From positions 1 through 40,394 of the forward strand of contig CAYIUC010000004.1 in assembly GCA_964366535.1 (NCBI GenBank): a stretch of DNA of 40,394 nt, in the 5' to 3' direction. A model generated the notes under the pieces. That model did no database searches. It was not told the origin of the DNA and saw nothing but the letters and a program-made list of their open reading frames with translations. This document shows, piece after piece, positions 1 to 40,394 of this stretch (within the stretch, counting starts at the first letter, position 1; each line of letters begins with the position of its first letter). The position numbers and the translations under genes were made by a program. This DNA comes from an uncultured Candidatus Saccharibacteria bacterium. GTDB taxonomy: Bacteria > Patescibacteriota > Minisyncoccia > Phycocordibacterales > UBA10002.

Positions 1-7
1 AGGAGTA

Positions 8-499
8 TTATGAGAACCTAACAGCGTCTGTCCTACTTGAGGGGTAGCGGGAGGCGTGACCTTTATACGCCGGATTGCCCTCAATCAAACGCACTTCGAG
101 CGCGTCAATCGTGAGCACCAAGTCCGCCTGCGTCTCGCACCGATACACTGCACCCCAATTGTCGTCCAAATAGACAAGAGGTACTCCGCCGGAGCATTCT
201 GAATTTTTGGCACCCGCCGCAAACCACGCTTCCGAACGAATTGGCGAGCTCAAACCGCATACCACGACATCAGGACGGACATTGTAAAAAATGTCCTTCG
301 GCGAAATATCCCACGGCTCTTTAGTGCCAATCGGCCCTTCGGCGACGATGCAGTTATCAAACCCTGCACCTTTCCACTCTGCGAGCGACAACCCTTCGGC
401 GACGACACGGATTTCCGCGCCCTGCGCCTGCAACACTTTCGCAATCCGCACTCCGATTTTCCCGGGTTTCAGGTCCCGAGTTACAAACAGTACTTTCAT
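8..499 (-). CDS. Hypothetical protein resembling the N-terminal Rossmann half of a GT-B glycosyltransferase-like protein; probably C-terminally truncated
   Basis: 163 aa ORF with MKVLFV..D..P beta-alpha start and 'RPDVVVCG' and 'VYLDDNWG' segments typical of GT-B N-domains. SD-like AGAGG upstream. Ends in an atypical tail 7 nt from the window edge. Confidence 0.5.
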   Translation of the reverse strand: MKVLFVTRDLKPGKIGVRIAKVLQAQGAEIRVVAEGLSLAEWKGAGFDNCIVAEGPIGTKEPWDISPKDIFYNVRPDVVVCGLSSPIRSEAWFAAGAKNSECSGGVPLVYLDDNWGAVYRCETQADLVLTIDALEVRLIEGNPAYKGHASRYPSSRTDAVRFS

Positions 500-613
500 T
501 TAGTACCTCTACTTTCTCGCCTTTTCGGCGAGTCGCCGATGAGGCGACTTTTTGGTTTTTTTACATTTCAAACAGCAAAAACAGCGCGTCCTCCGTGCCG
601 TTTTCTGTGGTGT

Positions 614-642
614 ATACTAACACATGTATAAAAACAATGCAA
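614..642 (-). promoter_or_regulatory. Sigma70-type promoter for ORF 8..499
   Basis: Minus strand TTGCAT (637-642), 17 nt spacer, TAGTAT (614-619), with TG extended -10 motif. Confidence 0.6.
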
Positions 643-719
643 GCCCAGCCGCATCGGCGTTTGTCCACTTGCGTTTCTGAAAGATACTGTAGCATAATAA
701 TCGCTAAACCATAAAATGT

Positions 720-830
720 ATGAGCGACATCACGAACGCAATAACAAATTTTTATATCGTAGGAGCACTATTCGCCATTGCGCTTATTTCCCTGGGCATT
801 GCTGCAAAAAATAGGGAGAATAAGAAATAA
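720..830 (+). CDS. Putative small single-pass membrane peptide, 36 aa (MSDITNAITNFYIVGALFAIALISLGIAAKNRENKK)
   Basis: Read manually: ATG 720 to TAA 830; one ~19-residue hydrophobic stretch followed by a basic tail. Below the ORF-track size cutoff. Confidence 0.55.
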   Translation: MSDITNAITNFYIVGALFAIALISLGIAAKNRENKK

Positions 831-836
831 AATACC

Positions 837-920
837 ATGTCTACCAATATGTACATTCTCGCAGGGCTTGTTGCCGTGTTCATCATACTTGTCGGAATCT
901 TAATTAAAAAGAGCAAGTAG
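837..920 (+). CDS. Putative small single-pass membrane peptide, 27 aa (MSTNMYILAGLVAVFIILVGILIKKSK)
   Basis: Read manually: ATG 837 to TAG 920, 6 nt after the previous peptide; hydrophobic helix plus KKSK tail; followed by a hairpin. Confidence 0.55.
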   Translation: MSTNMYILAGLVAVFIILVGILIKKSK

Positions 921-932
921 CGAGGCGGTAAC

Positions 933-957
933 AAAAATCCCCCGACAGGCGGGGGAT
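933..957 (-). terminator. Intrinsic terminator after the DMT gene (possibly bidirectional)
   Basis: Perfect stem ATCCCCCG/CGGGGGAT with 5-nt loop; A-run at 933-937 gives a U-tract on the minus strand. Confidence 0.7.
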
Positions 958-976
958 GATGAGAGTACGCATATGG

Positions 977-1903
977 TTATGCGCCGACTGGTTTACGCAC
1001 AATGAGTGCGCGAAGCGCATTCCATGCCACGCTGTCCATAAGCACAAGTGCTACGAGATATAGCGCGAAACCAATGAAATGATTCGCTTGAATCGATTCT
1101 CCGAACAGGAGTACACCAAGCGCAACTGTCATCGTCAGATAACTTCCGTTCATCACCAATTTCTTGAGTGATATGAACGCTCCCTCTTTGTACGCAAAAA
1201 GCGAGAACGACCACATAAAAAAAGTGGCGATGCCGACAATAACAGACGCCCCTACATATATGGACAGCGATGGCACTGCAATGTTCCACGCGCCGCCACC
1301 GAGTATGCCGACAAGCAACGCAGCGATTGCCAGCGTGCCGCCCCCCCACATATTTTGCGCGTATGGGTGAATGCGTTTCGTGGTCTGCACGATAAACTGA
1401 TTAAATGCAAGCCCAATGGTGTTGCCAAATGCAAACCATACCCATACCGGTAGCCGAAGTGCCTCCGCAAGTGAAGGAAATCCCAGTATTGCGTGTCCTC
1501 CGAGAATGCCGATTGTTAGACCGAGCCATTCGCGTATTCCAAGCGCATGTTTAAACCAAAACCGATCTAGCAGTGCGCCCGGAACAATAGAAAGCGTACT
1601 GATGAAAGTAACGACAATCACCGAACCGCCGTACTGAAACGCCGCCAATGCGGAAATATTGCATACAAGAGCGCCACATCCGAAGGCGACGGCTCCCCAT
1701 TTGCTTCCAGCGTCGCTTTTAATCTTCTCCGAAAGCCATGCGCGAGCGAGCGCGCCCAGACCCCACTGCATAGCGCCACCAATCGCAGCAATCCCCGTAA
1801 TCGCTGGAAGGTTTTGGGTTGCACTACCGAGTATTTTCTGCAAGACGCGTACAACCGTCTTCATTGTCGCCTCCAACACCGTCCACCGCATCCATTTTTG
1901 CAT
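977..1903 (-). CDS. DMT/EamA-superfamily membrane transporter
   Basis: 308 aa with many hydrophobic helices and two EamA-like repeats ending 'LLDRFWFKHALGIREWLG' and 'LGVLLFGESIQANHFIG'. AAAGGA SD before the ATG. Confidence 0.75.
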   Translation of the reverse strand: MQKWMRWTVLEATMKTVVRVLQKILGSATQNLPAITGIAAIGGAMQWGLGALARAWLSEKIKSDAGSKWGAVAFGCGALVCNISALAAFQYGGSVIVVTFISTLSIVPGALLDRFWFKHALGIREWLGLTIGILGGHAILGFPSLAEALRLPVWVWFAFGNTIGLAFNQFIVQTTKRIHPYAQNMWGGGTLAIAALLVGILGGGAWNIAVPSLSIYVGASVIVGIATFFMWSFSLFAYKEGAFISLKKLVMNGSYLTMTVALGVLLFGESIQANHFIGFALYLVALVLMDSVAWNALRALIVRKPVGA

Positions 1904-1944
1904 GCGATATCCTTTCTTTTTTGTTGTTCAAGAACTCTAAAAAC

Positions 1945-1973
1945 ACACTAACATACAAGAAGGAAAGACGCAA
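1945..1973 (-). promoter_or_regulatory. Sigma70-type promoter for the DMT gene
   Basis: Minus strand TTGCGT (1968-1973), 17 nt spacer, TAGTGT (1945-1950), with TG extension. Confidence 0.55.
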
Positions 1974-1979
1974 GCCCTA

Positions 1980-3044
1980 TTACTTTATCGGCACTAGGTT
2001 CTTGTTGTTATTTTTCCACGCCGTTTGGAGAACGGACATAACCGAGAGAGCGCTTTCAAACGCAAGCGGGGATTCAGAAGCGCGCACTTTGCCCGAAAAG
2101 ATGTCTGCGAGATGCAGCGTTTCTTGGTAGAAGTCATCTGGGCGTTTCTTCGGAAACACTTCTTCTTTTACTTGCCCATCTACGCCAGCATATCGCACAA
2201 GGTCGCCGCCGCCAGCGGCGCCACCGCAATGCCATTCAATAAATCCGTCTACACCTTGCACGCGTGCCCACTTACGCGTCGGTTTGGTAACCACATCCTG
2301 AATCACGCGGCCGATTTTCTTTTTGTCGGTCTCAAACGCAAACGCGGCAAGTGAATCATATTCCACTTGTTTATTTTTAGTTACATTTAGCGCCGCCGAG
2401 ACCTTTTTCCAATTCCCAAGACCCGCGATGCGAGCAAGATACTGCCACAAATGCAAAGCGTGCGAATTTTCTCCCGACGCTCCTCCGCCCTTTTTCCAAA
2501 ATCCCAAGTAAGTGTCCTGCGGGCCTTTTAGCCACGGGTGCGCCTTGAATATTCCCTCCCAATGTTCGCGGAACTCCACATCAAGCGTTACAACTTCTCC
2601 CGCTACGCCTTCTTTTATAAGCGCGGCGACGCGGTTGGTGGACTTAGCAACTGCGTGATCGTACCCTACAATTACTTTCGTGTCTTTTTGCTTTTTGTAT
2701 GCCACAACAAATTTCTTCAAATCAGGGTCAAACGGCGCACAGAGCGGTTTTTCCAACTGGAGTATGCGCGGCTTTTCTTTGAGCATTTCAAGCGCAACCT
2801 TCATACGCACATTGGGCGGCGTGCCAACCATAATAATGTCAAACCCGCCAGTAGGCGCGGTGTCGGGCGTATATTGTTTAATGCTTACATCCCACGCGCC
2901 GTAGCGCGTTGGGTAAATGCTTGTTTTCATCCGTTCCAACGCTTTCGGGTCGGCATCTACAACGCACACTTCCCAACCCATGCGCCGACACGCTTGCGCC
3001 AAATGGTTGCCTATAGATCCCGCGCCGATGATTTTTACTTTCAT
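1980..3044 (-). CDS. Gfo/Idh/MocA-family NAD(P)-dependent oxidoreductase
   Basis: IIGAGSIG Rossmann motif, 'VGTPP', EKP motif, 'GGGASGENSHALH' catalytic-region motif. Confidence 0.85.
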   Translation of the reverse strand: MKVKIIGAGSIGNHLAQACRRMGWEVCVVDADPKALERMKTSIYPTRYGAWDVSIKQYTPDTAPTGGFDIIMVGTPPNVRMKVALEMLKEKPRILQLEKPLCAPFDPDLKKFVVAYKKQKDTKVIVGYDHAVAKSTNRVAALIKEGVAGEVVTLDVEFREHWEGIFKAHPWLKGPQDTYLGFWKKGGGASGENSHALHLWQYLARIAGLGNWKKVSAALNVTKNKQVEYDSLAAFAFETDKKKIGRVIQDVVTKPTRKWARVQGVDGFIEWHCGGAAGGGDLVRYAGVDGQVKEEVFPKKRPDDFYQETLHLADIFSGKVRASESPLAFESALSVMSVLQTAWKNNNKNLVPIK

Positions 3045-3060
3045 ATGTGGTTATACTATT

Positions 3061-3783
3061 TTATAAAAACTTTTCTTGGTGCTTCTTCATAAGTTCTTCG
3101 GCAATCATAAAGTCAATTATATTATCTATATTCACCGACTCCCACTCATCCATCACATACCCCGCAATTTTCTCGCCCGTCATTGATTTCTTCTCCAAAA
3201 CCGTCTCTGGCCAAAAGGCGTTCATCGAGCCATTGTTTTGATATACGGGCGGGAGGAGCTGGCGCGCTGCGTTGTACGGCTCTTTCATACCCGTATGCTC
3301 TTCGGAAAGAAATGGCAGAATGTGCTCGCCAGTTATGCGCCACATTTTAAAAGGATGCTTGTCTGCCTTTGCAACAGCGCGCACCGAGTCCGCACCCGAT
3401 CGCCCAATCTTTTTTAGAAGCGCGATTCCTTCCGCAATGCGCGACGCGCGCCGAAGCGGCGCGGTCGCACGCAAATCCACCACCATATCGGGCAACTCGC
3501 CCGCGTCAGCGAGCGCGCGCAAGTGGTGCTCAAATACCGGTAAGTCAAGCGTAAGGTCCTGCGCCAATTCTTTTGGCCGTTCAAACACTTCCGCGCCGTG
3601 CGCTCGCGCCACCGCCGCAATCTCGGCATCGTCTGTGTTTACAATCACGCGCGTAATTTCCGGCACTTTCCGCGCCGCCTCAATAGTCCACGCAATAAGC
3701 GGCTTGCCGCACAAATCCTTTACATTTTTGCCCGGCACCCCTTTGCTACCACCGCGAGCGGGGATGATTGCATAAATCTTCAT
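3061..3783 (-). CDS. neuA: Acylneuraminate (CMP-ulosonic acid) cytidylyltransferase, NeuA family
   Basis: AIIPARGGSKGVPGKN motif, GKPLIAWTI, 'VNTDD', 'ERPKELAQD', 'SVNIDNIIDF'. Start moved to ATG 3783 (MKIYAII). Confidence 0.9.
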   Translation of the reverse strand: MKIYAIIPARGGSKGVPGKNVKDLCGKPLIAWTIEAARKVPEITRVIVNTDDAEIAAVARAHGAEVFERPKELAQDLTLDLPVFEHHLRALADAGELPDMVVDLRATAPLRRASRIAEGIALLKKIGRSGADSVRAVAKADKHPFKMWRITGEHILPFLSEEHTGMKEPYNAARQLLPPVYQNNGSMNAFWPETVLEKKSMTGEKIAGYVMDEWESVNIDNIIDFMIAEELMKKHQEKFL

Positions 3784-3810
3784 ATACGATATATAACTAC
3801 AAAAACAGAC

Positions 3811-3841
3811 AAAAAGAAACACCCGAACAAGTCGAGTGTTT
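3811..3841 (-). terminator. Intrinsic terminator downstream of the HAD gene
   Basis: Minus-strand stem AAACACUCGA/UCGGGUGUUU (one G-U pair) followed by CUUUUU. Confidence 0.6.
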
Positions 3842-3842
3842 T

Positions 3843-3960
3843 AGAGCGCGAAACAAAACACATTTTCAAAATGTCTGGAAGCGAGACGCGAGCCGACTGC
3901 TTGCAGTACGGCGAGCGCGAGTGGCCCGAGGACTTTTGAAAATGTCGTTTTGTGAAGCGG
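3843..3960. repeat. ~120-bp palindromic MITE/REP-like element
   Basis: Imperfect ~23-bp inverted repeats (3853-3875 ACAAAACACATTTTCAAAATGTC; 3931-3953 GACTTTTGAAAATGTCGTTTTGT) enclosing an inner stem GCCG-ACTG(CTTG)CAGT-A-CGGC. Non-coding; abuts the HAD stop codon. Confidence 0.6.
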
Positions 3961-4623
3961 TTACGCCAACAGCGCCGGCAACTCGGCGACTGACTTGATA
4001 AGCGGAAATTTGACAGTGTCCGCTGTCCATTTGTTCCACTCGTTGGCGACTCCGATGAAGTCACACTGAAACTCCCGTGCGGCTTTCCAGTCACCTTCGC
4101 TGTCGCCGACAAAGAGCATGGCTCCATGGTCCACACGCGCAATGTGTTGCGCGCGGGCGAGATTTTGCTCTTTGGTCAGTGGCTGACCAAAAATCCCGCA
4201 AAAGTGATGCGCGATGTCAAACTTCTTCACCGACTCTTGCACTGCAACTTCCGGTGTCGCAGAGTTTACAAATAACTCGCGACTTTGTGTGCGCAGTGTT
4301 ACGAGCGCGGCTTCCGTCCCCTCCGGCATTCCGGATTGCTCCAAGAGTTTATTAACGATGGTGTTGTAGCCGTCGGCGTAGGCGGCCGCAATCAGTTCAT
4401 ACTTCGCGCATGACATCAAGCGGAATGACTCGCGTAAGATGTCGTACCGAGACCCTTTTCCGCCGCTGTACTTTTCCCTTTGCCCCTGGAATATCTGCTT
4501 GTGAGCCAAACCCCATGGGCGTACGAGCATGTCCCACGCCTCCTGCTTCAACCCCTCGCCTCCCACTGTGAGCACTCCGTCAAAATCAAAGATCACTACC
4601 GACTTTCTCTTCATTTTTTTCAT
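3961..4623 (-). CDS. HAD-superfamily phosphatase (phosphoglycolate-phosphatase-like, capped)
   Basis: Motif I FDFDGVL, motif II VNSAT, motif III K, motif IV FVGDSEGD. Confidence 0.85.
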   Translation of the reverse strand: MKKMKRKSVVIFDFDGVLTVGGEGLKQEAWDMLVRPWGLAHKQIFQGQREKYSGGKGSRYDILRESFRLMSCAKYELIAAAYADGYNTIVNKLLEQSGMPEGTEAALVTLRTQSRELFVNSATPEVAVQESVKKFDIAHHFCGIFGQPLTKEQNLARAQHIARVDHGAMLFVGDSEGDWKAAREFQCDFIGVANEWNKWTADTVKFPLIKSVAELPALLA

Positions 4624-4656
4624 AACTTTTTTTCGTTTTTTCCATCTACCATATTA

Positions 4657-6213
4657 TCACCCCTTCTCTACTTCGTCAAATTGGTGGCGACCCCAGTTTA
4701 GGAGCTTTGTCTTGCGCTCCGGTCGCGGCATTGCAGATATTGTTTTATCTATATAATACGAATCGCCTTGCGTTTCTAAAGATGTAGTAGAGATTTCCTC
4801 AAAAATCACTCCGGTGTCGGTGCGGAAGCCGTGCCACACGCCGCGCGGCATCCACAAAGTGTCGCCAGGGTAGAGCATTTTCTTCTTTCCCTCCACATCC
4901 ATTTCCACCGTGCCCGCAAGCACATGGAAGCTTTCGTCCTTCACCTTGTGGTAATGCACCGGGTGGTACTGGCCGTGGAATTGCACGATAAGTTTGCGCG
5001 CGTACTCACGATTTATGCAATCCAAAATAATGCACCCGACTTCCTTAAACTTTTGTAGTCCGTAGTGGTGCGATACCTCTACCGTAAAGTCGTGCGAGAG
5101 CGGAATCTTAGCAGTATTTAGCATCGCCTTCGCCTCGCGCACCGCTTCGTAAATAGCATCGCGCTTGGAAAACCCGCGCACCGCGAGCGCCCCTGCAAGT
5201 GCTTCGCCCTCTGCATAGTCGCGGTCGGCAATAGCCCCAGCACGAAACTCGCCGCTAGTTAGGTGTTCTGGCGATACCAAAGGCATTGCGAAGAATACTT
5301 GCTCGCGCGAAATTTTCTCGCCCTTGCGAATCGGCACTTTCGCAAACACGCACCGCTTCAATGATTGCAAGTCGGCGCGCTCGGCGTCCGTTACTGGCCT
5401 GCCCGAGCCGCCGCAGGCGGCGACTGCGTTTTTGTACGCCGCTAGCCAAAGGCGCAATTCTTGCGGATTTGCGGAGTATGCGTTCAGCGTAATCTTTTCT
5501 GTCGGAACTCCGATGTGTTTCTCAAATATGCGCGCGCCTTTAGCATACGCCATACCTACCGCCCCAGTGTCGTTCGGCGCTTCGTGCGTAGAAAATCCGA
5601 TGGTGAGGTGCGGGTAACGATTGCGAAGCGTTTCAATGAAATCAAGCGAGAATTTGTCGGAGGGCGTAGGATATATCGCAACGCAGTGCATCAAAGCGAA
5701 GTGTACCCCGCGATGTTCAAAAAACGACACTACTTTATCTACTTCCTTTATTGAAAGTCCGCCGACTGAAACAATCACCGGCTTCCCTACTCCAGCAATC
5801 TTTTCCAAAAGCGGCCAATCGGTAGCGCTGCAACTCGCCACCTTCACAATCTCCACGCCGAGCGAATTCAGAAAATCCACCGACGGCTCATCAAATGGAG
5901 TCGCCATTGTGTATAGCCCCGCGCGGCGCGTTTCCTCCACCAATTCCCGAAATTCATCGCGAGAGAGGCGTGTAGATAGAAAGCGCGGGATGTGCTTCAC
6001 CTCCTTGCGCTCGCGAAATGCGGGGTGAATAAACGAGTCCAAGTCGCGCAATTGGAGCTTCACCGCCGCGCGCACGCCGTGCTCCTTCACTGCCGCCGCC
6101 GCCTCGCGGATAATGCGCTTGCCGTGCTCCAAAGACCCTTGATGGTTGTTCGCCATCTCCAGAGTAAACAGCCCGTCAAAAGAAAATTTGGGTGTGCCAA
6201 ATGAAGGCATCAT
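4657..6213 (-). CDS. neuB: NeuB-family PEP-dependent ulosonate synthase fused to a SAF domain and a C-terminal cupin (D-lyxose/mannose isomerase-like)
   Basis: LEMANNHQG, TPFDE, KVAS, MHCVAIYPT, GFSTHE, IFEKH motifs; SAF-like 'RCVFAKVPIRKGEKI'; cupin 'HPVHYHKVKDESF...PRGVWHGF'. Confidence 0.88.
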   Translation of the reverse strand: MMPSFGTPKFSFDGLFTLEMANNHQGSLEHGKRIIREAAAAVKEHGVRAAVKLQLRDLDSFIHPAFRERKEVKHIPRFLSTRLSRDEFRELVEETRRAGLYTMATPFDEPSVDFLNSLGVEIVKVASCSATDWPLLEKIAGVGKPVIVSVGGLSIKEVDKVVSFFEHRGVHFALMHCVAIYPTPSDKFSLDFIETLRNRYPHLTIGFSTHEAPNDTGAVGMAYAKGARIFEKHIGVPTEKITLNAYSANPQELRLWLAAYKNAVAACGGSGRPVTDAERADLQSLKRCVFAKVPIRKGEKISREQVFFAMPLVSPEHLTSGEFRAGAIADRDYAEGEALAGALAVRGFSKRDAIYEAVREAKAMLNTAKIPLSHDFTVEVSHHYGLQKFKEVGCIILDCINREYARKLIVQFHGQYHPVHYHKVKDESFHVLAGTVEMDVEGKKKMLYPGDTLWMPRGVWHGFRTDTGVIFEEISTTSLETQGDSYYIDKTISAMPRPERKTKLLNWGRHQFDEVEKG

Positions 6214-6254
6214 AGGGAGTTATGTGTACTGCAACTCCGCCAGAAAGTCAAATG

Positions 6255-7655
6255 TTACCGCGGCAGTACGGCAAGTATTTCGCTAGCAAGCCGGCGATCC
6301 GAATTGCCGTCAAGCCGGTAGCACTGCTCGCTTGTAAGCCGTTCGCGCGAGGCGCGGTCGCGCTCGGGGTTTGTAATGTATTCGCCAAGCGCCGTTCGGA
6401 GCTTAGCAAGTGATCCTACTAGACGGATACCGCCAGTCGCCGCCGCTTTCTGATAATGTGTGGATTGGTAGTACGGGTGCATACGCGATATTTCTTTTCC
6501 GTCTTTGATATCAAAGTTTATATTAATCACAGGCACACCGGCAACGGCGGCGTCAATGCTCAAACTTGTGTAGTAACACACAACCGCGCTCGCATAATGC
6601 AAGCTGTTGCGCAAACGCGCGAGGTCTGATTCTGTCATATCCCAATTTTGACCGCGCGTGCGCGCGAAGCGAGCGTCTGGAAGCGCTTCGCGAAACTTGA
6701 CTCCGGGTATGTCGTATACAATGCGTGGATGTTTCGGCCATTCCTCAAGATGCACTGGGTCATTCGGATGAAAACGCACGAGAAGGTACAGATTGCGTTC
6801 GTTGAAAGCTCCTGACTCAAACCATTCGGCAAGAATAGACACGAGCGCGCGGTCTAGCTCCGGACGAGTCGTATCAAAGTGCGCGCCGAGCGGCGCATAA
6901 AGAACAAACCGCGCATCTTGCGGCAACCCAAGCGAAGAAAGAAACTCGCCGCGTTTCGCAAACGGACCGCGCACGAGGTGATCATGCTGTACGGTGCCGC
7001 AGACGCGTACGCGCTCTACGGGCATATCTGCATACTCGGCGAGCTCGGCGCGCACAATTTCATTAAACGCAATGAATCGGTCGGGCAAATGGCGTAGCAT
7101 CCAGCGAGTTGTAACGCGATCCCAAGTATTCACAAGCCCCACAGAGAGTACTCCTCGGCGTTTCGCTTCGCCTAGAAGCGCCGCTTCTTGGTCGTCAAAC
7201 AAATCTGCAAGAAATATTAGGTCGGGTCGGTATTCTTCAAACACTGTCGCGTACTCTTTGTGCATTACAAGATGCTTGTCTGCAAAACGCGCGATGCGGC
7301 GGAACCACGACCGTGCGAATGCGCGGTTGAAAAGTAAGCTAAACGCAAAACGAGCGGCGCTACCGTTCTCCTCGTAGTGTACGCGGCGGCGCAAATCCAC
7401 GGTCTTAGTGCGCAATAGATACATCTTTAGGCGCGAGAAGAAACGCTCCGCGCGCGTGCGCACAAACGGCGGCAGTACAACGATGGTCGTTTCGGGATTA
7501 GCGCACATCGCGCGGTACACATCGGCAAGCTGTGCGTTGCGAAAGAGTAGTACTATTCGCACTCCATGCTCTTCGCGCAGTAGATCGTACACGCCGGTGC
7601 GTATTATATTTTTCGCCTCTACGCCCGAAAAGAGCGGGATAAAAATGGTCTTCAT
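6255..7655 (-). CDS. GT-B fold transferase, TagF/CDP-glycerol-phosphotransferase-like ('WD-motif' paralogue 1); candidate ulosonic-acid transferase
   Basis: 'NTWDRVTT', 'VRFHP', 'TSLSIDAA', C-terminal 'YRLDGNSDRR'; directly upstream of neuB. Start at ATG 7655 (MKTIFIP). Confidence 0.7.
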   Translation of the reverse strand: MKTIFIPLFSGVEAKNIIRTGVYDLLREEHGVRIVLLFRNAQLADVYRAMCANPETTIVVLPPFVRTRAERFFSRLKMYLLRTKTVDLRRRVHYEENGSAARFAFSLLFNRAFARSWFRRIARFADKHLVMHKEYATVFEEYRPDLIFLADLFDDQEAALLGEAKRRGVLSVGLVNTWDRVTTRWMLRHLPDRFIAFNEIVRAELAEYADMPVERVRVCGTVQHDHLVRGPFAKRGEFLSSLGLPQDARFVLYAPLGAHFDTTRPELDRALVSILAEWFESGAFNERNLYLLVRFHPNDPVHLEEWPKHPRIVYDIPGVKFREALPDARFARTRGQNWDMTESDLARLRNSLHYASAVVCYYTSLSIDAAVAGVPVININFDIKDGKEISRMHPYYQSTHYQKAAATGGIRLVGSLAKLRTALGEYITNPERDRASRERLTSEQCYRLDGNSDRRLASEILAVLPR

Positions 7656-7703
7656 GTACCCTCTAGTAAACCACAAAAAACCCCTTTCTGTTATGCATTT
7701 TCC

Positions 7704-7727
7704 CGTTGAGCCGAAGGATGAGCCGAT
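7704..7727. repeat. 24-bp direct repeat, copy 1 (CGTTGAGCCGAAGGATGAGCCGAT)
   Basis: Identical to 8584-8607; contains internal tandem TGAGCCGA x2 with a 12-bp period. Confidence 0.9.
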
Positions 7728-7789
7728 AAAAATCCCTCCGAATATAAGCTACAAAACATCCTTACATACTTGAGAATGTTGGGGTGTTG

Positions 7790-8134
7790 CTATGCGCGTT
7801 CGTAACGCACGAAGGGGCCAGAAGCGCCAACCTGGCGCAAAGCACCTTCTTTTTCCAATTCGTCCAGCACTCGCGTAGCGGTCGCATCCGACACGCCGAG
7901 CAATCGCTCTACATCGGCGTTCGTTGCTTCCCCTCGCTCGCGCACAAGCGCGAACACTTTCTCTTTATTCTCCCGCTTCTCCCTCGCCTGCCGCTCTATT
8001 AGCGCCTCTGGTTTTTGTATCCCCTCCTCAGTTGAGGAGGGGTGCCCGAAGGGCGGGGTGGTGGTGTCCGTGTTTCTCTTCCCCACCCACCACCCCACTA
8101 CCGCTCCGAGTAAAAATATAAAAAGGGTTTGCAT
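7790..8134 (-). CDS. Small membrane-anchored winged-helix (DeoR/HTH-like) protein
   Basis: N-terminal TM (LFIFLLGAVVGWWVG); C-terminal HTH 'ATNADVERLLGVSDATATRVLDELEKEG..RQVG..G..VRY'. Confidence 0.75.
   Translation of the reverse strand: MQTLFIFLLGAVVGWWVGKRNTDTTTPPFGHPSSTEEGIQKPEALIERQAREKRENKEKVFALVRERGEATNADVERLLGVSDATATRVLDELEKEGALRQVGASGPFVRYERA
8021..8062. repeat. REP-like double-hairpin palindrome inside the wHTH CDS
   Basis: CCCCTCCTCA-GT-TGAGGAGGGG followed by GCCC-GAA-GGGC and GGGGTGGT; translated in frame as TTPPFGHPSSTEEG. Confidence 0.7.
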
Positions 8135-8143
8135 AGAATTTTA

Positions 8144-8518
8144 TTAGATTGCGACTTTCACACTGAAATAATTAATAACTAAGGAAGCAAGAATGGAGAT
8201 GAAAATTGGCACTAAAATACTCCAAAAAAACTTATTGCGAACAGGATCCAATTTACCGAACCATAATCGGATAACTTCTTCCCATTGTTTTATCTGTTCA
8301 TCCACAATTTCAATTTGACGTTGGTCGTTTGTAACATACCATGGGTTTCTTATCATTTCAGTCTTTTGTTTCCTTAGTTCAATAATCATAACATGAGCTT
8401 TTTCAATTGTCCTTTTTGCGTGACCTGGAATATAAGTCACGAAATCCCGACTTTTAATTCTACCGAACAAATATGCCTTAAATAACATCAACACCACTAC
8501 GATTTTAGATTCTTTCAT
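8144..8518 (-). CDS. AT-rich hypothetical protein with C-terminal transmembrane helix
   Basis: 124 aa ORF, about 30% GC in a hand-counted 60-nt line (8161-8220), clearly lower than its neighbours; TM 'FFWSILVPIFISILASLVINYF'; AAAGG SD-like motif. Confidence 0.6.
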   Translation of the reverse strand: MKESKIVVVLMLFKAYLFGRIKSRDFVTYIPGHAKRTIEKAHVMIIELRKQKTEMIRNPWYVTNDQRQIEIVDEQIKQWEEVIRLWFGKLDPVRNKFFWSILVPIFISILASLVINYFSVKVAI

Positions 8519-8583
8519 AATTCAATACCTTTTCTTTTTATATTTTTTATTCTAGCCAACTTCTGATTTATTTCAACCCGTCT

Positions 8584-8607
8584 CGTTGAGCCGAAGGATG
8601 AGCCGAT
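8584..8607. repeat. 24-bp direct repeat, copy 2
   Basis: Identical to 7704-7727, 880 bp apart. Confidence 0.9.
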
Positions 8608-8621
8608 GGGAAATTGCGGAT

Positions 8622-10406
8622 TTAGGAGGCGGAGGCGGCGCGGAGGGCGCGGGAGAGATAGGAGTCGGGATTTTTTTGGAGTTCTGCGGGGCTTCCCTCT
8701 TCAACCACTTTTCCGTTTTCAAGCGCAATGATTTTGTCGGCATCCAAAACGGTAGTCAGGCGGTGCGCGATTATTAGCACCGTCACTTCTCCGCGCAAAG
8801 ACGCAAGCGTGTCTTTAATACTCCGTTCCGACTCGGCATCAAGAGCGCTTGTCGCCTCGTCTAGCACGAGCACGGCGGGTTTGCGCGCGAGCGCGCGCGC
8901 GAGAGCGATGCGCTGGCGCTCGCCGCCAGAAAAACGCGTACCTCGCTCGCCAACCACAGTGCGCAAACCCTTTTGGAGCGACCCCACCAATTCTCCTATA
9001 TGCGCCTTTTCGCACGCCGCGAGAATATCCGCATCCGTGATTGAAGAATCGTAGAAACGAATATTCTCCGCAAGCGTATCGTTTCGTAGAAACGCTTCTT
9101 GAGGAACATATATAACGCGGCGGCGCCACGCTCCCGCCGAAATAGTCCGCGCGTCTACACCGTCCAACATAATGCGCCCGCTAGTTGGCGTAAGTAGCCC
9201 GAGTAGCAAGTCCACCAGGGTCGTTTTGCCCGCACCGGACGGACCTACAATGCCGACTATTTCTCCGCGGCGCACGCGAAACGAAACACCGGTAAGCGCC
9301 TCGCGCGCGCCGTCGTAGCTAAACGAAAGCTCATCTGCAGCAAGCTCGCGCGAAAACGCAAACGGCAAGTTGCCTCCGGACGGCGCTGTGTGCGCGCGAA
9401 TATCGCGTAGCGCGCCGACCACCTCTTCCGCCGATGATAGCGACTCAAGCACGACCACAATTCCCGACTGCATGTTGTTTATATTGCCGAAAATACGGCT
9501 CACCATATACACGATTGCGATAAACGATACAAGGTCAAAAGGAAGATAGAGATAAGAAACCGCAAACACGCACAAAATGAATAGTACCGACACTGGCTCA
9601 AACGAAAGCTTGGTGACAAGCTTCACAAAGTACTTGCGAAACTCAGCGCGCTCCACGGCTTGGAAGATTGGCCTAGACGCGCTGGCGACCTCTCGCTCTA
9701 CGCCGAGCGCCTTCACGGTTTTAATGCCTATAAGCGTCTCTGCGAGCCCGTGCGAGATCCCCTTGCCAAGCGTGATGAGCGCGCGCGTGTCGCGACGAAT
9801 CTTCCGCATAAGCGGCAATACTCCGATAATTAATCCCGTACCAAGAAGAATTGTCAGAACTGTAATCTGCCATGAAAGCGCAAACGCAACCGCTAGGTAC
9901 ATAAGTGAACTTCCGACAGAAAGTACGAGCCCGATGCAATCGTCAAAAAGGCGCGCCGACTGCTTCGCCTCAAACATAACAATGTGGTTAAGGTGCCCCG
10001 TCTTTTGCGCGCGCAAGTAAGAGAAGCTTGTGCCGAGAAATGCTTCGTAGAGACGGCGGCGCAAGGCGAGTTTGTACTGCGCTATCGTGCGCCCGCGCAT
10101 ATATCCCGACACGAACAATACGAGCGTTTTCAATAAAAAAGCGATTAATGTAAACACAAGTAGCGTTTGAAACGAAAAAGGAATTCGGATAAACGAGAGC
10201 GCGGAGGAAATGGCGGATACTGCAAAATTGGAACCAACCTCGCCTCCCTTTAGGAAGACGGTAAAAAGCGGCACAAGCAAGCTTACAGATACACCGTCTA
10301 GAAAACCGCTCATAAGGCCTAGCACCGCTAGCCCAGATAGGCGCGTGCGGTAGCCCGCAAAAAGCGTTTTGAAAATATACCAAAAGCGACTGATGCGTTT
10401 TTTCAT
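8622..10406 (-). CDS. ABC transporter, fused TMD-NBD (MsbA/PglK-like glycan flippase/exporter)
   Basis: Multi-TM N-terminal domain, Walker A GPSGAGKT, Q-loop YVPQE, signature FSGGERQR, Walker B LVLDEATSALD, H-loop IAHRL. Confidence 0.92.
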   Translation of the reverse strand: MKKRISRFWYIFKTLFAGYRTRLSGLAVLGLMSGFLDGVSVSLLVPLFTVFLKGGEVGSNFAVSAISSALSFIRIPFSFQTLLVFTLIAFLLKTLVLFVSGYMRGRTIAQYKLALRRRLYEAFLGTSFSYLRAQKTGHLNHIVMFEAKQSARLFDDCIGLVLSVGSSLMYLAVAFALSWQITVLTILLGTGLIIGVLPLMRKIRRDTRALITLGKGISHGLAETLIGIKTVKALGVEREVASASRPIFQAVERAEFRKYFVKLVTKLSFEPVSVLFILCVFAVSYLYLPFDLVSFIAIVYMVSRIFGNINNMQSGIVVVLESLSSAEEVVGALRDIRAHTAPSGGNLPFAFSRELAADELSFSYDGAREALTGVSFRVRRGEIVGIVGPSGAGKTTLVDLLLGLLTPTSGRIMLDGVDARTISAGAWRRRVIYVPQEAFLRNDTLAENIRFYDSSITDADILAACEKAHIGELVGSLQKGLRTVVGERGTRFSGGERQRIALARALARKPAVLVLDEATSALDAESERSIKDTLASLRGEVTVLIIAHRLTTVLDADKIIALENGKVVEEGSPAELQKNPDSYLSRALRAASAS

Positions 10407-11587
10407 ATAGTTGATTTTTGCGCGCGGCGCTTCATAAGATCCGCAAAGGCGTCATATACTGCATCAACGGAGATTGCGCGCGCCGCCGCGCGGCGCGCGC
10501 TTTCTTGACCCGGGCGTTTTATAACAAACGAAGACGGAGCGTGCGGAGGCGGCGGAAGCACTTGGATGCTTTTCTCATCTTTCGGAGGCTGTTCGTTTGG
10601 CTCAACGGGACCGATAATGTCTACGAGCGGAATGCCTAGCGCGTGCGCGATGTAGATTGAACCTGTATCTACTGCAACAAATAAATGCAATCGTTTTATA
10701 AGCGACGGCAATTCTTCAAGAGTAAACTCTGTCGCCGCGACGGCGCTTGAGCCATGCGCCATCATAGATATAACACGCGTCACTATGTCAATATTTCGCT
10801 CGCTGTCTATAAATACAACGCGCGCGTTGTTTTGTACGACCATTCTGTCCGCAAGTTCTGCGAACCGTTCTAATGGCCATTCCTTAACGCGATTGCCTGC
10901 TGTAACGGTGATCCCAACCACAAGGGGCGTGTCGTGAAGCGCGTGCGTGCGCAAAAACGCATCTGCATGGCGCTCGCCTTCTTTTTTAACAAATACCTCT
11001 TTAATTGGAGACGAAAAAGGAACGCCGAGCATGGCGAGCAAGTGTACATAGTGCGCCTGTAGAAACGAGCCGTGTTCATAATTAACGCGCGATGTGTTCC
11101 ACCAATCGGTAAGTTTTTCCGCTAGCGTACGCTCGCTCACAGTCGTTTTTATACGCACTGGAGCGGCGCTCGCAAGCGTTGCAAGATTTCCGAAAGGATT
11201 GTTCGCAAGCGCGACGCACGCATCAAATCTTTGCTGATACAGAAACCAGAATAGCCGCCCGCGACCCAATACTCCCTTGAATGGCGGATTGTTCATAACA
11301 ATCAACTCGTCTATGCGCGGGTTGTTACGGATAATTCCCGCTGCATTCTTAGCGGCGAGCACCGACAAACGACATTTTGGATATTGGAGCTTTAGAGCGC
11401 GAAACACAGTTGTTGCGCACACAAGATCGCCGACTCGCGTCATAATTGGAATTACGAGAACGCGCGCCCCGCCTGTGCCACCGCGCGCCGCGTGTTTGCG
11501 CAGACGCGCTACACTCATAAGCACCGGAGACAACGCAACCCCGAGCAATGCGTAGACAATAAATCGCCATCGTTCTCCCAAAAGCAT
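10403..11587 (-). CDS. Glycosyltransferase family 9 (heptosyltransferase-like)
   Basis: 'RVGDLV...FRALK', 'KEWPLERFAEL', 'VDTGSIYIAHALG' GT9 motifs. Confidence 0.85.
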   Translation of the reverse strand: MLLGERWRFIVYALLGVALSPVLMSVARLRKHAARGGTGGARVLVIPIMTRVGDLVCATTVFRALKLQYPKCRLSVLAAKNAAGIIRNNPRIDELIVMNNPPFKGVLGRGRLFWFLYQQRFDACVALANNPFGNLATLASAAPVRIKTTVSERTLAEKLTDWWNTSRVNYEHGSFLQAHYVHLLAMLGVPFSSPIKEVFVKKEGERHADAFLRTHALHDTPLVVGITVTAGNRVKEWPLERFAELADRMVVQNNARVVFIDSERNIDIVTRVISMMAHGSSAVAATEFTLEELPSLIKRLHLFVAVDTGSIYIAHALGIPLVDIIGPVEPNEQPPKDEKSIQVLPPPPHAPSSFVIKRPGQESARRAAARAISVDAVYDAFADLMKRRAQKSTI

Positions 11588-11596
11588 AGTATTTTT

Positions 11597-13372
11597 TTAT
11601 TTCTTCTCTGCAATCCAATTGCCAATAACAAGCGCATCCATTCCAGTATTTAGAAAGCAACGAAGCGCGTCTTCCGGCGTTTCTACAATCGGCTCGCCGG
11701 CATCATTAAAAGAAGTGTTCAAGACGAGCGGCACACCTGTTTCTTTCTCAAATGCCTGTAACATTTCGTAATACGGAGCATTTTGTTCGCGCGTGACCGA
11801 CTGGATTCGGCATGAGCCGTCCACATGTACAATAGACGGCACGAGTTTGCGTTTTTCCAGAACGACCTGTGCAGCAAGAAGCATAAATGGACTCAGGTGC
11901 TTGAGCTCAAACCATTCTCGCTGTTTCTCTGCAAGTATAGACGCGGCAAAAGGCCGCCACGGCTCGCGATGCTTCACTTTCTTGTTTATAATGTTCGCCA
12001 TTTCTGGATTGCGAGCATCGCCAAAAATAGAGCGATTTCCAAGCGCGCGCGGACCATATTCGCTTCCACCTTGGAACCACCCAGTTACCTTACCTGCCGC
12101 TACAAGCCGCGCCGCCTCTGAAGATGGACTTGATGAATGATGAAATGCTATTTTTTCTTGAAACTTATTCAAAGCCAGAGAAACTTCAGCATCGGTGTAA
12201 ACGCGCCCGAGCGACGCACTCTTCATCTCCCAGAAACGCGGCATACCAAGTAACATATGTGCGCCCCACAATGCACACCCAAGCGGGATGCCGGCATCCG
12301 ACGCGGCGGGCTGAACGAACAGGTGTTTAAAACCTGCGTCATCCAAGAAACGCTTGTTCGTATCAATATTCAACCCGCCTCCGCCGGCGACCACCAAGTT
12401 GTCGGAGTCGGTGATTTCTTTTAATTGTCTCGCGAGAAGTAATACTGCTTCTTCAAAAACAATCTGTGTAGCGCGAGCAACCGATGCGTAATAACGGTCT
12501 GGAAGCGGCTCGTCCACGCGCGCTGGATGTGAAAATACTAGCGGTGAAAATAATCTTGGACGGAAAACAGTATCAAGACCGAGAGGTGAGAGATAATTAA
12601 ATATATTTAGATTTAATTTTTCAAAAAATGCGCGCACTGCTGTTACAAGCCACTTCTCGCGCTTTTTGCGCAGTATACCGCCTGCAAACTGGAATTGCGC
12701 GTTGCAGATAGCATGGCCGTTCATTTCTTTAAGCCATCGCGACATCGGGAACAATTCCAAAAACGATCGGTCGCCATACGGCGCAAGTCCCATCATTTTG
12801 CCTTCATTGTACTGCCCCATATTCAAATATGATTCGGAGACAAGCGAGTACATTTTTGCAGGACCAAAAGTAAACGGGAAAATGGACTTGCGGCGTACAT
12901 GCATCGTTTTACGCACCTCGGTAATACCCCCTGCTCGACCGCGATATAGTGTCTCCGTCTCAGTCGCAAGAACGCCCAAATGCGTTTGTATCTTTTCTCC
13001 TGCTCCATCTACCACCAAAATCGCCGCTTCGGTAAATGGAGAACAGAAAAAAGCAGAAGCGGCATGCGCATCGTGATGGTTTATTACTTCCATCCTTGCG
13101 CGTCGAAACCGCTCACCTGTGTTTTGGAGAAAAATCGCACGCATATCCTTAAAATCACGATTGCCAGTTTGGTCAATAACCACAAGGTCTATATCTGCAG
13201 CCGAAATGTTTGCGCTCGTTAAACAGTAATCAATCGCTCTGGACGGGAAAATACTCGGCGAGTGTTTAACACGGCAGAGCCGTTCTTCGGAGATTGCAAA
13301 GACATGCTCCCCCGCTATGAGCGCGGCGCCGGTGTCATGTGCAGTTACTTTTAAACCGAGGATATTTGCCAT
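11597..13372 (-). CDS. O-carbamoyltransferase, NodU/CmcH family
   Basis: HDTGAAL, EERL.R.KH, HHDAHAASAF, DGAGE, EGKMMGLAPYG, GPRALGNRS, KHREPWRPFA, LNTSFN. Confidence 0.93.
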   Translation of the reverse strand: MANILGLKVTAHDTGAALIAGEHVFAISEERLCRVKHSPSIFPSRAIDYCLTSANISAADIDLVVIDQTGNRDFKDMRAIFLQNTGERFRRARMEVINHHDAHAASAFFCSPFTEAAILVVDGAGEKIQTHLGVLATETETLYRGRAGGITEVRKTMHVRRKSIFPFTFGPAKMYSLVSESYLNMGQYNEGKMMGLAPYGDRSFLELFPMSRWLKEMNGHAICNAQFQFAGGILRKKREKWLVTAVRAFFEKLNLNIFNYLSPLGLDTVFRPRLFSPLVFSHPARVDEPLPDRYYASVARATQIVFEEAVLLLARQLKEITDSDNLVVAGGGGLNIDTNKRFLDDAGFKHLFVQPAASDAGIPLGCALWGAHMLLGMPRFWEMKSASLGRVYTDAEVSLALNKFQEKIAFHHSSSPSSEAARLVAAGKVTGWFQGGSEYGPRALGNRSIFGDARNPEMANIINKKVKHREPWRPFAASILAEKQREWFELKHLSPFMLLAAQVVLEKRKLVPSIVHVDGSCRIQSVTREQNAPYYEMLQAFEKETGVPLVLNTSFNDAGEPIVETPEDALRCFLNTGMDALVIGNWIAEKK

Positions 13373-13391
13373 AATTAATTACAGGTACGCT

Positions 13392-14720
13392 CTACTTCAT
13401 TAATGCTTCGAGTATAACACGGAGCAAGCGTTCGCTTGATTTTTGGTCCAAGCGGTATGCTTGCTGTTCGGCAACGGCATTGCGCGTTGCGCGGTCGGAA
13501 TCCGGCTGTGCCAGATATTTCCCCAATGTTCGGCGAAGACCTTCCTCACTGTGCGCCACGGGTATTCCACCGACAATTAGCGGTTGCATATGATCGAGTT
13601 CGTGCAGCCGTGCAACGCTTTCCCAATAGGGCTTCTCGGTCGGGTCAAACCCGATAAGTATAACTGGCTTTTGGAGTACGAGCGCATCAACTGCAATGCT
13701 TGAGAATACTGTGAGTACCACATCGCTCGCGCAGATTGTTTCAACCAGATGTCGATCGTCATTTGCAGACAATTCCGCAGTTTTAAGCGCCGCCACGGAA
13801 GTACCAAGCGCTGTACCTGGCCGTTCCACAATCACATTTGCTGGAAGCGTGCCAAGCGACACCGTGTCTGTGGGCGGCAAACGCACCAAGATGATATGAG
13901 TGTCGGGAATATTCTGAGCCAATAGGCGAATCATCGCATCATCAAATCCTTTGCCGAGTTCGCCTTCTCCAACTTTTATAATTCTATCGCCGAGCGGCGC
14001 ATAGAGAACGCAGCGCTTTCCGCGTGAATTTAACTCCTTTTGCACGCTGTTTCTCAATTTGCATATATAGCGATCATAGTGCGGGACACCTACGACACGA
14101 ATGATTTGTTCTGGAATTCGATGAATCAAAACCGCCTCTTTTTTTATAACTTCGTTATTCACGACAAGTATATCGGGCACAACGCGAAATCCGCCCTTTG
14201 TCGTAAGGTTGTCCCACGAACGCACCATACCGATTGTGCGCACGCCGCGGCATTTCGCCTCATGCGCGATGCGGCAATCTGCAGAGCCAAAGATATCTGC
14301 AGTAAAAACAAGCGACGGATGATAGGTCTTAAATATATCTGCGTACGCATGCCTCGGCATAAGTAGCCAGTATACGAACGGAATAAAAGGACGCGCTGCG
14401 CGCGCAAAAGGCGACAGTATGCGGATAATCCATTCGCGCTCAAAACCAAGACGCATTTTGCGCATAATGTAGAGTGAACGAGTACGCACCGCCGAAATTG
14501 CGATGTCTTTAAAAAGAGCGTCTAACCGGCGAATTCGCCCTGGCACACCAACAATGACTACATTTGCCGCGCCATATTCTCTTTGCAAAAAATCTCTCTT
14601 TTTTTCTGGACACACAATTACTATGCGTAAACCAGATCGTTCTTTCAGTTCATTAAAAAACGGCGCGGCAAAAAGATTGCGCGAGACGAAAGGGTGGAAA
14701 CAAGTAATCATGACGGTCAT
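13392..14720 (-). CDS. GT-B fold transferase, TagF-like ('WD-motif' paralogue 2)
   Basis: 'RSWDNLTTKG', 'VVGVPHYD', 'VRLPP', 'SSIAVDA', 'YRLDQKSSER'. Start at ATG 14720, ATGA-coupled to the upstream gene. Confidence 0.7.
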   Translation of the reverse strand: MTVMITCFHPFVSRNLFAAPFFNELKERSGLRIVIVCPEKKRDFLQREYGAANVVIVGVPGRIRRLDALFKDIAISAVRTRSLYIMRKMRLGFEREWIIRILSPFARAARPFIPFVYWLLMPRHAYADIFKTYHPSLVFTADIFGSADCRIAHEAKCRGVRTIGMVRSWDNLTTKGGFRVVPDILVVNNEVIKKEAVLIHRIPEQIIRVVGVPHYDRYICKLRNSVQKELNSRGKRCVLYAPLGDRIIKVGEGELGKGFDDAMIRLLAQNIPDTHIILVRLPPTDTVSLGTLPANVIVERPGTALGTSVAALKTAELSANDDRHLVETICASDVVLTVFSSIAVDALVLQKPVILIGFDPTEKPYWESVARLHELDHMQPLIVGGIPVAHSEEGLRRTLGKYLAQPDSDRATRNAVAEQQAYRLDQKSSERLLRVILEALMK

Positions 14721-15376
14721 AGTGGTTTTGGTTTCTGAAATATAAAATATGCTGTCTGTCCGAATAATTTCGAATGTTTTAGAAAACGCTTTGTAAACGG
14801 TATTCTGAAATGTTTTGAACGAAACGGAAACTCGTACCCCCAAAAACCGCTTGCGACTGGCGTAAAAGATGTAAAAATCTTTTGCAAGGTCGTGTGTGTA
14901 AAAGGAGTGAGGTGTGAGTTGTTATGATGATACCGCGGCATTTCTCCTGAAAATAAGAACTGCAACCGGCTCCTTAGGTTAAAGACATTTGGTATGGACA
15001 CAAAAAGGATCCCCCCATCTTTCAAAACGCGCGCGGCTTCGCGTGCAAAATGGAATGGATTTTCCAAATGCTCCAATACATTCCACAAAGTTACCGCATC
15101 ATATACGCGGTCTTGAAAAAGCCATGCAGAATTTAGATCTTGCGCGACAAAAGATCCGACGCGTGTGCGTGCTTGCTCCGACAAAAAATTCTTTCCGTCG
15201 ACAGCATCCACCGCAAAACGCAGTGGCAGTGTGTCAATAAAGAAACCATTGCCGCTACCAACATCAAGTAGATGCGGCGTAGTAATGCTTGACGGGGTAA
15301 ATCGCTCCACGAGTCGTGACGCCTTTCCTCGATGCGTTATGGTACTACCCTCTTTTATACTCCAATCTTCTTTCAT
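14717..15376 (-). CDS. Class I SAM-dependent methyltransferase
   Basis: LLDVGSGNG, 'YDAVTLWNVLEHL', 'RVLKDGG', 'SIPN'. Confidence 0.85.
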   Translation of the reverse strand: MKEDWSIKEGSTITHRGKASRLVERFTPSSITTPHLLDVGSGNGFFIDTLPLRFAVDAVDGKNFLSEQARTRVGSFVAQDLNSAWLFQDRVYDAVTLWNVLEHLENPFHFAREAARVLKDGGILFVSIPNVFNLRSRLQFLFSGEMPRYHHNNSHLTPFTHTTLQKIFTSFTPVASGFWGYEFPFRSKHFRIPFTKRFLKHSKLFGQTAYFIFQKPKPL

Positions 15377-16515
15377 GATTTTTTTATTGCATGTCTGTAT
15401 AAAGCAAGCATTGCGTCAGTATATTTCTCCCATGAAATCTCACGCTCCACAAATGCACGCCCATCATTCGACAGGCGCGCGTAAAGCGCCCTGTCTCGTA
15501 AGAGCGCAGCTAGACAATTGGCGATACTTTCAGCAGAACACGGATGTGAAAGCAATGCGTTTGACTTGTCAGTAAGCACTTCTGAGGCGCCGGCGCTCTG
15601 CGACACTACGACAGGCAGTCCGCTCGCCATTGCTTCAAACACCGCAAGCCCCCAAGTTTGTAAGTGACTCGGAAACAAGAAAATATCTGCATTTCTGTAT
15701 CGCTCCACCAGTCCGGCCTCGTTTGCTGCACCAACAAAAACCACACGATCAGAAATCTCAAGCTCTGTGGCTTTATGTTGTAGTTCTTGATAATAAATGC
15801 GTGCATCTTTTTTATGTGTGTAAGAACCACTGATGGTCAGATCAACATCAAAGCCATCTCTTATGAGCCGCGCCAAAGCTTCAATCGCATCCTCAAATCG
15901 GCGATGTCTATAAAAAAGCGCGTGACAGAGTATGTGCACTATTCTTCCTTGCGGCAATGTACGAGCGTAAAAAGGAAATCTGCTTACATCCAAACCGCTA
16001 CGCACCACCGTGCTTTCTAAACCGAGATAATGTGCAATCTTCTCTTGCGTCCCGCGATTGAGTACGGCAACCGCATCGGCACCACCTACGAAGAATCGCT
16101 TCTTTGCATATTGATCCTTACACCACTGCACCGCGCGTCGCATAGGAGAAAAATGCTTACCGCTGTACTCGCGCATGAGCGACCATTGTGCAATATATAA
16201 ATCATTTATCATAAGTACAGAGGGAATGCGCCGAATATTTCTGCGGAAGTACGCGGCGACCTTGAGCGGCGCTTGTTCGTGCGGATTGAGCAGGTCTGTA
16301 TCTGGCGCAATTGCTCGCGCAAGTAAGTGTACTTTCGGCGCTGTAACGACGGCCATACCACGCAAAAGTTCTGGGTAACAGGTAGACGCGTTATAAGAAA
16401 AAGTGTATAGAGTCGCTTGATGTCCGCGCAATATTAGTTCGCGTGCAAGCATTATCGCTTGTCGCTCTGTGCCTCCAGACACTACCAATTGATGCACTAT
16501 GATTGCTATTTTCAT
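15373..16515 (-). CDS. Glycosyltransferase family 4
   Basis: 'GGTERQ', 'DIFLFPS..QTWGLAVFEAMASGLPVV', 'SWEKY'. Confidence 0.9.
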   Translation of the reverse strand: MKIAIIVHQLVVSGGTERQAIMLARELILRGHQATLYTFSYNASTCYPELLRGMAVVTAPKVHLLARAIAPDTDLLNPHEQAPLKVAAYFRRNIRRIPSVLMINDLYIAQWSLMREYSGKHFSPMRRAVQWCKDQYAKKRFFVGGADAVAVLNRGTQEKIAHYLGLESTVVRSGLDVSRFPFYARTLPQGRIVHILCHALFYRHRRFEDAIEALARLIRDGFDVDLTISGSYTHKKDARIYYQELQHKATELEISDRVVFVGAANEAGLVERYRNADIFLFPSHLQTWGLAVFEAMASGLPVVVSQSAGASEVLTDKSNALLSHPCSAESIANCLAALLRDRALYARLSNDGRAFVEREISWEKYTDAMLALYRHAIKKS

Positions 16516-17921
16516 ACAGATGGCAAATGCGCGTATGCGAGCAAGACATCGGCGACACGCGCGCTCGCTTGCCCATCTAATTTATAACAGAGTTCAGCAC
16601 ACATCTTCTCTCGCGCCGCCGCATCGCGCGACGGATCTTCCAGATATTCGCCCAAAATGAGTTTGAGTCTCGGAAAATCAAAAGCTTCTTTTAGCGCGCC
16701 GAAACGAATCACATCTTGAAAGTGCTCAAACCCGCGGAATCGACGTATAGAGCGGTGGAATGGGCGCACCTCATTCCCATCAAACGGAGCCGCTACAATG
16801 GGTCGCCCGAGAATTGCCGTTTCCAATAGCGCGGTTGAGTACACTGCCATTACGGCGTGCGCATGCCGCAAGATATTTACGAATCGTTTTAATTCTCCAA
16901 GATAGTTGGGAAGTTTTGTGTCGTAGAAAAACACTCGCGGGTGTTCCTTAAAGCGCAGGAATTTTTCTTCATCAAACTCTTTGTCTTTGCCGCGAGAACC
17001 AATGTATGGACGCACGACGAGGTATGTATCGTCGCCATACACCCCCGCATCAATCCATTTCAAAATCTCTGCAATAATGTCCGGCTCGTCAGGACAATAT
17101 GCGCTTCCAGATACATACACAATGTAACGCGCCTGCGCGGGGAAACCCATGTGTATCAACATTTCTTTACGCGGAATCACATACCTTTCATTCACCAAAA
17201 AGTCGTATTGCGGATACCCAACGATAGAAACTTCATTTGGATAGTACCCCTGAAACGCAATCGCGGCATGCCGCATCTGTTCGCTCGCCGCGAGGAAATG
17301 AGTCGCGCGGAACGGAAGATAATATTTATCAATATGGTCCCACCCCGCCGATATTCCTAGCGTATGCACTCCTTGACGCCGCGCTTCAGGCAGTACATGG
17401 CGGTCAAAACGATTGTATACACTGGATACGAGCACTACAGAAGGACAGTAGCGCTCAAAAAGAGCCTGGAACGGACGCGTGCGATATGCCACAAAATAGA
17501 ACTTCGTCGCTAGGCGCTCGCGAACGAAACGGCTCCTACCAAAAGTTGCGGCAATAAGCCGCTTAATGGGGTTCAACCACCTCTTGCCTCCAGCTGGCGG
17601 CTCACCAGGGCGCATACCCATAGTCGCTAGAATTTCCGTCGTCTTCGTATATAGAAGATACGAAGAGAAAAAGAGGTAAAGTCGCTGGAGCAGTGTGCGT
17701 CTGTAGTTCAAAAGCACCGGCTCCATAATAATTCGCTCGTTCCACACATCCCCCAACTCCGCGCGATAACGCTCGTAATCCTTTGTATTAACCAATACGA
17801 CAACTCGCAGGCGCGAAGAATCTTCTACCGCTCTTTTAAGAATATCAAACACACATCCAGGAAAACCGAAAAGATTCCGAAATTCCAGAGGAGACGGAAG
17901 TGTGATAAAAAGCGTGCGCAT
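16512..17921 (-). CDS. GT-B fold transferase, TagF-like ('WD-motif' paralogue 3)
   Basis: 'AGWDHIDK', 'IVGYPQYD', 'VRPY', 'STALLETA', 'YKLDGQASAR'. Confidence 0.7.
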   Translation of the reverse strand: MRTLFITLPSPLEFRNLFGFPGCVFDILKRAVEDSSRLRVVVLVNTKDYERYRAELGDVWNERIIMEPVLLNYRRTLLQRLYLFFSSYLLYTKTTEILATMGMRPGEPPAGGKRWLNPIKRLIAATFGRSRFVRERLATKFYFVAYRTRPFQALFERYCPSVVLVSSVYNRFDRHVLPEARRQGVHTLGISAGWDHIDKYYLPFRATHFLAASEQMRHAAIAFQGYYPNEVSIVGYPQYDFLVNERYVIPRKEMLIHMGFPAQARYIVYVSGSAYCPDEPDIIAEILKWIDAGVYGDDTYLVVRPYIGSRGKDKEFDEEKFLRFKEHPRVFFYDTKLPNYLGELKRFVNILRHAHAVMAVYSTALLETAILGRPIVAAPFDGNEVRPFHRSIRRFRGFEHFQDVIRFGALKEAFDFPRLKLILGEYLEDPSRDAAAREKMCAELCYKLDGQASARVADVLLAYAHLPSV

Positions 17922-17978
17922 AGTCGTATACTATAACAAAGCATCGTAGCGCAATGCTATACTGCCTTACTACCACAT
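17922..17978. promoter_or_regulatory. Divergent promoter spacer with extended -10 boxes on both strands
   Basis: Minus TGtTATAGT (hexamer 17930-17935), 8 nt before ATG 17921; plus TGcTATACT (hexamer 17958-17963) before ATG 17979. Confidence 0.55.
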
Positions 17979-18617
17979 ATGAACACGCCAAATCTTTGGA
18001 AACGGATCAAAAAACGGCTATACCGCATCGCGCGAGCATGTAACCCGCGAGAGCGCCGATTGCGCGCGCTCTACAAGCGTTTTTCCGAATCGCCCGATGG
18101 AGCGCGCATTATTGCGTTTCGCAATGCGAAAAAACTATGGCGGCTCATACGAGAGTTCCGACCGAAAAACACCTTGGAACTCGGAACTGGCATCGGGGCG
18201 TCTGCGGCGTTTATTGCAGACGCGCTTCCTGCTCAAGGAAAACTAACAACACTAGAACAGGACGAAAAATACTGTTCACTGGCTAATACAATCATTCCAC
18301 AAAATCTTCAGAAAAAAATAAAAATACTGCACTCCCCTGTCCGTACATTTTTCTTGGATTATATATCTCCATCGCAGACGCTCTCTGGATATACATCGCT
18401 CCCGACCGAGTGCGGCCCGTTTGATTTTGTGCTAGTGGACGGCCCAACTGCGTCTTTCCCCAATGGCGACCTATTTCATATCATTCCTCACCTCGCGTTT
18501 GGATGCCTCGTTCTCGTGGATGGGCGCGCAGAAGCAGTCAAACTCTACAAAAAACATATCATAAACCTAGAGTGCATAGCCGAATCGCCCTACTTTACGC
18601 TTTTTCGACTGAAATAA
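17979..18617 (+). CDS. Class I SAM-dependent (O-)methyltransferase
   Basis: TLELGTGIG, 'TTLEQD', 'FDFVLVDGP', 'VLVDGR'. Confidence 0.8.
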   Translation: MNTPNLWKRIKKRLYRIARACNPRERRLRALYKRFSESPDGARIIAFRNAKKLWRLIREFRPKNTLELGTGIGASAAFIADALPAQGKLTTLEQDEKYCSLANTIIPQNLQKKIKILHSPVRTFFLDYISPSQTLSGYTSLPTECGPFDFVLVDGPTASFPNGDLFHIIPHLAFGCLVLVDGRAEAVKLYKKHIINLECIAESPYFTLFRLK

Positions 18618-19486
18618 CGAGAGGGGAAACGCAAAAATTCGCGCGCAATATTGCGCTTCTTGAGCCATAAGCGTCTGCACCACGGAGCAATAAACATCCA
18701 TTTGCGAGAGAACGGAATAACAGGAGAAGTTGCCAACCGCCAAAACATAACGAGAAAATAGCGCGTAAATGGGAACGGAGCGAGAAACTCTTGATACGAA
18801 AATGGATGGCTTGCCGGATGTCGCTCAATACGCGAACGCATATCCTGCAAGCGTGTATGTAGCGGTTCTCGGACGGAGTAGAACCTAGTTGCAAGCGCGG
18901 CTTCAGAAAGCATCGCGAGCGTACATTGGAATGTAATTGCTGTGGAGCGTTCGTGAATCTTCTTGATGAGATAGGATCGCCACAAACCGAAGGTGAAGAT
19001 GGGGCTTTTGCCGTGTCGAAAATGATAGAAGAAGGTCTCTTGGTATGAAGCGTCGGTAAAAAAATGCGTCCGCACTCGCGTTTCTTCGCGCCCATCGGGG
19101 TAAAGCCGCCGTTCAAAGTAGTGGCTCATTGCGACTCCATAATCTGGATTTTCTTCTAAGACGCGCACGAGTGTTTCTACGAAGCGCTCATTCCATTCGT
19201 CGTCATCAGATGCCCACATAAAGTACTTCCCTTTTGCTTGTTTGAGCACGAATTCGTGATTTGCGATGGCGCCGATGTTCTTCGGCTGGCGAATGTAGGT
19301 GATGCGCATGTCTTCTGCCGCGTACGCACGCATCAGTGTTTCGGTATCGTCGGTAGAAGCGTTGTCGGAGATAATATACTCAATGTTCTTGTAGGTTTGG
19401 CGCAAAAGCGTATTAAGCGCGCCAGGCAAGAGCCGTGCGCGATTGTATGTGGGAATGCCGATGCTGACGAGTGGGAGTGGGGTCAT
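18590..19486 (-). CDS. Glycosyltransferase family 2 (downstream copy B)
   Basis: VSIGIPTYNR, ISDNASTD, WASDDD (DxD). Start at ATG 19486, ATGA-coupled to copy A. Confidence 0.9.
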   Translation of the reverse strand: MTPLPLVSIGIPTYNRARLLPGALNTLLRQTYKNIEYIISDNASTDDTETLMRAYAAEDMRITYIRQPKNIGAIANHEFVLKQAKGKYFMWASDDDEWNERFVETLVRVLEENPDYGVAMSHYFERRLYPDGREETRVRTHFFTDASYQETFFYHFRHGKSPIFTFGLWRSYLIKKIHERSTAITFQCTLAMLSEAALATRFYSVREPLHTRLQDMRSRIERHPASHPFSYQEFLAPFPFTRYFLVMFWRLATSPVIPFSRKWMFIAPWCRRLWLKKRNIAREFLRFPSRYFSRKSVK

Positions 19487-19488
19487 AG
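19064..19488. repeat. 425-bp perfect direct repeat, copy 1 (5' part of GT2-B)
   Basis: Line-by-line comparison with 19954-20378 shows no mismatch; offset 890 bp. Confidence 0.95.
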
Positions 19489-20376
19489 TAAGCGTGGCCA
19501 TATTTTAGAGAAAAAACGCTGGAATTCTTCAATTATGAGCCATCGTTGCCGAAGCAAATGGCGAAACCAGATCAGTAAAAAGGATGCTCGCTGCAGCATA
19601 GGAACCACTGGGGAGAAGGAAAACCTACGAAATGTAGTAATAAAATAATATGTCCAAGAAAACGAAGAAGCAAATTCTTGGCGCGAGTACAGGTTGTGCG
19701 ACGGGTCGTGCCTTTCAATGCGCGAACGCATATCTTGCGAGCGTGTATGTAGCGGTTCTTGAACGGAGTAGAACCCGGCCACGAACGCCGCTTCTGCGAG
19801 CATGGGGCGAGTCCCGTCTCGGGTAATTGCCTGCAGATGCGTATGCAGTTTTTTGAGCAATGCGGCGCGCCACAAACCGAAGGTGAAGATGCAACTTTTC
19901 TTATACTTCAGATGGTAGTAACACACCTGTTTCCTACTCCACTCTGTAAAATTATGCGTCCGCACTCGCGTTTCTTCGCGCCCATCGGGGTAAAGCCGCC
20001 GTTCAAAGTAGTGGCTCATTGCGACTCCATAATCTGGATTTTCTTCTAAGACGCGCACGAGTGTTTCTACGAAGCGCTCATTCCATTCGTCGTCATCAGA
20101 TGCCCACATAAAGTACTTCCCTTTTGCTTGTTTGAGCACGAATTCGTGATTTGCGATGGCGCCGATGTTCTTCGGCTGGCGAATGTAGGTGATGCGCATG
20201 TCTTCTGCCGCGTACGCACGCATCAGTGTTTCGGTATCGTCGGTAGAAGCGTTGTCGGAGATAATATACTCAATGTTCTTGTAGGTTTGGCGCAAAAGCG
20301 TATTAAGCGCGCCAGGCAAGAGCCGTGCGCGATTGTATGTGGGAATGCCGATGCTGACGAGTGGGAGTGGGGTCAT
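19483..20376 (-). CDS. Glycosyltransferase family 2 (upstream copy A)
   Basis: Same GT2 motifs; first 141 aa identical to copy B, remainder diverged. Confidence 0.9.
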   Translation of the reverse strand: MTPLPLVSIGIPTYNRARLLPGALNTLLRQTYKNIEYIISDNASTDDTETLMRAYAAEDMRITYIRQPKNIGAIANHEFVLKQAKGKYFMWASDDDEWNERFVETLVRVLEENPDYGVAMSHYFERRLYPDGREETRVRTHNFTEWSRKQVCYYHLKYKKSCIFTFGLWRAALLKKLHTHLQAITRDGTRPMLAEAAFVAGFYSVQEPLHTRSQDMRSRIERHDPSHNLYSRQEFASSFSWTYYFITTFRRFSFSPVVPMLQRASFLLIWFRHLLRQRWLIIEEFQRFFSKIWPRLL

Positions 20377-20378
20377 AG
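19954..20378. repeat. 425-bp perfect direct repeat, copy 2 (5' part of GT2-A)
   Basis: Identical to 19064-19488. Confidence 0.95.
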
Positions 20379-21374
20379 GTGTTCTTTGCGTATCCGCTCA
20401 AATGCGTCTGCTTGCTCCAATAGACCGTACTCGCGACACAACGCCTCTACGCGCGGGCCTTGTGTAAGCCCCCCAGTACTCTCAAAAGCAATATCAGCGA
20501 GAGAACGCACAAATGATTGGTAGGCGCATGTGGCGGGGTGTCGCGAGTGTATTTCCTGCGTTTCTTTGAGGCATTCAAGTGCATATTCCAACTGTAAATA
20601 TACCACGCTGACAAACGCGAGCTTTTCAAACATACGGCGTCGCGCCACCGCATCGGTAATTCGTCGAACCGATGCAATGTCACGAAGATATAAGGCGTCG
20701 GTTGCTATCTGAAACCCTTCGCCGCGAAGCCCAACCGGGTAGCGATACGGCGAGCAGTCCAAGATATACTTCGTAAACTTCACGAAGGAAAAACCGCGCT
20801 TTGCGAGCCACGCGGTAACTGCCCCAAATAATTTCTGCCCGCGATACACTTCGTGGAACGAGACCTCAGAAATCACACACACGGCGTTATTGTGTATCGT
20901 ACGCTCGCCTCCTTGCAAAATCTCGAGTTCAGTTCCCTGCGTGTCCAAAGACAGGATATCAGGCGACGGCAAGCGCGTGCGCGAACCGAGGCATAGGGAA
21001 TCCAGAGTTACAACCGATACGGGCTCGCGCACAACTGTTTTCATTGCTTCGCCAAACACAACATCGCGCTTTAGTTTCCTAAAATAAAAGTACCATGCCT
21101 TTTTGTGCGGATGAATCGCTCGCAATGAATTTGTGAACGGGTCAGAATTGATATTAAAAATACGCTTTCCGCGAGTACGACCTAGGCATGCCGGCACAGT
21201 TATCACATGCGCCGCGCCTGCATTCGGCGTATCGGCAATATCCGCAAGGCACTTCTTGTCGGCGTCATATAGCACATTGATTATGTCCGTCTCAAAGTTC
21301 GCGAGTGTTGGAAACGGGCGTGTGCCGCCGCGCGCGCCTACATGATGTGCACAAATCTTGTCGCTCGTTCTCAT
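20373..21374 (-). CDS. FkbM-family methyltransferase
   Basis: 'HVGARGG', 'VVTLDSL', 'DILSLDTQGTELEILQG', 'EVSF..VYRGQ.LF', 'DALY'. Confidence 0.85.
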   Translation of the reverse strand: MRTSDKICAHHVGARGGTRPFPTLANFETDIINVLYDADKKCLADIADTPNAGAAHVITVPACLGRTRGKRIFNINSDPFTNSLRAIHPHKKAWYFYFRKLKRDVVFGEAMKTVVREPVSVVTLDSLCLGSRTRLPSPDILSLDTQGTELEILQGGERTIHNNAVCVISEVSFHEVYRGQKLFGAVTAWLAKRGFSFVKFTKYILDCSPYRYPVGLRGEGFQIATDALYLRDIASVRRITDAVARRRMFEKLAFVSVVYLQLEYALECLKETQEIHSRHPATCAYQSFVRSLADIAFESTGGLTQGPRVEALCREYGLLEQADAFERIRKEHL

Positions 21375-21401
21375 GGTGTGCTATGCTAGCAGGACTTTCG
21401 T
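21375..21401. promoter_or_regulatory. 27-bp bidirectional promoter with overlapping extended -10 boxes
   Basis: Plus TGcTATGCT (hexamer 21382-21387) and minus TGcTAGCAT (hexamer 21383-21388) overlap within TGCTATGCTAGCA. Confidence 0.55.
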
Positions 21402-22199
21402 ATGCCCGCAAAGAAAAATCTTTTGCAAAAAATGCGCGGCATTGCACAAATGCTCGCAAAACAACGACGACACTATTTATTATGTCGCGAGCATGGACTG
21501 ACTAGGAAGAAGGCACTTACTGTGACGATTAAGCATACCGGTGTTGTTACTGGCGATTTTGATACTGGAGGCAGTAGCATCATTACGGTCTGGCGAGACG
21601 CGCGCGGCCTCTCCGACCACGAACCGAAGACAGGAAAATGGATTAAAGGAAAAAGAGGCGTGTTGTACGACCTCGGCGCACACATAGGAAAATTTTCGTT
21701 TGCGGCGTGGAAAGAAGGAATGTCTGCTTACGCATTTGAGCCGCATTTTGAAAACTTCCGCACGCTCTGCCACAATGTGCTTTTAAACAAAAGCACAGTG
21801 CAACCATTTCAAATTGCCGTGCTAGGGAAAAACGAGGTTACTGATTTTCCTTTGAGCCAACTATCGTCTGGCTCCGCAAACCACGGTTCGCCCGAGCGGC
21901 GGTACGCGTCGCTTCCAATTTTGTCGTTCTCTCTCTACGGACTGCGCGACATACTTAAACTTCCGCCACCTGATTATCTGAAAATAGACATAGACGGGCG
22001 CGAAGCGGAGGTATTGGAGAATGCCCCTTTGGATTCCGTGAAGGAAATACTGGTAGAGGTATCTTCCGACGAGTCGCGCGAACGCGTGCGGCGCGTATTG
22101 GAAAAGGATTTCGTAAAATACGACGAGGACGAACTGGTGGGCGTCAAAGAAACTGGTGCGCGCTACCCACGCAATGAATTCTGGAAGAGAAAAAAATGA
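21402..22199 (+). CDS. FkbM-family methyltransferase (tandem paralogue 1)
   Basis: YDLGAHIG, AFEP, 'PDYLKIDIDGRE'. Confidence 0.85.
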   Translation: MPAKKNLLQKMRGIAQMLAKQRRHYLLCREHGLTRKKALTVTIKHTGVVTGDFDTGGSSIITVWRDARGLSDHEPKTGKWIKGKRGVLYDLGAHIGKFSFAAWKEGMSAYAFEPHFENFRTLCHNVLLNKSTVQPFQIAVLGKNEVTDFPLSQLSSGSANHGSPERRYASLPILSFSLYGLRDILKLPPPDYLKIDIDGREAEVLENAPLDSVKEILVEVSSDESRERVRRVLEKDFVKYDEDELVGVKETGARYPRNEFWKRKK

Positions 22200-22993
22200 A
22201 AATTACAAATTGGCTGTCTCGACTTAGAAAACCGTTTGCACAAAAATTAAGTGTAAAGAAATACTCTGCATATAGAGAATTAAGAAAACACGGAATCTCG
22301 GTATTTAATTCATTGGTAATTACATTGTGCCCAGCCGTAGTGGGTGTTTTTGCAACAGGCGGAAAAAGCGTAATTACCAACTGGAAAGACGCGCGCATGC
22401 TGCATGCCATAGGGCCTCAAATGGCTTCTTGGGTACAGAACATTGGAGCTAGAAATGCAGGGGCGGCATTTTACGATATTGGAGCAAACATAGGACAATG
22501 CGCAATATTGGCAGCGAAAGCCGGCATGCGCGTTTACGCCTTTGAACCGCACCCAGACAGTTTCCGTACATTATTTCAAAACATACGGCTCAACCGAATT
22601 GCAATTACGCCGATAAATTGCTTGGTATCGGATAAAAACGGCATTCTCGCATTTGACATAGGAACAAAATGGAGCGGCTCATGCGCGTTCGACAACAGAA
22701 CTTCGCGCAAAAAGATCGTATCTACTTTGTCGACGACACTCAACAGCTTTCATACCTTCTTCGGGCTTCCACGCCCAGAGTACTTAAAAATAGACACGGA
22801 CGGATACGAACTGCAAATCATAGAAAACTCTGACATGTCTTCGGTAAGAGAATTGTCAATTGAAATTAGCGATGAGAAAAAACACGGCGAAGTACAACGC
22901 ATTCTCATTTCAAAAGGTTTTGTTCGATTTGATGAGGAATATCTTCTGAAAGACAAGAAATATCCCATGAACGAATTCTGGAAGAGAAAGTAA
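22196..22993 (+). CDS. FkbM-family methyltransferase (tandem paralogue 2)
   Basis: YDIGANIG, AFEP, 'PEYLKIDTDGYE'; same length (265 aa) and near-identical C-terminus (NEFWKRK) as paralogue 1. Confidence 0.85.
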   Translation: MKITNWLSRLRKPFAQKLSVKKYSAYRELRKHGISVFNSLVITLCPAVVGVFATGGKSVITNWKDARMLHAIGPQMASWVQNIGARNAGAAFYDIGANIGQCAILAAKAGMRVYAFEPHPDSFRTLFQNIRLNRIAITPINCLVSDKNGILAFDIGTKWSGSCAFDNRTSRKKIVSTLSTTLNSFHTFFGLPRPEYLKIDTDGYELQIIENSDMSSVRELSIEISDEKKHGEVQRILISKGFVRFDEEYLLKDKKYPMNEFWKRK

Positions 22994-23054
22994 ATCTGTG
23001 TTATGCTATTTCTGGAAACAGAACATTTAATCTGAAAAAGAGAAAGGATTGCGT

Positions 23055-24005
23055 ATGCAACCTGAAATCGCAGTTGGAAAACAAGAACCTTGGAAACATA
23101 AGGGCGTGCAAACCGTGGGTGGACTCATCATCCCGCGGCGCGTGGCGATTGAGACAATATTCGGATGCAACCTCTCGTGCGTTATGTGCCCAATAGACAT
23201 GCCGGCTGGGCGCAAAAAAGGCATTATGGCGTGGGACCTGTTCGCAAAAATTATAAGCGATCTTTTCCCATACCGAAAAAACATCGAGCTCTTGGATTAT
23301 TTTTGTCTCGGCGAGCCGCTGATGGACAAGATGATTTTTGAGCGTATCAAGTACGCCAAAGCGCGTGGATTCCAAAACTTAAGCATCTCTACTAACGCGA
23401 TGCTTCTGACACCAGAAAAGCAAGACGCACTTCTGGAAAGTGGAGTTGATACAGTTATCTTCTCCATAGACGGCGCGAAAGCGGAAACGCATGAAGCAAT
23501 TCGCGTACGCGCAAAGTTTGACACAGTAGTCAAGAATTGCGTGGAGATGATTGAGCGACGAAATGCCGGAAACTATCCGACCCGTTTTCTCGTCCGCTTC
23601 GTTCGACAAGACGCGAACCGCGGCGAATGGGAAGTGTTCAAGGCATTCTGGGAAGAAAAAATCAATCGCGAGCGGCGCGACTTTATCGGATGTTTAGACG
23701 CCAGGTCGTGGGGAAGCGTGCATTTTCCAGTGACCCGAACGGAAGTCATTGAGAAAATGGCTTGTCCGCAGATATCAGAGATTCTGTACATTCTTTGCGA
23801 CGGAACGGTACCGCTATGCTGCAACGATTGGAACAAGCCAGAGTACAACTTCGGCAATGCAGGGGAGCAATCTCCCATTGAAATATACAATTCGACGCAG
23901 CTTGCGGCGATTCGCAGAATCCACGAAGACGGGCGCAAATGCGCCATGGAAATCTGCAAAGATTGTACGGTGCTTTATGCGCTGGGTCAGCGGGAATTCG
24001 CATAG
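23055..24005 (+). CDS. Radical SAM protein with SPASM/twitch domain
   Basis: CxxxCxxC (CNLSCVMC), GEP, STNA, FSIDG; C-terminal C..DG.V.LCC.D...C..C. AAAGGA SD before ATG 23055. Confidence 0.9.
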   Translation: MQPEIAVGKQEPWKHKGVQTVGGLIIPRRVAIETIFGCNLSCVMCPIDMPAGRKKGIMAWDLFAKIISDLFPYRKNIELLDYFCLGEPLMDKMIFERIKYAKARGFQNLSISTNAMLLTPEKQDALLESGVDTVIFSIDGAKAETHEAIRVRAKFDTVVKNCVEMIERRNAGNYPTRFLVRFVRQDANRGEWEVFKAFWEEKINRERRDFIGCLDARSWGSVHFPVTRTEVIEKMACPQISEILYILCDGTVPLCCNDWNKPEYNFGNAGEQSPIEIYNSTQLAAIRRIHEDGRKCAMEICKDCTVLYALGQREFA

Positions 24006-24023
24006 CTCTCGCTTCCACTCACC

Positions 24024-24057
24024 CTCCCCAGACCCTTACCGGTTTGGGGAGTTTTTT
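24024..24057 (+). terminator. Intrinsic terminator after the radical SAM gene, overlapping the 3' end of the convergent aminotransferase
   Basis: Stem CTCCCCAGACC/GGTTTGGGGAG (one G-U pair), 6-nt loop, then TTTTTT. Confidence 0.65.
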
Positions 24058-25208
24058 AACACTGCAATCATCTGCGCGATTGCTTTTTTAATCATTGGCA
24101 CCGTGGCTGACGCGAAGCTCATACGCACAAACCCGTCGCCTTGCGCGCCAAACGCCGTGCCGTCTAGTAGCGACACTCCCGCTTTTTCAAGCATCAAATC
24201 GCGGAAGGCGACGCTTGAAAGTCCGGTACCGCTAATGTTTGCAAACGCATAAAATGCTCCGCCAGGCGAGACACAGGAAACGCCTGGAATAGTATTCAAC
24301 CCTTGTATAAGAGCGGAGCGGCGCTTCTGGAGCTCCCGCCACCGCATAGCAACTCCTTTCTCGCCAGAACTGAGCGCCGCAATTCCGCCGCGCTGTATAA
24401 AAACAGGAAGGCACGAAAGAATTGTTTCCGCCATAAGTCCTATCTTTTGTGCAACTATTGGTGGCGCAACTACAAAACCGAGCCGCCATCCTGACATCGC
24501 ATACGCTTTGGAAAAACTATACAAAAGAATGACGCGCTCACTGCATCTGTCAAAAGACGACGCGGATGCTATTTGCGCGTCCGAGAGTTTTCTATACACT
24601 TCGTCGCTCAAGATACAGCAGTCATTCTCTTCAGCAAGACGATAAAACGCTTCCACATCATCTTTTGTTAGCACTGATCCCGTAGGATTCTGCGGCGAGT
24701 TTAGGATAATTAAGCGCGTGCGCGGCGTGATACGCTTTCTAGTTTCTTCTGGTGACATTCGGAAACTGTCTTTCTCACGAAGCGGCACAGGAACGCCGCG
24801 AACTCCTGCATACGCGCATACTGCGGCATAGGTTGGAAATCCTGGGTCTGGATAGAGCACTTCGTCTCCAGGGTTCGCAATCGTACGAATTACAAAATCA
24901 ATGAGCGCGTTTGCTGGAGACACAACGACTTGCGAGATATCAGGCAAAAAGCCCCACTCATCTTTTGCGTATCGCGCAATTTCCTCACGCAATTCCCACA
25001 AACCAGAAGAAGAGGTGTAGTGCGTCTCGCCCGCGTCAAGAGATTTTTTTGCAGCCGCGACTACCGCAGGTGGCGTATCAAAATGCGGATCGCCTATTTC
25101 AAAATGAATCACTTTCTTGCCGGCGCGCTCGCGCTCCTTCACTACAGAAAGAAAGCCGAACATCGGCTGTCCTATAAGCCGCTTTGCCGATTCTGAAAGA
25201 GATCGCAT
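24036..25208 (-). CDS. PLP-dependent aminotransferase, class I/II
   Basis: IGDPHFDTP, YTSSSG, NSPQNPTG, SDEVY, SFSKAYAMSGWRLG, RMSFA. Confidence 0.92.
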   Translation of the reverse strand: MRSLSESAKRLIGQPMFGFLSVVKERERAGKKVIHFEIGDPHFDTPPAVVAAAKKSLDAGETHYTSSSGLWELREEIARYAKDEWGFLPDISQVVVSPANALIDFVIRTIANPGDEVLYPDPGFPTYAAVCAYAGVRGVPVPLREKDSFRMSPEETRKRITPRTRLIILNSPQNPTGSVLTKDDVEAFYRLAEENDCCILSDEVYRKLSDAQIASASSFDRCSERVILLYSFSKAYAMSGWRLGFVVAPPIVAQKIGLMAETILSCLPVFIQRGGIAALSSGEKGVAMRWRELQKRRSALIQGLNTIPGVSCVSPGGAFYAFANISGTGLSSVAFRDLMLEKAGVSLLDGTAFGAQGDGFVRMSFASATVPMIKKAIAQMIAVLKNSPNR

Positions 25209-25213
25209 AAAAA

Positions 25214-26932
25214 CTAAATAATAACCTTGGGAGGAGTTACGACTACATCCAATACAGTTTGGTCTGGATGTAAATTTACATTAATCAATGCCGGACCTTT
25301 TATGGAAAGAATCTTTCGTAAATTTGCTCTCACCTGCTTATCATCTTTCAAACTGAAAGATTTTATACCATATGCCTTTGCGATTTTTACAAAATCCGCC
25401 GCGGCATAGCCGGTTTTCGGCTCATTGCCGAATGTGCGACCCGCAAAGTCATTTTTGTTGAGCATCATCATGCCGTAGCAGTAATTATTGAGAACGAAAA
25501 TCTTTACCGGTACCTTGTACAGAAAAACCGTTTGCATTTCTTGTATGTTCATTTGCATACCGCCGTCTCCGATAAGGCACACTGTGCGCGATTTCGGGCG
25601 CGCGTAATGTGCTCCGACGGAGGCGGGAAATGAGTAGCCCATCGGAGAATTCCCCCATGCTGAAATGAAGCGCTGATTACCGCCTTTGCTTTGATACCCC
25701 TGCACCCCCCAAACCAAGTTTAAACCGCAATCGGACACCACAACATCTTCATCACCTATCAATTCCGAAAGCGCATTTACGAAAGAATGCGGATTCACCC
25801 GCGCGCCGCGCGATGTCGGCGGCGGCACATTGATTGCGTGGTACGAGCGCTTGAGAGAGCGGGCGAGCGAAAGCCACTCGGCTCTTCCATCGGCGGCTTT
25901 TCGCGCGCGCTTCGCGCGCGCGAGGAGTGCTGGTATAAAAACCGATAGGTCCGCTACGATGGTCTGCGCGTGTTTCAAAAGCCCGTCTTCCAATTCGCCT
26001 TGGTCTATATCTACCGCGATAACTCGCGTATCTTTCGCGAAGATTTTGTCGTTATAGACCATCTTTGTAGTAAAACGCGAGCCGAGCGCTAAGATGAGGT
26101 CGCTTCGTAGAGATATCTCATTCGCAGAAACATTGCCGTATCGTCCAGGACTTCCTAGGTAGAGCGGTTCACGGTGCGGCATCACATCCGCCGCACCCCA
26201 AGTAGCAACTACAGGAATTTGGAGTGCGCGCGCAAGCGCGCGCGCTGTTTCCGTTTGTCTAGAAAGACGCACTCCGCCACCAAGAAGAAGTATCGGGCGT
26301 TTCGCTTTAGTAAGTTCTGAAAAGATGCCTTCCACAGCATCAACTGGCGCGACAGAACGCTCTTGTTTCGGCGGAACAAAAGGCGAGAGCTCCGATGGCG
26401 ACACTAGCTCGCGTTGTACATTAAACGGAATATCAATTAGAACTGGGCCTGGACGGCCATCTTTCGCATGCCACACCGCTTCTTCAAAAACGCGTCGCGC
26501 ATCAGCGCCGCGCTCAAGCATAACCGCATATTTAGTGATGGGCTTCATTACAGACACCATGTCGGTCTCTTGGAAACCGCGCTGACGCACGCGGCGATCC
26601 CCCTTCACATGGAACATTCCCACTTGCCCCGTGATAAACAAACACGGTACCGAGTCGTAGTAAGCGCAAGCGATACCGGTCATCAAGTTTGTACCGCCAG
26701 GACCGGAGGTTGCAAGCCCGACCCCGAAACCCTTGATGCGAGCGTAGCCGTCTACAAACATCGCGACTGCTTGCTCGTGATTGCAAGCTACATATCGTAA
26801 TTTTGGATGCTGCCCTACCGCATCAATCACTTTCATAATCGCTCCTCCCTGTACAAACGGCACAGTGTCTACACCTAGCTTTGCGATACTATCGGCTATG
26901 TATTCGGCTACGCTTATCTTTTTGTCTTGCAT
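25214..26932 (-). CDS. Thiamine-diphosphate-dependent enzyme, acetolactate-synthase-like (YerE-type carboligase candidate)
   Basis: HEQA, TSGPGGTN, GFQE, GDGGMQMNIQE...NN ThDP motif; embedded in a sugar locus with no ilvH/ilvC neighbours. Confidence 0.85.
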   Translation of the reverse strand: MQDKKISVAEYIADSIAKLGVDTVPFVQGGAIMKVIDAVGQHPKLRYVACNHEQAVAMFVDGYARIKGFGVGLATSGPGGTNLMTGIACAYYDSVPCLFITGQVGMFHVKGDRRVRQRGFQETDMVSVMKPITKYAVMLERGADARRVFEEAVWHAKDGRPGPVLIDIPFNVQRELVSPSELSPFVPPKQERSVAPVDAVEGIFSELTKAKRPILLLGGGVRLSRQTETARALARALQIPVVATWGAADVMPHREPLYLGSPGRYGNVSANEISLRSDLILALGSRFTTKMVYNDKIFAKDTRVIAVDIDQGELEDGLLKHAQTIVADLSVFIPALLARAKRARKAADGRAEWLSLARSLKRSYHAINVPPPTSRGARVNPHSFVNALSELIGDEDVVVSDCGLNLVWGVQGYQSKGGNQRFISAWGNSPMGYSFPASVGAHYARPKSRTVCLIGDGGMQMNIQEMQTVFLYKVPVKIFVLNNYCYGMMMLNKNDFAGRTFGNEPKTGYAAADFVKIAKAYGIKSFSLKDDKQVRANLRKILSIKGPALINVNLHPDQTVLDVVVTPPKVII

Positions 26933-26979
26933 AATTATGTATCGTATACTACTCTTTTCAGAATAGAAAACAACTCACT

Positions 26980-27918
26980 ATGACACAACGAATACTCATT
27001 ACTGGCGGCGCAGGATATATCGGCTCTGTACTTACTACTACACTCTTACAAGAAGGATACGCAGTAACGGTGCTGGATAATTTTATGTACCGCCAGAATA
27101 GTTTAGCGGACTGCTGCAGATACAAAGATTTCTCGGTCGTGCGAGGCGATTGCCGCGACAAAAACACACTGCAGCCGCTCGTTGCAAAAGCAGACATAGT
27201 TATTCCACTCGCGGCACTTGTCGGCGCGCCGTTATGCGATCGCGACAAAATTGCTGCAGAAACGACTAATCACGAAGCCGTGGCGATGCTCTGTAAATTA
27301 ATGCGCAAAAACCAACGCATGCTCATACCTATTACAAACAGCGGATATGGAATCGGAGAAAAAAACAAATTCTGCACTGAAGAGTCGCCTTTGAAGCCAA
27401 TTTCCGTATACGGCATTACAAAAGTGAAAGCGGAAAAAGCGGCGCTCGCTCGCGAGAATTGCATAAGCTTCCGCCTCGCCACTGTGTTCGGAATGTCGCC
27501 TCGCATGCGGTTAGACCTACTTGTAAATGATTTCGTACACCGCGCAGTGAATGATCGCGCGCTCCTAATCTTTGAGGGGCATTTCAAAAGAAATTACATC
27601 CACATTCGCGATGTTGCGCGCGTATTCCTACACGGCATAAATAATTTTGATACGATGTGCGGAAGACCCTACAATGTAGGGCTTGACGAAGCAAACCTGT
27701 CAAAACTGGAACTGTGTGCTGTTATCAAGAAACATCTGCCAAAATTTACATACTTGGAGGCGCCGATCGGCAAAGACCCAGACCAACGAGACTACATCGT
27801 CTCAAATGCGCGCATTGCAAAGACAGGCTTTAAGACCGAGTGGACGCTTGACTATGGTATTACCGAACTTATAAAAGGTTTTGCGATGCTACAAAACAGC
27901 CGTTATGCAAACATCTAG
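26980..27918 (+). CDS. NAD-dependent SDR resembling Campylobacter Cj1427/WcaG (GDP-heptose C4 dehydrogenase)
   Basis: ITGGAGYIGS, PLAALVGAPLC, TNSGYGIGEK..CTEESPL.PIS.YG..K, FRLATVFG.SPRMRLDLLVNDF, DPD.RDY.VSN, which I recall as features of Cj1427; adjacent to hddC/hddA. Confidence 0.8.
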   Translation: MTQRILITGGAGYIGSVLTTTLLQEGYAVTVLDNFMYRQNSLADCCRYKDFSVVRGDCRDKNTLQPLVAKADIVIPLAALVGAPLCDRDKIAAETTNHEAVAMLCKLMRKNQRMLIPITNSGYGIGEKNKFCTEESPLKPISVYGITKVKAEKAALARENCISFRLATVFGMSPRMRLDLLVNDFVHRAVNDRALLIFEGHFKRNYIHIRDVARVFLHGINNFDTMCGRPYNVGLDEANLSKLELCAVIKKHLPKFTYLEAPIGKDPDQRDYIVSNARIAKTGFKTEWTLDYGITELIKGFAMLQNSRYANI

Positions 27919-28621
27919 CGACTTACGGCATATACCCATTATTGTATTATGCGGCGGACAAGGCACTCGCTTGCAAAGCGTTATTAGTGACAAGCCGAAA
28001 GTTCTAGCGCCGCTCGGTAAGAACACATTTCTAGATACGCTAATTGACTTACTACATGCATCTGGATTTCAGCGAATTATTTTGAGTGTAGGATATCTAA
28101 AAGAGCAAGTGCGCGAACACTGCACCAAGCACAAATACGAGGTTTTATTCTCCGAAGAAGACGAGCCATTGGGCACCGGCGGCGCGCTTAAAGCGGCTCG
28201 CTTGCTTACTTCGCACGACAATGAATTCTTTGTTATGAACGGCGATACTGTGTGCCGACCCGACTTTCGCGCTATATACGACTTCCACAGAAAGATGGGC
28301 GGATTGATGTCTATGATGATTGCCCCTGCGTACGAAGGCGATGGAGGAGATGTGGCGCTACTTGACCACACTAGCCGCATTGTATCATGGCGCAAAAAGA
28401 TGCCTAGTGACGCTGGAAAAGCTACTTTTGTAAATGCAGGAGTGTATCTTATGGACAAGGAAACAGACAGGTTTTTCCCCAACCGACACGCATTCTCGCT
28501 CGAACGAGATGTCTTTCCATCGCTCCTAGTTGAGCCATGTTATGGGTATCCAATCAAAGAACCTCTAATAGACATAGGTACGCCAGAACGCTACACGCTC
28601 GCACAAGCATCCTTTTCGTGA
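27905..28621 (+). CDS. hddC: Sugar-1-phosphate nucleotidyltransferase, HddC-like (heptose-1-P guanylyltransferase)
   Basis: LCGGQGTRL...PK, EDEPLGTGGA, NGDT, NAGVY, SLE.D, IDIGTPE.Y. Start at ATG 27905. Confidence 0.75.
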   Translation: MQTSSDLRHIPIIVLCGGQGTRLQSVISDKPKVLAPLGKNTFLDTLIDLLHASGFQRIILSVGYLKEQVREHCTKHKYEVLFSEEDEPLGTGGALKAARLLTSHDNEFFVMNGDTVCRPDFRAIYDFHRKMGGLMSMMIAPAYEGDGGDVALLDHTSRIVSWRKKMPSDAGKATFVNAGVYLMDKETDRFFPNRHAFSLERDVFPSLLVEPCYGYPIKEPLIDIGTPERYTLAQASFS

Positions 28622-28636
28622 TAAGTTTGTGCTCGT

Positions 28637-29617
28637 ATGATTGTAGCGCGATCTCCTTTCCGAATAAGCTTCTTCGGCGGCGGCACCGACCACCCAGAGT
28701 TCTTCCTAAAAGAAGGCGGGGCGGTACTGTCAACGGCGATTGATAAATTCGCCTTTGTTACTGCGAATCGGTTTTTGAGCCATATGTATGATTACGCCAT
28801 TCGGCTTTCGTACAGCAGTGTTGAGCTCGCGAAGCGTGTTGATGATATTGAACACCACATCTTCCGAGAATGCCTGCGGCGATGCGGTATTCGCAAAGAC
28901 ATCGCCCTGCATAGTATTTTTGATACGCACGCATTTAGCGGGCTCGGCTCGTCGTCTGCATTCACGGTGTCGGTACTCCACGCCCTGCACGCCTTCAACC
29001 AAGAATTTATATCGCCGGAGGAACTTGCACGCGAAGCTATTTTTGTGGAAAGACAAATGGTGAAGGATTTCGTTGGATACCAAGACCAGATCTCTGCTGC
29101 ATACGGCGGTTTTAATTTGATTGAATTCAAAACGAAACGCGATTTCATCGTTCGGCGCGTCCCGCTCTCCACTGCGCAAATCGTGGCATTGGAGCAACAC
29201 CTCTTTATGGTCTACACTGGCATAGTGCGCAAGGCGTCGGACATTACCGCGCACCAAATCAAAAAGATATCCAACAACACCGAAACGCTCCGCGCAATGA
29301 AACAAATGGCGTACGACGGATACCACATGCTCGTCGAAAATAAACCGATAAGACAATTCGGCGCATTACTGAACGAAGCGTGGGAGCATAAACGCTCTCT
29401 AGATGGTTGCGTCTCCAACAACACCATTGACGCTCTTTACCAAAAAGGGCTCCGCGCGGGAGCGTGGGGAGGGAAACTGCTTGGTGCGGGCGGCGGGGGC
29501 TTCATTCTATTCTGCGCACCGCCAAGCGCCAAAGCACGGCTTATACGAGCATTTCCGCACAAGCAGATACTGCCGGTGCGCATTAATGCACCCGGCTCGC
29601 AGATTCTTTTTTCGTAG
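28637..29617 (+). CDS. hddA: GHMP kinase, HddA-like (heptose-7-phosphate 1-kinase)
   Basis: PFRISFFGGGTD, SGLGSSSA, GYQDQ...AYGGFN, GKLLGAGGGGF. Confidence 0.82.
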   Translation: MIVARSPFRISFFGGGTDHPEFFLKEGGAVLSTAIDKFAFVTANRFLSHMYDYAIRLSYSSVELAKRVDDIEHHIFRECLRRCGIRKDIALHSIFDTHAFSGLGSSSAFTVSVLHALHAFNQEFISPEELAREAIFVERQMVKDFVGYQDQISAAYGGFNLIEFKTKRDFIVRRVPLSTAQIVALEQHLFMVYTGIVRKASDITAHQIKKISNNTETLRAMKQMAYDGYHMLVENKPIRQFGALLNEAWEHKRSLDGCVSNNTIDALYQKGLRAGAWGGKLLGAGGGGFILFCAPPSAKARLIRAFPHKQILPVRINAPGSQILFS

Positions 29618-30560
29618 ATACTTCGCGGGCAGATTCGCGCATGGCGGCGCGCGCAAGCAACTCGCCCTCAAAGTCGCGAGCGTTTTCTCCCATTACGACA
29701 GCGCAAAAATCTTCTAACGCAAGCTGAAACTGGCTTGCGGGCGGCACGACTATGGTTTTTTTATCGTTGCCTCTATGCACTATAATCTCCGATGTCTTAT
29801 CTGCATCCACTGCGAAAGCGCGGCGCACCTCTATACTGCCGCTCGGACCATGCAACACATACGACGATACATACTCCTCGCTTCCTATCTGTACCATGCC
29901 GTGCAAAGTACGATTTTCAGAAAAACGAAGAATTACATCTGCCGCGGTGTCAATTCCAGATGCGGCATCAAATGTTTGCATACACGAAACTGACTGCGGC
30001 GACTTTCCAAAATACCGGAGCGCTAGAGCAAATATGTAGCCAAAAGAATCGTGATACACGCCGCCGCCGAGCGCCGATTGGAAACGAATATCGCCTGCTG
30101 GCGGGAAAGGATAAAGGTATCGAGCTTCCAACCGTTGTAGTCCGCCTACATCATTAAGCAACGCGCGCGCTGATTCGTGTTGCGGGTGGTATAAAAAAGC
30201 GTAATTTTCAAACAAGCGCACGCCAGCTTTGCGGCATACCGCTATAGCGGTACGCGCTTCGGCAAGCGTTGGAAAGGCAGGTTTTTCAACAATAATATGC
30301 TTGCCGGCTTGTGCCGCCTCCAATACCCACTGAGTATGCAAAAGTGGTGGCGTAGAAATGTACACAACATCTACCGCTTCGTCCGATAACACTTCCTCGT
30401 AACTTCCGGCGCGAGGCGCGCCAAACTCCCGCGCATACTCGCTCGCCCTTTCCGAATCCCTACTGCCAATAAAAACCAGGCGCGCCGCGCTAGAAGAACG
30501 AATGGCGGGGAGGAACCTGCGTCGCGCCACGCGCGAACAGCCAATGATGCCAAAATTCAT
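29583..30560 (-). CDS. Gfo/Idh/MocA oxidoreductase (NDP-sugar ketoreductase-like)
   Basis: GIIGCSRVARRR, VYISTP..LH, GKHIIVEKP, 'FLYHPQH', LGGG...D..GY. Start at ATG 30560. Confidence 0.82.
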   Translation of the reverse strand: MNFGIIGCSRVARRRFLPAIRSSSAARLVFIGSRDSERASEYAREFGAPRAGSYEEVLSDEAVDVVYISTPPLLHTQWVLEAAQAGKHIIVEKPAFPTLAEARTAIAVCRKAGVRLFENYAFLYHPQHESARALLNDVGGLQRLEARYLYPFPPAGDIRFQSALGGGVYHDSFGYIFALALRYFGKSPQSVSCMQTFDAASGIDTAADVILRFSENRTLHGMVQIGSEEYVSSYVLHGPSGSIEVRRAFAVDADKTSEIIVHRGNDKKTIVVPPASQFQLALEDFCAVVMGENARDFEGELLARAAMRESAREVSTKKESASRVH

Positions 30561-31006
30561 TTTTTGTAAAACGGGCTTTTGGGGTCGCCGTGGTCGCCGT
30601 CGCCGTAGCCAACATTCTCGTGCACAATCGGCCGTTTGCATGCATTCCAAGGTTTCGTTAGAAACGACACCGATTCGCAGTCGGTAATCGCCATAAAGAC
30701 ATGCAGCGTATTGCGCGGAACAAAGATGCATGTGCCCTTTCCCATTGCTATAAAATGTTCTTTCCCTGTCTTCCTGTCCTTTTCCACCTCAACTCCAGAA
30801 CCGTTGATAAGCAAAATATATTCGTCAAACTCTGGGTGGTAGTGATTGCCGCGAATCTTGCCCGCTTTTATAAACTGATGTGTCCACTCCGCAATAGGCT
30901 TCGGCGGAACGAATGAAAACACCCCGCCACGCCCGTCTTTGATGGTATTTAAGTTGCAAGACGAACTAAATACGCGCATATTGAAAGTCGGCTTTTTTTG
31001 CTTCAT
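30557..31006 (-). CDS. Cupin-fold NDP-ketosugar isomerase/epimerase (FdtA/RmlC-like)
   Basis: 'DGRG', 'RGNHYHP..DEY', 'VP.NT.H' cupin motifs. Confidence 0.72.
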   Translation of the reverse strand: MKQKKPTFNMRVFSSSCNLNTIKDGRGGVFSFVPPKPIAEWTHQFIKAGKIRGNHYHPEFDEYILLINGSGVEVEKDRKTGKEHFIAMGKGTCIFVPRNTLHVFMAITDCESVSFLTKPWNACKRPIVHENVGYGDGDHGDPKSPFYKK

Positions 31007-31022
31007 AAAAGAAACCTACAAC

Positions 31023-31050
31023 AAAAACCCCTCCGACGCAATGCGGAGGG
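31023..31050 (-). terminator. Intrinsic terminator/attenuator between the Fcl-like gene and the cupin gene
   Basis: Stem CCCTCCG/CGGAGGG followed on the minus strand by GTTTTT. Confidence 0.6.
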
Positions 31051-31060
31051 ATAGGCGGCA

Positions 31061-31966
31061 TTACGCCGCAATGGACTGGTAATATTGAACTGTCTCGGCA
31101 AGACCTTCCCGTATATCCGTGTATCGGAAATCCGGAAAGAATGTCTTGACCTTTGTGGTGTCAAAAAACCGCTTCGGATTGCCGCTGTATTTCGTCGTGT
31201 CGTACCGGATTTTCCCATGGTCGTACCCAATAATCTCGCAGAGCATCTCGGCATACTCGCGAATGGTGTAGGGAGCGCCGCTACCCAAGTTTAGATTCTC
31301 GCTCGTCGGCAAGGCGGCGGCGCGCTCAATTAGGTCAACTGCATCGCCGACATACATAAGCTCGCGCACCTGCTCCCCAGTGCCCCATAGCACCACTTCT
31401 TCGCCACGCGTTTTACCCGCGTGGATTTTCTTGATTAGGTCAAAGATGAAGTGATTGTCGCCCGCCTCAAACCCTGGTCCGTAGAGCGTGGAGGGGATGA
31501 GATGCTGGTACCGCATCTTAAATTGCTCTGCAAATGCCAGAAGCCCTGCATAAAGCATGCGCTTGGTGTACGCGTAGGTCGCGAGGTTTGGGTCCGGCTC
31601 GCCGGCAAGGTAGTTTTCCTCCCGCAATGCTTCTTCGCCAAGCGGGTACGAACAAGAGGTGCCCATCGTAATCATAAGCGACTGCGATTGAAACTTGTGC
31701 CAATACCACAGCACATTCGTATGTATCTGCTGGTTGATAACCCACTGCTCGCCTTGGTGGTGGAGACAGAAGTCCCCCGCCTTCGTCCACGCCGCTAGAT
31801 GGTAGATTCTGTCAAACTTTTCGTTTCTAAATTGCAACAGGTTCTGTGTTTCCCGCAAATCACAATTCTTGGAATTCACGACAACAACTTGGTGCCCTTG
31901 CTTTTGCAAGTGCGGCACCAAATGCCGTCCCAAAAACCCAGTCCCGCCAGTTACCAGAATATTCAT
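31061..31966 (-). CDS. NAD(P)-dependent SDR, GDP-L-fucose synthase (Fcl)-like C4 reductase/epimerase
   Basis: VTGGTGFLG, HLAA, GTSCSYP, Y..TKR, LYGP, WGTGEQVRELMYVGD. Confidence 0.82.
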   Translation of the reverse strand: MNILVTGGTGFLGRHLVPHLQKQGHQVVVVNSKNCDLRETQNLLQFRNEKFDRIYHLAAWTKAGDFCLHHQGEQWVINQQIHTNVLWYWHKFQSQSLMITMGTSCSYPLGEEALREENYLAGEPDPNLATYAYTKRMLYAGLLAFAEQFKMRYQHLIPSTLYGPGFEAGDNHFIFDLIKKIHAGKTRGEEVVLWGTGEQVRELMYVGDAVDLIERAAALPTSENLNLGSGAPYTIREYAEMLCEIIGYDHGKIRYDTTKYSGNPKRFFDTTKVKTFFPDFRYTDIREGLAETVQYYQSIAA

Positions 31967-31987
31967 TATTTTTTCCTTTGTAAAAAA

Positions 31988-33235
31988 CTATCCTCTGCGA
32001 AGATACCTTTTGTAATTGCGTCTGTCAACAACCATCGGCTTTGGGACAGGCACAATGAACGCGCCGCCGCCTTTGATGTATCCTTCCATCTTTTGCAAAA
32101 GTTCCGGCAGAAAGTTCCATGCGAGCACGAGGTACGCATCTGGCGGAGCTGCCGTTCGTTCATCTACAATCGGAATACGCGCTCCGGGGATATACTTCCC
32201 TATCTTCAGTGGGTTTACCTCCGCCGCGGCTGTCACAAGGTCTGGGCCGATGCCAAACGAATTGAGGAGCGTGGCGCCTTTAATCGGTGCGCCGAGTGCA
32301 TGCACGGTTTTGTGCTCTTTTTTGAACCGCCGCAGTATGGGTATCAATTCCTTTTTCATCCGCTTTACGCCCTTCGCAAACGCGCGGTAGGTCGCTAGTT
32401 CGCCAAGACGGCGTCTTTTTTCGGCGCGCCGCATAAGAGCTACAGACTGCGCGACTTTTCTCGCGCCTTTTTTTGCAATTAGATATTCCACAGTGCCGCC
32501 GTGTATGGGAATATTTTGTATAGAGAAAACTTCAAGACCATACTGCGCGAGAAGCGCCTCAAGCGAGCGTAAGGTCCAATATGTAAGATGCTCGTGATAA
32601 ATTTGGTCAAACGCGCCGATGCGAAGCATTTCGCCAAGATATATCGCCTGAACGCAGAGAACTCCATTCTCGCCAATTAGTTCTGCAATACCTTCGGTTA
32701 CGGAATGCAATTCTTCCAAGTGGAAAAACACGCCGGCTGCAGTTACCAAATCCGCCGCGCCCTTTTTCGCAATTATTTCTTTTGCAACTTTTTTATTGAA
32801 AAACAACGGCAATGTCTCCAATCCTTTTTCGTTCGCGATTTTTGCAAGATTCTTTGCGCCGTCCACGCCAAGAGTTTTTATTCCAGTGCCGCGCCAGCAC
32901 TCAAGCCAAGTGCCGTCGTTGCTTCCAAGATCCATTACAAAGTCACCCGCATGCAAATTGAGATTTTTTACGAGACGCTTAGTACTCTCCGCAAAATGCG
33001 CTTTAAGCGAACGAGTGGTCCCAGACACATAAGCATATTCTTCAAACATCACTTCTTTCGGCACGGTGTAGTCAATCTGCACAGTCGTGCAGTCGCGGCA
33101 AAAGTGCGCGCGTAGCGGGTAGTGCGGCTCGCGCTTTCGTAAATCCTTTTTTGCAATAAAACTATCACCGTGAGGTTGTGTCCCCAAGTCAAGAAATAAC
33201 GCAAGGTTCTTTTTGTTGCATACTCGGCAATTCAT
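31988..33235 (-). CDS. NDP-sugar C-methyltransferase (Zn-binding N-terminal domain; C3-methyltransferase family)
   Basis: CRVC...CRDC zinc ligands, DLGSNDG, YHEH, IHGG, 'GAPIKG.TLLN', 'VLAWNF', VPVP. Confidence 0.88.
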   Translation of the reverse strand: MNCRVCNKKNLALFLDLGTQPHGDSFIAKKDLRKREPHYPLRAHFCRDCTTVQIDYTVPKEVMFEEYAYVSGTTRSLKAHFAESTKRLVKNLNLHAGDFVMDLGSNDGTWLECWRGTGIKTLGVDGAKNLAKIANEKGLETLPLFFNKKVAKEIIAKKGAADLVTAAGVFFHLEELHSVTEGIAELIGENGVLCVQAIYLGEMLRIGAFDQIYHEHLTYWTLRSLEALLAQYGLEVFSIQNIPIHGGTVEYLIAKKGARKVAQSVALMRRAEKRRRLGELATYRAFAKGVKRMKKELIPILRRFKKEHKTVHALGAPIKGATLLNSFGIGPDLVTAAAEVNPLKIGKYIPGARIPIVDERTAAPPDAYLVLAWNFLPELLQKMEGYIKGGGAFIVPVPKPMVVDRRNYKRYLRRG

Positions 33236-34116
33236 ATAAATATCTGATGTGCGGCGCGCACGGTTGCATCAATTTGCATAGGCGCGCTGTGTCCTGGAAC
33301 AACGCATGAAATAGAAGGGTTTTTGACGCACCAGCCGATTGCCCATTCGGACAAGTCTGCGCCAACCGGCATCTCGTTTTGTTTTATCTCTTCCACCTTT
33401 TTCATATGCACCTCATCATAAGTTTTATTGAGTGGCTTAAAACGGGTAGAGAGATACCCTTTTGCCAAAGGTACTCGCGCAATAATGCCAAGGTTATGTT
33501 TTTTCGCAAACGGAAAGATGCGTTCTTCCGCTTTTCTGTCTAGACGGTTGTACACTACCTGCACCGCTGATGCGCTAAGCATTTCTACTGCTTCTTGCAA
33601 AAAGACTCCGTCCTCGCCGAAGAGTGCATCATCGCCGAGGCATACGCCAACCGCGCGAATCTTGCCCGCCTTTTTCGCTTCGGCGAGTGCATCTCTTATA
33701 TTGAGCGTATTCGCACGAATATGTGCAATATCCTCTGGCGCGTTTACATGCAGTTGATAGAGGTCAATATAGTCCGTCCGAAGCGCCGCAAGCGAATCGT
33801 CTAGTTGCTTCCGTATGTCCTCCCCAGTCCATGCAGAGACAATCTCCTTTGGCCTGCTTATGTGCCCGAATTTGGTGGCGATGATCCACTTTCGGCGATT
33901 CTTCCCAAGCGCGTCGCCGACCATGCGCTCCGCCGCGTGGAAGAAGTAGCACTCGCCCGTGTCAATAAAATTCATTCCCGCTTTTTCTGCGCGGCGGAGT
34001 ATGGCGCGTATTTCGGCAACCGTAAAAAACCTGCCGCCCATGCCGCTCCATTGGTGGGTTTCAATACCGACAACCGAAACCTTTAAGCCGGTTTTTCCTA
34101 ATTCGCGATATTGCAT
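33232..34116 (-). CDS. Aldo/keto reductase
   Basis: YRELGKTGLKVS, FIDT...Y, IATKFG, LRTDYIDLYQLH, GKIRAVG, PLAKG. Start at ATG 34116 (34131 is an alternative). Confidence 0.9.
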   Translation of the reverse strand: MQYRELGKTGLKVSVVGIETHQWSGMGGRFFTVAEIRAILRRAEKAGMNFIDTGECYFFHAAERMVGDALGKNRRKWIIATKFGHISRPKEIVSAWTGEDIRKQLDDSLAALRTDYIDLYQLHVNAPEDIAHIRANTLNIRDALAEAKKAGKIRAVGVCLGDDALFGEDGVFLQEAVEMLSASAVQVVYNRLDRKAEERIFPFAKKHNLGIIARVPLAKGYLSTRFKPLNKTYDEVHMKKVEEIKQNEMPVGADLSEWAIGWCVKNPSISCVVPGHSAPMQIDATVRAAHQIFI

Positions 34117-34118
34117 AG

Positions 34119-35195
34119 TTATTTTTTCCATCTTACTTCTCCGTCAATTTCTCCTGCGGCATACAAATCCTCTAACCGCTTAATACGGTAGAATCCGCGG
34201 TTTTTGAATTGCTCTTCGGTAAGCCCCATTGCGCGAAATCGCGTGCACATTTCCTTAACACCATCATGAACCGAATAGCGACATGCAAAGTTCGGAAAAT
34301 ATTCGCGTATGCGCGCAAACGAAACGCGGTAGTTGCGCGCGTCTGCGCCGCTTGCAGACACCATTTTATTCGTTACCATCTCGCTCCCAGCGCCACGCGC
34401 GGATGAAACTGCAAAAGAAATCGGCGCGCCTGTTTCTACCGATACGATGCGCGCGATGTCTATAATTTTCATATTGTTATCATCGCGGCCAACATTTAGC
34501 ACAAGTAATTTGCCTCCAGAATATTCAGAACGAAGCGCGCATTCTATCGCATGCGCCATGTCCGATATATGCACATTAGGGCGCCACGCCTGCCCGTCGG
34601 AATTTAAGACAATCTTCTTGTCTGCAACCGCTTGTCCAACAAGCATGTTCACCACAATGTCGAAGCGCATACGCGGCGATGAGCCAAATGCGGTCGCAAA
34701 ACGAAGCGCAATCGGAGAAAAATCTTTATCTGCGAGCGCGTGCAAGTCCTCTTCTACCTTCAATTTATTTTTTGAATATTCTATATGTGGATGTACCGTA
34801 GAGTCCTCGTCAACCTCATCTCCAGAAGTACCATAAATTGAACAACTGGAGGCGAAAATAAAGCGCACCCCTTTCTTTTTACACAGAACCGCAATGTCGC
34901 GCGCATATATTCTTGTAGGTTCGTAAATCATCTCGGGCGGCAAGTTTCCAAAGGGGTCGTTAATGGAAATACCCGCAAGATGCACCACGGCATCAAAACC
35001 GTTGAGGTCTTTTTCGGTTATATCGCGCGCGTCTTTTCTTATAACTTGGTACGGCGGCACTGTGTACAACAGGGCATCAGTAAAAAATCCGGCATCAAGC
35101 CCGACAATGTCGTACCCGCGCCCAATTAGAAACGGCACAAGCACACTGCCTACATAACCCCCTGCACCAGTGATAATGACTCTCTTTGCGGTCAT
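34119..35195 (-). CDS. NAD-dependent epimerase/dehydratase (extended SDR)
   Basis: ITGAGGYVGS, HLAG, ASSCSIYG, Y...K, LRFATAFGSSPRMRFD, DG.AWRP.VH, D.RNYRV.F. Confidence 0.88.
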   Translation of the reverse strand: MTAKRVIITGAGGYVGSVLVPFLIGRGYDIVGLDAGFFTDALLYTVPPYQVIRKDARDITEKDLNGFDAVVHLAGISINDPFGNLPPEMIYEPTRIYARDIAVLCKKKGVRFIFASSCSIYGTSGDEVDEDSTVHPHIEYSKNKLKVEEDLHALADKDFSPIALRFATAFGSSPRMRFDIVVNMLVGQAVADKKIVLNSDGQAWRPNVHISDMAHAIECALRSEYSGGKLLVLNVGRDDNNMKIIDIARIVSVETGAPISFAVSSARGAGSEMVTNKMVSASGADARNYRVSFARIREYFPNFACRYSVHDGVKEMCTRFRAMGLTEEQFKNRGFYRIKRLEDLYAAGEIDGEVRWKK

Positions 35196-35215
35196 AATAT
35201 GGCGCAGAATATCAC

Positions 35216-35250
35216 AAAAAAACGGCTCGCACTAGAAGTGCGAGCCGTTT
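35216..35250 (-). terminator. Strong intrinsic terminator after the HD-domain gene
   Basis: 14-bp perfect stem AAACGGCTCGCACT/AGTGCGAGCCGTTT; the A-run gives a U-tract on the minus strand. Confidence 0.8.
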
Positions 35251-35263
35251 ATATTGATGGTGT

Positions 35264-36022
35264 TTATGCGCCACGAAACTCTTCTGGAGCAAATGACAGA
35301 GCAAGTTCACCTGGCGTACCAGACCAACTAAGCAAACATCCAATTTCCTTTTCCATCGGATAGAAAATTGAGGCGAGCTTCTCGTTGTGCGACACACCGA
35401 ACCTTTGACGATAGTATGCTTCGGCGCCCGCATACCTTCCACCAGGTTTGAAGTGCGGCTCCAACTCTTTGAGCCGTCGCTCAAAAGAAACCACAGAACT
35501 CTCGTGTGTGCAGTAGTCGCACAAGAAGACGATTTTTTCATCTAGAGCAAACCCGCGCGTTTCTGCAAGGTGCATGCCGCTGCCTCCCGCTGCGCCCGCC
35601 AATCGGACGACCATATCTGGAAATGATCGTTTCAGAAGAGTTATATTATTTGCTTCAAAACGACCAACTCTTTCTTCATCCGCCCCAGATTTAATGCGGT
35701 ACTCCGAGTCAAGTCGTTTGCTCCAATCATGTACTAATAATGCATGGACAACATACAGAGGCGACGAAGCATCATTGCGTAATTCCTTAATAAGGCGGCA
35801 CGAAATCTCGGCCCCAAGTACAGCCGAAACACTCATGTGTGCCACGACATTCAACCATGACTGAAGAGCGCCGCGCTCATCTTTGCTGAACCCAAAAAGT
35901 CCGCCCTCTTCCCACGCGGCAAAGATTGCCTCGGTATCTACTTGCAGAAGATGAAGATGGCTGAATGCCAGTTCAATTTTTTGACAATGTGCAATGTATT
36001 CATTAAAGTAATAAATGTTCAT
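35264..36022 (-). CDS. HD-domain metal-dependent phosphohydrolase (divergent)
   Basis: H (VVAHMSVS)...HD (ALLVHDWSK)...D ('EKIVFLCDY......VVSFERR') arrangement; AAAGG SD. Confidence 0.65.
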   Translation of the reverse strand: MNIYYFNEYIAHCQKIELAFSHLHLLQVDTEAIFAAWEEGGLFGFSKDERGALQSWLNVVAHMSVSAVLGAEISCRLIKELRNDASSPLYVVHALLVHDWSKRLDSEYRIKSGADEERVGRFEANNITLLKRSFPDMVVRLAGAAGGSGMHLAETRGFALDEKIVFLCDYCTHESSVVSFERRLKELEPHFKPGGRYAGAEAYYRQRFGVSHNEKLASIFYPMEKEIGCLLSWSGTPGELALSFAPEEFRGA

Positions 36023-36069
36023 CTTTTACCTTTATTTTTTATTTTCTTTCCAAAACAAGAATACACCTT

Positions 36070-36828
36070 ATGTCAGAAATGTCAATCCCGACTCAGGTAG
36101 TCATTCTAGCCGGCGGCAAAGGTGAACGGCTTATGCCTATAACAGCGCACATGAACAAAGGAATGGTACATGTTGCAGGCAAGCCGTTTTTGGAGCACCT
36201 TATTCTCCTTTTCAAGAAAAACGGCATACGGCGATTTTTGATTTTGACTGGCCACGCATCAGAAAGCATTACCGATTACTTTGGCAACGGAAAAAAGTGG
36301 GGGGTGGATATTGCCTACCGCCACGCGCCAAGCGCATGGAACCACGGCAAGCGGCTTGCGGACGCGCTCCCGCTTTGCGACGACTTTTTCCTCCTCCATC
36401 GCAACGACATTTACTGGCCGTTTAATTTAACCAGACATCTTGCGCGTTTTAACGAGGCGGGGCTTCCTGCAATGATGACCGTGTACCGCAACCGCGCAAA
36501 AGACGGCATCTATGGGCCCGACAACAATGTGCGTGTAAATGAAAGCGGCGTTATTGAACGATACGACAACTTATTGTCATCTGATTCTTTTTACCGTGGT
36601 CAAGACCTTGGTTTCTTTTTATTGACGAAAAAAGTGGCGGAGGAATATATGCCGACAAATACGCCAGATGATTATTGCCTCCACCATGGCTTCTTTAGTA
36701 CGCTTGCAAAAAAAGGGCTTCTTTCCGCATTTATTACTGACACACCCGCAACGACAACCACCGATGCAGTATGGCTCAAAAAAGCAGAGAAGTACCTACG
36801 AGAGAAGTTCGCGGACAATTCGCTCTAA
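36070..36828 (+). CDS. Sugar-phosphate nucleotidyltransferase (second, divergent copy)
   Basis: VILAGGKGERLMP...K.M..V.GKPFLEH, 'YFGNGKKWGVDI.Y', 'NDIY'. Confidence 0.8.
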   Translation: MSEMSIPTQVVILAGGKGERLMPITAHMNKGMVHVAGKPFLEHLILLFKKNGIRRFLILTGHASESITDYFGNGKKWGVDIAYRHAPSAWNHGKRLADALPLCDDFFLLHRNDIYWPFNLTRHLARFNEAGLPAMMTVYRNRAKDGIYGPDNNVRVNESGVIERYDNLLSSDSFYRGQDLGFFLLTKKVAEEYMPTNTPDDYCLHHGFFSTLAKKGLLSAFITDTPATTTTDAVWLKKAEKYLREKFADNSL

Positions 36829-38166
36829 GCACGCGCCGTCTGTATACCCCGCTTGTTCACGAGCAATGCGTTCCCGACCCGCCGAATGAAGCGACGGAGT
36901 AGATAGATATGCACGAATTGCCGCAATAAGCTCATCGGCGCTACGCGCGCGCCATATGCCGCCGGTACGCCCCAAGTCCGATAAATGATTCCACGAGAAA
37001 TACCGAGCCGCGCCATTCCAAAAGTCCGCACCCTCTGGACCAAAAGCCAGCGCAACGAGCGGCGTTCCAAAAATCGCCGCTTCTACAAAAAATGTGGAGC
37101 AAGCTGTAACAACTACAGACGCATGCGCCAGAGAATTGCGCAGTAGCGCGAGTGAGTGTTTGTCAAATTCCCATGCGTCTTTACCTTCTCCTACCCGAGC
37201 GACCGGCGGCTCAATAAGGAAGCCAAAATCGGTGCGAATACGCTCATATTCGGCAATGCTAAGTTTTCGCTTCGGGTACGGGCGCACGAGGATTTGTACA
37301 GCGTCTCGCGATAACGCACCCGCTTGAAACGCTCCCGCCAAAACAGCCAGTGCTTCAAAATCAGCATCAAAACTCGCCTTGCCTGAGAACGCAAATAGAA
37401 TTATATTCTTTCCGCTAGACGCTCCGAGCGAATCGCAAAATACTTCGCGGGATACTATGCCTTCGCGCTTGAAATGCCCATCATATTGCGGCGCGCCGAC
37501 TACAGTGATATCCGACAACGGATAATCGCCGAAACTGACGGCATCTCTTTTCATAATCTTAGTTTGCACGAACAAGCGGTTCGGCGGTACGCGGAGAAAT
37601 GTTTTGGAAGTAAGATTATCCCAACTTGCTGGCATGCCTACAGTATTGATACCGCGGCGGCGCGCCGCGGCGATAAGCGCATACTCGCCGCCATAAACGA
37701 GCGTCGGACAAAACACTATATCGGGTCGATGGCGCGCGAGAACCTCATAAAAATCTCGCGGAGCACACAGTGCGTACGCGCATCGAAATATATAGCGATA
37801 CGAACGAAAGTGCCCGAGCGACCAAAGTGTCATACGAAACAAAAAACCAAGCATGCGCACAAGAAAATGTGTTTTAGTGCCGCGCCGTCTGAAATAAAAC
37901 CAATGCATCAGATACACAGTACTCGTCGGAAGCGACGCGTGTTCGCAAAATGCCCATGCGCGTTCTAATCGAGACACTGCACCTCGCGGTAGAACATCCC
38001 ACGAAATATACGGCGATGTAAATTGCGAGCGGTAATACTGGAGCTTCTCGCGCGGCGAGAGTAGTACTAGCCGCACGCCGCGCGATGCAAGTAACTCTGC
38101 AAATCCGCCGCGCAAGAAGTTTCGCGCGATGGACCCGTTGCCTACAGGCATAAGAATTGTTTTCAT
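36796..38166 (-). CDS. GT-B fold transferase, TagF-like ('WD-motif' paralogue 4)
   Basis: 'ASWDNLTSK', 'VVGAPQYD', 'VRPYP', 'STFFVEAA', 'YTDGACLER'. Confidence 0.7.
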   Translation of the reverse strand: MKTILMPVGNGSIARNFLRGGFAELLASRGVRLVLLSPREKLQYYRSQFTSPYISWDVLPRGAVSRLERAWAFCEHASLPTSTVYLMHWFYFRRRGTKTHFLVRMLGFLFRMTLWSLGHFRSYRYIFRCAYALCAPRDFYEVLARHRPDIVFCPTLVYGGEYALIAAARRRGINTVGMPASWDNLTSKTFLRVPPNRLFVQTKIMKRDAVSFGDYPLSDITVVGAPQYDGHFKREGIVSREVFCDSLGASSGKNIILFAFSGKASFDADFEALAVLAGAFQAGALSRDAVQILVRPYPKRKLSIAEYERIRTDFGFLIEPPVARVGEGKDAWEFDKHSLALLRNSLAHASVVVTACSTFFVEAAIFGTPLVALAFGPEGADFWNGAARYFSWNHLSDLGRTGGIWRARSADELIAAIRAYLSTPSLHSAGRERIAREQAGYTDGACLERIVRELLS

Positions 38167-39560
38167 AGTTGTTTCATTTTTAGAGCAATAGTTTGTTCTA
38201 TTTCTTGCGCGGCGAGTTCACCCGCGCTTACATCGCCATTCGTCGGCGGTAAAATATAATCTCGTAGGAATACTTCGCGCGCCGCTTTGGTTTTGTCGTG
38301 TCCCGATAGTAGTGAGCCGACCTCGCTGGCAAATTCATCGCCAGTGCGAAAAACAGTCGCCGCTCCACTTCGCACCAAGTGCGCGAAATGTTCTGCATCT
38401 TGCAACGCTTTATACTCTTGACGAAGCATCACAAACCCCGGCTTTCCCTTAAGCATCGCGTCAATAATGCCGGTAGTGTGAATCGTAACCGCCGCCTCTG
38501 CGTAGGTAATTGTTGCAAGCAAGAGTTCTACTCCTTCCGGAGTACCAATCGGCACGGGCTTGTGCGGGCACACGACAACTCGCTCTCTTTTATAACTACT
38601 AAATGCAACAAAATTGTTCGGCGCCGGCCGTACTACAAGATAGGCGTTTGAGACATCGGGGTCTTGTGATGCATCCATACCGAGGCGCAATTCATCCACC
38701 ACTTTAGTGCTATCGCCCGTCACCGCCCCAGAGCCGAGATATAATATATATTTGCGCTCTGTAGGAACTCCGATTCGACTGCAAAACGCATCGCGAGATT
38801 CGCGCGGAGCGCGCAAGGCGCGCCAACCATCAAACTGGTAAGCTCCGACAATTCGGATGCGTTCGCGCGGCACTTTATGATGCCGCACTGCTTCGCGCAC
38901 CTGCTCTTCATTCCATACGAGAAGAAGATCAGGAAGGATTTGCAACAACCCCTTGCTTGAAAGGTTGTCCCACGATGGAGTAGGAACGATCGTCTGGATG
39001 CCCAGATACCGAGCCGCCTTGAGATAATCCAAATCAGGCGACGAACTTGGGCGATTGCGAAAGGCTACAAGCACAGCGGCGGGTCTGTACGCGCGCATTT
39101 GCTCGAGCATCTTTGGCACGGGAGGCGCGCACCATTCTACAAAACGCAAGAGCCAGTCTACGAGACGGCTTGCAAGCACTTTTTCTAAAAAAGGAAAAGT
39201 GCGTAGTATTTTTTGAATCGTGCGCGGCATAAATCTAAAGCACAATTCTTCATAAAACGGCGCGCGTGATTGCAGGCGTATAAAACGCCGATAGTTTAAC
39301 ATCTCACGCACAGGTCGTAGTATGCGCTTCCATACGCCGCCGCGGCGAACGCCATGCACCCAAATAAAACCTTGATTATCGTGCGCAAACGCATCTAGCA
39401 CTTGCACAGATGAGGCATCAAGCTCACGAGGACTTGGGTCAAACGCCGCTACTACAGCGAATCCACGTGCAAGAAGGGCTAAAATCATACTTCGGTAGGT
39501 TTTTAGATACCCCGCCGAGCGTATAAAAAATAAAATGGTGCGCGATTCTGAATTGTGCAT
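38163..39560 (-). CDS. GT-B fold transferase, TagF-like ('WD-motif' paralogue 5)
   Basis: 'PSWDNLSSKG', 'LVWNE', 'IVGAYQFD', 'VRPAP', 'TTGIIDA'. Start at ATG 39560. Confidence 0.7.
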   Translation of the reverse strand: MHNSESRTILFFIRSAGYLKTYRSMILALLARGFAVVAAFDPSPRELDASSVQVLDAFAHDNQGFIWVHGVRRGGVWKRILRPVREMLNYRRFIRLQSRAPFYEELCFRFMPRTIQKILRTFPFLEKVLASRLVDWLLRFVEWCAPPVPKMLEQMRAYRPAAVLVAFRNRPSSSPDLDYLKAARYLGIQTIVPTPSWDNLSSKGLLQILPDLLLVWNEEQVREAVRHHKVPRERIRIVGAYQFDGWRALRAPRESRDAFCSRIGVPTERKYILYLGSGAVTGDSTKVVDELRLGMDASQDPDVSNAYLVVRPAPNNFVAFSSYKRERVVVCPHKPVPIGTPEGVELLLATITYAEAAVTIHTTGIIDAMLKGKPGFVMLRQEYKALQDAEHFAHLVRSGAATVFRTGDEFASEVGSLLSGHDKTKAAREVFLRDYILPPTNGDVSAGELAAQEIEQTIALKMKQL

Positions 39561-39561
39561 A

Positions 39562-40394
39562 TCAGTTTTTTTCACAAACAAGAAATCCGGTGTTAAACTC
39601 CGCTTTCTGAAGTGTGGGTACGGAAAAAGCAGAAATACGCCAGCCCGCCTTCTCCACCGCTCGGTATGATGCACAAAAGTAATCGATATTTCTTAGATAC
39701 ATACGGTAAAGAAAATTCCACCCCTGCGCTTCTTCAAACGGCTCGCTAAAAATGCCAGCGCGGCGCGCAACGCGATAGGCTTCGGAAAACACATTCGGGT
39801 ATTCGCGCGGAACTTGCTCAATTGCTGAATTAGAAAAGACGACATCGAACGAAGAGTCGGGAAACGGCAGTTTAAGCATGCTTCCTTTTTCGACAGAAAA
39901 CGAGACCTGCGAAAGCCGGCTTGTAATCGACTCGCGAGGAAGCCCCGTTAATTCTTCCAGAATATGAATTGCGGGTGAGGCGAAGTTTCCTTGCGTGGCC
40001 GCGGCGCCTTCGGCGGTGAGCTCAACTCCATGCGCGAAGCGCAAACTAGGCACAAGCACGGCTAGTGCAAGAAGGTTTAAGCCGCGGCCGCATCCTAACT
40101 CCAAAACGCTTTCCGCGCTGAATTCATTTAAGGTCTTCGCAAATTGCGTGAGAAGCGCTTTTTTGTAATCAACTATACGAAGTAGCATCGGTTTACCGCA
40201 TAGATACACAGGCGCCATTTTCTGGAAGAAATAATCGTCCGTTTTTCCTGCGTACGCGGCTCCATACGCCTCGCGCACCGATTCCTCGGTGCGCGAGGCG
40301 CTTCGGCCCCGGGGGGGGGGGCCCGCCCCCCGCGGCGCGGGTGGGAATATAACGCAGGGCGGGGTTCGGCGGGGGGTAGAGGGCGGGTTGAAAA
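39562..40394 (-). CDS. Class I SAM-dependent methyltransferase, 5'-truncated (recognisable sequence 39562 to about 40300)
   Basis: VLELGCGRG, 'LPFPDSSFDVVFS..AIEQ', EP. The frame stays open from the GTG at 40278 to the window end, but beyond about 40300 the sequence is low-complexity. Confidence 0.75.
   Translation of the reverse strand, partial: FNPPSTPRRTPPCVIFPPAPRGAGPPPRGRSASRTEESVREAYGAAYAGKTDDYFFQKMAPVYLCGKPMLLRIVDYKKALLTQFAKTLNEFSAESVLELGCGRGLNLLALAVLVPSLRFAHGVELTAEGAAATQGNFASPAIHILEELTGLPRESITSRLSQVSFSVEKGSMLKLPFPDSSFDVVFSNSAIEQVPREYPNVFSEAYRVARRAGIFSEPFEEAQGWNFLYRMYLRNIDYFCASYRAVEKAGWRISAFSVPTLQKAEFNTGFLVCEKN

Follow-up and report, generated by a model that had tools for sequence, protein, structure and literature searches.

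How does a tiny groundwater bacterium, whose genome (663,692 bp, 99.91% complete) holds only one NeuB gene, supply that synthase with substrate, and what does the gene block around it make? The window, that is the whole stretch of 40,394 nucleotides that was analysed, contains the fused synthase gene and its neighbours listed in Table 1. The sequence-only reading had recognised contiguous genes for GT-B, NeuB, HAD, NeuA, Gfo/Idh/MocA and DMT proteins, and naming of the open reading frames with Pfam and NCBIfam profiles confirmed this gene content, the DMT call being weak. That reading had also proposed a self-contained route to a non-amino, Kdn-like acid: the cupin joined to the synthase would generate the aldose in situ, and the oxidoreductase might go on to modify the product.

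Table 1. Features of the synthase block, in window coordinates
Feature	Position	Strand	Basis
Whole block	977-7676	minus	six contiguous ORFs
TagF-like GT-B putative transferase, 473 aa, first gene of the block	6255-7676	minus	Atlas PF04464
NeuB-SAF-cupin fusion, 518 aa	4657-6213	minus	PF03102 154 bits; PF07883 Cupin_2 44 bits
NeuB TIM-barrel and SAF-like part, residues 1-343	5185-6213	minus	EMANNH subfamily
Linker helix and D-lyxose/D-mannose-isomerase-type cupin, residues 344-518	4660-5184	minus	Foldseek; profile vs PDB
HAD-IA phosphatase, 220 aa	3961-4623	minus	HAD_2 41 bits
NeuA-like cytidylyltransferase	3061-3822	minus	CTP_transf_3 89 bits
Divergent Gfo/Idh/MocA oxidoreductase	1980-3044	minus	PF01408 28.5 bits (cut-off 24); PF22725 27.8 bits
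Weak EamA/DMT-like membrane protein	977-1903	minus	EamA 24.2 bits (cut-off 28.2)

Profile searches found no amino-sugar precursor genes in the window, as had been claimed from the sequence, and the same holds for the whole genome. There we found no Epimerase_2 protein (the NeuC-type epimerase), no DegT aminotransferase (the sole DegT match, at 24 bits, is a class I/II aminotransferase at 24036-25208), no PseB-type dehydratase (the sole Polysacc_synt_2 match, at 27 bits, is the N-terminus of an SDR) and no SIS protein of the GlmS, KdsD or GmhA kind.

Nor does the synthase half group with canonical NeuB proteins. An 84-row tree, drawn without the characterised Kdn-9-P synthases (BT1714 among those left out), separates the EMANNH group from the canonical NeuB paralogues of its relatives with 100% support. 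The expected variant motif, EMANNHQG, occupies residues 19-26 of the fusion; the NeuB equivalog TIGR03569 reaches 151 bits against a cut-off of 400, and the PseI equivalog 142 against 340. EMANNH proteins, fused and unfused, score 118-155 bits, whereas the 14 canonical paralogues score 252-383. For the SAF part, which drew no Pfam call, coverage comes from the NeuB equivalog alignment (residues 19-337 of the fusion, matching model positions 6-327 of 329) and from a 332-column structural match to PDB 3G8R, the "probable spore coat polysaccharide biosynthesis protein E" of Chromobacterium violaceum. This is the nearest solved structure (299 bits, TM 0.90, 44% identity, against only 70-99 bits for NeuB and PseI structures) and it shares the EMANNH motif, but it is a 350-aa protein with no cupin, a structural-genomics entry whose title names no function. 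Unfused EMANNH relatives have other neighbours, namely a TPP enzyme, DegT and GT2. Judged by tree and profile scores, the synthase is a member of a distinct EMANNH subfamily of NeuB, outside the canonical clade. A synthase inside a canonical Neu, Leg or Pse clade, together with precursor genes elsewhere in the genome, had been named beforehand as an outcome that would refute the non-amino route; the tree and the genome searches gave neither.

These observations weigh against the idea that the fusion is an ordinary Neu5Ac-, Leg- or Pse-type synthase which obtains its precursors by import or from a host, with a cupin that is regulatory or vestigial. CPR bacteria do depend on hosts for many metabolites, this genome has no known PEP-making routes, and the metal-ligand histidines of NeuB and its K52/Q54 positions are conserved. 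However, the equivalog scores fall below half of their cut-offs, the clade is separate, and the position of Arg314 in N. meningitidis NeuB aligns to Met310 of the fusion, the RRPG of canonical paralogues being a deletion in the EMANNH subfamily. Moreover, relatives often keep a full canonical NeuB, NeuC and NeuA set in addition to the cassette, the present genome lacks NeuC, DegT, PseB and GlmS, and the catalytic residues of the cupin are invariant over 35 fusions, a degree of conservation that a vestigial domain would not show. We thus regard this idea as highly improbable.

The cupin half is, by its residues and predicted fold, a complete D-lyxose/D-mannose-isomerase-type domain. Its motif, P418-V-H420-Y-H422-K-V-K425-D-E427, is of the PxHxHxxKxE type that had been pointed out beforehand. 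D-lyxose isomerases are the best structural matches of the fusion outside NeuB: Foldseek returned B. subtilis YdaE (2Y0O, TM 0.70, 25% identity over 166 columns), Thermofilum TsLI (7NZO-Q) and E. coli Z5688 (3MPB; compared also as 3KMH), a profile of the cupin found 7NZO in the PDB at 2.4e-14, and PF07385 Lyx_isomer gave a partial match, while the NCBIfam D-lyxose isomerase equivalog reached 18 of 350 bits. The cupin shares the fold of these enzymes, N-terminal helices included, and conserves their catalytic Lys and Glu as well as the three His and one Glu that bind Mn. Seven of the eight sugar or Mn contact residues published for TsLI (PMC8378251) are kept, namely K407, H420, H422, K425, E427, H461 and E473, and these seven are invariant in 35 fusions with identities down to 56%; catalytic residues are also largely invariant in a broader set of 30. 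The cupin differs from the free-standing isomerases in its ~25% identity, in its fusion to a synthase and in an invariant SHH motif and RKT..NWG C-terminal tail, both specific to the fusion family.

The fusion recurs with its neighbours in 113 fused loci from genomes and metagenomes, and this recurrence is not due to chance. Among the 55 fused loci that are well-flanked, 41 have a cytidylyltransferase nearby (14 have none), 33 a Gfo enzyme (22 none) and 32 a phosphatase, counted within five genes (23 none); relatives of the TagF-like transferase occur in 22, a canonical NeuB2 in eight and NeuC in four. An EamA/DMT protein was found near the fusion in only two of the 55. A DMT homologue is present in one of 65 genome loci, and the protein, with five hydrophobic segments in a crude scan, is accessory and outside the conserved set.

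We propose, with somewhat better than even confidence, that the cassette converts central metabolites, via phosphorylated intermediates, into a 3-deoxy-2-ulosonic acid that is free of nitrogen and activated with CMP. First, the cupin, as a metal-dependent aldose-ketose isomerase, would turn a ketose phosphate into an aldose phosphate of manno configuration, most likely fructose-6-P into mannose-6-P. Second, the NeuB domain would join the aldose phosphate to PEP, giving a ulosonate phosphate (Kdn-9-P if the sugar is a hexose), from which, third, the HAD encoded directly downstream would remove the phosphate. The NeuA-like enzyme would then form the CMP-sugar, the Gfo/Idh/MocA enzyme, in the ~60% of loci that have it, would oxidise or epimerise a hydroxyl, and the TagF-like transferase would pass the sugar onto a surface glycan. 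Domain identities, intact catalytic motifs, gene linkage, the separate place in the tree and the lack of amino-sugar precursor genes are direct observations; substrate and product, the step order and the existence of a phosphorylated intermediate are our inference. Kdn itself, or an isomer of it tailored by the Gfo enzyme, would be the probable product. The Kdo pathway (KdsD, KdsA, KdsC, KdsB) runs through ketose-phosphate isomerisation, PEP condensation, dephosphorylation and CMP activation as well, but its isomerase (SIS) and synthase (DAHP-synthase family) are not homologous to those of the cassette. Dephosphorylation follows PEP condensation in the Kdo and animal Neu5Ac routes alike.

It could nonetheless be that the HAD acts first, dephosphorylating a ketose phosphate such as F6P, so that the cupin isomerises the free ketose (fructose to mannose), NeuB condenses the free aldose with PEP, and a phosphorylated ulosonate never forms. 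The characterised D-lyxose isomerases covered in PMC8378251 all act on unphosphorylated sugars such as free lyxose or mannose, which counts for this order and against ours; free sugar is also what typical bacterial NeuB uses according to PMC6200933, the cupin keeps the residues that contact free sugar, and the 23 loci lacking a nearby phosphatase are as expected if that enzyme were dispensable or generic. The form of the phosphatase nevertheless points the other way. The HAD here carries the motifs FDFDGV and GDSEGD, and in 28 of the 31 loci that make up its cluster a homologue sits directly downstream (+1) of the fusion; the HAD-less loci L019, L022 and L035 have His_Phos_1 and an APH kinase instead, a pairing that would be pointless with a free-sugar substrate. 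All 12 long cytidylyltransferases examined bear a C-terminally fused capless HAD domain (DIDGV/TARG/K/DD motifs), which better fits consecutive dephosphorylation and activation. Three non-homologous forms of phosphatase are thus linked to the fusion. The SHH motif and tail, missing from D-lyxose isomerases, and the Kdn route, in which PMC6200933 places dephosphorylation after condensation, likewise speak against prior dephosphorylation, and we consider it unlikely.

The chain length of the product is a separate matter. Xylulose-5-P could be turned into lyxose-5-P, leading to a C8 acid, or sedoheptulose-7-P into D-glycero-D-manno-heptose-7-P, leading to a C10 acid. The genome encodes clustered RpiB, RPE and transketolase, and since it has no PGI, transaldolase, PMI or GmhA, Xu5P and S7P are its most direct ketose phosphates. 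Neither enolase, pyruvate kinase nor PEP synthase/PPDK was found in the whole genome, and together with the missing PGI and transaldolase this means that F6P is supplied only indirectly and that PEP must be drawn from elsewhere; PEP is needed regardless of the cassette, because MurA is encoded. With F6P no easier to reach than Xu5P or S7P, metabolism does not favour Kdn. A pentose is the preferred pair of the isomerase family in the account of PMC8378251, and the window holds HddA- and HddC-like genes, the "heptose module", whose matches (141 of 600 and 109 of 300 bits) are, however, far under the cut-offs. The sequence-only reading had suggested, more speculatively, that a heptose substrate would give a 10-carbon acid and that the cupin could stand in for the GmhA missing from this module; the absence of GmhA and the low HddA and HddC scores speak neither for nor against that suggestion. 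F6P could come from the class II FBP aldolase that the genome encodes, and the cassette is found across many phyla with full metabolism. The cytidylyltransferase, which has the IPARGGSKG loop and a probable start at Met14 (coordinate 3783), scores 68-107 bits against CMP-Neu5Ac synthetases but at most 35 against KdsB (and 128 against 206 with the PseF model); it is far closer to CMP-sialic acid synthetases, which serve 9-carbon sugars, than to KdsB. As Kdn is also what Serratia, the sole bench parallel, makes (PMC9000132), another chain length seems quite unlikely; were it true, the product would be an undescribed ulosonic acid and not Kdn.

The oxidoreductase, with E98-K99-P100 invariant in 34 homologues, gave nothing in a single-sequence search of the PDB; its AF2 model (pLDDT 96) has a Gfo-family fold with YjhC as best match, but the ranking is flat (13-19% identity), and its role as a probable tailoring enzyme is assigned by analogy only. 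YjhC/NanOx has been shown to oxidise a nonulosonate C4 hydroxyl (PMC7535918), and ElaA of ElaABC, a CMP-Leg5,7Ac2 8-epimerase cassette, is a Gfo-type protein with proposed C8 oxidation whose gene adjoins that of a cytidylyltransferase (PMC13656337); the likeness is at fold level, and the present cassette has no partner SDR. The GT-B protein had no Pfam match at E<=0.001 (PF04464 Glyphos_transf 15.6 bits against 22.1) and a weak NF046086 match (24 bits), but PF04464 clusters make up 28 of its 30 Atlas matches (score 0.98), and PF04464 gives 59 to 207 bits with its relatives at other loci. It has four paralogues within the window. Elsewhere the fusion has transferases of TagF, KpsC/S or Maf type near it, among them a Maf::cytidylyltransferase fusion.

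At the bench, the nearest parallel is a Kdn-linked NeuB of Serratia marcescens fused to a different isomerase, which is a COG1082 domain, of a TIM-barrel family, and not a cupin. Its capsule loci KL1/KL2 are reported to hold only neuA and the isomerase-domain-fused neuB (~746 aa protein), an arrangement like ours in that NeuB carries a fused sugar(-phosphate) isomerase/epimerase domain and has only NeuA beside it (PMC9000132). Sialic acid production there is neuB-dependent, and the link to Kdn is at strain level: the strains were shown to make Kdn but also make Neu5Ac (PMC9000132). The Kdn route itself, described for Bacteroides thetaiotaomicron (BT1714 synthase, BT1713 phosphatase, CMP-Kdn synthetase) and Prymnesium parvum, runs from aldose phosphate and PEP through ulosonate phosphate and a phosphatase to CMP activation, with a NeuB-family synthase, a NeuA-like cytidylyltransferase and no need of amino-sugar genes; unlike here, Man-6-P is drawn from general metabolism, and a fused isomerase is not part of the route as described (PMC6200933). 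The cassette adds a cupin, an EMANNH synthase and usually a Gfo enzyme, and its phosphatase is of the HAD-IA kind here and of two other kinds elsewhere. Our literature search found no paper on a NeuB-cupin fusion.

Taken together, the cupin residues and fold, the synthase clade, the missing precursor genes and the linked phosphatase support the self-contained non-amino route that had been put forward, and the comparative evidence favours a cupin that would make the aldose in situ and an oxidoreductase that would tailor the product. The cassette is widespread in bacteria, and we regard it as a new version of the known Kdn route, with which the block probably serves to produce and activate a sialic-acid-like surface sugar free of nitrogen.

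The block of six minus-strand ORFs between 977 and 7676, whose intergenic spacing is 16-138 bases, places the genes for a synthase, a phosphatase and a cytidylyltransferase next to one another, without amino-sugar genes. What the sequence-only reading observed here is confirmed. Its main interpretation, a self-contained module for a Kdn-like acid, finds support within the limits of sequence, predicted structure and gene neighborhood, and a Kdn-like product made by a phosphate route is the outcome that we favor, with moderate confidence.

Features of the window, with the basis of assignment for the six genes of the cassette
Feature	Position	Strand	Basis
163-aa ORF, apparently the N-terminal Rossmann region of a GT-B-type protein	8-499	minus	
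EamA protein, 308 aa	977-1903	minus	weak match
Gfo/Idh/MocA enzyme, 354 aa	1980-3044	minus	PF01408-type N-domain above Pfam cut-off
CTP_transf_3 enzyme (cytidylyltransferase), 253 aa	3061-3822	minus	IPARGGSKG motif; start probably Met14
HAD, 220 aa	3961-4623	minus	FDFDGV and GDSEGD motifs
NeuB + cupin fusion, 518 aa	4657-6213	minus	Pfam/NCBIfam
TagF-like protein, 473 aa	6255-7676	minus	Atlas placement, Pfam sub-threshold
114-aa MarR/IclR-like winged-helix protein and 124-aa protein without known family	7790-8518	minus	
TagF-like paralogue	13392-14843	minus	
TagF-like paralogue	16512-17921	minus	
Radical SAM/SPASM protein, class I/II aminotransferase, acetolactate-synthase-like TPP enzyme	23049-26932		
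SDR, nucleotidyltransferase, GHMP kinase	26980-29617	plus	
TagF-like paralogue	36796-38166	minus	
TagF-like paralogue	38163-39674	minus	

The synthase domain is neither a canonical NeuB nor a PseI or LegI. It belongs to the NeuB superfamily (PF03102, 154 bits against a cut-off of 22.1), and its H210 and H233, conserved in 35 fusions, align to the two metal-ligand histidines of N. meningitidis NeuB (H215/H236 in that enzyme's numbering). The motifs quoted earlier are present as well, EMANNHQG at residues 19-26 and P-x-H420-x-H422-x-x-K425-x-E427 in the cupin. On the equivalog models the fusion stays below the cut-offs, with 151 against 399.65 bits for NeuB (TIGR03569) and 142 against 340.25 bits for PseI (TIGR03586). 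Fourteen canonical paralogues from related loci, where a second, ordinary NeuB is often present, reach 252-383 bits with the NeuB model, and five EMANNH-type proteins 118-155. Among solved structures the best match is the functionally uncharacterized 3G8R (299 bits), which has the EMANNH motif in common with the fusion, followed by a Leptospira enzyme (99), N. meningitidis NeuB (86) and C. jejuni PseI (70), and a fold search gave 44% identity to 3G8R versus 24-25%. In a FastTree phylogeny of 84 rows, all biochemically uncharacterized (14 canonical, 24 unfused and, after thinning of 108 at 62% identity, 46 fused), one branch with 100% SH-like support separates the 14 canonical from the 70 EMANNH rows, and the window's synthase lies deep inside the fused group; by this tree and the equivalog scores, the synthase stands outside the canonical clade. 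In N. meningitidis NeuB, Arg314 reaches the active site from the SAF domain. This arginine (mutant structures 4IPI/4IPJ) aligns with Met310 of the fusion; the EMANNH subfamily also lacks, through a deletion, the stretch that reads RRPG in a canonical paralogue, and it carries a conserved basic insert of its own after strand 2, whose R56, H63, H74 and R77 do not vary among 35 fusions.

The cupin is predicted to be a complete sugar isomerase domain. Beyond the NeuB part, the fusion's AF2 model (pLDDT 88) is matched best by D-lyxose isomerases, listed as B. subtilis 2Y0O (TM 0.70, 25% identity, 166 columns), Thermofilum 7NZO-Q, E. coli Z5688 (3MPB/3KMH) and L-ribose isomerase; it shares with the solved members a cupin fold that has helices at its N-terminus, and a profile of 30 cupin domains matches 7NZO (E 2.4e-14) and 2Y0O (1e-13) over the whole domain. 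The residues described as contacting sugar and Mn in the Thermofilum enzyme TsLI are K62, H75, H77, K86, E88, H143, E156 and D163 (PMC8378251). Seven of these eight align, with K407, H420, H422, K425, E427, H461 and E473, all invariant in 35 fusions, and D163 falls in a variable-length loop beside the invariant D484. The curated equivalog NF051472 is not reached (18.2 versus 350 bits) and the PF07385 match is limited to residues 401-427. Compared with D-lyxose isomerases, the fusion family adds an invariant S381-H382-H383 motif and a C-terminal tail, R497..R500-K501-T502..N506-W507-G508. A dioxygenase function was considered and rejected, because quercetinase matches are confined to the metal-motif stretch and the isomerase match covers the domain in full.

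The phosphatase is seen in three unrelated forms among the loci. In the HAD cluster, 28 of 31 loci have a stand-alone HAD directly after the fusion (the one in the window has just two weak matches in the PDB); loci L019, L022 and L035, which lack the HAD, pair a His_Phos_1 protein with an APH-family kinase; and all 12 long forms of the cytidylyltransferase (329-365 aa) carry at their C-terminus a compact HAD domain with the motifs DIDGV, TARG, a conserved K and DD, for which Pfam gave only sub-threshold HAD_PNKP matches, in five of ten tested. In our judgement, non-homologous replacement, together with fusion to the activating enzyme, argues for dephosphorylation as a genuine step that immediately precedes CMP activation. 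[quoted passage not shown] That the steps run on free sugars, which would sit well with the likeness of the cupin to free-sugar D-lyxose isomerases and poorly with the recurrent phosphatase, appears unlikely to us. The kinase and His_Phos_1 protein found in place of the HAD hint at a salvage variant that would phosphorylate a free sugar. Kinase-like genes of the APH or AAA_33 family stand beside the cassette in L019, L022, L035, L026, L039, L047, L059 and L060.

For the phosphate route, the question becomes which sugar phosphate the cell could offer. The sequence-only reading had recognized no hydrolysing UDP-GlcNAc 2-epimerase, DegT aminotransferase, acetyltransferase or PseG/LegG in the window, and precursor genes (NeuC/LegG epimerase, DegT aminotransferase, PseB/LegB dehydratase) proved absent from the whole genome (663,692 bp, 44 contigs, of which the window is contig 4; 99.91% complete): searches found no Epimerase_2 and no PseB-type dehydratase, and for DegT and Polysacc_synt_2 only weak matches at the sub-family level, the sole DegT match scoring 24 bits on the class I/II aminotransferase. 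An ordinary amino nonulosonate is difficult to reconcile with these absences and strikes us as highly improbable. SIS and SIS_2 are also absent from the genome, and with them GlmS, KdsD and GmhA, and the same searches found no PGI, neither type of PMI, and no transaldolase, enolase, pyruvate kinase or PEP synthase/PPDK. The positive controls for all of these searches matched in between 7 and all 14 of the named control genomes; a search for class I aldolase (PF00274) came back empty here and in every control genome, and its blank is uninformative. Since the isomerase families searched for (PGI, SIS, SIS_2 and both PMI types) are all missing, no candidate besides the cupin was found that could make a manno-configured aldose phosphate. 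Contig 28 encodes RpiB, ribulose-phosphate epimerase and transketolase as neighbors, and the genome also has a MurA-type enzyme and an FBP aldolase of class II. F6P, Xu5P and S7P are all conceivable substrates, and metabolic context was abandoned as a means of fixing the chain length. None of the enzymes sought as a source of PEP was found, yet both the MurA-type enzyme and the NeuB-type synthase require PEP, which must be obtained somehow.

The cytidylyltransferase scores 68-107 bits against CMP-Neu5Ac synthetases and at most 35 bits against KdsB, and its greater nearness to the former leans toward a nine-carbon sugar. An 8- or 10-carbon product, for which Xu5P and S7P would be available as starting points, we hold to be quite unlikely. 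We likewise hold it unlikely that the cupin is a phosphosugar isomerase of a new class, evolved from the free-sugar D-lyxose isomerases; in this metabolically stripped bacterium it would then act on Xu5P or S7P, not F6P, and lead to an undescribed 8- or 10-carbon CMP-ulosonic acid; in the S7P case, the cupin could also supply heptose-7-P for the GmhA-less HddA/HddC-like genes. The latter are the nucleotidyltransferase and GHMP kinase that lie with an SDR gene on the plus strand, with HddC (109/300 bits) and HddA (141/600 bits) as best NCBIfam models; the genome has neither GmhA (SIS_2) nor any SIS protein that could provide them with a heptose phosphate.

For the Kdn-like product that we favor, the Gfo gene may, by analogy only, encode a tailoring enzyme. 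The protein is very divergent, but its N-domain passes the Pfam threshold (28.5 versus 24 bits), its E98-K99-P100 is invariant in 34 sequences, and its AF2 model (pLDDT 96) matches many Gfo/Idh/MocA members at TM 0.7-0.8. A PDB search with the single sequence found no match and one with a profile gave distant matches of at most 40 bits, and the Atlas search returned generic Gfo clusters only. E. coli YjhC is the first of the structural neighbors, but the ranking is flat and no function was taken from the fold. YjhC/NanOx transiently oxidizes C4 of a sialic acid (PMC7535918), and for ElaA, a Gfo-type enzyme encoded beside a cytidylyltransferase, C8 oxidation of CMP-Leg5,7Ac2 has been proposed from structures and docking (PMC13656337).

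The 473-aa TagF-like protein scores below the PF04464 cut-off (15.6 versus 22.1 bits), its relatives score 59-207 bits on that model, and the Atlas places it in PF04464 clusters (0.98). It is one of five diverged TagF-like paralogues in the window (23-30% identity, ~460-500 aa), of which only that at 13392-14843 passes the cut-off (40 bits). KpsC/S- or Maf-type proteins occur at other loci. The TagF-, KpsC/S- and Maf-type families use CMP-linked donors; CDP-glycerol may also serve as donor, given the TagD-like enzyme in some loci. In L078-L080, loci elsewhere with a NeuB-cupin fusion, a 776-aa Maf/MptE-like putative glycosyltransferase::CTP_transf_3 fusion (3797-6127, plus strand) is encoded just upstream of it; one of the three contigs bears the label of a human gut metagenome assembly.

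The cassette is widespread. A scan of one genome per species returned 347 stretches that encode a relative, the best 80 of which gave 65 loci, 24 of them with non-CPR labels (Elusimicrobia, Fibrobacteria, Bacteroidetes/Runella, Bdellovibrionales, Deltaproteobacteria, Binatia, Gemmatimonadales, Gammaproteobacteria/Wenzhouxiangella, Treponemataceae and Anaerolineae). At E<=1e-30, 314 clusters of the representative library match, and metagenomes contributed a further 80 loci, the fusion being present in 53; the phages searched yielded three weak partial NeuB matches and no fusion. Neighbors were counted within five positions, and of the 113 fused loci overall, 55 have at least 4 kb on both sides. 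In these 55, a cytidylyltransferase is near the fusion in 41 (absent nearby in 14), a Gfo enzyme in 33 (none in 22), a phosphatase in 32 (none in 23), a TagF- or Maf-type transferase in 22 (KpsC/S-type in 0 of this subset), a canonical second NeuB in 8 and NeuC in 4. The EamA/DMT protein, earlier assigned to the ulosonic-acid module, is not conserved, with a gene nearby in 2/55 loci, and was discarded as a core component. The 27 loci counted as unfused, some of them ended by contig edges, have a TPP enzyme (~600 aa) in 15 cases, plus GT2, DegT and methyltransferases, and no cytidylyltransferase, HAD or Gfo genes in their context; with so different a setting, unfused relatives were uninformative as a clue to what substitutes for the cupin.

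The remainder of the window is, by Pfam/NCBIfam annotation, a single large glycan cluster, spanning at least 40 kb of the 664-kb genome. It encodes GT2, GT4 and GT9 transferases, FkbM and other methyltransferases, a carbamoyltransferase and nucleotidyltransferases, as well as an ABC exporter, SDRs, a GHMP kinase, a TPP enzyme and a radical-SAM protein. The class I/II aminotransferase has a GntC-like best model (292/415 bits) and the acetolactate-synthase-like TPP enzyme scores 358/538 bits. Homologues of the 163-aa ORF follow the Gfo gene in L004 and L011 and cluster at ~386 aa, which suggests that the ORF may be truncated; the contig begins at window base 1. The 114-aa winged-helix and 124-aa proteins, encoded between the cassette and the ABC exporter, have no homologue in the 65 related genome loci. 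Named relatives put the genome among groundwater Parcubacteria/Paceibacteria. DNA near-identical to the locus occurs in ten sequencing runs from three studies, six of the runs being labelled groundwater metagenomes; these are DNA runs only, and no RNA dataset is listed as carrying it.

The pathway logic proposed for the cassette is the same as that of the Kdn phosphate route (PMC6200933), and the chemistry is the same as in the Kdo route. The closest bench parallel comes from the Serratia marcescens KL1/KL2 loci, which have neuA and a 2,241-bp neuB only, the NeuB bearing an extra COG1082 isomerase/epimerase domain; these strains produce KDN and Neu5Ac, and sialic acid requires neuB (PMC9000132). 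Literature searches found no description of a NeuB-cupin fusion, and a term search of a large nonulosonate-synthase phylogeny (PMC8208679) found none of the words 'cupin', 'fusion' and 'fused'.

The fusion, known from CPR bacteria and from MAGs that bear the labels of some dozen further lineages, is possibly a substrate-channelling two-domain enzyme for the production of Kdn-type sugars. If our interpretation is true, the cassette would constitute a third independent assembly of isomerase, synthase, phosphatase and cytidylyltransferase into a route to an acidic sugar of the cell surface, besides the Kdo and the Kdn/Neu5Ac phosphate routes, and would offer environmental surveys a gene marker of nitrogen-free nonulosonic acids. 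It would also mean that CPR bacteria with almost no sugar metabolism could coat their surface with a sialic-acid-like sugar.

Follow-up and report, generated by a model that had tools for sequence, protein, structure and literature searches.

Five divergent GT-B paralogues in a Saccharibacteria glycan locus as candidate transferases of CMP-activated nonulosonic acids

CMP-ulosonate transfer by TagB-like proteins is not new: in Tannerella forsythia, TagB-like Pse/Leg transferases were implicated by knockout in 2017 (PMC5420450). As described in that report, the genes of these TagB-like GT-B proteins (Tanf_01245, TFUB4_00887, BFO_1060) adjoin CMP-nonulosonate genes, and the role in which the proteins are implicated, the linking of the acid sugar to a glycan, is the one proposed here for a family represented by five genes in one locus of a tiny groundwater organism, an uncultured Candidatus Saccharibacteria bacterium. 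The report stresses the C-terminal motifs DXD, D/E-D/E-G and HP of the T. forsythia enzymes, whereas the set conserved in the present family is different. The hosts also differ (Bacteroidota against Patescibacteria), as does the number of paralogues per genome, which is one in T. forsythia and a conserved four or five in the family. B. subtilis SpsB, another TagB-like protein, lies beside a legionaminic acid pathway and is described as dispensable for Leg transfer (PMC7439481), a point against the role proposed here. With the recognised NulO transferases (GT30 WaaA, GT38, GT42, GT52, GT80, GT99/GT107 KpsC/S and Maf) the family would share the donor class, CMP-ulosonate.

TagB, TagF and TarL (PF04464; PDB 3L7I, 8VA1) resemble the family in having a GT-B fold whose N domain carries inserted helices, and CMP would be the leaving group both in their chemistry and in the one proposed for the family. 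Unlike this comparison set, the family has no N-terminal polymerase domain. The family is very large (2,458 or more cluster representatives match at E<1e-30) and centred on Patescibacteria. Databases label it "CDP-glycerol glycerophosphotransferase", that is, as teichoic-acid enzymes; its genomic company suggests the attachment of sialic-acid-like sugars to a glycan of the cell surface.

Five paralogues of one family

The window, i.e. the whole stretch of 40,394 bp that was analysed, carries the five ORFs on the minus strand, with probable starts judged from the alignment. The ORF of paralogue 1 (6255-7676) opens with TTG at 7676 and its probable start is the ATG at 7655, giving 466 aa. Paralogue 2 (13392-14843) probably spans 13392..14717 (441 aa), paralogue 3 (16512-17921) has 469 aa, paralogue 4 (36796-38166) has 456 aa, and paralogue 5 (38163-39674) probably spans 38163..39548 (about 461 aa). 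All ten BLASTP pairs were significant (E 2.5e-10 to 1.9e-55, 23-30% identity). The five proteins are true paralogues, related by homology and not by chance sharing of motifs, as the sequence-only reading had proposed. An HMM built from the five, run over the whole genome (663,692 bp; 2,053 ORFs), revealed no sixth copy.

The ordered motif set described in that reading was recovered with one exception. The [S/T/G]WD[N/R/H] motif reads TWDR (residues 177-180), SWDN, GWDH, SWDN and SWDN in paralogues 1 to 5, G-x-x-[Q/H]-x-D reads GTVQHD, GVPHYD, GYPQYD, GAPQYD and GAYQFD in the same order, and [S/T]-x-x-x-[D/E] is aligned in all five; VR-x-x-P is present in four, VRPY standing in its place in paralogue 3. 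The C-terminal Y-x-(L)-D-x5-R, claimed for four proteins, is indeed in four and missing from paralogue 5, which is the most divergent member and forms a long branch in the tree. Paralogue 1 falls in an orthologue clade of nine rows with 100% SH-aLRT support, together with the neighbours of NeuB-cupin genes in three other loci (L045, L049, L052). Paralogue 3 has orthologues in genomes G320 and G039, paralogue 4 in G039, G320 and G253, and the same four or five orthologue groups are found together again in these distant genomes.

Among 269 family members the Trp-Asp motif has Asp in 269 and Trp in 267. An alignment including these members shows no invariant His in the N-terminal domain: the TagF-type His has been lost. 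According to the published account, TagB, TagF and TarL have an invariant Trp-His catalytic base in this domain (PMC10901376), with which the invariant Trp-Asp of the family can be contrasted at the level of motifs, though not residue by residue. The second, 'HP' His of TagF and TarL is not conserved either, this position being P in 92, Q in 84 and H in 63 of the 269. Some members are fused to GT4, methyltransferase or deacetylase domains and tandem doublets also occur, which fits with glycan-building transferases.

The AlphaFold model of paralogue 1 (pLDDT 92.3) gave the best overall superposition with UDP-GlcNAc 2-epimerases including NeuC (PF02350; PDB 5ZLR, 1V4V; Z 22.2-23.5), followed by TarL (Z 21.0, 18% identity), WaaA (19.6), TagF (19.0) and a GT38 polysialyltransferase (15.6), so that GT-B relatives from among the recognised NulO transferases are included in the matches. 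The model assigns the paralogues to the GT-B enzymes; fold searches of this kind do not tell the donors apart.

Genes of the locus and their company in other genomes

Paralogue 1 ends 41 bp upstream of a minus-strand gene (4657..6213) for a 518-aa NeuB-family ulosonate synthase with a C-terminal cupin (Pfam NeuB 6.8e-45, Cupin_2 1.7e-11; matches to the NeuB and PseI NCBIfam models far under their cut-offs), which bears out the claim that one paralogue lies directly upstream of neuB. On the same strand follow a HAD-family phosphatase (3961..4623, Pfam HAD_2 2.2e-10), which may dephosphorylate a phosphorylated ulosonate, the CMP-ulosonate synthetase (CTP_transf_3, 3061..3822, Pfam 5.4e-25), whose nearest model is PseF (TIGR03584, 128 bits, under the 205.7 cut-off), and a 354-aa Gfo/Idh/MocA-like oxidoreductase (1980..3044), which travels with the module. 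The order family gene, NeuB-cupin, HAD, CTP_transf_3, oxidoreductase is shared by the window with L045, L049 and L052; in L049 and L052 similar oxidoreductases adjoin CTP_transf_3 and NeuB-cupin, and the phosphatase is again beside the module in L038, L039, L042, L045 and L050.

Further minus-strand genes encode an ABC half-transporter of the MsbA/PglK/HepA type (8622..10406, all NCBIfam matches under cut-offs), which may flip a lipid-linked glycan, a heptosyltransferase-like GT9 enzyme (10403..11587), a NodU-like carbamoyltransferase (11597..13372) directly downstream of paralogue 2, a GT4 enzyme (15373..16515), whose start overlaps the stop of paralogue 3 by 4 bp, and two GT2 enzymes (18590-19501 and 19483-20376). 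Paralogues 4 and 5 likewise overlap by 4 bp. The CMP-ulosonate synthetase had been named as the only recognisable cytidylyltransferase; strictly it is not the sole candidate activating enzyme, as the window also has two NTP_transferase genes (27881-28621 and 36070-36828), either of which might activate a sugar with one nucleotide or another. One belongs to a plus-strand pair (27881..29617) of an HddC-like nucleotidyltransferase and an HddA-like GHMP kinase, both under equivalog cut-offs, which form a second sugar-nucleotide route and possibly an alternative donor source; the other (36070..36828, plus strand), convergent with paralogue 4, might be another such source. The locus encodes at least two further sugar-nucleotide routes besides CMP-ulosonate.

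Co-occurrence was determined in 401 genomes of the class, the family being called at E<=1e-10. The family was found in 73 genomes and NeuB in 117, with NeuB in 68 of the 73 family-positive and 49 of the 328 family-negative genomes, an association that a Fisher p overstates because the genomes are related. The family-positive genomes span 25 GTDB families, in 23 of which at least one family-positive genome also has NeuB. Among 19 genomes of the same order both the family and NeuB occur only in G171, and neither was found in a genome of the same genus (G401, 99% complete). CTP_transf_3 is kept in two of the five family-positive genomes that have no NeuB, once 5.5 kb from the family gene; neither gene was detected in the other three (G253, 88% complete; G266, 96%; G395, 99%).

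Twenty genomes, chosen with the NeuB list already known, contributed one stretch each of at most 20 kb; 17 of these stretches contain CTP_transf_3, 14 contain NeuB, and 18 have at least one of the two. For 51 unselected loci, found by family peptide patterns alone, the corresponding counts were 30, 26 and 31; where at least 19 kb of sequence was available (28 loci), one or the other was present in 23. The family is thus coupled in the genomes to NeuB and CMP-synthetase genes, although co-occurrence and adjacency could merely mirror membership of one glycan locus.

A CDP-polyol pathway was not found in the family-bearing genomes. TagD above its cut-off was detected in none of the 401 genomes, and it is absent both from the window, as the earlier reading stated, and from the genome itself, where PF01467 matched one protein only, an RfaE-domain-II-like one with 213 aa, and IspD/TarI had no match. 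Recognised transferase families of the sialyl, Kdo and Maf types are not represented in the window. The genome (99.9% complete) had no match to the Pfam models for Maf, KpsC/S, GT30 and GT38, for which positive controls matched, nor to those for GT42, GT52 and GT80, for which no positive control matched; GT99 and GT107 were searched via PF05159 alone. Since a CMP-ulosonate pathway is present and none of these transferase models matched, the family is a candidate by elimination.

Possible donors and a proposed mechanism

The sequence-only reading had suggested an uncharacterised family of CMP-ulosonate transferases. "Uncharacterised" was too strong in view of the T. forsythia knockouts reported in PMC5420450: for each of 52 members compared, the nearest curated family is NF046086 (BFO_1060_trans), that of the T. 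forsythia Pse/Leg transferases (best E 6.9e-18), albeit with matches far under its 200-bit cut-off that cover only about 130 N-domain positions, confined to the segment around the Trp-Asp motif. Other NCBIfam matches among the 52 were TarL (9), TarF (5), TarB (4) and NeuC (3). The same model, BFO_1060_trans, is the best NCBIfam match of paralogues 4 and 5, and paralogue 4 is the best match to it in the window (33.9 bits, cut-off 200). The checks proposed in that reading, namely co-occurrence with NeuB/NeuA-type genes or TagD, the catalytic His of TagF, and known families, all favour CMP-ulosonate transfer. We therefore hold, with moderate confidence, that the five genes encode GT-B transferases of a CMP-activated nonulosonic acid which build a surface glycan. 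This interpretation is supported for the family as a whole and for the neuB-adjacent paralogue; the case is best for paralogue 1 with its orthologue clade, paralogues 2-5 being candidates only with respect to donor.

The paralogues could instead be ordinary GT-B enzymes using NDP-sugars (UDP-, GDP-, ADP- or CDP-activated hexose, heptose or deoxy-sugar), in which case the link to NeuB would reflect a shared product and not the donor. This is unlikely, though it deserves serious weight, because the whole genome has one NeuB and two CTP_transf_3 genes for five paralogues, conserved sets of four or five orthologue groups are seen again in G320, G039 and G253, and the window has only four classical GTs alongside further routes (HddA/HddC-like; an NTP_transferase with dehydratase, C-methyltransferase and reductases). 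The fold is equally near to UDP-binding 2-epimerases, MurG, PimA, WaaG and TarL, and among PDB sequences the N-domain profile matched a GT28-type glucosyltransferase best (9wde, E 0.0045). Against it, the nearest family in 52 of 52 members is one of NulO transferases, the other matches with known donors being to CDP-dependent Tar enzymes; NTP_transferase is no conserved companion of the family (found in 1 of 20 neighbourhoods, compared with 17 of 20 for CTP_transf_3), and the CMP-ulosonate pathway of the genome would be left without a candidate transferase.

That the proteins are genuine TagF/TarL-type phosphotransferases, making a teichoic-acid-like phosphodiester polymer from a nucleotide-activated non-sugar (with CDP or CMP) such as CDP-glycerol, CDP-ribitol or a CMP-phosphonate, we regard as improbable. 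The database annotation speaks for it, as do the ESM Atlas neighbours labelled Glyphos_transf, the profile matches to TarL (E 1.2e-4, aligning the G-x-P-x-x-D and S-S-x-x-x-E regions) and TagF (E 0.0068), and, in L044, a PEP-mutase::cytidylyltransferase fusion that lies 5.5 kb away from a family gene. The segments that align are G-x-P-x-x-D, Y-A-P and S-S-x-x-x-E/D. The TagF resemblance noted earlier holds for paralogue 2, which passed the PF04464 threshold (40.1 bits); the other four stayed under it, two with weaker matches, and the relationship is remote. Weak TagD-like matches were obtained for 43 of the 73 genomes with the family and for 141 of the 328 without it, whereas the lack of TagD above cut-off and of IspD, the absence of stand-alone PF01467 or IspD genes from all 20 neighbourhoods, the missing N-domain His with an invariant Asp after Trp instead (compared with the enzymes described in PMC10901376) and the variable 'HP' position argue against such an activity. 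The link to NeuB would also be explained if the five were divergent UDP-sugar 2-epimerases or hydrolases, similar to NeuC/LegG and part of the ulosonate pathway itself, and the closest folds are those of UDP-GlcNAc 2-epimerases, with NeuC in first place (5zlr, Z 23.5; 326 residues superposed at rmsd 3.7); a profile built from the five aligns with a 2-epimerase over 94 residues (E 1.8e-4), and the window has no canonical Epimerase_2 gene. Yet Pfam Epimerase_2 had no match among the five at E<=0.01, the canonical gene is beside family genes in 10 of 20 neighbourhoods, where this role is already filled, a NeuB-cupin and phosphatase route would need no NeuC, and at least four copies per genome, tandem doublets and GT4 fusions misfit a single pathway step and point to transferases, which makes this explanation very improbable.

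For the CMP-ulosonate transferases that we favour, we infer the donor, the acceptor and the catalytic roles of single residues as follows. The family and the TagF/TarL CDP-polyol phosphotransferases would derive from a common stock, the chemistry having changed in the family. The five products would be cytoplasmic and probably membrane-peripheral. The C-terminal Rossmann domain would bind the CMP moiety of a CMP-nonulosonic acid through the VR-x-x-P loop, the S/T-x-x-x-D/E helix, His400 and Arg437, and the invariant Asp of Trp-Asp, just after N-domain strand 5, may act as general base on the acceptor hydroxyl as CMP leaves. The donor sugar would come from the neighbouring module (NeuB-cupin, HAD phosphatase, CMP-synthetase and oxidoreductase) and is possibly Kdn-like, as the NeuB-cupin fusion and the phosphatase suggest. 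If all five used CMP-ulosonate, each glycan would carry four or five ulosonates, which speaks against one donor for all. Transfer would probably be to an undecaprenyl-linked glycan under construction, to which the GT4, GT2 and GT9 enzymes also contribute; this glycan may be flipped by the MsbA/PglK-like ABC transporter, and Wzy_C-type enzymes, whose genes lie in another part of the genome, would pass it to a surface acceptor. Before flipping, carbamoyl- and methyltransferases would decorate it; a carbamoyltransferase gene and a family gene are adjacent in L051 as well, as for paralogue 2.

Five related GT-B proteins and their relatives

The five minus-strand ORFs at 6255-7655, 13392-14717, 16512-17921, 36796-38166 and 38163-39548 (paralogues 1 to 5) are homologous: each of the ten possible pairs gave a significant BLASTP match (E 2.5e-10 to 1.9e-55, identity 23-30%), bearing out the view of the sequence-only reading that the locus contains five related genes. 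An HMM built from the five did not find a sixth copy in the genome (663,692 bp in 44 contigs, 99.9% complete, the window being C4:1-40394). Judged from its relatives, this genome falls in the Patescibacteria and is of Parcubacteria/Paceibacteria type. The shared ordered motifs were found as described in that reading, except for VRPY in paralogue 3 and a missing C-terminal motif in paralogue 5. A convincing transmembrane segment was absent from all five proteins.

A profile of the five, searched against 1.84 billion proteins, matched 9,505 cluster representatives at E<=0.001, of which at least 2,458 remain at E<1e-30. Where the source databases give an annotation, it is 'CDP-glycerol glycerophosphotransferase family protein'. 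The family includes tandem doublets of about 900 aa and fusions to GT4, methyltransferase and polysaccharide-deacetylase domains (relatives P0121-P0126, P0143, P0184, P0207 and P0239); among 12 long relatives the partner was always one of these domains or a second family copy, and no fused cytidylyltransferase was found.

To place the paralogues within the family, a quick IQ-TREE tree was calculated from 36 proteins, i.e. the window's five and 33 neighbourhood matches less two of these 38 whose length fell outside 380-600 aa. The five window proteins fall in separate groups. Orthologues from other GTDB families (G320, G039, G253, G043 and other genomes) group with paralogues 1, 3 and 4 with good support, the placement of paralogue 2 is loose, and that of paralogue 5, which sits on a long branch, is unsure. 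The same paralogue sets reappear elsewhere as tandem arrays, which indicates that the duplication is old. The five enzymes are probably a team, whose members differ in their acceptors or linkages, or in their donors.

The model of paralogue 1, computed from an alignment of 52 relatives, has a mean pLDDT of 92.3 and consists of two Rossmann-like domains. The top PDB matches in a Foldseek search were UDP-GlcNAc 2-epimerases (E ~1e-12). Comparison with 48,161 chains by VIA-align gave Z scores of 23.5 for NeuC (5zlr), 22.2-23.1 for other 2-epimerases, 21.0 for TarL (8va1, 18% identity), 19.6 for WaaA, 19.0 for TagF, 16.1 for Bcs3 and 15.6 for a polysialyltransferase. For the predicted structure these matches establish a GT-B fold and nothing narrower, donors being indistinguishable by fold. 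At the sequence level the PDB matches were marginal: a 2-epimerase at E 1.8e-4 with the profile of five and TarL at 1.2e-4 with a profile of 52 members, while paralogue 2 had no phmmer match to PDB sequences at E<=10. The N domain of the paralogue 1 model carries a helical insertion of 82 residues with 18 Lys/Arg versus 8 Asp/Glu, a basic character that suits a membrane-peripheral enzyme.

Association with CMP-ulosonate genes

Of the 401 genomes sampled from the class, 73 were positive for the family and 117 for NeuB. NeuB was found in 68 of the 73 family-positive genomes versus 49 of the 328 family-negative ones; since the sampled genomes are related, we rely on these counts and not on a p value. 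The family-positive genomes come from 25 GTDB families, 23 of which include a positive genome that also has NeuB, and among 19 genomes of the same order a single one (G171) carries either the family or NeuB, and it carries both. Five family-positive genomes are NeuB-negative: two of them have CTP_transf_3, whereas in G253 (88% complete), G266 (96%) and G395 (99%) neither gene was found. TagD (TIGR01518) did not score above the cut-off in any of the 401 genomes. Asked whether the homologues keep company with neuA/neuB or with tagD, these counts answer in favour of the former. Weak TagD-like matches occurred in 43 of the 73 family-positive versus 141 of the 328 family-negative genomes, which amounts to little association.

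The neighbourhoods of the family genes were compared in two samples. Twenty stretches of up to 20 kb, from 20 genomes, were selected after the NeuB list was known, with three NeuB-negative genomes deliberately included. A Pfam scan of their 288 flanking ORFs detected CTP_transf_3 in 17 stretches, NeuB in 14, one or the other in 18, canonical Epimerase_2 in 10 and NTP_transferase in 1; stand-alone PF01467 and IspD were found in none. The second, unselected sample comprised 51 loci from GTDB representative genomes, picked by family peptide patterns alone and scanned with HMMs made from the NeuB and CTP_transf_3 proteins of the 20 stretches. Of these loci, 26 contain NeuB, 30 contain CTP_transf_3 and 31 contain at least one of them; when only the 28 loci spanning at least 19 kb are counted, one of the two genes was present in 23. 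The gene order of the window, in which a family gene is followed by NeuB-cupin, HAD phosphatase, CTP_transf_3 and an oxidoreductase of about 355 aa, was seen again in three neighbourhoods (L045, L049 and L052). The NTP_transferase encoded at 36070-36828 was considered as a donor-making enzyme for paralogues 4 and 5, but conserved gene context gave this idea no backing, an NTP_transferase being encoded in only one of the 20 loci.

Besides NeuB, the family has a second conserved pairing, with a carbamoyltransferase. A NodU-like carbamoyltransferase gene adjoins a family paralogue in the window (11597-13372) and in G227 (L051:7593-9329), and lies near one in G395 (L054:42-485). One neighbourhood (L044, genome G048) encodes two fusion proteins at 2537-6078, a few kb from the family gene: PEP-mutase::cytidylyltransferase and phosphonopyruvate-decarboxylase-like::Fe-alcohol-dehydrogenase. 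This locus may be able to make a CMP-activated phosphonate. The second CTP_transf_3 gene of the window's genome is paired with a gene for a protein consisting of a citrate-synthase C-terminal domain only (C7:28833-30289, equal to L058:6834-8290), and a similar citrate-synthase-like gene occurs in G346 together with ATP-citrate-lyase-like and CoA-ligase genes near ulosonate genes (L057:11343-15187).

Polyol phosphotransferases, epimerases and nonulosonate transferases

The public annotation implies that the family transfers polyol phosphate from a CDP-activated donor, and the sequence-only reading had also noted a resemblance to TagF. The threshold of Pfam PF04464 is passed by paralogue 2 (40.1 bits, cut-off 22.1); the other four do not pass, paralogues 3 and 1 reaching 18.8 and 15.6 bits and paralogues 4 and 5 having no match. 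In profile comparisons TarL (E 1.2e-4) and TagF (E 0.0068) were matched, with G-x-P-x-x-D, Y-A-P and S-S-x-x-x-E segments aligning. According to the portion of PMC10901376 available to us, TagB, TagF and TarL share two invariant histidines that are essential: TarL H300 (TagF H444) is the catalytic base, stabilised by the preceding W299, and H433 in the C domain protonates the CMP leaving group. In 52 aligned members of the family there is no invariant or nearly invariant histidine in the N domain. What is conserved is a Trp-Asp motif (Asp in 269 and Trp in 267 of 269 members), so the family has not kept the N-domain base of TagF. At the loop position after V-R, where the histidine of an 'HP' motif might stand, P, Q and H occur in 92, 84 and 63 of the 269 members. 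A different histidine (H400 when numbered over 466 aa) is shared by 256 of the 269 members. In a 473-aa numbering, R301, S/T371, D/E375, H407 and R444 are each kept by 256 to 269 of the 269. When a profile of the N domain alone was built to align Trp-Asp with the Trp-His of TagF and TarL, TagF could be aligned only past the motif, from the next strand on (residues 480-546), and the spacing was off by about 23 residues. Because the two motifs did not align residue by residue, we infer, on good grounds, that Trp-His was substituted by Trp-Asp, and we do not claim positional equivalence. The supply side points in the same direction. In the window's genome PF01467 was matched only by an RfaE-domain-II-like protein and no TagD-type match was obtained, and IspD was found in neither of the two genomes searched, the window's own among them, with the control matching in 13 of 14. 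Judged from gene content, the CDP-polyol supply (TagD, TarI/TarJ) is missing from the genome.

Other assignments were weighed in the same way. A NeuC-like function, which the structural matches could bring to mind, was rejected: none of the five matched Epimerase_2 (PF02350) at E<=0.01, and among 52 members the NeuC model TIGR03568 matched 3 and wecB 2 at the same threshold. The genome has a CMP-ulosonate pathway, and the earlier statement that no recognised sialyltransferase family gene is present agrees with our searches. Models for GT30, GT38, KpsC/S and Maf (PF04413, PF07388, PF05159 and PF01973) matched neither the five paralogues nor anything else in the genome, whereas the control genomes were matched; GT42, GT52 and GT80 (PF06002, PF07922 and PF11477) were absent from the Pfam matches of the five and from the genome, but here no control genome matched either. 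Maf was also considered as a substitute for the family in genomes with NeuB only. Maf-like matches were found in just 3 of the 401 genomes, two of which are NeuB-positive and family-negative with the match 5-8 kb from NeuB.

The nearest known function is that of the NCBIfam model NF046086 ('BFO_1060 family glycosyltransferase'), which represents Pse/Leg transferases of Tannerella forsythia. It matched 52 of 52 members (best E 6.9e-18), compared to 9 for TarL, 5 for TarF, 4 for TarB and 3 for NeuC. All 52 lie far below its cut-off of 200 bits; paralogues 4, 5 and 1 score 33.9, 28.8 and 24.2. Tomek et al. 2017 examined BFO_1060 among other T. forsythia proteins, and the sections of that paper at hand report that the terminal Pse or Leg derivative was lost from the glycan in the knockouts Tanf_01245 and TFUB4_00887, and that the authors noted a TagB-type domain in these transferases (PMC5420450). 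Thus, as far as these sections go, CMP-ulosonate transfer by TagB-like proteins has a precedent. Like the BFO_1060 family, the proteins described here are encoded with CMP-nonulosonate biosynthesis genes; that the nonulosonic acid is lost upon gene deletion is evidence from T. forsythia alone (PMC5420450, same sections), the organisms studied here being uncultured. A counter-example is SpsB of B. subtilis, a TagB-like protein encoded beside a Leg pathway, yet dispensable for Leg transfer according to the accessible part of PMC7439481.

Taken together, a link between CMP-ulosonate chemistry and the family, including paralogue 1, is well supported and in our estimate somewhat likelier than not. 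We do not extend it to all five paralogues, since the genome has one NeuB and two CTP_transf_3 genes. The proposal of the sequence-only reading is therefore retained in part, for the family and paralogue 1, and its description of the family as uncharacterised is given up in view of the T. forsythia precedent. A literature search joining glycerophosphotransferase, nonulosonic acid and CMP returned nothing; among the matches listed for CPR/Parcubacteria together with Pse, Leg, sialic acid or NeuB no title concerned the family, and, judged by title and abstract, none of the papers listed for pseudaminyl- or legionaminyl-transferases and TagB-/TagF-like proteins describes it.

A surface-glycan locus and its possible product

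Nearly the entire window is a single surface-glycan locus. The segment 1980-6213 encodes a Gfo/Idh/MocA-like oxidoreductase (1980-3044), a PseF-like CMP-ulosonate synthetase (3061-3822), a HAD phosphatase (3961-4623) and a NeuB-cupin fusion (4657-6213). Because NeuB-cupin travels with the other three genes and NeuC was not found in the window, the module suggests a phosphorylated, Kdn-like route plus an extra redox step. The C-terminal cupin domain of NeuB has weak D-lyxose/mannose-isomerase-like matches. Also encoded in the window are four glycosyltransferases (two of GT2, one each of GT4 and GT9), an MsbA/PglK-like ABC transporter, one carbamoyltransferase, at least eight methyltransferases, an HddA/HddC-like kinase/nucleotidyltransferase pair and an NDP-deoxy-sugar set including a C-methyltransferase. 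The segment 23049-26932 encodes an unusual tailoring set, which may serve a branched or amino-acid-bearing sugar: a full-length acetolactate-synthase-like TPP enzyme, a radical-SAM/SPASM enzyme and a class I/II aminotransferase whose best NCBIfam match is GntC-like, under the cut-off.

Genes elsewhere in the genome hint at O-glycosylation of a pilin or another protein. Where the locus ends, a short way outside the window (C4:45246-45683, equal to L059:5247-5684), there is a gene for a type IV pilin-like protein with an N_methyl motif (4.6e-10); two Wzy_C proteins of about 700 aa, of the O-antigen-ligase/O-OTase type, are encoded at C6:19940-22484, and one Bac_transf initiating transferase at C21:3344-3880. 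In a working model the Bac_transf enzyme would start the glycan. The five family enzymes, together with those of GT4, GT2 and GT9, would then extend it in lipid-linked form on the cytoplasmic side, after which it would be flipped by the ABC transporter and transferred by one of the two Wzy_C proteins. A pilin is one candidate acceptor, because the pilin-like gene is located directly beyond the window.

A more far-reaching scenario, which we consider improbable, is that these single-membrane, ultra-small Patescibacteria have re-tooled a teichoic-acid polymerase scaffold (Trp-His to Trp-Asp), and that four or five paralogues, conserved as a team, make an oligo- or poly-ulosonate chain. The linkages in it would differ, and it might be Kdn-like and bear carbamoyl or methyl groups. 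In phosphate-poor groundwater, such an anionic surface polymer or pilin glycan, based on carboxylates, would replace phosphate-based teichoic acids. In this scenario thousands of entries named 'CDP-glycerol glycerophosphotransferase' would form a new CAZy-level family of CMP-ulosonate glycosyltransferases. To our knowledge, bacterial nonulosonic acid transferases are scarce and hard to recognise. The consulted part of PMC7439481 states that CAZy holds few sialyltransferase families and that no bacterial legionaminic acid transferase had been reported by then. Should the likelier reading given above, with a family linked to CMP-ulosonate chemistry, be correct, the family would be named after the wrong chemistry in public annotation, and Trp-Asp, G-x-x-Q/H-x-D, V-R-x-x-P and S/T-x-x-x-D/E would be the signature of this very large family. 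That reading would also provide a compact case of a phosphotransferase scaffold becoming a glycosyltransferase, and new enzymes for ulosonoside synthesis. Many candidate-phyla-radiation bacteria would devote about 6% of a 0.66-Mb genome to an acid-sugar-rich surface glycan, which would bear on host attachment by these epibionts.

The only other genome of the genus that was searched (G401, 99% complete) has neither the family nor NeuB, indicating that the whole locus is variable within the genus. The interval separating paralogue 1 from the ABC transporter gene holds two small ORFs on the minus strand (7790-8518): one of 124 aa has hydrophobic ends and no Pfam family, the other, of 114 aa, combines a MarR/IclR-like winged helix with a hydrophobic stretch at its N terminus. 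Three of the methyltransferase genes, all of the FkbM family, are consecutive at 20373-22993, one on the minus and two on the plus strand, and at least five more are found elsewhere in the window.
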